A stretch of 63,424 nucleotides of DNA, the filler included, from Kipferlia bialata (Eukaryota): NCBI GenBank assembly GCA_003568945.1. It is 4 parts of 4 records of this genome, joined end to end, with 100 filler letters (N's around TTAATTAATTAA, not from the genome) between each part and the next. Parts side by side here need not be neighbours in the genome. Positions count along the whole stretch, not along the records: positions 1 to 15,787 come from BDIP01000667.1; positions 15,888 to 31,667 come from BDIP01000668.1; positions 31,768 to 47,547 come from BDIP01000669.1; positions 47,648 to 63,424 come from BDIP01000670.1. One strand, given 5' to 3'. The notes below the pieces were generated by a model, which was not told where the DNA came from, made no database searches, and was given only the letters and a program-made list of their open reading frames with translations. The translations under genes and the position numbers were made by a program. Of this stretch, positions 1 to 63,424 are shown piece after piece. Numbering within the stretch: the stretch's first letter is position 1; the number at the start of each line of letters is the position of its first letter.

Positions 1-37
1 TATACACTAGTATGCCTTGGTATATATGAATGCATAG

Positions 38-1741
38 GTTCATCAGAAAGGCATTTATGACTGAGCCCAGCGAGGTATGACCTATTGTATTCGTATATAT
101 TCTACTGTACGTATGGAATGGTCTCTTTACTGTTATTACCGCAACATACAGTGCACCCTTGTCTCACCCCCAGCCCTCCTTCAACCAGCAGAGCTTCGAC
201 CTGGCACTCGGCAAGAAGGTGGGGGCATGTGTATACACCTGTTGATATATGGCGTCATTCTGCCTGGAAGGATGCTTGTCACTATTTGTGCACACCCTCA
301 CCCTTAGGACTATGTCTCTGTCAATGTATTCTTTTGAGCATACTATACTGTATACTTTCCTTACCATATTGCCTTGACTAGAGGCCTGTCTATCTCCTCA
401 CCCCCAGGACTATGGCTCTGTCAGTGTATTAATTTGAACATATAATGAAATATACTTGCCAAATATACTTTCATCACCATATTGTTGACTAGAGGCCTGT
501 ATACCTCCTCACCCGTAGGACTATGGCTCTGTCAATGTATTAATTTGAACATATAATGAAATATACTTGCCTCACCGTATTGCGTTGACTTGAGGCTTGT
601 ATCCCTCCTCACCCAGGACTATGGCTCTGTCAATGTCTCGTGTCATGTACCTGTGCCACTCACTAATGGGTCCAACCCGGCAGTGGATGTGAGGTATACA
701 TTCTTATACAGACACACGTGTATATAGGTTTGCATAAGTATATATACCGATAGTGGACGTGGGGCGGATGTGTATGTATTTATGTGATGTTTCATGTGTG
801 TTTCTCTTTCTCCTCTCTCCCTCTCCCTGACCCCTAGGATTGACAACACCCAGTCCTATGTGCCCATTACAGGGGCCAAGGTCCAGATATTCAGACACAC
901 GGTGCTCAAGAGCGAGGGGCTGCAGGTTGGTAGTTAGTGGCCACTCTCAGTTGGGATATTCATCTAATAGTGTGTACAGTGATACATATGCTATACACCT
1001 CTACCCCCCAGGTGATGTGGTCCAGGATGCTGGGCAGTGTCAACATGCACAGGGGGTCCATAGCTAGTGGAGAGACACACGAGGGTATGTAAGAGAGCTT
1101 GTCAGTATACTGATACAGCTAGCTGTGCTTTCTCTCTCTCTACTCCCCCTCTCTGCCTCACCCCCCAGAGCGTGTGTACATCCCTGTCAAGAGGCAGTCC
1201 CAGCTCAAGCCCACGTGCAACACCAGCTACATACACAACACATACCAGGTATGGACAGGAATAACACTATATATGCTCTCTCTCTCTCTCTCTCTGTGTA
1301 TGTCTCCATCGTGTCTCTCTCTCCCTCCCCCCTCACCCCCAGATTGTGGTCACCTCCACCTCCAAGGGCATAGACCCAGTCACACTCCAGTGCCCAGCTA
1401 CCGTGGAGGTATGGTATATATATATATATGAGGTTTGGGGTGCATAGTTTGGGTATTGTATTGTATGTTGTATATTGTATTTATGTATTGTCATTGTGCC
1501 CAGCCACCAACGGGGGTACAAGCATGTGCTCTTATATATATATATACTTATATATTATATATCTCCCTCTATCCCACACCCACCCCAGGCCGAGATCCCC
1601 GACATGGTGCAGTATATATATATATTTATATTTATATATATGTATATACTGTATATAGATAGAGGATGTCCCACCCCAGGCCGAGATCCCCGACATGGTG
1701 CAGTACAGACCCAACGTCAAGATAGACAGTGAGGTAGGGTC

Positions 1742-1776
<35 letters not shown>

Positions 1777-3004
1777 CCCCAGGACAAGTTCCCTTTCGTA
1801 GACTACAGAGGCACCGTCAAGATCGACGGTACGGAGCCGTTTACCTCTCAGTCTGCCTCTCCCTCTCTTGCTGACTACGGTATCCTCGCACACCCTCTAT
1901 CCTCACTGTCAGATGTCCCCATCGCCTTCCCCACCGCTGCCAAGTCCACCAGCCTCTCCCCCATACTCACCTTTGAGGCAAAGAAGCTAGGTACATTGGA
2001 TAATATACATACCAGGTACATTGTATAATAGAGTGTCGTTGTTTGTATCATGCTCTGGTGGTGTATTCCAGATTCCTCCCTTCCTCCTTCTGCAATACAT
2101 CTCTCATCAGGTCTCTCTCCCTCACCTGATATATATATGGGTGTTGTATTCTTCTTTGTGTGTGTAGTCTCACCCCCCAGGTGGCAAGGCCCCCTTTAGA
2201 CGGTGGCAGACCAGGGTGTTTGGCCTGTTCCAGTGGAGCATCAGGTATATATATATATATCTCTCTCTCACTGTATCTAATTGACTATAGTATACTCACC
2301 TCAAGTGTATATTTCTAACTTTTTATGTATATATATGTTCATGTGTCTCATCCCAGGTGGTACCTGAGTGAGAAGGACCTTGCTGCCTCACTCTATTATC
2401 CCTCTCTACCCGTCTCTATAATTGTCTAGTATATTCATACATGTGTATTCATATATACTATCTAATGCCAGGTGGTACCTGAGTGAGAAGGACCTAGCTG
2501 CCAACAAGCAGCAGTACATGGTGCTACTAGACCAGATCAGGGACATCAAGGTATGCAGATACAGACCTATATACTTATGTACCTATGTAGAGAGAGAGAG
2601 AGAGAAACTTCAACTGATAAATGACGCAGAGTGGAGTACTCCGCGTCGTCTATTGCTCCTACTACATCTCTCTCTTCAGTCTACCCCTCACCCCCAGCCC
2701 TGTAGTGTCGAGTGCAAGGCAGCCCCATTCGGCCTCGTCATCGCGTACGTCCTCTCTTCTCTCTCTCTCTCTAGCCACCGTAGTATTACATTCTCAATAT
2801 TTTTCTTAATATGACACTATGTGAAGGTATCGGTCGTTATCTTCCTCTGTATATAGCCATGTATACATTCATATGGGTGTGAACATGTATATACCCCCCT
2901 CATTCCCAGCACGGACCGGTCCACTGTGGAGGGAGGCTCAGAGAAGACATACTCAATTGGGTTTGGCAACAGAGAGCTCAGGTGAGGCCTCTTCACCCCA
3001 TGTC

Positions 3005-3056
<52 letters not shown>

Positions 3057-3453
3057 GCCTCACCCCAGAGATGACTGTCTGCAGGCTGTCAAGGAGGCCA
3101 TACTGGCGGCAAGGTATGTATGGATGTATACATACGTGTCCTCTAGTGACACTTTGGGCAAAGTGGACGTTGATTCCGGCTATATAAATATGCAACACAT
3201 ACAATACACTACGTATTGAATATAATCTCCCCCCTCACCCCTCTGACCCCCCAGGCTATGTGAGGACGGAGAGGAGGGCGACGAGGGCGACTCTACAGCC
3301 GACAAGCAGTACGTGTCATTGGGTATCTCTCTCTCTCTCTGCATGTCACTCTCTCTCTCTCTTGCACGGCTCCATATGTGTATTGTCTACGCCTAGTCCC
3401 TTACCTCTAGGGAGACAGTCAACGACATTATGGATGACAGCGAGACAGAGTAG
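38..3453 (+). CDS. Arrestin C-domain + PH-domain protein (multi-exon, 5' truncated at contig start)
   Basis: Manual splicing gives VDVRIDNTQSYVPITGAKVQIFRHTVLKS...IASGETHEERVYIPVKRQSQLKPTCNTSYIHNTYQIVV (arrestin-C pattern). It continues KKLGGKAPFRRWQTRVFGLFQWSIRWYLSEKD...LLDQIRDIK...RDDCLQAVKEAI (PH pattern), then an acidic tail with TAG at 3451-3453. Confidence 0.7.
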
Positions 3454-3910
3454 ACACACTCTTTATGTGACAAGAGAGTAGATACAGGCTCATTGTGACA
3501 AGAGAAAGAGTGGGAGAAGCGAGAGGAGGTTGTACCAGTTGGATTGAGCAATTTTGACGATGGTTTATGTCGTCTGCGAGGAATAACAGTGATTGTAAAG
3601 AGAGTGTACCCAATAGATTGAAATATGAGATGTGAGATGTTATGGTGTGATCTTTTATCCCGGATATTGGTTGTAATAGGTCACAATGGTACAAGACACT
3701 GAGGATATCTAGTAGACTTCCTCCAGTGGAGGATTAGTGGAGGACCTCCACTAATCCTCTCATTGTACTGTACTGTTCCGAGAGAAACCTACAACCATCA
3801 CTCAATTACCATCGAAACCCTCATCCTTTTGCTGAGAAGAACCTGTGGATCGGCCAAGCATACTCTTTACACAACCTTTTTGGAGACACAGTGGCCTGTT
3901 TATACACCTG

Positions 3911-5482
3911 ATGTGCGACTATCCCAGAATCTGGCCTTACAGGGTAGAGAGACTGACTCCTGATACGGACGACGCTCCGTTCCATCTGAGGGATGTGCAG
4001 GTGGAATTGATCACTGAGAGAGAGCAGTACACACGCCCAGGGTACTCTGGACCATATGTTGGCCACCTATACACACTGGGTGGGCACACTTACCTCGACA
4101 AGACTGGCAACATATATGATATGGATGTGCAGGATGGAGATACCTATTGGGAGCGGAAGGTCACTCTTACCCAGACTGGTGATGTTGGTCTTGGTAAACA
4201 CCGCCGCATATCTGGGGCCTGTGTGATAGGCGGGTTGGTGTACTACTGGGTCAGCCCATGGGGCAAGAAGCCTGCCGGACAGACAGTAGAGACTGGACTC
4301 TACAGTTGCCAACTTGACACAGGTATCGCCACTGGGACTCAGTCTATGACTGGCATATACATGTTTGGTCTGATATATATATATATACATATCGTGAATG
4401 GGTATGTGACACCAGAGTATGTGGGTAGCAAGGTGCTACTGTGTCAGGACTCGACTGGTCCTTACCCCGCAGCTGCACTGCAAGTAGAGGTATCTGACCC
4501 AAGCATCATATCATTGTTAGTCATCTCTTACAGTAAGAATTTCTCTTACTCTTGGCATGTGTCGACCTATCATTAATCAGTCTTGGCATTTCCAATGGTA
4601 TTTCAGTTGGTTGTACATAGTACCGTGGAAAGTATACATATTATCTCATTGTCAGTGCATGTGTGCGCTAGGGGAGTGTGTACTAGTCACAGGTGTTGAC
4701 ACCACACTTTGGGGCAAGATCGATAGATACCCCATAGACACTTGGGTATATGATACCCAAGGATCCACTTGGTGTGAGAGACAGTCGCATATGCCAAATA
4801 GTACGTCAAGTCTGAAGATGCCACAGATGAAATCGAGGCACATGCTTATCTGATGCTATCTGTCTCTACTCTTGTTCTCAGGTCGGAGAATCGGCCTTTA
4901 ATACATGTTGCATAGACGTTCAGTACTTCGATACAGTGGACAATCTGTATATGTTAGGTACACTGATTCACCCCAGAGGACTTCTTGGCCTACCGTCCCA
5001 GACAGCTGTACCCGATCAGGGCCAGGCCTGTGTGTGTCACACAGACAGCCACAAATGACACCCTCCAACTGCTAGAGCTTGACATGGATTCCAAGTGGGT
5101 AGAGGGAGACCACATTCGGCCACCCCTCGCTCCCGAGTTTGGCGCCTATCGCCGGACACCCACTCTATCCTGTGTCTTCCCACCATTTGGAGACTGCATT
5201 GTCTTTACACAAGCCACAAGGGAGGTGTATGACAAAAGTGGGCTGTCACAGAGCCAAGTGCTGGCTCCCAACCATGAGATACTCTCTGTCCTGGATACTG
5301 TCAGTGCAGAGGTACACCACCTTCCACGGGCCCTGTCCTTCTACTGCAACGAGCCCGTCTACCTCAGCCCTGGGAAATACTTGGTGAGGATCAGACACCC
5401 AGACACTGATGGGATGTACGGTTACTACATATGCACGCTCAACCCCGACTTCAAGAGGCAGTGCAGGGGACTGTTTATGTGA
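3911..5482 (+). CDS. Kelch-like beta-propeller protein (multi-exon, start uncertain)
   Basis: Blade-like motifs LYTLGG, GACVIGGLVY and MCALGECVLVTG...DTWVYDTQGSTW occur across ORFs 3845-4576, 4557-4853 and 4985-5482, which are joined by GT-AG introns. Confidence 0.55.
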
Positions 5483-5916
5483 GGGGAGGTACTCTGACTC
5501 ATGGTCTCAATGATCTATATGCCCCATCTGCTTGGACCTAACCACGAAGACGAACTCGTTGTTTACCAATACATTAACACCATGTTGAATAGAGTCTATT
5601 CATTAGCCAATTATCTTTCATCTCCCTTATGTGATAGTATCACAGTGATACTCAAGCTGGTTAAGTCAAGCGTAGAGTAGATTGATATGGTACAGTCCCC
5701 CAGTGGACCTAGACTAGTATTCTCTGCCTCTTAAACAACTAAGTAACCTAAAATACAACTAGACTGGAATCTATGCATGCATTGTGAAGGGGAAGAGATA
5801 ATCCGCATGTACTCCTTGTCCTGTCATTGAACCAGTTCTCTCAATACATCAAACGGCCTCGTGGACCAGGGTACTCATTGGCGCTGTCACTTTTCTAGTC
5901 AAAGTCTATCAGAGCT

Positions 5917-8900
5917 CTAGTCCTCCTCAAAGTCGTCCATGAGCAGAGCCACAGGTATAGGAATGCCAGGCATCAGGATGACTGCACACCGTGCCCCACT
6001 GCCATTCAGCAGTCTGACCAGGGGGTCAGTGTAATAGTACTCGGCAGTGTCTGCAAGCAGAGCGTAGAAGGTGGGCCTGCTGGACTCCATGCTATACTCC
6101 TCGTCCCTCACCACTTGGCAGTCTACGAGTATGTTATGACTATCCACCTCGGTATTTGCGTAGCAACACACCCCACAACCCTGGTAGCTGGACTTCCGCC
6201 GCCTGTAGAGAACAGTCTCTAGTAGCCACTCCCCGTACCTCCCCTCATGCACCAGGTCCATGGCTCGCAGGCCATCAGGCGTCCACTCCCAGGACATCGG
6301 GTGGTGGTAGAACTTACTCGACAAGTTGGAACTGAGGGCCCCCTGGATTGTGGTGGTGTTTACCACAGCCAGACTCTCGCATATGCACTTCTGATCGTCC
6401 ATCCCAAGCGCATATATGCGCAGTCCTAGTGAGAGGGGTGAGACGGCTGCCCTCACAATCCCAAGGTGGGATACATCACTATCAGACAGTGACCTCAGTA
6501 TAGAGGGGATGGCATCAAAGGAGAGAGTACCATACGGGTCCACAGTACTGAGAAAGACCTCGCCTGATGTTCTGTACGGCACAGCGTGGGGAACGGCCAT
6601 TGCAAATCCGTGATAGACAGAGTGACCACGGTACGACATCAGGGCGGAAACGCGCCAGCTCAGGGCAAAGACCTTGAACAGCCACCATGGACGAATATGG
6701 TGGGAATCGCACTCGGCGAGTCTGTATTGGAGGATGCGGACAATATCTAGGGCCATTCCGGCTCCTGCAACGCTAGTCTGGATCAACATATTCAAATGGG
6801 TCTCCATGTGCCCCTTGAGCTCGTACAGACTACCTATAGTCTCGTTATAAGTGTCTGACTCCTCCAAAGTGTGAAGGATTAGCTTTAGGCATTGGTAACT
6901 GTACGACTTGTCTACACCACACAGTGAAGCCTGCATTCTGGGAAGGCACTGCAGTTTCGCCGTCACAAACTCCAGTTGCGTCACCCAGTCCTGGGGCGAT
7001 GGGTATTCATCAGAATCCTGACCTCTGACTGAGATCTCCAGGTGTTTCACACTCTGCATGAGTGGTGTGGACATAACAGGCATCTTGTTGATGGCGTGGA
7101 GCATAGAGAGCGCCAGTTGGTTTCCGTCAATGTCGGGTATACTGAGTATATCCGTGACAATCGAGGGTGGGATTGATCCGGTACTGATAGAGCACCACAG
7201 GCCAGGTTGGGAAAACACAGCCTCCAGCGTTTGAGTATACGTTAGGAGAGGGTCTCCATTGACATAATGAGCAACTGGTTCATATGCACAAGAGTACTCG
7301 GGCATCGCACACTGTTGTATCGCCTGGAGGACCAGGGCTGCATAGGAGTAGTCCTTGATCACGAGGGTATTGCACACAAATCCAGCAGGGTCCAGACGAA
7401 GGAGACTTGTGTCAACATCCCCAGTCCAGAGAGGTAACTCTCTCAGAAGCTCAGTACACTCAGATGGAGTGAGGACACCCCGTGGACCCAGGAGTATGCG
7501 ACACCATGCAGCCTGTGCAAGGGGAACTAGGCTCTCCCTCACCTCTTGGTTCCACCTCACCATAGCCAGGGCTGACTCAAGGGTGGCGACGTCCTCTCCG
7601 GGGCTGGCCATGCTGACACGGATAGCATCTGATAGGGGGCAGGGGTCCAGTGGCACACGCATACTCTGATTCAATGCGTCCACGTCTCTATCTAGCAAGT
7701 GCTTGGTGGAACTTAAGATAACAGAGATGCTCCTTAGGGTCATGTCGTCGTCATCACGCTCCACTATTGGAATGCGTTTGCCGTATTGGCGCTGAACACG
7801 AAGGAAACTCAGCCCGTGAGGGATCTGTGAGACGGGGAGAGGCTGAGAGTGACAAAGCAGAACTACACACTTCTGGGGGCCATACAGCTTGCTCTCTTTC
7901 CATATCTTGTGCATGGACTCCTGGATAGCGTGTCTGTCTTCCTCTGTCATTGTCTTAATGTACATGCCGTCTGTGATAACTCCCACAAGATAGGAATCGG
8001 TCATGAGACTGCCCACAAGTCTCTCTAGTTTCATATCACCCAAAGTGCACTCGATCCTTCTGCCTGACTTCTCAGCGGCCTTGAAACGCTTAATGCTTCC
8101 AATGAACCCCGACAGCATGCCAGTGTCCCTAGTACCGTCTCTCAAGCACTCTACAAGCCTGTAGGAATCTGAATAGTTCATACCGAATCCGTGAGGTGGC
8201 CTCTGGATCTGAATACGATGGTCAGCGAATGCACGCTCGATCAGAACCTCCCGAGTACTTGAAGGGTCGATTTGGGATGAGAAGACAGGGCAATGGGATG
8301 GAAGGGACTTCAGTTGCTGCAACGAAGGCCTCTGTCTTAGAACCACCTCTGAGTGGACGTCACTCATTAGCATGGGTCCCCCAAACCCATAGGTGAGTAC
8401 CACACACTCACCGAAGAGGGTGTAGCACCGGGAGAGCACTGCTCTTAGTTCATCGCTGCTGGAGTAGCCAACGACCTGAGTCACACTGCGTGGAGCAGCA
8501 GGCCGAAGTACCTCCCCTTCCTTCAAGAAGTGCAGAGGCAGAAAGGGGTTAGAGTCCCCGACATCACGAGATACAACACTGTCATCATAGATGATAGCGG
8601 CCAGGTCATACTGTCTCGATCCAAATCTTTCTCTCCGGGCTACAAGAGAGACACCGAGGCTATGAAGACATTCCGCCTGGGGTCCAACGACAACCACGTG
8701 CCTCTTGGCTGGCTGCCACTCTCGGTCTATCCATGTGTGACCCATCCCTTCCACAGCGGTTACACACTGCTCCTGACTGAGGGGTTCTAGCTCAGCAGGC
8801 ATGTCGGCCATTCCCTTATCCTCTACATTGAGGGTGTAGAACCGCTCCCCCTCCATATCAGCCAAGGTCTGTGGTTGTGTAATGTCCCTCAGTCTCTGCC

Positions 8901-9794
8901 ACGTGCACTGTGTATTCCCAAGTACCAGAGGTGTCATGTGGGAGGGGAGCAGATAGTACGAGCCTTGGAGACGAGTCACTCCGATGACTGGCCGGAACAG
9001 ATCTCCAACCCTATGGAACACACACACTATACGGGAGGAATAGAGCTTTGTCTGCACACAGTCTAAGAGTGACTGACTGGTGCCAGTGTGTGACCCACAG
9101 GAGACTGGAAACCGGAGAGATAGCTCCATGATCGCTTCTGGTATCTGCCCCTCACTGATGTCTAGAGAGGCAGAGGAAGGCAAAACGATGAGGTACTGGG
9201 TATCGCAGCCAAGTGGTGGCAGGGTGGAGTGGAGGCTGTTCCATGCAGCGAATATCATGTCTACTGTTGAATGAGTGCCTATGTCTACACTCAGAAGTTC
9301 AGTGCCGGGGAGTAGCTGTTGAGAGAGGCTCTCCACTGAGATACTGTGCCTATCTCGGAGCCACTGGGCCTGGCGTCAAAGACTGGGTCTGGGTGCGTGA
9401 TATATGGGCTACAATACAGTGGCGTCATTAGTAATGACTCATTACTGTATTTCTATATATTTGAGTACAATAGTTACTCTAACTAGCAAAGTATACTGAA
9501 CTCATACAGTACTCCTCTTCGAGTCCACACACCTGACAGTCCCTCGCTGTAGCATCTGCCCTCTCCGTGTCTAGACTGCCTTTCTAAACGGTTAGAAGTA
9601 GGGTATATACACGCAATAATGAACAGATATGTAGCTAAATGACTTCACGCCTGACAACACCCTTGACACAATTCCATATTGAGTGACCTATACTTGCTTG
9701 GGGGTGATGATGTGTAAAGAGATATCGATATACAATATAGTATCATTCATATTGCAACCATGCTCTCTGCAGACATCTTCGACTCCTTTGACAT
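5917..9794 (-). CDS. Large hypothetical protein (>1139 aa) with one 3.4-kb exon; possible degenerate P-loop NTPase fold
   Basis: Uninterrupted ORF 5917-9336 begins at an acceptor (tatctcag|). Small upstream exons probably start from the ATG at 9794 (MSKESKMSAESM|gt). Confidence 0.65.
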
Positions 9795-9826
9795 AGATAA
9801 CAAGAGACAGTCTCGGATTGGGTGGA

Positions 9827-10168
9827 CTATACCTGCTTGGGAGGGCATGTGAACACCAAAACACGCTGGGGGTGACTGCCCTTGAAGAGACTTTGTATCT
9901 GTACTGACAAGTCCTGGACCCGGGTATTCATATGGATGTCTACCTCGTAGTCTGGGCAGGAGGGTTGACCTTCTTCATCACACTCCATCACCTCTGGAAG
10001 CGTGAAGCCACTGTAGACATCACAGACACCTCTAGGGTCCAGGGGGTCCCTTAACAACAGTACTTCCTTGATAACTTCACGCATAGGGACATTATGAGAC
10101 CATGTGTAAGTAGCTGCAGGGCTAAAGGGGCCATCCACCGACTCTCTGGTGTGGTATCTGAAGTCCAT
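9827..10168 (-). CDS. Small intronless hypothetical protein (113 aa)
   Basis: ATG at 10168 (MDFRYH...) with non-low-complexity, coding-like composition through to the stop at 9827. Confidence 0.5.
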   Translation of the reverse strand: MDFRYHTRESVDGPFSPAATYTWSHNVPMREVIKEVLLLRDPLDPRGVCDVYSGFTLPEVMECDEEGQPSCPDYEVDIHMNTRVQDLSVQIQSLFKGSHPQRVLVFTCPPKQV

Positions 10169-13122
10169 AGATAGAGTCTGGGTGAGTGGGACGTCTAACA
10201 CAGTCAATCTTATGTATGTGTATCTATGTATGTATATGGGTCCGGCTGGATAGGTGAGGAGGGACGGGTATAGTGTATGAACAGTGTGTGTGACAATAAG
10301 TGTGTCATTGACACACTGTGTCAAGATTCATATCACATGTATATATCATATCTGAGGGGTCAGTGAATGAGTGTGCCAGGTATAGTGGAGGATGGGTGCA
10401 AGGAGGGGGAAAAGGGGGGGGGGGACCCGAAAGTAGCAGCCTGTGTGTTGATCACTGTTGCAACAAAAGAGACACAATGCGGAAGCAGGAGATGAATAAC
10501 CATATACAGATGTGCTGTCCTACTACTATATCACAAAGAACTACAGATATGTCCACAGAGTCATTCTCTCATCCCTTACACTCACCTATCAGAAGACACT
10601 CACTCAAGCACTATACTGAATAGTACAGTGAGTGACTCAAGTGTGGACTAGGGTCCAATACTAGGGCCTAGAGACAGGAAAGCAACAAGATACGTTTTCC
10701 GGTTTCTTTCCGACTCTCTTAGTTGTCGGATATTTTGGAAAGGGTGTAGAGTCTCTGATTTCGCAAAAACAGGTACAATTCATCAGTTTAGAGTCCACTA
10801 AGTGGTGACAGCGGTCTGACTGAGTCTAGTAAACACAACACAGACTGTGTATGGAACGCTCCACCTATTCTGCGATGGGGATCGCCGCCGTAACCTTCCA
10901 CCCGTTGAAGATATCAGGTGCCAGTTGAATCAACAGTGTTGATGCCATCACAGAGCCAGTTGGGTCTCGTAGTGAAACTGCCTCTCCATCAGAAGTTCTA
11001 TGGCACAACGCAGGGACACATCGCCGCCTGAATACATCAGTGGAATTCCATATCGGCTGCTACAGCAGAGATTTGAGACATACGGGGAGCTCTTGGCTGC
11101 TGTGAACAAAGCGTCAGACACACAGTGGACCAAGACAGGTACTGGGGGGTGAGCTTAGCATACTATACTATGTATGAGGAACAGAATACATGTGGTCTGT
11201 GTCGCTAAATGGTACATAGCATGGTCATATATTGCCCCTAGAGTGAATGACTGTCTATGACCGTTCTGACCTTCAGCTGGTGCCAACAGCATCGAGTGTA
11301 CCTTCTGCAGACAGTGTGTGGTCAATGTCTCCACTCCCAAGATTGGGTACAAACTCATCAAGCCGATGCGCAACTGGAAGAGAGTGCACGCTGGGTGGTG
11401 TGGCACACAGGTCAGTGTCTCTCTCTCTCTCATATACCTGTGTTTATCACTAGCAGGGTAACCCCACCTACTTCTTTTCGCTTGGCTAAGCCCAGGTCCC
11501 AGTGTCTCTCTCACCCAATGTGATACCTATTCCAGGACACGTGCTAAGTACTTACACCCCTATGGTGTGGCTAGGGAACGATCAGGTTCTTTGGGCATCA
11601 AACAGAGAGATCAGAAGTGCGGTAGCGAGGTATTCTTCAACTGTATCGACAACTATTCATATTTTAACACCACTGCTCAAAGACTGGACAGTATGGAAGC
11701 CAATTTCTTGAGTTTCAAGAAGGGGATCCACTTCTCTCAAACTCATGCCTCCAATACAACTAGGCTACAATTGTCCTAACTGTTAGGTTCACACGAGGCA
11801 CACATGGTGATGTTGTTGGACTTGAGGTCGAGTTGGTGTCTTGTGGTCAGGTAGTCGACTGCATAGCACGTGGCCGGTCCCTACATGGATTGCTAAAGAA
11901 GTGTTGCTCTGGCGTCCTCGTTCAGGGCTCAGTCGTGTTTCTGTGTCCAAGTGACAGTGGAGTTGGGCAACCTTAGGTTGCTTGTCTAAGGCTTGACACA
12001 TACACTTGGACCTTTGCGATACTGCCAAGAGGACTGCGAATTCCATCCCCTGGATTCTGCTGTGCTTCATCCTTCGCCTTCGAGGGGAGGTACTTTGCTG
12101 TGAGTACGTTACGTACTACGTACTGTGGGTTCGTGTTGGTCTTTGATCCAGTGACTGACACATGGACATATGAGAATGGCTAGTGCACTCCGGTGCCCTT
12201 CGAGGTCAAGAGGGGGGAGCGGGAGAGTCTCAGGAGCGGCACTAAGGCTGTGGTCCACGGAGGAGCAGCCCATATCTACAGCTGTAACTTGGACCACCGG
12301 TACACCGCAGCTGGAGGGTGGAGTGTTAGTTAATGTAACACCAAGCTGCAGTGCATCTCTCACTTAGAGCCTGAGCGTGACGATTGTATGTCTGGCAAAT
12401 ACAAGTAGCCCATGGACCATGGGCCCCATGGTTTCCCAGTTATACCAGTTATACAGTGACTTAATATGTTGTGCTACATGACATGCCATTGTCGTGTAGC
12501 TGTTATTGACTAGTAGGCAGATGAAGCTGATTCGACAGTCACAATCATTATCAGATAGAGGATAGTCAGAGGGGAAGTGGGGGATCCTATTCATTCACTC
12601 AGCTTGGACCCATCAGTAGTATTGATTGAAACCCACGAATGACACACACCAAGGATGTGTTGACACCACGGGATGTGGCCACCGATGAGACGCCTGGCAG
12701 TGTTGGAGAGAAGGGATTAGAGTATAAGAAGTGAGTTGTAATCATTCAGGAGAACAGCAAACGTACAGATATCCATGTTCTTTATGTACCCGTCTTTCTT
12801 AACACACCTAGCCCTAGCCATGCCGCCCAAACACAAGCGGTACTCGCCCCCTGAGGGCTATGAGGCCACCTCGCTGCCAGGTGAGTTAACAACAAAAGGT
12901 GGTCAAATTGTGGTTGAAGTGTTGTGGATAGAGTATATCATATACTGTATGTTTGAAAGTGGAGTCTCTTCCCCCCTCCCTCCTACGTGTGCTCTCTTAC
13001 CCCCCAGCATGTCTGTGTGGCAAGATCTGTGTCTCGCAGCAACACCTGACGGAGACAGCCAATGCTTGCTGCCTTACCAAGTTTCTATTCACAATGCTTG
13101 AAGACACTCTTTCTATACCCAC

Positions 13123-14490
13123 TCACTGCCATCCATATACCTCCAACCTCATGGATACGTACCCATACCAACTCAACACACGAACACGCAACCTATCGGC
13201 CACAACAGGCTCTGACAGAGTGTGTAGCACAACTGTGTTCATGTCTGTGTTGCCCACAAAGGACGCCATGCTCTCAACCACGGATACCCACTCATCCAGG
13301 GCTGGGTCGAAGTACTCGATAGCATATGTCTCTACATACTCGTTGAAAACAGTTGGTCTGCCTGCCGTGGATATTGCACCCACCAGTGTAGGGGTATCAT
13401 ACACTACCATAGCATACTGGTCGACACAGGCGCTTCCACTCAACCAGCACCCGACAACGGATAGACCTCTGTCTCTCAAGGTGTGACCATTGGCACAGTC
13501 GGCGTAGTTAGCCTCAGGGGAATATACGCTGGAGAACTTGACACTGGCTATGTCCTTCTCGACTGTCTCCCACACAGTCACCCCCGTGTAGTATGCCCTC
13601 ACTGCAGACAAGGCATCGTCAGCCGTAGTGTAGGTGGTCCTGGGAGTGAGTGGGCAGAGAATAACGGGGCGGGGGGTGGGGGGGGGGATTATTACCATTC
13701 ACTGCTTGTACCTTGTGTATATGGGGGTGTTCACAGTCACACCATCCATCAGTATAGCCTTGATGTCGCTGTAGCTGGCGTTTGGGTCTGCGTATACAGC
13801 AAGAGCAGTCACATCTGTGTCCAGGGTAGATACACTACTCTCTAGGGTAGCAACAGATGCAGAGAGGGATGTGATGTCACTGTCAGCAGCGGTGGAGGCC
13901 ACGTCAAGAGCAGAGACAGACGCAGAGACAGAGGCAAGAGAGGAGGTGTGAGCAGCGACAGTGGCGGTGACAGTGGTGACATCACTCTCTATGTCTGACA
14001 CATCACTCTCTATATCTGCTACACCACTCTCGAGTGAAGAGAGGTCAGCTGATACAGAGGCAAGTGAGGAGGTGTGGGCAGAGACCGTTGATGCTAGGCT
14101 GTCCATCTCTGTGTCCAGACTGTCCACAGACCCAGACACACTGTCCACATCCCCATCCAGCACTGTGATGGCGTCACTGTTAGTGTCCACCACGTCTGAC
14201 AGGGAGTTGAGCCGGGTCAGGAGCACGTACTCATCTGTCGACTTGCGGACGGCAAGGGAGATCAGCAGGGCCGCAACCACAGATCCCACAGACACTACCA
14301 CAGCCACCACTAGGGCGCATATGGACAGCCTCCTGGCAGCCTGTATGGCCTTCTGGGAGGCAGCTAGCTCCGACTTGAGCTCATCCCTCTCATCCTCATA
14401 GTGCATGTCGGGGGCCTCGGGAGGGTGCACCTCGTACACAGGCTGCTCCCAGGCGTTGTTGATCGCCACCATGTCCGGCAACACGCTCAT
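13123..14490 (-). CDS. Type II membrane protein: short N-terminal tail, TM helix, heptad coiled-coil stalk, C-terminal F5/8 type C (discoidin) domain
   Basis: Exons 14490-13712 and 13639-13123 flank a 72-nt GT-AG intron and stay in frame (ACA AG|G ACC). The TM is ICALVVAVVVSVGSVVAALLISLAV. The C-terminus FVGNTDMNTVVLHTLSEPVVADRLRVRVLSWYGYVSMRLEVYG matches the F5/8C signature. Confidence 0.85.
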
Positions 14491-15728
14491 TGTGTGGTTC
14501 GGGGACTACTGACACCCATAGAGAGGAGAATAGAAGAGGAAGATCTATGTCAAAGCGTGTAGGACTCTAAACCCTTAACCAAAAACTTGATTGACCAGTC
14601 ATTGGTCCCAATGCACCACTCTTTATGTACACATCAAGGACTTCTTGACTTCCATATCCAACGGTATAGGGGAGCTATACACGGTGTGAGGTGGGTGTTA
14701 GATGTCTTGTTGGATATCTGTCTTCGTCGACAGGAGTATCCATATTGTACTGTGTAGGTACGTGGTTCCTTCTGACTCCAGGTGGTTGATGGGACGGTTG
14801 TCTACCCTGATCCTTCACTCCTGTGGGCCCAGCACCAAGTGCAGATGTGACAAGAGGGTCACATAAGGAGTAGTTGTGTTTTTGGTTAAGGGTTTAGAGT
14901 TCTACACGCTTTGACATCCTGACCTACTTTCTCTTCTACACTCCTCTCTATCGGTGTCAGTAGTCTCCCCACCACACAATGAGCGTGTTTCCGGGCACAG
15001 TGGCAATCAACAAGGAGTGGGAACAGCCTGTGTACGAGGTCCCCCCTCCCGAGGCCCCCGATATGCACTATGAGGATGAGAGAGACGAACTCAAGTCGGA
15101 GCTAGCTGCCTCCCAGAAGGCCATTCAGGCGGCTAGGCGGCAGTCCATATGCACTCTAGTGGTGGCTGTGGTAGTGTCTGTGGGATCTGTGGTTGCGGCC
15201 CTGCTGATATCCCTTGCAGTCCGCAAGTCGACAGATGAGTACGTGCTCCTAACACGGCTCAACTCTCTGTCAGACGTGGTGGACACTCACACTGACGCCA
15301 TCACAGTGCTGGATGGGGATGTGGACATTGTGTCTGGGTCTGTAGACACCCTTACCTCCACAGTCTCTGCCCACACCTCCTCCCTTGCTTCTGTCTCTGC
15401 TGACCTCTCTTCACTCGAGAGTGATGTGTCAGACATAGAGGGTGATGTCACCGCTGTGACCGCCACTGTCGCTTCACACACCTCCTCTCTTGCCTCTGTC
15501 TCTGCCGAAGTATCTGCTCTTGACGTGGCCTCCACGGCTGCTGACAGTGACATCACATCCCTCTCTGCATCTGTCGCTACGCTAGAGAGTAGTGTATCTA
15601 CCCTGGACACAGATGTGACTGCCTTGGCTGTGTACTCAGACCCCAATGCCAGCTACAGCGACATAAAGGCCATACTGATGGAGGGGGTGACAGTGAACAC
15701 TCCCATGTACACCAGGTACCAGCAGTGA
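13699..15728. repeat. Inverted (head-to-head) duplication; arms include ~95 nt upstream of each ATG; ~290-nt unique spacer 14587-14878
   Basis: 14491-14586 (…gtaggactctaaacccttaaccaaaaac) is the approximate reverse complement of 14879-14978 (gtttttggttaagggtttagagttctac…). Confidence 0.9.
14979..15714 (+). CDS. Inverted paralog of the 13123-14490 gene; exon 1 only, rest lost at contig end
   Basis: Near-identical protein (MSVFPGTVAINKEWEQPVYEV...TPMYTR|gtacc) with the same donor position; the contig ends in the intron's poly-C. Confidence 0.85.
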
Positions 15729-15737
15729 ACGACACTC

Positions 15738-15787
<50 letters not shown>

Positions 15788-15887
15788 NNNNNNNNNNNNN
15801 NNNNNNNNNNNNNNNNNNNNNNNNNNNNNNNTTAATTAATTAANNNNNNNNNNNNNNNNNNNNNNNNNNNNNNNNNNNNNNNNNNNN
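15788..15887. other. Artificial contig linker
   Basis: N-run + TTAATTAATTAA (stops in all six frames) + N-run, 100 nt in total. Confidence 0.98.
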
Positions 15888-15938
<51 letters not shown>

Positions 15939-16225
15939 AATTTGGCATAATATCGGGGTAGATATTGCACATATCTTGCCCTTTATATATCCATTTTCAC
16001 TGTGTTGTCCCTCTGATTACCTCAGCTTAGATCTACTGCCTTGACACTTCCTGACCCTAGTACGGATGAGCACTTGGACGACATATCCCACTCTATAGGA
16101 GCAGGAGGACCTCATGATACAGTAGGGGATGGGGTAGCAATTGGTATGGAAATGAATCCAACAATTCTAAGTGAAACAGTATTATACCAGTGAAACATTA
16201 CTTTGCCAATTGTGTCATATGTATC

Positions 16226-19036
16226 ATGGCTCGTGATTTGTCAGAGTCCACCTCTCCCACCCCAGCACCTGCCAGACCCCACCTGACTCACACACTGGAC
16301 TCATTCTCCATCAAGTCAGGTGCCAAGGATGCCAAACCACCCTTAGCTCTGATACCACCCATTGACAGGTATGTGTATGAACACAAGTTAGAGTAAGTAT
16401 TGTAGACGCATTGTATATACTATACAATACCGATTGTGTTTTTGGCTATACCACCGGTTGAGAGGCATGGGCAAGCTGCCGTTGTGTGTAATTACTGTGT
16501 ATCTAGTCACACGTATATGACATATACATGTGATGTGTCTATGTGAGATGATCAATTAGCTCATGACTACTATGCCTTTGAGATGTGCTGTTGACGGAAC
16601 GATGGGGTCTCGTTGTATATCTCTGTATCCCCTCTCTCACCGTCAGTCATGCTATCTCTAATGTCATGGCCGAGCAGGTGCTGGCAGTGGTGCCAGGCAT
16701 GGCGCCCCTTGCCCTATCCTCTATGCCACAGATGGAGCCCCTTGCCCTATCCTCCAGGTCTGACTCAGTAACAGTATCAGTGTATATAGATATATATATG
16801 GATACTGATACTGATACTAGCTCTGATTCTATGTTGGGGTCAGTGATGGCATCGGTCATGGAGCAGGCTCAGATAGAGATAGAGCAGACACAGATCGAGA
16901 GAGATCATACACGGAGAGATGGGTCTGCAACTGACTCACAAGATAACCCTCACACACCTAGAGGTTAGTGATACATATGGGTATAATAATGGTTCAATCG
17001 TTGTGCCTCTGAAACACAATACTAATACTATTCTATTGCCCAGATTTCCAACGTCTAACCCTAGCTGAGAAGTCCAAGGAGAGACCTGTCCTTGACTTTC
17101 GGCCAGGTATATCTCAATGATATTGTGGAAGTACTGCAACTGTTCGATTGTCGACTTGTGAATTGTCTGTCTGCTAGAAATACTCCACCCTTAGCTACAC
17201 AGTATACCACGTCTCCCAATATTGCTATTAGAGGACAGACGTCTATATACACTCACAACCAAATGTATGAATTTACTAATATTTTACTAATGTAATACTA
17301 ATGTAGTACTAATGTAGTACTAATGTAGTACTAATGTAGTACTAATGTAACACTAATGTATAGATTACTATACTGACCCAGGGACTGAGAACTGGCACAT
17401 GGCGGGTATGTTCTGCGTCCTACTCACCATGGCCTACATGTGCTGCCAGATACTGTGCAACCCCTACACACTGTACCCGTGTGTGTGCAAGAACTCCCAC
17501 GGCTCTATCCTCTCCAGCAGTCATGAGGGTGTGTGCACAGGGACCGAGTACTCCGAGGAGAGCGCCACCTGTCACAACTTCGACCTCCTCAGCTCCAAGA
17601 CGGCCCTTGTTCTGTTCCCACTAACCTACTCCCTCACGCAGCTGAGGTTTGTGGGTAGACTAGGCCCCGTGCAGTACCGAGTGGCCATCGCCATGTGTCA
17701 CTACTACGTCGGCTTCTCTCTCATAGTGTGGCCCCTGCTTATCCCATCTGTTCATGAGTACCTGTCTGGCTTCTCTGTCATTGGATCCTTCACGCGTGTC
17801 TTCGCAGCACTGTTTGCCTCCACGCCAATGGGACCTGCCACTCTCTCCTGGTCATATGTCCTATGGGCCCTGATACCCGTGATCCTGCAGCTGACTGCGT
17901 CCATCCTGCTCAACAAGACACGCCTCATCACGACTGACCTACGCGCATCCAGGTACATCCTCAACCAGATCGTGCGGCCCAAGCTGAAGTCGATGCTGGT
18001 CGTGGACTTTGTAGGGGTGGACAATGCCAACGAAACCATGAACCAGGACGTGGTTGTGTGTGAGAGGATCCCCAGAACGCCAGGGGGCACTATCGGTACC
18101 GCACCACCTACACCGTCGCGTGGGATGCAGCGCTCCTCGTCTGCACCCCATCTGCTAGGCCTGCTAGACCCCGTGACATCACTCTTCAGTGTAAGGGGGG
18201 CACTGCCTGAGGGAGGCACTATGATGTCTGCTCCTGTCTCTCCTTCGGCTGCACTTGACCCACCCCCGCTGTCTCTGGAACCTACACTATCCACCCGCAG
18301 TGCATCCAGGCGGCTGCTTGAGCGTATTCCTCGCACCCCAGTCTCTCCTTGTGATGTGGACACACCGACCTATGCCCGAGAGAGAAGGTTCAATCTCACA
18401 CACCACACACTGTCTCTCGACCCTAAGCCAGTGGTGTTTGCAAGGTTCTCCTTCGATGACATACCCAACAAGACCAAACTGAGGGCAGAGGTGCAGCCCC
18501 CTCCATTCTCCAAGTACGTCTCATCACTGCACTACCTACATATACTATAGTTTCTCAATATGTCTCTATATAGTGTACCGTACTCTTTACAGTTGTTAAT
18601 GCCTCTTAGTATTACTCATTGCAGGGCAGCGACACACGCCTACTTCCGGTTCTGGCTGCGTAAGCACACCGACATCTTTCAGTTTGTCAGCACAGTTGGC
18701 AGCGTCTACCCTGAACTTAACAACGCCAGGGGACACATACAGACAAAGCAGGTTAGTAAAATGATATTTCTAATATCAGTACTGATGTTAGTGCTGTTAC
18801 TAATCATTCTACTATAATTGATACTATTATTGATATTGATACTGACAAGGCAGGTTAAGGGTAGGCACAATGTGTTTGTGTACTACACACCTGGGGTATT
18901 CGAGCCTGGAACGGAGATCAGGTCACTCGAGAGCCAGTGTATTAGCATCTGGCGCTACAGCGTGCCTGATAGAGATGGCAGTGGTAACAGGGAGTGCTCC
19001 ATCCTGGTGATGGATAGGACAGGACGTATGGTCTGA
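16226..19036 (+). CDS. Multi-TM Cys-rich protein, paralog A (intron-poor, 5 introns)
   Basis: The model splices in frame, with main exon 17382-18513 and introns 18514-18624 and 18752-18853. Motifs [36 protein letters not shown] and GRHNVF are shared with the gene at 25274-31285. Confidence 0.75.
17286..17360. repeat. 11-nt minisatellite (ACTAATGTAGT)n inside an intron
   Basis: About 7 tandem near-identical units are visible. Confidence 0.9.
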
Positions 19037-19327
19037 CATAGAATCTCCGCTGCTGGAGAAGGGAGAGATCTTCCTATATATGGACTATATAAATGATGCT
19101 GTTCGTCAATAGGCTGGTTGGTTGATTTACCATATAGTATATATTGGCCGAGTCTCTATGTATGTTTATGTGTTTGGTCAAGAACTTCTTGACTCAAGAA
19201 GTAGAGTACACATTTTGGTGATGCGTCTATACCCCACTGTTGACTCACTGAGTCACAGGCTGAGACCCTAGCTCCCATGCATACATCTATTGCGCTCCGT
19301 TGTCATGTGGTAGAGCCTATAGTGCAG

Positions 19328-22300
19328 TCACACAATGGCCAATGCCCCTACAGCGTTGGGAGTAAGTGCAGGTGGATTCATCACCTGCTCTGGGATGGCA
19401 TGTACATTGGCTTGGGGGGCATCAGTGAGGTTGGGTGCGGAGGAGGCACGACGCATAGCTGCATCCTTCTTGCACCTACGTAGTGACCTGACCATCAGAA
19501 AACAATATCGAAGTGGACTCACAAGAAGTTGTGTCAAAGTACCATAAAGCATGTCCTGATAGGGGAGATATACTGACATGACTAGTGACAATGATAACAC
19601 ATCACCTTGAGACAGTGGTTGCAACTAGCTCCAGAAGCGCTTGGAACCCGAACAGCGATAGTAACAGGAGCACGACATCTCCCATGAGGGACCAAGGGGC
19701 TAGGTTGTGGAAGGTGACCTGGGATACCTGTACCAGTTAGATACGGGAAGCACTCTTAGTTAGAGTCTCTAACCAGTCTAACCAGATGTGATTCCTCACC
19801 TGGCTGCTAACAGTATGCCTGATTGACACGGACAAGTCACTAGATTCATTGACACTGAGGTCATGACAAATAGTCCCTTCCCTGGAGTTACTAACTCCAG
19901 GAGTTTGGGACATGTATAGACTTGTGCAGTATAATATAATACATATTGCAGAAATACATGTACACGCAACACACCCAATTATTGACGAGCTAGTAGAAGC
20001 ATAGTACACACGCTCCGACTGGCATGCTCCAAACTGACCATCCTGTGTTGCTGGGTCCTGACACCATCCTATTGATAAGTACAATGGGCAACAGCATTAT
20101 CTTGTGGCCCAATATATAGAAACACATAGATACCTGGGACGTGCATGATGTGGCTCTCAACGTTGAAGTGCTGTCTGCCACAAAGCACACTGGCGGGTTG
20201 GGTCTGCTCGTAGCTCAGAGATTCTTGTTTTGTGATCGCTTGGCCTTGCGTGTGAGGACTATAGGAACTCTCATTGTGAAAATTGGGCTTGTGCATATGC
20301 AGTATACTTGCCTTGGAACAGGCCCTCACACAGCCCACCAAAGTATACGCCGCTGTTCTGGGAGCATACATGGGAAAACGGACGGGGTCCAGACTCGGAC
20401 CCTGACGCAACAACGAGGGGGATTGGAGCTACTGTATAAGACATGAGTCGTGCTTCATCCCAAAGCCCCTGAAGTGAGGAAGCGTATGAAGGTAGTGTAT
20501 CAATGCAATCTACAATGTCTAGCGTTAGAGGAAGTATATCGAAAGAATCTGCAATATCTTTGATCAATATAGCCTTCTCACCGACATTGTGTCTGGGTCC
20601 TGGCGACCGTTGTCGTCGAAGGTCACGGTGGTGAAGGGGTTGAGAGGAACATCACTAGTGGTGAGAGACAGATTCGTAAGAATACATGTTGTTGGGATCC
20701 GGGTGTAACAAATGTATGTGGCATTGATAGCTTCAAGGCAGCCGTATATATCGTGCTGTCGGTCACCCCTTACCCGAGTGCAGATCTTGCCGCAGCCATA
20801 ATGTCTGCAGCCTCCTCCTGCTGAGATGGGGTAAAGTGCGACGCCGGGAACGCTAGGCCGTCTAGCCAGCCAACTCCAACTGTCCAATAGCCAATGTCCT
20901 GAGAATTAGTATGTCGGGCGCATGATGTGAAGCGACCTTTCAAAACTGATAGTACACGCAATATTTACAGATAAGAACGTTACAAGACCCTGGATGCAAG
21001 TGTATACCTGGGTGCTCCCCTTGATCATTGGCTGTGGCTCGGCGTTGTCGGTTTGTAGGTACTCATTGAATGTACCAGGATACACATAAGTCCTGGTTGT
21101 TCAGTGTGAGATGAATACTTGGGGATCCAGCGTTTAGATGAATACAATAGACTTCGCTTAGTAAACATCAGGCAGTAGATAATAGAATTCACAATGTGTC
21201 ACATATACTATTCAACGAACCTCACGGCACTTGTTCCCGTGCCAAAGTTTGGGTATTGCTCACTTGGTGTCATTGAAACCTGAAGGTGGGAGGGAGACAT
21301 TGGTGACTGCCGTATCACATAGTGGAGTGACGAAAAGCACAATGTGTAGATATTGTAAGGCCGTTCCTCGAAGGTCATGTCGTCGAAGAAGCCAGGGTAG
21401 CCAAATGCCCAGGCAAGGGAGATGATACTGCACGTGAGTACATGTTCTTAGCAAAGGGATTACCAGTACCATGCATATATCCTACCTGATATGATGATAG
21501 TTCGATGCTTCGTCCTGGTAACAGCCATAACTGAGCAAGGGCTTGTAGATGGCTTCACTGTGGTAAGTTATGCTTTAGCTACATGGTACACACTACGAAG
21601 ATGTATTTCGACTCGATAGTCGAGGTTGTAATATGTCATTACTAATGACGCACTCTTCGTAGCCAGTGAGGTCCTCGAACATTGTGCTGCAGGGCTGGCC
21701 ACCTGGAGTGGGATAATACATCTGATTAGTTGTATATGCATATTTCTCTACAGAGAGGCGGTCGACGATGCCTCTTCCGACTACTATCAACTGGACTTGA
21801 CAATAGTGTCACACTATTATAGTGTGGTGCTCCCCACCTACAAATATGCAGTTGTCTGTCTGGATACCAAGGGATCCGGATGCCCTGATGTTATCATAAC
21901 ATTGTAATGTCAGCTATCTGTAAGACTCCCAGCTAGACCTGACTAAGTATATACTTACCGTAATTGTGCCGCTGTGGTAGGCAAGCTGGTACCGGGGATG
22001 ATGTTCTGCAGCAGACAGGTTCCAGCGCTTGTCGAGAACAATAGTCTGGGATATAGTGCATAAGAACTTTGGAGCCGATTTATGTATTGATTCCAAATGT
22101 ATTAGCAACTATTAGCAACTATTAGCAACTATTAGCAACAATATAGTGTATTGCTAGTAGTAGTACTACTAGTGCTAGCCTACTACACTATACGGTATCA
22201 CCTCAGCTTGTCCGTGTATGGCATTGCGAGGAAGGTCGGATCAGAAGGAACACACGTGGCCCCCCAGTCGTGACCTGAGAAGAGGCAGAGACATGTACTC

Positions 22301-24626
22301 TGTATATATATTATGTGACATGATATATAGTGACACTGACTGGAAAAGGTGTGATACCACATAGCTACCTGATGTGACGTCAACAACGTACAAGTTGTCT
22401 CTGTCAGAGATGGCGTAATCTGAGGCGTGAGGAGGGACTGAGGGAGAACCATCAATCATTTCACTGTATGAAGTGAGTCAATACATTTGATGGTTCAGAA
22501 CGAATATTTGATAATGTCGTATATATCCGTACTCAGGTAGGTCCTAGGACCGGACTCCAGAGAGCTGTATGGGATGGTCTGCACGTCCCTCTGACGAAGG
22601 TAGGGAGGCTGGTCAGCCGTCATCTCTGAGGTCAGACATCGCACCAGATACACTGAATATGTGTCTCGGAGCAAGGAACCTCTTTACTTAGAGTCCTGTG
22701 AGTGACAAAAGTCCACTATAACTACGCAATCACAAAACACTGGTACGCAATAGGGCACGGATAGCTCCCCAGAGCGGTGTCTCTTACTTAGAAGTCGAAA
22801 TATGATATTGAAGTAGATACATGTTACCTGAGAACAGGTCGTCAGGAAACTGGATTGGCGCATTGACGTCATGTAAGCATGCGTACAGTGTCCACACTAA
22901 CATGAAGGTACCCACAATGTAGAGCATCCCAGATACAAGACCACCTGAAGTGAAACGGGACAGATACCGTATATGTCACAGATGCAGAGGGTGTATCTAG
23001 GATTGGTTCTGGCATATGGATACCTACAACCGTCCCCCGATACTCGTTGTCTATGTACCCGTCTCCAGACTTACGACGACGGACGTCGACTTTCCCCAAA
23101 ACCTTGAGTAAGGTGAGTGAGCACTCCATATAATATAGATCATACTTAGTTGCAGACTATTTCCAAAGAACTAACACTATAGCTAACACATATATACATT
23201 ACCTTTGTGACGTTGGTCATCGACTTCTGGGATATGTCTAGGAACCGCAAGAAACGGCGCATGTTGCTGCGGGTGAGTACTAGGCCTCAGTTTTAATGGG
23301 ACTGTGAGTCAGTCCACTGGGTCACATCTGTATCCATCGGTATATCTCGAATATACATGTGCGTAGTAACAGTGACCATCTCTGTTTGACTACCTGCGAG
23401 TTCGTGTGTACTTAGGATAGTGGGAGGCGAACACCACTACTCCTGGGGAAATGAGAAGGAGACAAAGGTAGGTCAGTGCATCTGTTGAGACATGTGTTAG
23501 GTACATTTAGGGTGTGTCATATACCTACAAAGACCAGCAGGACCCCATACATTACCAAGGCAGAGTACACATTGGCTCTGCAGGTGAGAGTCGAGTGGAA
23601 TACGGTGGTTCTGACTGAGATACATGTATATATATGTGTATATAGTGAATTGTAATACTAATTGCACATATATATATATATTATATGTATAAGCATATAT
23701 ATATATAATATATATATGCATATATAATATGAATTATAATACTATTCACATCAGTAAATATACTATATATATAACATATATAGCACTGTAGTGAATCTAC
23801 CTGGATGAAGGGTCATACACTGTGTCCCCGAAGAAGGAGTGTATCCATGCCGAGGGATAGAGACCGGACATCACCACCTGTGGAGAGAGATAAATGACAG
23901 TATATCGGCTAATGAAAGAGAAATACTTGTCCACATGTCTTAGAGCTGCCAGAGTTAGGGCTAAAGTATGACTGTCACAGTGACAGTGTCACTAAAGGAG
24001 TGGAGAAGGTCACATAGACCCCCAGAGACACTGAATGACATTCAAATGCATTGCTTGATTTGTACCTGAAGGGCTCGGGTGCTGGTTGTGAAGGAGCGCT
24101 CCTGGTCGACGCCAGTGGGAGATAGATAGCTGAGGGGGAATGCCCCGTAGAGGTCGGGTCGAGAGGCTGGACAGACTATGTGAGAATATACTGGTACTGA
24201 TAATACAGTCTCCACGGTTGATATCTAAATATCTGACACCATACTAGATTTTGCACCATTGGCGCGTACATGAGTATATATAGTATAGAGTATGTACAAG
24301 GACACATAGAAAGTACAGGGCCTATACTATAGGCCCACCTAGTGACTCTGTGTCGATGAAGTCAGGGGTGTCGAAACATGACGCGAATGCTGTACCGTCT
24401 CCCCATATCTGGCGTCAGTGTTCAAAGAAGTCTCCCAGAGCAGTGGTGTGGTGTCACTGACCTCATCGTGTATAGGAGGAGATGACAATGTCCTGTCTGT
24501 TGACTGAGAGCACCCAAATGCGGGAGTCAGTGTGCTCTCTCCGCAAGTGTCAGAGTCCTTTGGGGGAGTGCTTCCCATTGCCAGACTAAGCCCCACAAGC
24601 AGGAACAGCCACCATCCATCTTGCAT
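19328..24626 (-). CDS. Large multi-exon hypothetical protein, possibly secreted or membrane-bound (model incomplete)
   Basis: A chain of minus-strand exons with GT/AG ends, e.g. NMRRFLRFLDISQKSMTNVTK|VLGKVDVRRRKSG.... It has a signal-peptide-like MQDGWWLFLLVGLSLA and a last exon ending ...GALAIV*. Confidence 0.45.
22100..22139. repeat. 10-nt tandem repeat (ATTAGCAACT)x4
   Basis: Seen directly in the sequence. Confidence 0.9.
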
Positions 24627-25273
24627 TCTGAGCGTGTAGAGAGGGGTGTCCAACATACCTGTACCCATACTCATAGGGGTCAGCAGCACTGACTCTACAA
24701 ATGTGATCAAGGTCAACAGTTCAACAGTGACACATGACAGTGAACATCTGTCTTTACAGTGATGTCAACAGTGAAACATAGGAGGTAGATGACTAGTGAA
24801 TTCCAGAAGGTTTGGTCCAAACCTAGAACCTAGCCCCTTCATTCAAACACTACTTTGTGTCTGAAGCGCCAAACGCACCTGTCCTCTGGCATCTCATAGG
24901 ATACTGGATAGGTACACTATCATCTGTAAGAGAGAGAGATAAGGGGGGGGGGGGGGGGTTACTCTGTATACTCTCTGTCTGTGTCATGACCCTGAGCAAT
25001 CATTGTCTTTCAGTTTACCTTGTCTTACTATTAACTGCTTATGTACGCAGAGTATGATACTATCAGTGCTAGGACCGACGAGTGCTCTAGGTGTCCTAGT
25101 AGTGAGTCACTACTAGTGAGACTCATCAATTTCTATATAGTATTGTAGTGAGACTTACCAAGTGAGATATGCCCAGAGCATTGTATGTGGTATATATGTA
25201 GTATATGTAATATGTAGTATATATAAGCTTAGTATATACTATCAGAGCTAGGACCAAGTGTTCTTCTTACACA

Positions 25274-28200
25274 GTGAGATATGCCCAGAGGCCCAGGCAC
25301 TCAGGGGATTCACGAGCTCCTCGCAGTCAACCAGGTAGACATATATATACGTATCTATATAAGTGTATTTCTGCGACACTCATGAGGCTGTTTAGCAATA
25401 TGATTAAGCATACATACACTCCCCCACCCCCCCCCCTCCCCCACGTCCCCTTTACCAGTTATGACTTTCCTCTCTCTCTCTCTCCTCATTATATCTCTCA
25501 CTCTATCCTCTCTCTCCATATAACTCCCAGGACTGGATGGTTGGGGTCAGCCCCATAGATCTAAGGAGGCAGGAAGGTATGGGGTGTTCAGTCTGTGAAT
25601 GATTACCTTGTGTCATTCTTGTGTTGAGTGATTGTGTTCACCATTCCTTTCTTGATTCATGTCTTCTGTTGTCCTCACCCGACAGGCCTCAGCATCAGCA
25701 GTAGGGAGATCCAGGGTACAATCGCAGCTCAGATATTTCATATGCCAGAGGCTCCAGTGGAAGACAAGCTGCCCACTCCTAGTCCAACACCGGGTGAGAG
25801 GTCATTCATACACATACAACCATATACCCGTACACAAATATGCACACATATAGTCCACCCCCCCCCCTCACCCAACAGCCACAGAGGGTGAGAAGGGAGA
25901 CCACGTGTCAAACCTGGATCTGCAGAATGCTGTTGCAACTGAACAGGTGCGTATGATTCTGGAAGGCGGGGAGACAACGGCTGAGGCAGAGGCTCCTGCT
26001 GTTGCTGATGCAGCTGATGACCCTTCTGTTGCTGACGTTGCTGATGTTGCTGAAACAGAGAGTGACGAGGTATGCATATGTATAGTATGTATGTATATTG
26101 ACTATTTACATTGTATACACGTGTATCTCTGTCTATATACTTGTGTAAATATATATGTTCGTGTAACCCCCCCCCCCCTCTTTCTCTCTCTCATATATAT
26201 GTATATATATATATATATGTATCGATATATATATATATGTATCTATATATGATGCGGATAGTGCCGAAGGAGACACGTACTATACTGTACTATATACATA
26301 CATATTTATATATATATATATGTATGTATATACTATTAATCAATATCATACATGACACAATCCAAAGCGGACATCTACCTCTATCTTTTGAGGAAGCAGC
26401 GTGAGAGTACGTACACACTACATCTTCGCCCCCCACCCCCTTCCTTCCCAGCTGTTTGCTCTCTCACCCTCTCTCTCTCTCCCTCTGTCTATCTCTCTCC
26501 CTCCCTCCACCCATTGCACTCTCTCAATACATATTCCTGTATAACTCCCAGGTAGCTAGCGCTGACAGCAAGCCCTCCATCCGCAGATACCACGCAGCAG
26601 GACTGCTATGTGTGCTACTCACACTGGCATTCCTCATAGCGCAGGTGATATTATCATATATATATATAAATATATATGTGTGTGTGTGTATGTATATGTG
26701 TCCTACTGACACTGGCATTCCTCATAGTGCAGGTACTTAGTGGTAATTTGTAGCCACACGCGGATATATGTTGTATCCATGTCCATTATTCTATTATACA
26801 TACTGTATATCATAGTAGTATATATACTATATACTCCACATACTCCTACACCACGTTCAACCCTGGATACTACTACTTGTTGTATGTGTATGTCCTATGC
26901 ACTTCTTATACTACCGGTTCTCACCACTCCATTATAGTCATTACTATTATTGTATCTGTTGCATATAAGTAGGACAGCTCCTTTACCCCCAGAGGACTGT
27001 CGACAGCTTCAACACCGTCTGTCCCTATAGTTATCATATACCCACACACACACCCACACACACATGTGTGTGTATATATTGCCTTATATATATATATATA
27101 TACATATATATACATATATACATATATCCCCTTACCCTCAGATTAGCCACAACTTCTACACCCTCTACCCATGTGTCTGTAAGGACTGCAGGGGGGAGGA
27201 GCTGGACTGCAGTCACAGCGGACAGTGCCTAGGTATGTATAAATATATCTGGTATATAAGTATATATAGTATATATGTATGTGTATATATAGGGAGTGTG
27301 AGGACTGCAGGGGGGAGGAGCTGACATGCAGTCATGGGGGACAGTGCCTAGGTATAAATATACATATATATAGTATATATACATGTACATATACATATAT
27401 ATAGTATATATACACTATATATGAAGAGTGTGAAAGGACTGCATGGGAGCAGAGCTGGACTGCAGTCACAGCGGGCATTGCATAAGTATACATATACATA
27501 TATATGTATATATACTGTATATATAGGGTGTGACAGTGCATAGGCACATATATATATTGTATTTTATATGCACTATATATCGTGTATGGTATATATGCAT
27601 GCATGGGACTGGAGCTGTCTCAGGGGATCTTGCTCTCTCTCTCTCTATACATATACGGGCTGCTTGTGTTAGTACTAATCATCAAGTGTTTTTAGGTTCT
27701 TCCTAGTGTCCCACCCCCAGGCTCTGACCTCGACGGCGTTGATGCCTGCTACCCCTCCTGTCACAACTTCGATCTCTTCAGCTCCACCACTGCATACCTC
27801 GCATTTCTGGTCACATTCGTGGTGTCAGAGATAGTCTTCACGCGCCAGGTGTGCTGATGGTGCAGTAGTATACTTAAAGTACAGTATTGACCGGCTACAG
27901 TGTGTAAACTATACGTGACTTTCTTTCTATAAGGCGTTACTATACTCCTGTATACCCTGCCAGTGACTCCCTCGGTAGTTTCTACTAATTCAGTGAGTAT
28001 ACACGTACATAGATACCTATTTATATACATATAGATAGAGAGCGAGTAAGAGAGAGAGATCTAACCCTTTCCAGGGCCTCCCCCAGCAGTACCGCAAGGC
28101 TGTCTCCATGTGCCACATACTGGTGGGGGTGGCCATGGTTGTGTGGGTGCTGTATATACCAAGGTATACATATACATCTACATCTATCTAAATATATCTA

Positions 28201-31200
28201 TATATATATGCATCTATATATATGTACATCTATGTCTCCATGTCCACATACTGGTGGGGGTGGCACTCATTGTGTGGGTGCTGTACATACCAAGGTGTGT
28301 ATCAACATATGTATATCCCAAGGGTCCAGAGGGTGCTCAGTATCAGTACAAGACAGACAGATACACATATTGACACTGCTACTCATGCCAGGGTGCAGAG
28401 GGTGCTCAGTATCAGTGTCAGTATCACAAATACACTACTACTGCTACTAATGTTGTACCATATATGCTAATGTTGTATCATATATATACTGACACTGATA
28501 CTAACATGAAGGGTGCAGAGGGTGCTCTTTGGGTTCTCACTGGTGGGACCTGGCACAAGGTGTGTATATACATGTACATATGTATGTACATAAGTGCTTG
28601 TGTGTAAAATGCATCGTCCGTAAGGTATATAGCTATATGTATATATGGCATATCCAGATAATTTGTAGCAGATGGCGCGTATTATATTACTATTATCCTT
28701 ACCGTAGGTAGTTCCTCTCCCTATTCAACAGTACTTGCAATGTGTACTGTACCTATAGTGTATATTTATATAATTATAATAAGCATTAGTTGCAATACAT
28801 TGTATATATATGTATATATGGATGTATTGTTTCTGATAACTAGGCAGTTCCTGTCCCTCTTCAACAGCACCCCCGTTGGTGACTCCTCTCTGACCTGGGA
28901 GTTCGTAGGGTACATGATGTGCCCTGTGCTACTGCAGTGGCTGGGGTCAGTCATGCTTAATAGGTACATATAGGGTATATATACACTGTAGACTCGGTAT
29001 ATATATAGGCATACTATATATGCTGCTGCAGTGGCTGGGGTCAGTCATGCTCAACAGGTATAGAGAGAGTATAGATATATACATAGAGAGAAAGATATAT
29101 ATACAGATACACTGTAGACTGGGTAGCTCTATGTTGATACTATATACTATATACTCTATGTGCCCCGTCATGCTGCATAGGCTGCCGTCTGTCATGCTCA
29201 ACAGGTATATACAGTGAATTTGCTGTTGATAAGGATGTGTGTAATGATCATTGGATATATAGTCCATAGACTGATTCAAGGACCAGAAAGAGACCCATCG
29301 ACATCAGGGAGTCCCTTGCATATGCCAAGGTCAGTGTCAAAGAATAGTCTGCACTGAATATGCTAGTGAAAGAGAGTGTCATAACTGTACATCGTTGAAC
29401 TATACTTTGGCCATCACTCTGTCCAAGCTCTTCTCATGGTATATTGTATATTTGTGAATTTGAAACCATTGTATAAGGGTATATACTGATGCTAACTCTT
29501 AGGCCATGGTGCTCCCCAAGCTCTTCTCCTGGTGGGCTGTGGATCCCATAGCCACAGACAGGGAGAAGGCAAAGCAGGTATAAACACATACTACTAGAGT
29601 TATACACACACCCATATGTATATATGTACTATAATAAAGGGACCCCATAGCCACAGACAGGGAGAAGGCAAAGCAGGTATATACACATTTATATATAGAT
29701 ATAGATATATGTATATATATATCAATATATACATATGTATAATGGATCCCATAGCCACAGACAGGGAGAAGGCGAAGCAGGTGATAATATATGTATATAA
29801 ATATATATATATATATATAGTCACACCCTCATATATGTATATATATTTCAATGATACCCCACTACAGACAGAGAGATGGTAAAGGAAGTACTAACACATG
29901 TATATATACAGGAGTATTTTTGATATTGAGTACAAAAGTAGGTGTAACCCATTTAAGTGTATTGACCCCAGGTCGTTGCCCAGAAGGGCGTGCCCCGTGT
30001 CCACTATCACAAGGCCAAGCCACGCAACAGGATATGGAAGGCACCACAGATGTTTGAGCACGGCACAACTCCAGCAGACTCAGTGAGTGTTGATGTCACA
30101 TCCCCAGTGGAGGTGGCACCTGCCCAGGCTGACCCTCGCCCACCCTCACCCCATACACCTGCTGGGATGGTCGGGTTTGCCTTCCCATCCTCACACACGG
30201 ACACGGCAGGTGGGTATATGCATTGTATGTATAGTAATAATAATACATCACCCACAAACAGTAGGTGGTTGTACTGATACAGTAGGTGTTTGTATGTATT
30301 AATATGTATCTCCCTCATATACTGACACGACAGGAGTGGACCTTGACGTACCTGCACCTAGATTCGAGGGGGATACCTCCTTTGCATACTTCAGGTGTGT
30401 ATATGTGTATATGAGTATATATATACTTCAAAGACTCTCCGTCTCTCTGCCTGTATGGGTACCCTCTATAAGTATTACGGAGGGTAAGCCCAGGTTCTGG
30501 CTGAGGATGCATGCATATATATCTATATAGAAAGAGAGGGGGAAGTATGTAAACGTTAATGCTTGCTGTGTACTGATGATGCTAACACCAGGTTCTGGCT
30601 GCGGAGTGGCACCAAGCTGGGCCAGTTCATCGACAAGCTGGACCATGCAGTGCCGTGCTACAAGGTATGATAGGCTGTGTAGACAGAACTACATATACTT
30701 ATATACGACATGCAGTGGGTGTTGTTATAGCATACATTGTATTCAGCATGAGCTTAACCATCCCGGGTGATGCTGCATGGTAGACACGTGTAGAGAACGT
30801 AAGCTCATACGGGGTTTGCACCAATGGTGATATTGATTGGAGTGTTTTCCAACTCCACTCTTATGTCAGGGAATGAGTATTGTCTATATAGTATAACTAC
30901 TTACCTCCAGGTCAAGTGGAAGAAGGTGGATGGGAGATACAACGTGTATGCCTTCTTCAACAGTGATGAGGGGGGGGAGGACAGGCTGGACAGGGTGGTC
31001 GAGAGGGCGGCTGAGTTGCAAGGTACGCACACTCTTAATACATTCATATTTGTATAATGTATATATATAGTGTATACATGACCCCAGGTATGTGCATTGC
31101 CCAGTGGTACTTCTCCAACCTATACCTATTGTATTGTATCTATAGTGTATCTACTTTAGTATATATATATATATATACTCCTTGTAACCCCAGGCCTGTG

Positions 31201-31285
31201 CATTGCCCAGTGGTACTTCTCCAAGCCAGTGATGGAGGATGATGGGACAAGTATGAGACACTGCTCCGTGTATCCAATCGCCTAA
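25274..31285 (+). CDS. Multi-TM Cys-rich protein, paralog B (intron-rich; start uncertain)
   Basis: Spliced exons read [35 protein letters not shown]...CHNFDLFSS...[10 protein letters not shown]...[13 protein letters not shown]...AYFR|FWLR...[11 protein letters not shown]...CIAQWYFS...HCSVYPIA*, with TAA at 31283-31285. Confidence 0.75.
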
Positions 31286-31667
31286 GCATGATCTCTCAAC
31301 CACACACACAGTATTGGCATCACCTCTGGTGACTACGTTGTCACACTGGCCACATGGCACTGCTAGGTTATACCAGGCCAGTATCTAGATAGTAGTCTGA
31401 GATGTTATCAGTTCTTCTCGGCGTACCCACCATGATACGTGCACACCTATACATAGCTTTTCTCTCTGGGAGTGTGCAACGTATTCAATAGATATATTAT
31501 CGCGGGGTCAAACTGTTGATGTACTTCGGTACAGGATTGGTGCGGGTTCAACAAGATGAAGTGTAGTGAGAGAGAGAAATCTATGTTGGCGAGTGTAGTG
31601 ACTTCAGAATCGATGTTTTTGGCGGCTATCAAGCCTAGCCCCTTATGTGTTATATAAATATTGGCGT

Positions 31668-31767
31668 NNNNNNNNNNNNNNNNNNNNNNNNNNNNNNNNN
31701 NNNNNNNNNNNTTAATTAATTAANNNNNNNNNNNNNNNNNNNNNNNNNNNNNNNNNNNNNNNNNNNN
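31668..31767. other. Artificial contig linker
   Basis: N-TTAATTAATTAA-N, 100 nt. Confidence 0.98.
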
Positions 31768-31885
31768 TTATAAAAACGGCCCAAAATCCCCCCCCCCCCC
31801 CCCATCTGTATTCTTATGCTAACTATACTTACACCAGGGCATAGGTAGGCACCCCCTGCCTGTCCCTGTGCCTGTTTCCCCACAG

Positions 31886-32556
31886 ACACCCCTGGACATG
31901 GCACCTGACACACCCCAACACTTAGTCAGGTATGATACTGAATACATTGAGTGAGTATAATATAGACCATATTATATGTATATACGTCTCCCCACAGACA
32001 CCCCTGGACATGGCACCGAATACACCTCCACACTTGATTAGGTGTGGTACTGAATACATATAGTAGTATATATTGTATATGTTGTATATCTATGTATACA
32101 CAGACACCCCTGGACATGGCACCGAATACACCACAGCATATAGTGAGGTAGGTATATAGTATATATATATAATGTATATATACTATATTATATGTATACA
32201 CAGACACCCCTGGACATGGCACCTGACACACCCCCACACATTGTAAGGTATGGTACTCTTAATATATTCTTAGTTTGGTATGATGTATACATATATTCTC
32301 ACGTACATAACTGACCTACGGGTGGTCAATCATCATATCCCGACCCCCTCGTGCTACAGTTGCATCATCCTCTTGCTCTCTCTCTCTGTACCTACCATTC
32401 GTCTAACTCGCAGGTTCATCCAGTCCCACCGTGCCATGCTGTGCACCATGGAGGAATGGGCAGAGGAACAACAGTGGGATAGGTATAGAGGGACAGATAT
32501 TTATATGAATTAACAGAGAGAGAAAGGCTCTGACCTCTGTGTCTCTGTGACTTCAC

Positions 32557-32587
<31 letters not shown>

Positions 32588-34368
32588 CCTCCCCTCTATA
32601 CCAATTGACCCTTAGGTTCTGCCCCGAGAGCCCTGACCTCTGTGACTGGATACTGTTCCCATCAGACACGCCCAGGTATGTATTCATCACGCATATATAT
32701 GTGCATTAACACCTTGTTTGTATTCTATTTGATGTCGTGTGTTTGTCTCAGGAGACAGATGACACACAGTTCCTATTCAGAGTATACTGAGGTGACTAAT
32801 TTTGAGTATGATTCTGGAATCCATACTGATATCAGGAATACTCTCTCTTAGTACTGGGGTCGCATAGTATAAATATAGTATCAATGAATTGCTTATCCCA
32901 GGAAACAGGTGACACAGTTCCTGAGGGGAGAGCCACGGGCAGGAGGTATATGCACAATTTTATAGATATATATAGATATATATATGTAACAGCCATTGAT
33001 ATATATATATATATGTGTGTGTGTGTGTCTGTGTGTGGCTGTGTATATATGACCCAGTTCCTGAGGGGGGAGCCACGCGCAGGAGGTATGGACACTTGTA
33101 TATATATATACATATACATATATGGTGTAATATCCGTTGATATATATGTCTGCACTGTTTAGATACACTGGTTAGATGCTTATGGGAGAGCCACGGGCAG
33201 GAGGTACATACACTGTGTATAAAGATATATATATGTGTGATTGTGCGACTGGTGGTATGATAACATGCGTCTGTTATAGTGTGTTAATTATTCGTGCTGT
33301 ATTTACGCCAACCCCAGGCGTGGTCACTGACAGTGGACTGCGGGAGTCTGAATACGCTTTGTACACACTCTTATGTATATACTATATATAGATGTTTACA
33401 TGTCATTTAACCCCAGGCATGGTGACTGACAGTGGACTCAGGGAGGTCACCAGACTGACATGTCTGACAAGGGATGATCTGAAGGTTAGATATTGAGTAT
33501 AGAGTATGGAGATATGCTTCCATTCAGTATGGGGTCGGGTACTTGCTATCTGTCCCACTCTCCTCCTCTCAGTCTCTCCCTCTCCCTCTCCCTCTCCTTC
33601 TCCCTCTCAGTCTCTCCCTCTCCCTCTCCTTCTCCCTCTCAGTCTCCCTCTCAGGTTCTAGAGGACAAACTAGTATTGCTCGCTCTCCCTCTCATTCCAG
33701 GTTCTTGAGGATAACCCGGCGTTCATGAAGGGATTCTTGGTACGTGCAGCTCCTAATTACTTTTCCATAATATATATACTTCTTAAGTTTCTCTCTCCCC
33801 CTCTACACCCTTATTCCCAGCGTGGCGTTGATCTACAGTGCATGTCCTGGGGCTGGTCCCTCACTGCACTTAGACTGATCAAGCCCAAGCACCCAGAGAT
33901 GTCGTGGAGGGGGTGGGCTAGGAGGTATACACACATATATATATGTAGAAAGAGAGAGAATGTACAGAATATTTGCCTGACCCCAGGATCTATGAGATGG
34001 ACCGCAGTCCCCTCCCCTCCCCATATATATATGTACAGAGAGAGAGTATAATAGTGTCTCAGACACTATTGTCTATGAGTATCATATTACTATATGTGAG
34101 ATTGTGTAGTATAGATACCTGACCCCCAGGATCTATGAGATGGGCCGCAGTCTCACCCTGCTTGGGTGTGTGGATGAGGCATACTCGGTCAGGAGGTACA
34201 ATGTATAAATATTTATTGGATATGGTGTGTTGTACACAGTTGTATGATGTTATATGTCAGATGTAGGTGAGTTGCTCACCCCCCTCCCCACCACTTCCCC
34301 CTGAACCCCCCCCCCCCCTCCTCTCTCTCTTACACCCAGATACGCTCTGCCCCTCAGCCACCTGTTGA

Positions 34369-34403
<35 letters not shown>

Positions 34404-34904
34404 TCTCCCCATCTCTTACACGCAGATATGCTCTGCTCCTCAGCCACCTGTTGAACGTCAAGCTCATAGTGTACTGCAGGTATTCTACCGGTATTTCTCT
34501 ACTAGGTATATATATGTTTATATATATACATATAGAGTATTTATGAATGTATATATGTGCACCTGTTGAACGTCAAGCTCATAGTGTACTGCAGGTATTC
34601 TACTATTCCAGTATCTCTCTCACTGCATATATATAGAAAATGTATGTGAATATATGTGCATATACCTGTTGAACGTCAAGCTCATAGTGTACTGCAGGTA
34701 TACCAATATATAAACATATATATTATGCAAATGTATATTTGCATGTTACTGTTGAACGTCAAGCTCTTCGTTCTCTCTCCCCCCCTTTTCTGTCTAGCCC
34801 CCTAAATTCCAGGGAGAGAGACCAGTGGGCCAATGTATTCACAGCCTGGGACTGGCACACGGGGAAGGAGAGGAGGAAATGGGGGTCTAGAGAGAGAGAA
34901 ATAC

Positions 34905-34958
<54 letters not shown>

Positions 34959-34981
34959 GCGGTCTCTCTCCAATTGTGTGA
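31886..34981 (+). CDS. Hypothetical multi-exon protein (5' truncated)
   Basis: In-frame exon chain ...FIQSHRAMLCTMEEWAEEQQWDR|FCPESPD...KQVTQFLRGEPRAGG|MVTDSGLREV...|VLEDNPAFMKGFL|RGVDLQCMSWGW...ERDQWANVFTAWDWH...*. Confidence 0.6.
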
Positions 34982-35249
34982 TGTGTGTTATGTGTAATAA
35001 TAGACTAGATCGTGTTGGACATTTACAATGTAAAGATATATTGCCACTCGTAATCCTTCTGGACAGTACTAGCACTGATTTAGAGGTCCAGACTAGGTCT
35101 ACACGCAACAGACCCTAGATGAAGTTAACAGCAATACGTTGGTCAATTGTGAAACGTCTCTTCCGTGTAGTATTCAAACGTGACGAGAGATGGCTTTTAC
35201 CTGATGGTCTACTGCACCTTTCTCTCTCTCTCCATCTACACGCATTCCG

Positions 35250-37265
35250 ATGGCTGTTGCAGTGAAGGCATCTCTCCCCCTTTCATATCTGGTGGCTGTT
35301 CAGTCCTCCGTTCCAACCAATACCTCTAGTGCCCATATGACACCCACACCAACACGTCCTGGCTCTTACCCCTCTCCCGTTAAGGAGAGTGTACATAGTG
35401 TACTGGGAGTACCTCCACGTGTCACCCTAACAGAGCGTGTAGCGGCCCCCCTACACTCTCTCCCACCGCTGCCCCCCTCTCTCTCCCCCCTGCGGTCTCT
35501 CTCTCCCCCTGCGTCCCCATCTGTGCCTCTACCCGATCATCGCTCCATGTCACCACTGAGGGAGACACAACATTATGTGTCACACGTTGAGCTAGAGGAA
35601 CCAAGAGCAGAGTCTAGGCGCAAGCAGAGAGAGAGAGAGATACTAGACGCCAAGCTCAACTACCTGCTTGTGGAGTTTGGGTCCATGCTGGGATACTCTA
35701 CACGGATAGCAGAGTGTGCAGATAGAGGTATACACTGCCAATAGTATCTTAGCATTGACATTGTACTCATCATACACCTATATTATACAGGCTAAATGTA
35801 TACACATCCATTAATGTACAATGTACAGTACATATATGTACCATATGAGACACTTTGAGAGGAAGCGTGTAGGAGTTACTCACTTCCCACTAACTCTCCG
35901 ATTCTCACTGACTATCCCTCTCTCTCTCTCTATAACCTTTGTATATATCAATGGCTGGTGTTGCAGTAGCGTGTAGGATGTATACTTACCCTATTAGTGC
36001 TGTGTATAATCTTCTCACATACTTCAGTGAGTATCAATATATCATCATATATTGAGGGATACGAATTCATAACAAGTACCCTCTCCCCTCTTTCCTCTCA
36101 TGCCAGTCCTGCACAGCCACATCACTCACATCACATTGTTACTAAGTTAGTAACTAACTCATTATCTCATAGTTTCTTCTCACTCTTAACACAGCCCTGC
36201 AGAGTCACATATCATTGCCCTCTCTCTCTCTTCCTCCCACATCAGTGTTGCTCTTTAATATGTCTCTACTCCTCTCCCTCTCTCATGTCAGTGCTGCACA
36301 GCCACATCGGTCTGGCCACCGGGCTGAGGGATGGCACAGAGCACATGGCACACAGTATTGAGGTAGGAGTACAAATACATATATCAAGATATACTGTCTA
36401 TAAATTCTACATACTATGTCATATTGTGGATGACAGATGGCACAGGGGCCATGGCACACAGTATAGAGGTAGCTAATGATACAGTATCTTCCTCATTATC
36501 TACATCTATATATACACGGGCTGAGGATATCACAGGGCAGATGGCACATACTATTGAGGTGTGAAGGTGCGATTACATACAGAGTATCTCGCCCCTACTC
36601 TTACCTATATCTCACTTGTAGGAGCTGGAAGAGGCAGTAGCCCCTTACACCGGCATCGACACCCACACTGTTAGGATAGAGACCCTTAAGGATGACTTGG
36701 AGAAGTACCTTGCTGAGACACATAGACTGGTATGTATCTTCTGTGATTTAGGGGTCGTTAACATAGTATGGTGGACCTGACACCTTACATGCAAGTTGCA
36801 TGATGCAACTCTACCACTGGTGCATGCTACATGTCTTTACATGCTATATATACATATATATACTATGGTAGCACTATATTGCTTCATATCTGCGCTCTCC
36901 TATACACTATCAGAGTATGTGGCGTCCAAAGGGTCTGTGGACTATGTGACACTTCTATCCACATTGACCTAGCACTATTGATAGTATCAATTTGATACCA
37001 TAACTTTCCCTCTATACCTCACCCTCAGGCTGACCCTGTTGACTATGTCACACTGGGCAGAGTGGTGGAGAGACTCAGGGAGGAGGACCCGACTAGAAGG
37101 TATGGTATACAGTACGTATGGCTGGAAATACCACATATACATGCCAATACAGACACACAGTATTGGATCTATGTTAGATCATCTAACCACTCCAGATTCG
37201 ACAACATGGCTGTCCTCTGGTGCTACTATAGGGCGGCAGTGTTAGAAGACACAACCACCAGTTAG
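35250..37265 (+). CDS. Hypothetical protein, Pro/Ser-rich N-terminus and helical C-terminus
   Basis: First exon ORF from the ATG at 35250. Later exons read ELEEAVAPYTGID...|ADPVDYVTLGRVVERL...|FDNMAVLWCYYRAAVLEDTTTS*. Confidence 0.55.
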
Positions 37266-38282
37266 TGGTGCATACATGTCACAAGAGAGTACTATGGACT
37301 CTCGACTCTACAAGGCTGGCCGCAGTAGGCATGCTTGTTGGGTGTGTGTAATGTTTACCACTGATGCGCGTGACCACTGGTCTCACCAGTGTAGCCATAT
37401 AGAGCAGCTCAAATTCACAACACAGTGGCTGTGATTGGAAGATATCAGATGTCGCATTCCCTGTGTCAGCCGCTGACACAGCTGGCTCCGTCTGCCACAC
37501 GAGTCTCTCGTGTTAGCGCGAGAGTTCGTGTATTTGTAGGCGCCTACCAAATCTCCACAACTAACATCAACACACATCACATAAATACTGTATGTCTATA
37601 TGTTTGGCACTATATATAGGTGTCTCATATTGTCAATAGTTATGACTCGCTTGAACAAGGGGAAAGTAGGTTATGACCTGAGGCTCAGGTCCTGAGCATC
37701 ACCAATGTCACTGTTATACACGGAATGGACGGGTATCACCGCCAGTGCCTGAAGGGTGGAGGGTTTCACAGTACCAGAGTCAGATACACTGTGTATCTTA
37801 CTCATGTACCTCTATTGGAGGGTTATAGGGTACCCTGGAAACAGATACACTTGTATTACAAGTGTAACACTTGTACCTCCCCTATTCTCATTCTCCAAAC
37901 CATATCTGGTGCTAGAACGGATAGCCAAGGTTGAGAGATCGATGACGCTTTGACAGCACATGGCCTGTTGTAGGGAACAGAGACTGATGAGACCCACATC
38001 CGTATATGTTGACTCGAAAACCCAGTTTGGCATGAGTATGTCCAGTAAGAGTTATTTTCTAATATCAAATGTCGATTCACACTTCCGACTTGCTCATCTC
38101 AAAGACTGCTTTTGGTTAACGATAGTATCGTTACGATACAATACTTCGAGAAGAGGACTAAGACCACAATTTGTAGTCACAAAAAATGATATGTTGCAAA
38201 TCCGTTCTAGGCCAGAATCTAGCAACATGAACAATTCTATCCTCAGCCTATATGAAAGAATTTACAAACAAGTGTACAAGGC

Positions 38283-38331
38283 TGCAATACAGCCCACGCA
38301 CTAGACAGTGCAATACAGCCCACGCACTAGA
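38283..38331. repeat. Tandem 26-nt-period duplication (TGCAATACAGCCCACGCACTAGA x2)
   Basis: Seen directly in the sequence. Confidence 0.9.
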
Positions 38332-38429
38332 GTCTAGTGACTAGACAGTGTTGGAGGTGCAACCGACGATCTCATTGTGCGGCTGGTCTGGTACTCTACA
38401 CCCAAAGGCACACCGATGTGGGGGGTGAC

Positions 38430-41400
38430 TCACATTGCAATGCAGCTTTCTGTGTCCGTCTCAGCAGCGGCATTCGCAGTCTCTAGGTCCCTCTGTAGCC
38501 TGTCTGCTCTAGCCTGTGCAGTCTGTGCCCTCAGCCTCAGCGCCTCCACCTCAACGGTCAGATGGTTATTCTCTCTCTCCAGTTGCTTCTGGCCCTCTCT
38601 CTTACTCTCTCTCACCTCCTGGTTCATAGTGTCCACTTTCTCTTCTGCGACCAGGGCCCTTAGCCTGAATCTGTCCAACTCAACGGTCAGACGTAACATC
38701 TCGGCCCTGTGTGTCTGCACCATCTGCTCTCTAGCCATATGGGCAGTGACAACCTCAGCTCTGGTATCCTCGAGTCTGTCTCTCATCTCGGCAATGTTAC
38801 TGCCCTGATAGTACTCTTGCAGCATCTGGCTCTTTAATGCAACCTTCAGTGACCGACACCGCTCGGATGTCGATGCAATGTCTTCTTGGAGAGATATCAT
38901 CTGTCTGTCACTCTCCCTCTCTCTGACACAATTGGCATCTCTCTCCTCTCTCAGAGTCTTCTGAAGAGAGGAGAGTTGCTGCTCTCTCTCTCGCTCCCTC
39001 TCAGAATGGGCCTCTGTCTCTGCTCTCAGGGCCTCCTGTAGAGAAACTAGTTGCACTTCACTCTCTTGCATTATCACAGAGTGTTCCGCTCTCTCCTCGT
39101 CTAGGGTCTCCATAAGAGAGCTGAGCCGTTGTTCCATCTCTTGCTGCTGCTTACACTGCTCTGATGTGTAGTAGTCGTGGATAGCCCTCATCTCTTCTCT
39201 CAAGTATGCTAACTGCCGAGTTAAAGCCTCTGTCTCTAGTTGAGAACCGCTGAAACGGTGGGATCTCATCTCCACCTCGTCCCTGTGTGACTTTGTCATC
39301 TCTGCCACAGCAGCCTGCAGAGACAGTACACGGTTGTTCGCAATAGCTAACTGTGCTTGCAAGAGAACGGCTTCTTCTCCCAACTCTGTCTCAGTCGCAA
39401 CACTTCTGCTGGTAGCAGCTGGATGTACAGCAGAAGCGATGGAACCCCCACTTGATACTGACAACTCGTCACAGGAGTCACACTCGTCACAGTCAGTCAC
39501 TGACAGCGTGGTCTGAACGGGGCTACGGTCCATGCCGAGTAACGTGGAAGACCCAGCGGTATCGGAGACAGGCTCAGAAGAGCCAGACGCTGGTCCAGAG
39601 AGAGTTGCAGGCGTCACCCCATCTGTGTCACGTGGTGCAATGGTATGGAGACCTGGCGCGGTATCATCACTCTGCATTGGCTGGTCACCTGCCGCCCCAA
39701 GACCAAGGGACCATGAGGTAGTCTCGCCGCCACCAAGACCACTTAGGTTAGTAGCGGCAGGATACGCCCTCTGACCAGGGCCATAGGGACGGGTGTGATC
39801 TGGAGGAGACTCTGTGTGCGTGTCTGAATCGGGTGGTGCCACGGGCACTTGACTGCCAAGGCCGATGATGGTCTTCTGGATCACATCGCCCTTGTATCTG
39901 ATACCTGGATGTTAACACTAGTGGGAAGATGATGTAGTAGCACTTCGTGTAGACTAACTTACCGGGTATCAGGACAGTCACTGTGAGTGGAGGATCTAGA
40001 TCTGGACTTGGGTCGAACAGGCACTCCTCTGTGAGCCAAGTCACACTCTTGTCTTGCCACCCAGCAGCAATCTGGTACCCACCTCTGGTACTAGCACTGA
40101 GGTTAGGTTTACAGGGTTGTGTATGATTGGGACACTGTTAACTACCATGGAATGACAGCACATAACGCACCTGGATATCTCCATCTGCGCTGTCTGAGCA
40201 CTAGGCAGGTGCATCAAAGAGCTCAGGGCCACAGCATCAACCAGAGTCAGGCCCTCCCTGCAGTTAGGCAATATACCATCACCCATGAGTTTGACAGACA
40301 GTAACGTACCTCGTCTCACAATGAGTACTGGCAAACTTAGGGACAATGGCGCGTAGGTACATGTCTGCCAACGGCTGGAAGGGTTCAATATCACCCCGGA
40401 GAATGGTACTCAGCAGTAGCTGCAATGCCATTGTGGGAGTTCCATCGCCTGTGCCAGTAGTTACAGGGTAGAGTAACTCAACAGTGGGTGTTGGGGCATG
40501 TATGGTTGTATCTGGATACTGGGAGATGGCCTCTCTAACAGCACCCAAGAGCTGAGAGTGTAGTAGGGACATAGCTGCTAGGCCGTAATTCCAGGGCACA
40601 GTCTTGCTACTCCCAGGCACTGCGCCCCTCTTGATGCTCTCCTAGAGTGAGACCCGACGCAGCTTCACAACAATAACGTGAGAGACATGATTACTATACA
40701 TACCGAGAGAGCCCCAGCCATGCTTGTCCACAGGCACTGAAACCTCTGGATCAAAGGCAGGACCTCGGGATTAGGGGTGTGGAGTCTGGTCACCCTCAGG
40801 GTCTGTGCCACAGCAGCATTGGCAACAGGAAGGAGAGTGTTAAGAGCAGTGTGGTCAACTCTCAGAGCCAGTATCCTGGCGCGTAAGTGTTGATCATAGT
40901 ATACAGTGTCGCATATAATATACCACACAGAGATAAACGATATGTCAGCATGACGCTTCTCACCTCCTGGCCTCCGTGACTAATCCCTCACTTGGGATAT
41001 AGTGTGGGGAAAGGGGACCGCCAAGCACTTCAAGAGGGAACACAGAGAGCGCAGTGGTCACCTATATGAGAGATTGGAAAGGAGTCATTAATGGTGACAG
41101 GGTGCTTTGCAACAGGCATGTCAGAGTATATATACATCGCCTACCTCTGAGACAAAGGCTAGAACAGGAGAGATGTTCTCGAACACTGCTGAGAGAGGGG
41201 CAGAGAGTGGGTTCTTCTGGGTACAAGCGCAGTGGCAGATCTGTACTGTGAGTATCACGTGTAAGCGCATTGCTTTAACAACACTAATGTATGATGAACC
41301 GAAAATACCTCTGCAAGACTGGGTCTAGAGAGTGGCTCTGAGAGACCTATGTCGAACACTAGGGCGCGAAAGTCCTGTGGGCTGTGATGAGACTGAACAT

Positions 41401-42873
41401 CATGCCTGCGTATACACACAATGTCTTACCCTAGGTATACGCCGCTCTTTGCCTGTGTGATGCATCGGCCTCCCTTAGGACAGAGGTACGCAAGATACCT
41501 TGGTTAGCTGTTTGTAACTCCCGAATACATTGGACAACAGAGTGTTGTGCACATAAGCATACAGTAGTACAAGAGAAGACGTACATTGCCCACACTGAGA
41601 GTAGTAGCAGCCGTGAAGAGACTGTCTCAGAGTGGATGTCTTCCTGGTCGGTCTCGTACATGCCCTGTGGTTTAGAGCACTATGATTACAGTCCTACTAC
41701 ATGATAGTATCAGTTTACCGGTACCTTATCCAGAAAGGCACCAGACACCTCCTTCACTATCATCCCTCCCCACGCCTTCCTCCAGAGCTGCTCCATGACA
41801 GACTCCTCTCTCCTTCTATCCTCCCCCTCGGGAAGGAGTGCAGTAAGGCGATCATAGAGCTCTAGCAGTCGGTACAGCACCACGCCATACTTGTTGCCCT
41901 TGAGAGGGAACACCTTGTTCTTCCTCTTGATGCCAGACAAGTTGCCCATGATATTGGAGACTTTCTGGTTGATGCCCAGTAGGGTCTGGGATGAGTCTAG
42001 TGCATCACCTAATATTGATACATATATATATCACACTACAAGTCTAGCAAGGTGCTCTATATACTGAACACCATTACCTGTACATGAGCAGCCACGGCCG
42101 CCTTCACACTACCAGACTCTATACGGTGCAGGACTCTGTTTATGTTTCCATGAGCATCACCCTCTGGGTCTGCAGAGCACTCACTCTCATACCTTGAGTC
42201 AGTCATAGATAGAATGTGTTCCTAGTATATCCTAGCATACACAAAGTAGTGAGAGAAGTCTACCGTACACTTGTATTTGCCTTGCTCTGGCGGCCTCCCA
42301 CTCTCCAGTTGCCTTTCTAAGCAGGACTGAGTACAACATCCTACAGTGAGTATCAGATTCTAAGCTAGTAGTACACGATAGGTGCGATACCTGGCCAACA
42401 GGGTTGTAGCTGCATTGCACTGCTGTCCTCTAGGACCCCTACTAGCCCCCTTCCCCTTCTTGCCTGTTCCTCTGTTGGCACCTTTTCTCTCTCTCTCTAG
42501 TGTAGGAGTGTCACCCAGCCGTGATGACCTGTCACTGCCAGGGGAGTAGGGGGTAAGGCTGCTACTGCTGTCCTGCTCCGGTGAGGGCATGTCGTGGGTC
42601 GGAAGGGTAGCAGGCATTGTGGGAGCGTCAAAGTGATACCCCTGGGTATTAGACATGGAATAGACTGGGCAATATGAACATATCATTACTGCTGTTACTG
42701 AATCGCCACTCTCACATTCTACAAGACGACTCTTAGAGCCAAGGACCATTGTTAGAAGACACAGTCAATGATACATATACATGACATATATATATATGAA
42801 TGATAGTAATTCTCACCATATTGGCTCTAGCCTGCGTCGGGTCTAGGGGTCTGGGCAGGAAAGGCTCCTCCAT
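38430..42873 (-). CDS. Large hypothetical protein with C-terminal coiled coil
   Basis: ATG at 42873 (MEEPFLPRPLDPTQARANM|gtgag) is followed by several exons. The last long ORF, 38430-39884, is E/Q/R-rich with heptads. A small terminal exon to ~38341 is possible. Confidence 0.6.
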
Positions 42874-43048
42874 GTTAATACCTTGGCCAGGAAGCTAGTG
42901 TGGGGGAAAGAGTGAGAATGATGGAGTATTGAGGGGCGGAGTGGTGGGTGATGTTTTGAGTCAGAAACACCGTTCCGTGTAGACACACTTCTCCACTCCT
43001 AGGTATCGAATCCAAGAGTAGATAGATAGTATACACCCACCATATGTT

Positions 43049-43863
43049 GTGGTTGCGTGTGGGGGTGGGAAGGACACGACTCTGAGGGCAGATAGGGGAA
43101 GGACATATGGTGACAAGTGGGGTCTTCGCCTGGCTCCGCCCCTGCTGTCCAGTCTCTCTCTCGGTGGCCCCTGGCTCTTCACCCAGCGACCTGGCGCAAC
43201 AGTATACTACCGTGCCACTCCCTGTGGAAGGAGGGATTGGGTGTGTGTTCGGGTCAACACCTAGAGAGACTGCATGCTTGTCATGGTGTCGAGACTAGTC
43301 AGGATTATTGTGGGTCATAAATTTGAGTCATCCAACTTACTCGAAGATTAAAACCGTTAGTGCCAGTACTCTTCGCCAGTACTCTCTTAAAGTACCACTA
43401 CTCAGTACTATGCCTGAGTACTTGTATCCAGACATGGTGGGGAGTACTTCACCAAAGTACTATCGTGCTTCAAGGAGGCCTGCCGATGGCGCTCTCTCTA
43501 CCCACAGCAGACAAGCGACACAGGGACACTAAGTTGACTTGCCTTCCCAGTCTGTTTCAGTTCACCCCTAGTGGTGTACACAGATAGGCCCTGATGACAA
43601 GTAAGTACCTCTGTTTTCTGTACTTCTTGATTGTGGTTGCAGGCGCTTAGGGTTGTTATCCCTATGATACATACATACATGTTGTCACAGTGTGAAAGGT
43701 GTATCTCACTCTTGTAGGTGTCCCTCTCATCCCAGGCCCTTCATTCCCTAAGGAACCTAAGGCCCAGATGCTTAGACGTCGCTACCAGGAGATGAGAGAG
43801 GCCACCAAGGCAGCTGGAGGTATTGTCACTGGTTGCTCTCTCTCACGCTCTCTCTACCTCTCC

Positions 43864-43895
<32 letters not shown>

Positions 43896-44973
43896 TCATG
43901 AGAAGGGCCATCAATGCAGATGGAGGTATATGGTGATTGGTCCCCCCCCCCCACTCTCTCTCTTCTCCCCTTCTCCACCCTTCATTTAGCATATCTCATC
44001 TCCAGGCCAGTACTCACACAGCGTCTCTCTCTCTCTCTCTCCCCACTTTGTATATATATCTTTGTATTCAATATACATCTCATCTCCAGGCCAAGTACTC
44101 ACCCAGCGTGACAGATGGAACACCCCTGCACACAGGTACAGGGGCATCTCTCCTCCGTCTCTCTCTCTCTCCCTCTCCATCCATCCCCCTGGTTATTCAT
44201 TAGTTATGACTCATAACATATGAGTTATAACCTCTTGCCTCACTCCTCCTCGACTCGTTGCCACCCCACACTCACCCCGCCGCACCCACTGCTGGATCTC
44301 TCTCTCTCTCTCCCCCTAGCATATACTCACCCAGCCGCCTCCTCATCATCTCCCGTATCTGCATCAACCAGCATGTGACATCGCCCAAGAAGGAGGGGCC
44401 AACGGCACTGAGGGTATGTATATATATATACTAAATATATATATATTATATACATATATGTGTATATATGCAGTGACTGTATCGTTTAAGAAGGAGGGGC
44501 CATCTGCGCTGAGGGTATGTGTATGCATATTATACTAAATATATATACCTATATATGTGAATGTATACTGTGAATATAACGCCCAAGAAGGTTGTGTATA
44601 TACTATATGTATATATATACTATACCCAGTATAAATATACAAATATATGTGTATATATTAAGTAAATATATTGCCCAAGAAGCAGGGCCACCTGCACTAA
44701 AGGTATGGCTATAAATAATCACACTGTATACAATATATATACCTATACATAAATTGTGATTATATATTAAACAATATACAATAATATATACTAAGAAGGA
44801 GGGCCCATCAGCACTGAGGGGGTGTCTGTACACTATTCATGTCAGGGGTCCCCCCCCCTACTACCACTCTCACAATATCCTTACCCACCTTGTGATATGT
44901 CCTCTTGAAGGCTACTCATTCTCTCTCCCTCCCCTTTCCCTCACTCCTCAGGCTGTGATGGGCTACCCCCCAA

Positions 44974-45012
<39 letters not shown>

Positions 45013-45638
45013 AGTGACCCTCTCCTACTAATTCCTCAGGCTGTGATGGGCTATCCCCCCATGTGTCACAAGACAGTGAGATACGTGCACAGAAAGCTAG
45101 CAGGAGTGACTACCCCAGGCGGTGAGTGTATTGATATATATATACATACACATACACACACACACATATATATATATATAATAATTAGTGTATACATGCG
45201 TAGGTTCATGACTGCACACATATGACTTATGGACTCATTTCTCACCTCAGGCACTGGCAGCAACACCCTTCTCTATTCCTATAATTGTGCATACTATCCA
45301 CACCTGTGAATGTGTACTCGGGGTTCTTATACCACTTACAGGCTCTGACAAACGTATGGATTATCTACTCATATCTCACCTTAGGCTCTGGCAACAACAA
45401 CGACAACCGCCTCTCCCTGGCATCAGAGGCCCTCAGATGGATAACGGATGTGGCAAGGATGGTACGTTTACTAATCTTCTCAATGATAGAGACTCTACGA
45501 TAACTCTTTACAGCACAGTATCCCTTCTGACCCCCAGACAAGCCCAAGGGACCTAGCGGTGTGTGAGATGGTCAGAGAGAGCCTATTGAGGTGTATGTTT
45601 CCTTGTCTACCACAATATTTCTTTCCCTCTCTCCCTCT

Positions 45639-45674
<36 letters not shown>

Positions 45675-47547
45675 CCTCCGCCTCTCACCCCAGGCCATGT
45701 GGTAGGCAGTATCTGAGGGGTGAGGCCGCAGCACTGCACGACACCATCATGATATGGGCCATGTACGTACATAACATGATGTACACACACACTCTCTCTC
45801 TGTCTCTTTCCAATGTTTCCACTCCCTCTTACTCCCAGTCTCTGATACCACTGCTACTATCAAGTACGTTCCTAACGTGTGCATACTCTCCTTACCTATT
45901 TCTATTCTCTTTGTCTTACCCCCAGCCTCTGTGACCACTGCTACTATTGTATAGTTATAACATGTACCTTCTCTCTATATACGTATCTCTCTACCTTAAT
46001 TCTCTGTATCGTTAACCCCAGCGTCTGTGACCACTGCTACTACTATGACCCTGCTTCCTCTCTGTCTGGGCCACTTGGGGAGAGGGTGTGCACACTGACA
46101 GAGAGGGGGGAGGCAGCACTGAGGTATGTATATTTGCATTTGTATATATATAGCAGAGGTCGCTCTCTATGTATATATATGTCCAACCCCTTCCCAACTT
46201 CCATCTACATTCGTGCCCCTCTACCCATATACACACAGATACATATATTCATGTATACATATATGCTTCAGCTCTGGCTCTCTCCATTGACCCCCAGCTC
46301 CCTCCGTGCCCCTCTGCCCTCTGACCCCCACTCTGTCCCTGACCTATCTGACCTATCCCCTGACACCAATAACGGTACTGATACCTCTACCCCTGTGCGT
46401 CTCAGACGAGTCCGTCTCAGACGTGTCCTTCTGTCTGGCCTATGGGCAGAGGGTGCAGGGGGTGAGGCAGGCATTGGTGGACATCAACTGGTATGTGGGA
46501 GTGTATTATGGAGTTGAGTATAATGTATATATGGGCAGTGAGTGAGGTACTCTCACGGGCCATATCGTGTTATCAACTGGTATGGTCAGTGTCTGGTGGA
46601 TGAGATATGTGCTATCTCTCTCTCTATCCATTACCCTCACTCCTACATGGTGACACTTCTCTTATTATATATAGTTACGCCATGGTTATTTCTGTCCCTG
46701 TACTCACCTCAGCTGTGTGCCGCCACCTCTTTTCTTTACAATTATGCCATGACTCTCTCATTCTGTTTCTCATCCTCCAGCTCCATGCCGCTGCCTGCCT
46801 TGGCAGACTAGACATGCAGAAGTGTGCATATGCCACAGACACGTGCAACAGAGTAGATGAGGTACATGCAGTATATATATTTAGGTATATACTTAGGTAT
46901 ATATATATATAGGTACATATATACTGTGTTGTCTGACTGCCCCTCTCACTCCTAGTTGAGAGTGCTACTGCACCGCTACTTACCTCTCTGTATGTCTATA
47001 TGTTGTATGTAACGTTACTGTCCCTCTTTTCTACTACTGACATCTAGCTGAGGGTGCTTCTGCACAGGCTGGACACAGCAGACTGGACAACAGACCCCAA
47101 GTGCTACACAGATGCTGCAAGGTACATAGCTATACATCTCTCTCCCATTGGAGTATCTCTTTCCATACTTGTATTTATAACTCTGCTCTCCTCTCATCTT
47201 AGGGCACTGGACCTGGCCTTAGGCAGGGGGGTCTCCCCTGCCTCTGCCTCTGCACCCCCTATACCAGTAGGAGTGACACTCACAGAGCACTACCACACAG
47301 GGAGTGGCTCTACTAAGCCCTCCTTCCCACCGGCACAGAGTCCCTCCCCCAGGGACACCAACCCTCCCTCCATCACTCCTCCTGCGTCCACCCCCCCCTC
47401 TCTCCCCGAGCCCTTCTTCCCTATTCACAACGCCACGCCTGCCTCAGGTACTGGAGCCTTCCTCGGATTATGTGGTGTCCCTCCCATTCCAGTACCCCCT
47501 CCCATCCCTCCCGACGAGGTCTGCTGCCCCATACGAGAGCACCCCAC
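43049..47547 (+). CDS. Hypothetical multi-exon protein (start uncertain, 3' truncated), divergent from the previous gene
   Basis: Exon chain IYSPSRLLIISRICINQ...|AVMGYPPMCHK...|SGNNNDNRLSLASEALRW...|LHAAACLGRLD...|LRVLLHRLDTADW... Confidence 0.55.
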
Positions 47548-47647
47548 NNNNNNNNNNNNNNNNNNNNNNNNNNNNNNNNNNNNNNNNNNNNTTAATTAAT
47601 TAANNNNNNNNNNNNNNNNNNNNNNNNNNNNNNNNNNNNNNNNNNNN
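47548..47647. other. Artificial contig linker
   Basis: N-TTAATTAATTAA-N, 100 nt. Confidence 0.98.
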
Positions 47648-48458
47648 GAAGAGAGGGGAGGGGGAGGGGGGGGGGGGGGGGGGGGGGGGAGAGAGAGAGA
47701 TGAAAGTAGCCGCATAGAACAAGGAGTATCAGATAATAGTATCCAAGTGTCAGGACACACCCATTCACAAAGGACAATAATGGGTGTACACTAATATGAC
47801 AAGAGAGTGCCACGTACCACTGCCCTTTCTTCCCTGCCCCTAGCATCCTAAGGTAGCACAGCAGTGCTAGCAGAGACATGGTACACTGGGTGCACACATA
47901 CAACTGGGGGGGAGGGAGACGAGAAGGGGGACTGAGTCGTAGTCAATCTATCTGATTGAAGATGGGTATGAACTAAATGGATAGTTAGAGTACTCAGAAA
48001 CCGAAGCAAGAGATCCACAGAGAACACAACGGCTTCAGATACAGAGGCAGGAAGGACAGTGGCATTCGACTGAGACTGATAAGTACCACACCGATATTGA
48101 CGATTGACCCATTCACTCTTCTCCAACCCTACCTGTACCCCTAGGTCCAATCCGAGGAATGATGTCATGATATATGAATGCACAGAGACTGGGGCAGAGC
48201 CTGGTGCCAAGGAGGAGTGAGGCCACTGATCTTGGCCTTGCTATCGTCCTGTCGTACGTCAAACGGTTTGACTCCTTGATTTTTGCTTGTCTCGGCTCAG
48301 AGGAGACCAGCCTCAGTCTTCTCTTCTCAAGTGCCCATTGTATAGGGCCAGGTGACTGTGTTAGAGACTGTGTGCTAGAAGAGACCCAGTGAGAGTCCTT
48401 AGTATACTACCTGAGCCCAGACCAAGTAGCAGTATATCCTGAGACAGCCACTGGCAAT

Positions 48459-51400
48459 ATGCACAAGGTACCTACTAATGTGTAAACACATGTATACACT
48501 CAAATCACGCAGTCAGCATCTGTATTTCCCACGTCTCAGTTGGTACCCCACTGGATAGCTACCCTTGTGTTCATGCAATGCCTATCTCCTCTCAAAGTAT
48601 ATATGTTGTGTCCTCTGGTACCTTCTTGAGTCTTGTCCTGACCCCAGGCCTACCTGTCTGCATGTATATCGGCACAGACCAGGCCCATTAAGGTACACGT
48701 GTGTATATGGATACATGAGTGTGTATGGAGTGATGTGTGGTTGACCACCAATTGAGCTCTCTCATATCATATGACTCATATATGACAGAGCTGGCCACCC
48801 TCATCTCTCTCCCAATTTCCACACATCACTATCACGCAGCCAAGCCCCTCTACGAATATATGGCTTGATTCCAGAGTTTTGGCATGAATATACTTCCCCC
48901 CCCCCCCCATTCATAGAAGTTTGTACTCTTAGTATCTAGGTAGGTGTTGGTCTCTCTTCTCCCTGACCCAAGGCCCTGGTTGCCCACCTCAGAGAGTTCG
49001 AGAACACAGGTACAGCTCAATTATTCAATCCAGAGTGTGTATACCTTCTCTACATTGGGAGTAGTCCTTTGCTCTTGAGTAGCCTCCAGTGTGTACTCAT
49101 AAATGTATGGGTATCTATGTATGTATTATTCTATCTCTCTGTGCTCTAAGTACATATAATGTGTCCCTCTGTCTCCCCAGGCACCGATCTGACCACCCTC
49201 ACTTCTCTGTATGACTCTCTTACACTATATGATAATATATACTTCTATATAATCCTCTATCCCTCATCCTAGGCACCGATCTGACCACCCTCGACTTCTC
49301 TGCCTTTGGCCAGACCCTGGGGTCACTGGGGGTACTGCCCATATGCGACATACTCAGGTATATATGTAGTATATGTATATATAGTATGTGTGTATGTATA
49401 GCACAGGTCTCAGTGTCAGTTTCATATGCGACATACTCAGGTGGGTGTGTATAGTACTTGTGGGAGGTACATGACTCAGTTCCATAACCTTCCCTCTCTC
49501 TTTCTCCCTATCTCTCCTATTCTCCCACTCTCCCTCTCCCTCCAGACAGTGCAGCACCCTGACCACTCTGTATATATATATTATATGTATAGTTCATGTC
49601 TTGCTATCTCTCTCTCTCTCTCCCATACTCTCTCCTAACCCTCCAGGCAGTGCAGCACCCTGACCACCCTGTATATATACATTATATGTATAGCTAATGC
49701 CTTACTGTATCTCTCTCTCTCTCTCTTACTCTCTCCTAACCCTTCCAGACAGTGTAGCACCCTGACCACCCTGTGTCTCAAGGGACAGAGGATAGCAGAC
49801 GACGGGTGCAAGAGCCTAGGTACAACTCTCGTGTGTTTCTACATGGACCTACTATCAACTCCACAAAATGTATATTCTCACCCCAGTCTCTGCCCTCCTT
49901 GCCTCCCCCTCTGTCATCAAGAGGCTTGACCTCTCCCACTGTCTACTGGGTGGCATGGCAGGCAAGGCACTCGGGGCATATCTGTCAGCCGAGGTGGGTG
50001 GGGAAGTTGTTTCTCTTTCCATCTCGAACAATGTGACTACAGTTTCACCTGAGTGTTATACTGTTGTATTTGTCTTTCACCCCCCCCCCACCCCCAGGCC
50101 TGTGCGTGCACTGAGCTGAAGCTGTCCAACAACCCACTCGGAGAGGGTACGTTGATGGGGGAACTATTGGATATGTCTGTGTAGTATACCAGATATACAT
50201 ACCCCCCCCCCCCCCACCCCCACCCCCAGGCACCCTGTATATCCTCTCCCCCCTTTATATATGTATAGCATAGTGGTATATATTTCCCCCACCCCCAGGC
50301 ACCCTGTCTGTCCTGTCTGCCCTGGGGTCCAACTCCAGTCTGGGTCTGCTGGAGATGAGGCAGATAGGCGGGATCACTAAGGTGGGTCACTAGCCTCAAT
50401 CACACGTATATATACATATACTGATAATTCAACTGTATGTTCTCCTACAGAATGGGCAGATGTGTGTGTATCTTGCTCTTGCCCCCCCCCCCCCTTTGCT
50501 TACCCCCCAGGACGTGTGGGGTGTGCTGGGTACTCTGCATACGATGTGCATATGTCTTACTATATGCTTATCCCCCCTTACCCTCTAGGACGTGTGGGGT
50601 GTGCTGGGCGCCGCCCTCCTTGGCAACCACACCCTGACAGGGCTCGACATGAGCCAGAACCCACTCGGGGTGACACAGGTATTGAGCGATAGATCTTGCT
50701 ACATTATTCTGTAACTATTACCCCCCACCCCCAGTCCTCCATGTCGGGCTGGGTCCAGTTCTGTGAGGGTCTTGGGGCCAACTCGGGCCTGCAGAGCATC
50801 AGAATGGAGTCATGCGATATCACACAGGTATGGATTGAGTATATATATAGATATTAAACTTAAAGAGTGCTTGTATATAACGGTTGTGTATACAGACCAT
50901 TAGGATTGAGTCGAGTCATTATTCGTGTTGGATTTTTGTATTCGTCGTTCTACCTTCTTCTCCCCCCCCCCCCTTACCCCCAGCGCTGTGGCCTTGTGCT
51001 GCTTGATGTGCTGCCTGCCAACCACACCCTGGTGGAGATGGGTCTAGAATATAACAGAGTGGCCGAGAAGAGTGTCAAGGCAATGCAGAGGCTGATGCAC
51101 AGGTACAGAGGCAATGCATATACCATAATACATATATACATACATATGCAGAGGCTGATGCACAGGTGTGGATGGATGTGGATTATCGCGACAGAAGTAT
51201 ATGCATGAGGTGCATGTGCATGTGTGTATGTGTAATTGGTATTTGTCTATGTTACCCTCACCCCAGGAACCGCCAGGCCTCTCTTGCCAGACGTGCTCTG
51301 ATACGGACAGAGAGGGAGAGGGAGAGGGGGAGAGAGAGAGGCAGGGAGATGGGTGAGGGCGATGGCGATATGTACCAGCCTCTAACCCAGCCCCCACCCT

Positions 51401-53913
51401 CCTCCCCTATGCACACCCTGTCACACAACATGTCACAGGGTCACGGGCATTCGGGTAGTGGCATGTACATGGAAGATGGCATGTCCCCTGCTGTGGTGGG
51501 GCATGGCAACACACCCCTGCAGGGTAGTGGGGTATCCACTGCACTGTCACTGTCACCCACCAGGGGGAGGGGCGGGTCACCCCAGGTGTGTACAGATATA
51601 TATAGTATCACTATGATACTGTCCACTGAGTTGTGTGTACGTACTCTATACCCCTGACCCCTAGACCCGTCTCATGGCATTGGGCCAGGCCCCCCCAGAC
51701 AGAGAGGCAGCATCCTCTAGATTCATAGGCCTGCTCCCAAACAAGGTCAGTGTATTATATTGCTTGACACACTATATATGTCCACATTCTATCTCACTAT
51801 CTCTCTATATCTGCTCCCGAACAAGGTCAGGGTATCCAGAATATCCACATATACCCCCCCTCTTGATGGTATACTCTCAATGGTATGCCTCTCACCCCTC
51901 AGGTCCAGATTGTTGAGAAGGCCGACTCTCTCCTCAGGGGGTACAGGTTTGAGTATGCTGGAGTGCTACCCGCCATGCTCCAACTAGCAAGTAACGAGAT
52001 CAGGTACAAATATCTCAGCGTATTTCCTGAATCACCCTATATGTATAGGCCAGCAACGAGATCAGGTGCGGTGTTACTCATGTATTCGTGTATTCTATGT
52101 CTCACTCCCCCCTCCTCACCCCCCAGGTCCCTTCTCCTCAGACTGACTGACTCGGAGGCACAGGGGGGGGCAGCGGCAGCTAGGTACGAATGCAGTACAT
52201 GTATGAATGCAGTGTTCATTGGTTTTGTATCGCCACCTACTCTCACCCCCCCAGGGCCCATGACCTTGAGGTCCAACTCCATCAGTCCACAGTGTCCCTC
52301 ACACACCTCAAGGTATGCGGTGGAGGGTGGTGTACAGTGGATATGGACTCAGAATCCCCCCCCCCCCTCACCCCCCAGGAGACCCTGACCAACCTGTCCC
52401 ACACAAACAGACAGCTCAGCCAGCAGGTATTGAGATGGTCTTATATACAAGGGATATAAATGTATGTGTGTGTATTGAGACAGCTCCGTCAGCAGGTGGT
52501 GGGGGAGGAATGTACCTATACAGCTACTGATTCACACCCTAACCCCCAGGTTGCCGTTGATGCCGGCCAGAGGCAGAGTGCCGAGGAGAGGGTGACAGAC
52601 CTGGAGAGAGAGAGACAGGACGTCAGGAGGGCAAGGGAGGAGAGAGACAGGGCGGGGAGAGAGCTCAGGCAGCTCAGACAGGTGGGGGAGTGTCATATCT
52701 CTACAGCTATTCATATTTCTATCACCTCACCCCCCAGGCCCACCAGGACCTGACCGAGTCCTATGCGGCCCAGTCCGATGCCATGCAGGGGGTCAAGAGA
52801 CAGAACCTGCAGCTCAAGAGGTACGGATGTTGACTAGTGATTCTTGGTCTTAATCCACTATAGGGCTGACCCCAGGCTCCTCAAGACCAACTCGACTGAC
52901 TCCGACAAGACTGTGCAGTCACTGCAGGGCATGCTCACAGAGGCACAGAGGGTGAGAGACAGATGTGGTACAATGTATATACACTATACTATACTATATA
53001 CCTACAGTGTACAGGGGATGCTCACAGAGGCTCAGAGGGTGAGGAGGGGTACATTCATATGTGTAGAAACATGGACCGCTGGCACTTGGTGCATGTATAC
53101 ATGTATTGCCATCACAAGCACATCATTCTGATGCCCATACTTACCATGTACATGCAATGTACCAATGTATCTCACCCCCAGGCCGTATCCTCCCGGGACA
53201 GACAGGTGTCTGAGCTGCAGGAGAGACTGGCCTACCAGCAGGAGAGGATGGAGCAGAGAGTGGCTCAGGTCAAGGTGGGGAGAGTCGGTGTATTGTGTGT
53301 AGAATATAGTATATACTATATTCTCTATCTGCTTCGTGATACCCGTCCAGCTCATGTCCTCACCTGTCAGGATCTGCAGCGCCAGCTGGATGCCGCCACC
53401 GCTGTCACACCCTCAGACCCATACGGATATCAGGAGAGGGAAGGGGAGAGGGAGAGGGAGAGAGAGAGTTCCTATAGCCATGAGGGGTATGAGCATGGGT
53501 CGTCAGGTGACCAGTGGGCCAGAAGGGCATCCAATGCAAGTCACAGAGAGGGAGAGAGAGAGAGAGAGGTGGAGAGCGAGAGACAGTCCAGGAGGCGCTC
53601 CTCCGTTCACTCCTCCCCCTCCCCCTCCATCCCAAAGTACAGCGTCAATCTAAGTGAGGATAGACCCAGGGAGAACAGACCCTCCGGTCTGCACCAGTCC
53701 CTTGACCACTCGAGACTGGACGGGTCGGTGACTGAGCCTGAGCCTGACTACCAACCCCTCCCCACACCCCACTCATACCCCTCTGACCCCTTATCCAATG
53801 AGGGGGAGAGAGAGACAGGCCCCATCAGTGTAGCTGCCCTCTCTAGCATACCCTTCCAGGGGGAGGGGGAGAGAGAAGGTGTGTCAAGGAGCATCATGAG
53901 TGGAGATAGCTAG
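48459..53913 (+). CDS. RNI-like leucine-rich-repeat protein with C-terminal coiled coil (LRRC45/CEP78-like architecture; start uncertain)
   Basis: LRRs read LTTLCLKGQRIADDGCKSL, IKRLDLSHCLLG, CTELKLSNNPLG, NHTLTGLDMSQNPLGD and NHTLVEMGLEYNRV. Coiled-coil exons follow (ERVTDLERERQDVRRAREERDR). Confidence 0.8.
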
Positions 53914-54779
53914 TTGACTAGTCATCTAGTTATCTAGTTAAGAGGGGGACAGGGGAGAGGGAGAGAATGTGTACGATTTCGTAGTTGACTTCCGATGGTG
54001 TCTGGTACAATAGATACATAGGGGTTTGTGGGTCTAATGAATATCTCTACATGGATATGTGTACTTTAACCAGAAGTTCTCGTTGACTTGTAAGGGACCA
54101 CCAGTAAACAATCAGAGCTCTTGCCAACATGGATAGACTCACTGATAATACCCCATTCAGTATGGTTACTGGTACATGGGCCGTCATGTACGTCCATACC
54201 ATACTAACGAGTCCCTCATACGGGTTCGACTAAGAATACAGACCTGATCCCTACCGTAAGGATTTCCAATAGATAATCCATACATATGCACGATCGTAGA
54301 CATGCTGATCCACCATTGTACTCTTGTGACAGTCACTCGCACAGACACGGATCCCCTCTGATGTCTCTTCTCTCACTTCTGTCATGGTTGGCACAGGAAG
54401 AATGATTGGCCCACTTACCAATGTCATTCAGAGCACCACAGCAGTACCCCCCTCCGTCCTCCGGTAGAGTCGTCAGAACAAAGTGGGTCTACCTATCATC
54501 CTCTGATCAAGAGGTCCCCTGGGTTGCATGTGAATACCACTAGCCTTGGGGCTGGATTGACAGTGTCAACTTGACACGGGCTCCTTCGTCATTCTCTTGG
54601 GTCCTATCCCTGATACTTATACTAATCACCACTGCGGGAAGCTCTAAGTGTGGGTATGGCGGCATGTGTCAGACATAGGGACACCCCGTGTCTGGCATGT
54701 CATTGACATATACACATATACATGTGGTATGTGCATGGTATCTGGTGGTACTGTATCCTAGGTAGACTCGAGTCACTGT

Positions 54780-56449
54780 CTACTGACAGAAGCAATTCCC
54801 GAACTGATCCGTATCATTGAGAGCTAGGGTAAGGTATAGTGTACACTGATTGGTAAAGACTGTGATAGATATGTACATATTGAATTATTATGCAGGAATC
54901 TATGTATCAGCTACCTGGCTCTGTCTCTATGAGCTGTGGTCCAAAGTGCTGTGCCTCGACCACCCCCCCCTCTATGTCCCTACATACCCAGTCACACAGG
55001 GAGTGGAAGGCAGAGGCCACGCTGATGTCCTAGGTGTTACAGGGTAGACAGAGAGAGAGTGATATATGTGTGTATGAGTACACATTGAGGCACTTTGAAG
55101 GCGAAGTGCACACGGGCACCATGCCTCTGACTGGGTATACCAACTACCCTACCTCCAGCGCAGATGTCTCTGTAAAGAGTATGTCACTGGCTTCTGCATA
55201 TGCCGCACCGCTCTCAGTGGATACCTGGGTATAAGGGATAAGAAATACGTAATAACGACAGTTGTTTCCCTTTTTCCACCGTCAATCAGTATATATAGCC
55301 ATATCCCCCACCTCCCTCCCTGCCTCCTTATCCGTGTTCCCACTAGTAGGTATACATTTATATATATATATGTGTGTGTGAATGTAATACCTCCCTTCCT
55401 GCCTCCTTATCCCTCTTGTTACCCACTAGCATGACATAGGGGTGGGGCAGGGGTGAGGTAGCATGATAGGACAGGATGGTGTCCAGCCAGAAGGGCACCC
55501 TATCAAAGCTGGTCTGGCTGCATATGTCATACACTAGCATCTTGCACTGGGCCTGTCTGAACAGACCCTGGGCATGAGAGAGAGGGAGGGAAGTCATATG
55601 TATACATATACATAGTACTACTCCACCCAACCGCTGTCGACAGTATGGCAGTGCCATATGGCACACTATATAGTATGTATCCTCACCTTACTCATGTGCA
55701 GAAACCTCTCGTCCCCTGACAAGTCCCACATCTAGGGGTGAGGGGGTATTGACTGATAGACTGAGGGTGATGTACTATCCATACTATACCACAGCAGGCA
55801 CCTAGCTTCTCTGACACCAAGGGGGGGGGGGGGCGCTGAGAAGATGAGAAAGACATCATTTTACACTGTAAAATTTACAGTCCTACCTCCATTCTGACTG
55901 TTGTGTTACCAACCGACACGTCCTTCTTCCTGTACCCATACCTACATGTGGCCTCAGGGGAAGTGGTGAAACTGGTGTGAGACATATATGGTGAGATGGA
56001 AGGAGGGCAAACACATATATGGGAATGGGGGCAGGTGGGCGATGATGAACGAAGAGAATAGGAGTCGAATATATAATACAAGGGTTACAACTGGTCGACT
56101 CAAATTGGAGGAAGGGATATTCTAATATATATGCTGAGAGAGAGAGAGAGAGAGAGATGGGGGGGAGAGCCATGTTAGAGGATGGAGGGGGGGGGGGAGG
56201 GAGGACACCCACCAGTCATCTGCGAATCTGCGCATGAGGCTAGTCTTGCCTGTCTGGCTGGGACCCACCATCAGACACTTGACGGTATACCTGGGGGGTG
56301 GAAGGATAGAAACAGGTGTGTGATACAGTGACCATGGATTGTAGACAGAGAGAGGGGTATCACACATGAACACACAGAGATGTGGTATTTTAGCAGGATA
56401 TGAGAGTCAGACTGAAAGAGGCGTACAGTTGTGGCCCAGTGTCGTCCAT
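54780..56449 (-). CDS. Divergent Rab-family small GTPase
   Basis: Spliced model MDDTGPQL|YTVKCLMVGPSQTGKTS (G1)...WDLSGDE (G3)...LVGNKRD (G4)...ETSAL (G5)...GNCFCQ* with a di-Cys prenylation motif. Confidence 0.9.
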
Positions 56450-56954
56450 TACGTGTCAATGAAGAGTAAATGTATACACTGATCTGACACTTGCCAACAA
56501 CGGCTGACACCCTTTTTCATCGGTGTGGGAGTCATTCTTTCTGTTCTGGTTGGGTGTGCGTAAGTAACGCAGCGTTACTATTAGTAACGCTGCCTAACGT
56601 TTTAGTAACTTACTAAAACAGGCCAAGTTTCAGACAACACCACAATGACATGCACTTGCAACAGCTGATGGTATCCAGGAGACCAAAAACAGGGTCAAGA
56701 AACGAACATCTTTCACCAGTCATTTACTATATCAGTATGAGTACTGAAACGACCCCTATACCACCCAAACCCTATCCACCCTATCCCCAGAGCACAATGA
56801 CAATCAATGATAGTGTCATGTGCACTAGAGACAGACGGACAGAGGGAGAGAGGATACAGTAGTGTAGTCAGACACTCACCCAATACAAGATTCAACAATC
56901 ACTTCCAAACCAACTCACTCGCACACTGCTACCCCACCATACACACCCGTTCTC

Positions 56955-59900
56955 TCAGTACTGCACTGCGCCTCTGTCCATCCATGCTAATGGGTCAGTC
57001 TGGGCTGATATGAAGGACCGGGCCCAGGCACTCTGCCTGCCCTGGGTGTCCTCGGACTGGGGCCTGGGGGGAGAGAGAGGGGGGGTTACAACAGAAGCAT
57101 GATAGACTGACGATGGAACTACTGACTACTGCCCCATACCTGTGTGTCATGGCACAGTGAGGGGGACGCAGGCCAAACCTCACACAGAACGGCAGACAAG
57201 ACTGAGGGTGAGTATGGTGACACAGGAGTGAGCAAGGCTACCAACAACTAGTGGTAACAACTAGTCACTCCTCACCTTGGGCAGCACCCCCTCCACCTCT
57301 GGATGGACCCCTCTGTCCAGAGTATGTCTGGCCATGTAACAGAAGACCCTGCCCAGCTGCCGCATCTCAGCGGGGGTGCACACAATGTTGCTAAGCGGTG
57401 AGGGGGAACAGGGTGTAGAGTTTGTAGTCAGAATGGGCAACCGTACCACATCTCCTTCCCCTTTGCATGTGTCTTCAGCCTCTGCAGTACTCTAGTCATG
57501 CCCCCCTTTGGCAGTGTGGCGTTGAGGCACATGGTGACATCAAGTACACAGGAGGAGGCAGTGCGGTAACACCCATGGACAATGGTGAAGCCCCGGATGG
57601 CACCTGGGGGTAGTATAGGTTACATATCACATAGCCATATTATATATAGATACTCATCAAATATCACTGTACCGCTGGGGTGTCTGAATGAGAACACCGG
57701 TGTCCCCTTGCTGACATATGAGGCATACAGGGTCTGGACGGTGTCGGCAACCTGGGGGTTAGGGTTCCTTCCCACACTGTATACTATTTGACTACTATAT
57801 ACCCCTCCCCCACCTCCCCCAGTGTCCTCATGGCTGCTGTGTTGTCAGGCATGCCCAGACACTGGACAAGACGGGCCTGGGGGGTGAGGCATAGGGTGGG
57901 TATCTAGTGTACATATGTATACAGTATCCCCACACCCTGCTGTCTATGGGCCCCAGCAGGTGTCTGACCATGGCAGGTGGTCTAGTCCGGATGGTGATGT
58001 CGGACCACCCACCCAGGAAGGACTGGGGTCAGGAAGCATGTGGGAATAGTGGCATGCAATGTATTACTCATCATTCCCCCACTATATACCATACACACAC
58101 TACACCATCCATACCTGAGCCCCGTTGTCCATGGAGAGTGTCTCCATCAGGGCATCCTCAGCCAGAGTGACATGCCCATACCCGATGGGGGCTGGGACTA
58201 GGTATGGGGCACGGCACACACGCACACGCACATAGCGGCTGGTGCGGGCCACCTGTATCCTGGGTGTGAGGAGTGGTGAGGTATTACAGAATAGTCCTTG
58301 AGTGTATATGTGCACATCCCCCCGTACTTGTGCGAGGCCATGTCGACTGGGACTGGCAGGGTGACCACCCCTAGGGGACAGTCTCCATACAGAATACACA
58401 CAGAGTACACATCAGTGTACCCCTGTCCTAGTGACCCCCTGTCCATAGGCACCACCCCTCTCTCTATGTACTCATCGAAGGTGCCTGGCAGGGTGTAGCA
58501 CCCATGCCCTGCCTTGGGGTAGGGGGTGACACGGGGCTTGACACTCTTGTCTGACAGGTAGCTGGGGGGTCAGTCACTGATACACACATGACCTGGCATA
58601 TACGTATGAATCACAGGCTATACCTCTGGGAGAGTACAGTGGGTATGGTGACCTCAATGGTGACCTCAAGACCCCTCTTGGTGTCTCTGTGCCATGACAG
58701 AGACCGTACGCCATACGGTGCAACATCAGTACTGTCAGAATCCGCACTTGGACAGGGCCTGGGTACATCACATGTGTGTACAGTGACGGAGGAAGGGGGG
58801 ACAGACACATGGGGGCCTGGAGGTAAAGAGAGCGGGTGACTGTACACTCATGTTGGATACACTGCAAACTCCATACACACATATATAGTTATATGAATAT
58901 ACACATGTACATAGGTATGTATATACATATGTACACACCATGTACAGGTCCACACACTGGGTCCTCGGCAGGGCGGGACTTCTTGAGCAGCATGGCCTAC
59001 GGGTGAGAGAGTGGATATGCAATTGACATCTAGTCATCCCCTGTACCATACCGTGACTGGGTCCACAGGTACAGGCCCCAACCCATGCACTGTATATGTG
59101 TCAGTGTCAGCTGCACTGAGGGTGGGGTCGGTGGGCTGGACAGGGCCCAGGAGCAGAGACTCGTTGTACCTGGGGGGAGACTACAGTATGTTGTACAGAT
59201 CATCATGAAGCATATCGTCATAGGACTTGAGGGGAGATTGAACACAGTGCATGTAATCATCATAGCAGCATGATATATGGTCCCTACCTGTCCTCCCCCA
59301 CCAGCCTACCCTGCACAGTGGGTGTCATGTGCTGGAACACACTGCGGATGGTCTGGTACTGAGAGTCCCTGTTACGCAGGCGCATCTGCCTGGGGGTAGA
59401 ACAAAGTGTTGGTAGAGAGATAGTATACTCTCTCTATATATACTTATGCATACGTACATCCCGGGTGTGATTCCCTCCCCCCTCCGCAGAGCCTGTAGGG
59501 TGGGCACATATGCACTGGATGTGATGTCTATGCCGTGGCAGACCAGTCTCCTGGGGACCAGACTGACACCACTCAGCAGACAGGGGGAGAGGGTGGGTGT
59601 GTGTGTAGACATGGTGTGCGGGTGGGGGGGTCTGGTCACCCTGACCTTCAGAGTGTACTGGGGGCCACACGTCCTGGTGGTTAGGGTGATGACACACGAA
59701 CAAAAGGTATTCCACGAGATTTCTGAGATACAACAACGAGGCATTGGGTAACACACCTTGTGTCGACCCCCATCTGGGTCAGGGTGGTCAATATGTAGGG
59801 CACGGTCAGGCAGTTGTACTCATTGAGGGAGGAGAAGAGAGGGTCAGAGGCGCCACGGGGGGCCTGGGATTAGGAGAAGAGACAAAGCCTACCATACTAC

Positions 59901-62900
59901 ACTATACTAAGAACTTCATACCATGCGGCACAAACCATCCCACATTCCTCCCAGTGCCTGTACGATCAGGGGCCGGATACAAATACTGAAGATACTTATG
60001 TCTACCCAACTATACTGTATAGTACAGTATTACCTGCCCACCCAGCGCCTGTATGAACTGTGGTATGGGTGACACAGGGTGGGTCAGGTACAGACTGACG
60101 TCCCTGCCCCCTAGATGCACCCTTCCAGAGGATGTACCCACAACCACCCCCGTGCCACAGGGCCTGTCACCCCCAAGGGTGAGGGTGGGTGTTACAAGGG
60201 GTTGGGGGACAGCTATGTAGTGGGGGGCTGGGGGTGAGTGCCAACCAATACTGAGGGTTACTACTATAGTACACATCCCCACCTGTGAGTGCCCCAGGTG
60301 AGCGTGCCCTGAACAGGCCCCTCCTGCACCCCACTGCCACACACGCACAGAAGGCAGAGAGAGACGGTATGGCACGGCTGGGGTGGGGGGGGATACTCAG
60401 CAACCAGAAGGATAGCACATCCAACATCCTTGCATATATGTGCCCTACCCTGTTGTTGTGGACCCTGATGGGTGGCAGTGGTGCAACACACCCAGTAGAC
60501 ACTGGTGCAGATGGGACTCAGGGGACCCAGGGGGGGACTGGGGTGGGGGAGGTAAACGAAAGTGAACTTGCGGATGAACAATGACATGTATGGTGTGTAC
60601 ACCCACCCTATCGACGCTGGGTGCTGGATACGGTGTGGGTGTCCTTGTGAATGACAGAACTGTGTACCCGCTGATGACTGCAGCACCCACAGTGCCCTAG
60701 GGGGTGAGGGTGAGGTAGGGGTGGTATAGTGCATGTACATGCATGAACACTGATAAGATATAGGACAATAGAATACTGCAGCTTTCACAGTGCCCTGGGT
60801 GAGAGGCATGAACAGATAGACTCAGATGTGGAAGACACACAGTGCAGGATCCAAATACTAAGTGGATACACACTATGGCAAAACCCTCTTCCAGGATCTA
60901 CTACCTTAGCCCTTGGGTCCCTGGATAGAGCCGCAGAGGGCAGGAGAGAGAACCCCAGCATCTCACTCCCCCTGTCCCTCTCCTCCTCCTCCCCGGCCAG
61001 TCTGACACCGAACAGGTGGGGCAGGTCACGCACCCTGGGGGTGGGGGGGGGTAAGACAGGGAGTATATCTAAATCTCGCGGACACACTCATACTCAACTG
61101 ACTCCATAGAGAGTGAGTTATAGTGCACCCGTACCTGACCCCCGTGCACTGTGTGACATACTCCTGGACAGAGGCCGTCTCATCCCTGGGGGTTAGAGCC
61201 CTGAGGCAACCTTCATACATACACTGATGATGAAGTGCTCTTTAAGCATGACACATATGTCTACACACCTATGGAAGAACACCGCTGACAGGACCGACAC
61301 CCCAGGTGTTCTGAGGAAGGCAGGGGCCACCACTAGCAGTGGAAGCATACCCACATAGTCACCCAGGTTGGACACAGAGATGTAGTCATACACAAAGGGG
61401 GAGGGGGAGGGGGAGGGGGAGGGGGGGGGCATCCTCAGCCTGGGTCTCTCCCTTGTGGTCTGTAGCTGTGTCTGTGTGTGTGTCTGCATATCCATGCATT
61501 CTAGGACTGAGACACCGCTCCATCAGTATGGGCAGACAGTCCCCACCCAGCAGTGTGACCGTGACCCTCCTGCTAGACATGGCCCTGTCAAAGGCACGCA
61601 TCCACTGGCCAAACACACTCTGGGGGTGAGGGGTTACGATATAGGTGCAATCAACCATTGATATTGATAGATGTACACGGAGAGAGAGACGTCCTACCCA
61701 CCTCACACTCGAGGTCAGATCTGTACCCAGCGGCCTTGGAGCTGATCTCATACCTGGGTCAGGGAGGGAGTGGCGGTGGATACAATTAATGCCATATTAT
61801 GCACACAGTATGTATACACTGACCCCACCCTGTTGTGGGCTGCGTGCCATAGTGTGCTGTCCACTGGGGTATGGCACAGGGGTCGGACAGACACACTCTG
61901 GAGGGTGAGACGGGGAGGGATAGAGGAGACTATATACGAGACAATGAGACCAAGGGGATCTCTTCGCTATACACCCACACCTGTAGTCACATGCCCTGTA
62001 CATTGTCGGGTTGGCCACTGCAGTAGAGGGTGCTGCCCCTGAGTATGACCCATAGACCATGTAGTCAAGCTGTCTGGCAGGTGAGGCACAGGGGGTGGAA
62101 GGACAATAGATATATATATACGAATATGACGGCCCTATATACACTATACCACCCACCTCTCCAGCGTATCCCTCATGAACACTATGGCACCCGTGTGCTC
62201 CATCTTCTGGCGGCACACCTACTGTAAGGGCTATACATATATATATACCTGTGGGTAGCAATGGGTAAACAGTGACACATCATACTCCATACACACTTGC
62301 GTGATACTCCACCTGTCTGGCCTGGACTGTCATGGATTTGACACTCACTACTAATACATGTATATACACATAGACATATAAATATATATACCCCTACCTG
62401 TCTGGCCTGTGCCGTCAGTGCCTTCATACCCTTGGTGGACACTATGGGCACATGCGAAGAGGCACCGGTGTCACTGAGGGGTGAGGGGGATTGAGATAGA
62501 CGAACATAAATGGTCGAACTCAGACCAGTCACTACCCAACACATACAATGAGCACTCACCCCATCCCCCTCCCCATGCATCTGATGTGGAGGTCAAGTCG
62601 GTTCCTTGCACAACGCTGGGAATCAGGCTATAGCCGTAATTTAAGACAAGTATCAATACAAATACATATACAAGCCAACCTGCATGAATGGTACTGGTTC
62701 GCAATCTGCCCAGAGGGATAGCACGGGGAGGAGCTGGGTGCAGGTGCCCCTGGAAGTCAGGGTATGCAGTACTATGCACAGACACACATTATTGGACCCC
62801 ACCACCAGTATCTGTCTAGTCTGTAGCGTCGATTACCACAAAATTGTGTGCAAATATTTCAATACAATAAATACTACCACCCTACCTGTCCAGTCTGTAG

Positions 62901-63424
62901 CAGGGTAGAGATGCTAAAGGTATGGGTGCCGTGAGGGATGGACACCCCTCTGCCCCAGAGGGAACAGGAAGAGAGAGGATGGCAGAGAGGTCATCAGCCA
63001 GGGCACGGCAGGTGACCCTCAGCCTAGCCAGGTCATCTTGGCCGATGTATGCATTGTAGTGCACACGCCACAGGTAGGAGGCAGCCTGGGGGGATCAGCA
63101 TTGGGGTACATATATACATACAATGCGTATACTAATATACACCCATATACACCACTACCCACCTTCTGGTATGTCTTCCTGCCCCCACTGGATACACCCC
63201 ATGTCTGGAGGGTGTGGGCAATGATCAGAGAGCGGCACAGGACCTAGGTGTCAGAAAACATAAACACTATGATGTGAGTGTACTAGCAGAGCATACATTA
63301 TACCTCTGGCTGCATGTCGTTGAGTGTGAATGCATGTCTGCCTGGGTTGTGGGTATCCACAAGGGTGTGGTACCTGACAGTCAGGGGGGGGGGGGGGGGG
63401 GGGGGGGGAGAGAGGGAGAAAATG
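56955..63424 (-). CDS. Large intron-rich hypothetical protein (5' truncated), possible beta-propeller segment
   Basis: Numerous minus-strand exons bounded by ccccag/gt, including a GVVVGTSSGRVHL WD-like strand motif. The in-frame terminal exons end ...DRGAVQY* at 56955. Confidence 0.55.

Follow-up and report, generated by a model that had tools for sequence, protein, structure and literature searches.

Repeats that span an exon-intron border have already been described in human F7, in which a 37-bp VNTR of intron 7 crosses this border; splicing takes the most upstream donor and leaves the duplicates silent, but the case concerns one locus with near-identical units (PMC1557585). Tandem duplication is also known to arise through aborted homologous recombination followed by microhomology or Pol theta joining (PMC12309385; PMC8654963, PMC13031629): allelic DNA synthesis stops early and the end is rejoined, leaving a head-to-tail duplicate (PMC12309385). 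These reports concern repair-deficient mouse cells and worms, and the cell work used the sister chromatid as template. In the hypervariable fungus Schizophyllum commune, crossovers concentrate in exons, which are conserved by selection and supply the homology for recombination between divergent genotypes; that study treats crossover position, and its abstract mentions no exon-end duplications (PMC4209137). Two further processes are related: tandem duplication of exons, including mutually exclusive ones, leaves exon-like homologous sequence in neighbouring introns in the form of whole exons that are often spliced (PMC9013439), and tandem genomic duplication of AGGT, around a splice signal, produces a new intron from exon sequence (PMC3265369).

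The DNA analysed here (the window) is a stretch of 63,424 nucleotides, filler included, joined from four contigs of Kipferlia bialata (GCA_003568945.1). It is confirmed that its introns carry real head-to-tail duplications of about 100 nt spanning one splice site; the exon-like part of each is called an echo. In contrast to F7, 40 of 127 modelled introns are concerned, on both donor and acceptor sides; each site has one to three counted copies, with intron parts close to saturation and a coding-constraint signature in the exon part. With respect to aborted recombination, the template would be a homologue that had diverged, and a wild genome carries the fixed products at high frequency; with respect to Schizophyllum, the hypervariability of Kipferlia is putative. 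Unlike mutually exclusive exons, echoes are part-exons of 12-63 nt with one splice site, skipped where tested, and unlike AGGT duplications they lengthen existing introns. Within the titles and abstract openings searched, with subscription papers outside the scope, there was no report of such a frequency together with a coding signature.

All echo counts are based on 11 hand-curated gene models with 127 introns, which represent part of the window's genes. A match required the cognate exon end to align inside its own intron with a score of at least 22. With non-adjacent introns as the null, own-intron matches were found for 20/127 donors (0.68 expected) and 29/127 acceptors (0.97 expected), while wrong-side controls, which used a shorter 25-nt query, gave 0/116 and 2/116. 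An iterated search produced 69 matches; after removal of six unanchored ones scoring below 26, there remained 63 echoes (32 donor and 31 acceptor), distributed over all four contigs, against about two expected by chance. The sequence-only reading had reported exon-end copies in more than 20 introns on the four contigs, with donor echoes downstream of the used donor and acceptor echoes upstream of the used acceptor; both statements were borne out, and all 15 positions named in it were recovered within about 10 nt. The reading frames of g1, g3, g4, g5 and g8 rely on ORF continuity. Searches for homologues of the long exon of g11 and of one g2 exon found none, and the g2 model was therefore checked by RNA and by its paralogue. 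The window also contains an inverted pair of near-identical paralogous genes at 13.6-15.7 kb, whose frames are offset by indels. The modelled genes and their echoes are as follows.

174..3452, plus strand: g1, 15 exons modelled; acceptor echoes at 306, 406, 517, 1587 and 2355.
296-640, plus strand: g1 array 306/406/517, three units of about 100 nt before the exon at 617.
21838..24627, minus strand: g9, 14 exons modelled; no echoes in 13 introns, the internal negative comparison.
25154-25178 and 25266-25290, plus strand: repeat pair at the 5′ end of g2, outside the count of 63.
25275..31388, plus strand: g2, 18 exons, membrane-protein-like, its first six junctions matching a spliced 1902-nt contig of run X2; donor echoes at 26695, 27297, 27428, 28233, 29021, 29158, 29640, 29743 and 29864, with a doubtful one at 28310; acceptor echoes at 28321, 28390, 28706, 29423, 30492 and 31091.
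26695..26734, plus strand: g2 donor echo of 38 nt, followed by GT; its exon ends at 26644.
29021..29206, plus strand: pair of g2 donor echoes; their exon ends at 28963.
31838..34890, plus strand: g3, 10 exons, echoes in 8 of 9 introns; donor echoes at 31986, 32099, 32199, 33050, 33184, 34560, 34664 and 34749; acceptor echoes at 32527, 32750, 33316, 33653, 33985 and 34338.
31881..32249, plus strand: four-copy site, a g3 exon end and its three donor echoes, all sharing the same 25 nt.
34560..34766, plus strand: g3 triple donor echo, matching the exon end without a difference over 35, 34 and 18 nt.
35330..37265, plus strand: g4, 5 exons modelled; acceptor echoes at 36105 and 36935, donor echoes at 36428 and 36517.
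43718..47447, plus strand: g5, 12 exons modelled; donor echoes at 43898, 44488, 44670 and 44793; acceptor echoes at 44004, 44950, 45249, 45841, 45924 and 46954.
48459..53913, plus strand: g6, annotated as KIPB_003475 (792 aa), whose echo-free model translates exactly to the annotated protein; acceptor echoes at 49179, 49544, 49645, 50228 and 50509; donor echoes at 49423, 51146, 51811, 52049, 52478 and 53012.
57140..63373, minus strand: g8, 32 exons modelled, echo-poor (3 of 31 introns).
62812-62827 and 62311-62332 (donor) and 60775-60796 (acceptor), minus strand: the g8 echoes.

KIPB_003475 has weak LRR and coiled-coil Pfam matches, below cut-off.

The splice site is reached by 55 of the 63 echoes, and GT or AG is retained in 26/29 and 26/26, letters that the query itself contained. 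The repeat unit has a median of 100 nt, introns are 99 nt longer per echo, and echo units make up 26% of the modelled intron bases. Mean identity is 0.91 in the exon part and 0.62 on the intron side, compared with 0.54 between unrelated introns. The earlier description of the intron sides as non-alignable is thus too strong: their mean exceeds that of unrelated introns, and 20/55 lie above the 95th percentile of unrelated pairs. An intron-side identity of 0.76-0.80 would be expected at about 20% divergence, so that the measured 0.62 is far more diverged. Moreover, the divergences of the two parts are uncorrelated (rho -0.07), and echoes with at most one mismatch still have intron sides of 0.62; at 34560..34766, for instance, the intron sides of the two full echoes are only 0.70 and 0.55 alike. 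Likeness over the full unit is confined to a handful of sites, among them 296-640 and 49544/49645. Exon-part divergence spans from 0 to more than 20%, with no single age, and differences are 78/680 near the splice site and 55/655 at the far end, a small contrast. In a microhomology check, the far ends were slightly more intron-like than simulated, a marginal result (P~0.03).

The differences between echoes and exons have the structure of codons. The 148 unique differences fall 34/28/86 on the three codon positions, and 79 are synonymous; "mainly synonymous", as first proposed, is thus strong per site (pS 0.196 vs pN 0.052) and modest by count. The ratio of 0-fold to 4-fold divergence (d0/d4) is 0.24 (95% CI 0.15-0.40; bootstrap P(>=0.5)=0.003), stays at 0.22-0.27 with any single gene left out, and rises to 1.7 and 3.3 in frame-shifted controls. 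Amino-acid replacements are more conservative than expected at random (BLOSUM62 mean -0.16 vs -0.76, P=0.002), and stops occur in 3/127 changed codons. Synonymous changes are GC/AT-symmetric (29:28) and non-synonymous ones lean to AT (33:16); CpG mutation was rejected as the source of the silent bias, with only 9/78 synonymous changes of CpG type. Echo 26695..26734, which is skipped in the spliced contig, shows GTG>GTC, CTC>CTG and GCG>GTG with respect to its exon, and both echoes at 29021..29206 read CTG/CTC/AAC where the exon reads CTA/CTT/AAT. In g6, 11/15 differences are synonymous. The five codon examples given in the sequence-only reading are correct as stated, with an additional ATG>GTG in the 33316/33417 pair. 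These data support the conclusion that coding constraint acted on the echoes during the greater part of the divergence that separates them from the exon; g4 (d0 8/74, d4 3/17) resembles ordinary decay.

It is unlikely, in our judgement, that echoes are in-place (sister-chromatid) tandem duplications, dead at birth, which owe their silent bias to the living exon alone and whose spacers were scrambled by microsatellite slippage. Polarity, unit size and kept splice dinucleotides would suit any tandem duplication, and the g1 array 296-640, with alignable spacers (0.78-0.85) and two non-synonymous differences, looks like a plain in-place array in ordinary decay. A dead duplicate had been expected to show a ratio of 1; beside a constrained exon the value is about 0.5, and the data reject this as well. 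In-place duplicates simulated through the same alignment pipeline gave d0/d4 of 0.54-0.60 and reached the observed value in 0/150 runs under each of two settings, while a simulation in which echoes first diverged as coding sequence and were then dead for 25% of their branch gave 0.26. The observed 0.24 rejects neutral decay and, as the proper null, a duplicate that lies dead in place next to an exon still in use. The 0.62 intron sides of nearly mismatch-free echoes also speak against this origin.

A comparison among the echoes themselves bears on the same point. If the origin were in place, echoes with a common breakpoint should differ neutrally; instead, echo-versus-echo differences fall 17/13/41 by codon position, with 35/71 synonymous (P=5e-5) and pN/pS 0.32. 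Echo-private changes are 22/55 synonymous (P=0.025); those of the nearest echoes alone give a weak signal (8/18, P=0.04-0.08), and the contrast in direction falls short of significance (Fisher P=0.11). Echoes of the same site have a common far breakpoint, within 2 nt, in 10/17 pairs (null P<5e-5), and their spacer ends are 0.70 alike vs 0.55 (P=3e-6). Arrays therefore stem from a single founding junction, with growth and exchange afterwards; the initial proposal that each echo was stranded by its own break is not supported in that form. At the four-copy site 31881..32249, the sequences beyond the identical 25 nt are codon-structured (PDTPQHLV / PNTPPHLI / PNTPQHIV / PDTPPHIV) and mosaic, since all three possible 2:2 splits occur; at this single site, the pattern could be homoplasy.

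With moderate confidence, we favour the view that protein-coding constraint acted while the exon-like part diverged, likely because recombination copied it from divergent alleles. The setting would be a highly polymorphic population, with a putative allelic diversity of about 20% at silent sites and fast-diverging, TA/CT-rich introns, in which only exons pair well. A break would be repaired from the homologue, with about 100 nt copied across the exon end into the intron; homology would be lost there and the end rejoined by Pol theta-type end joining or template switch, leaving one echo; duplications confined within coding sequence would be purged. The echo would then offer a second pairing site for the functional exon end of another allele, and unequal exchange would refresh it with coding-constrained sequence and that allele's intron, adding units; shared breakpoints, coding-biased echo-echo differences and the one mosaic site are the basis of this step. 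With the outermost sites used (first donor, last acceptor), echoes would be skipped and slowly decay, probably as passive by-products. A point against this view is that 12-30 nt, the length of some echoes, is little for pairing driven by a recombinase. The gene inventory of K. bialata lists PolQ, Spo11, Dmc1 and Msh2 entries (Supplementary Data 2), and the organism is reported to lack Ku, Rad51A and NHEJ (PMC8516963); the presence of Pol theta, Spo11 and Dmc1 and the absence of Ku and Rad51A fit a one-ended homologous recombination and end-joining step. K. bialata is also reported as probably diploid (PMC5874029, section 11). DNA contigs over 25000-27240, which drop bubbles, show no substitution variants, no second allele or isolate was seen, and the protein cluster of KIPB_003475 has one member; the only locus of a metagenome scan was a chance match in a bacterial-type contig. 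An echo may represent the old allele or the incoming one.

That echoes were once coding in some allele, as first suggested, holds for the coding (d0/d4 0.24), while we infer the allele. A paralogue or homeologue from an ancient hybrid or genome duplication, later lost, would leave the same coding signature as a currently segregating allele, and near-identical paralogues do exist in the inverted pair. This template is nonetheless doubtful: sites with as many as four mosaic copies, each unlike the others, would need several templates, the spread of divergence gives no single age, and a second copy of the first exons of g2 was not found at 85% likeness.

Splicing evidence comes from a contig check that covered 25000-27240 and one counted echo, two more being read through by a loose end of the contig from X2, a run presumed to be RNA although none is recorded as such; the GT..AG joints of this contig show that it is spliced. 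This single unbranched contig skips all three counted donor echoes covered, minor isoforms being invisible in contigs, and the g6 annotation skips all 11 g6 echoes, without micro-exons; in both, one intron runs from first donor to last acceptor. Intron gain by tandem duplication was accordingly rejected, as one intron spans all copies and no new one is excised between them, and so were mutually exclusive duplicated exons, the echoes being part-exons skipped in one spliced contig (rare forms invisible). As doubtful as a paralogous template is the proposal that indirect selection keeps echoes coding-like, through occasional function as an exon end after single-strand-annealing collapse of the spacer or through low-level splice-site use. 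The conservative changes, scarce stops and retained GT/AG would suit it, and 16/19 echo-bearing donors end in AG, allowing two-step removal; yet other donors do so at the same rate (80/108, P=0.56), which also led to rejection of recursive splicing. GT near the far ends of acceptor echoes shows no excess (17/26 vs a background of 0.58), which, with the g6 annotation, disposes of a micro-exon reading too. The unbranched contig skips the echoes tested, and indirect selection leaves the near-saturated intron sides unexplained.

Finally, it is very improbable that two haplotypes were written in tandem by the assembler, even though the published assembly is a short-read SPAdes product of a probably diploid genome, no listed DNA contig bridges exon end 26644 and its echo, and the DNA run X1 may be the window's source: X1 holds 0.99 of the 529 31-mers sampled across 5.1 kb rich in echoes, four long DNA contigs have similar depths of 353-439 with no halving over echo or exon, one X1 contig contains both copies of the 25154/25266 pair, echoes begin mid-exon beside intron sequence with strict polarity and up to four copies per site, and the spliced contig has one version only. 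Because that contig skips three echoes and DNA depth is flat, assembly artefact and major alternative splicing, the alternatives initially named, are both unlikely.

Whatever the mechanism, the organism's introns, of about 90 nt, harbour dozens of near-perfect decoy splice sites some 100 nt from the real ones, which are natural test cases for the choice of outermost splice sites. Echoes are also traps for gene prediction, and a first-pass predictor called several as micro-exons. If the allelic origin is true, one assembly would yield population-genetic information on past alleles, recombination and selection, and would point to sex or parasex in a lineage whose repair machinery is unusual. It would also supply a concrete mechanism by which introns lengthen, with 99 nt gained at each event and a total of about a quarter of the bases in modelled introns. 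More tentatively, tens of thousands of the roughly 125,000 annotated K. bialata introns may archive the exon ends of other alleles, written by a mismatch-tolerant, Dmc1-only and NHEJ-free recombination that pairs only in exons; this might be the main driver of intron length, and would provide direct sequence evidence that a free-living fornicate exchanges genetic material and is very diverse, all of it readable from one genome.

The four contigs of the window, of ~15.8 kb each, are eukaryotic and intron-dense. A protein search with a long exon led to KIPB_003475, a 792-aa protein of Kipferlia bialata, and an echo-free 22-exon model of the corresponding gene (g6) translates into exactly this protein. 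Introns of the other three contigs, which are joined to that of g6 by N spacers, have an identical style, suggesting that all four belong to one organism. Eleven gene models with 127 introns were built, other genes being unmodelled or modelled in part, and every count given here refers to the window alone. An unbiased search for near-repeats less than 700 nt apart returned 63 pairs, most of them representing an exon end and its splice site that recur in the next intron (an echo). When the modelled introns were aligned, the donor end was matched within its own intron in 20 of 127 cases (0.68 expected) and the acceptor end in 29 of 127 (0.97 expected), while wrong-side controls, whose query was shorter than in the main test, gave 0/116 and 2/116 matches. 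An iterated search produced 69 matches, of which six were weak and unanchored; the remaining 63 echoes, in 40 of the 127 modelled introns, bear out the claim of the sequence-only reading that exon ends are echoed in introns across the window. One doubtful echo, at 28310, was excluded from most later tests.

The echoes are 12-63 nt long (median 26) and their units, with a median length of 100 nt, make up 26% of the modelled intron bases. The median intron length is 92, 207, 270, 396 and 487 nt for introns with 0, 1, 2, 3 and 4 echoes, respectively. Echo load differs strongly from gene to gene, reaching 8 of 9 introns in g3 (31838..34890, +) as against 0 of 13 in g9 (21838..24627, -; P=1e-5), and this uneven density probably reflects hot and cold regions at the level of the gene. 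All four minus-strand models are echo-poor (3/49 introns, compared with 37/78 in the rest). The following loci were also noted:

17382-19036 (+) and 25275-31388 (+): g11 and g2, paralogues 6 kb apart as judged by eye from their translations; g11 has 2 modelled introns where the g2 region has about 13, a contrast that points to introns having been lost (retro-copy) or gained wholesale
18752-18853 (+): second g11 intron, with near-identical sequence at donor and acceptor; this short direct repeat with AG/GT would fit what an intron gained through tandem duplication should look like
~13640-14490 (-) and ~14980-15730 (+): two almost identical genes in divergent orientation, with conserved upstream sequence, which encode a membrane-anchored Ser/Asp/Val-rich repeat protein
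55423-56290 (-): small GTPase-like gene with P-loop and WD..G motifs, which we take to be of Rab/Ras type; 0 echoes in 3 modelled introns
close to 55320 and 55390: short repeat
~5900-9400 (-): long stretch, apparently coding and intron-poor, in contrast to the rest of the window

Mis-assembly and use of the echoes as splice sites were examined mainly in g2. A run of DNA contigs (X1), possibly the window's own source, contains 0.99 of the sampled words over 26500-31600. Along 25000-27240, four long DNA contigs have a depth of 353-439 with 0-1 differences, and one of them spans both members of a repeat pair; no listed DNA contig connects the exon end at 26644 to its echo, a place at which matching passed over low-complexity sequence. 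In a second run (X2), presumed to be RNA, a 1902-nt contig agrees with the g2 model at four GT..AG joints; it also bypasses the echo at 26695 in a contiguous join, and its loose end enters the exon at 27721, beyond the echoes at 27297 and 27428. The echoes are thus skipped where tested, in contigs that conceal rare isoforms and rare variants. A GT follows some acceptor echoes, making in-frame micro-exons of 18-24 nt conceivable at 306-536, 1589-1606 and 49546-49670 (+); the annotation of g6 contains none.

The echoes have diverged from their exons under coding constraint. The 148 unique echo-exon differences fall 34/28/86 at codon positions 1/2/3, and 79 of them are synonymous, where neutrality predicts 38.6. 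The neutral ratio of 1 offered as a null by the sequence-only reading proved too easy, since a dead copy beside a constrained exon predicts ~0.5; the coding bias rejects this value too (59 synonymous differences expected, P=4e-4). The 0-fold/4-fold ratio is 0.24 (site-bootstrap CI 0.15-0.40; P(>=0.5)=0.003), stays at 0.22-0.27 after leaving out any one gene, and reverses in frame-shifted controls. Simulated in-place dead duplicates, run through the identical alignment and threshold, gave ratios of 0.54 and 0.60, with 0 of 150 runs per setting as low as observed, while a simulation with both lineages coding and the echo dead for 1/4 of its own branch gave 0.26. For g6 the frame has independent support from annotation, and 11 of its 15 differences are synonymous; over the whole set amino-acid changes are conservative (P=0.002). 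Farther echoes carry a weaker signal (pN/pS 0.34; P=0.09 when set against the dead-versus-living null), and the first array of g1 and g4 lack it, so that some echoes are ordinary decayed duplicates.

The geometry of the echoes is that of duplication. Echoes of one site have a common far breakpoint (mean length difference 3.7 vs 12.8 nt; 10/17 pairs within 2 nt) and common spacer ends, which implies one founding junction per array. Compared with each other, same-site echoes nevertheless differ in a codon-structured manner, 35 of 71 differences being synonymous (pN/pS 0.32). The four copies at 31881-32249 (one exon end, three echoes) encode PDTPQHLV, PNTPPHLI, PNTPQHIV and PDTPPHIV; all three 2:2 groupings are present, and therefore no single tree fits unless changes recurred. 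The intron sides are homologous yet near saturation (identity 0.62 vs 0.54 for unrelated introns; 0.76-0.80 expected at 20% divergence), and are no better, at 0.62, for the 24 near-identical echoes (<=1 mismatch).

Copies that diverged under coding constraint must at some time have been part of a functional exon; we infer that divergent alleles, the simplest supply of several coding versions, served as template. Each array would owe its founding to a one-ended repair event templated by the homologue, a step that the sequence-only reading proposed for every echo; that reading is kept as regards coding constraint and founding, and refined by subsequent unequal exchange between echoes and the exon ends of other alleles, given the common breakpoints. 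Such exchange would need no new end-joining and would account for common breakpoints, mosaicism and foreign intron sides. We lean towards this allelic-exchange model with moderate confidence. The marginal microhomology at echo far ends counts against it, and a second allele was not found by protein search, in the DNA contigs of 25000-27240 or in a metagenome scan. In the parts of the literature available, k-mer peaks suggest diploidy of K. bialata, junction repeats of this kind being unmentioned in that portion of text (PMC5874029); NHEJ is absent from metamonads, and fornicates use Dmc1, having no Rad51A (PMC8516963); K. bialata has entries for PolQ, Spo11, Msh2 and four Dmc1 (PMC8516963 Supplementary Data 2); and DMC1 is reported to tolerate mismatches (PMC7809202, PMC6719624).

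The echoes qualify neither as mutually exclusive exons nor as intron gain, and literature searches found no description of this pattern. Like F7, they behave as a junction-spanning minisatellite; unlike F7, their units fail whole-unit similarity. The process making them may be likened to aborted HR, and the genome to one where exons carry the recombination homology. What sets the echoes apart is their strong, tested coding signature.
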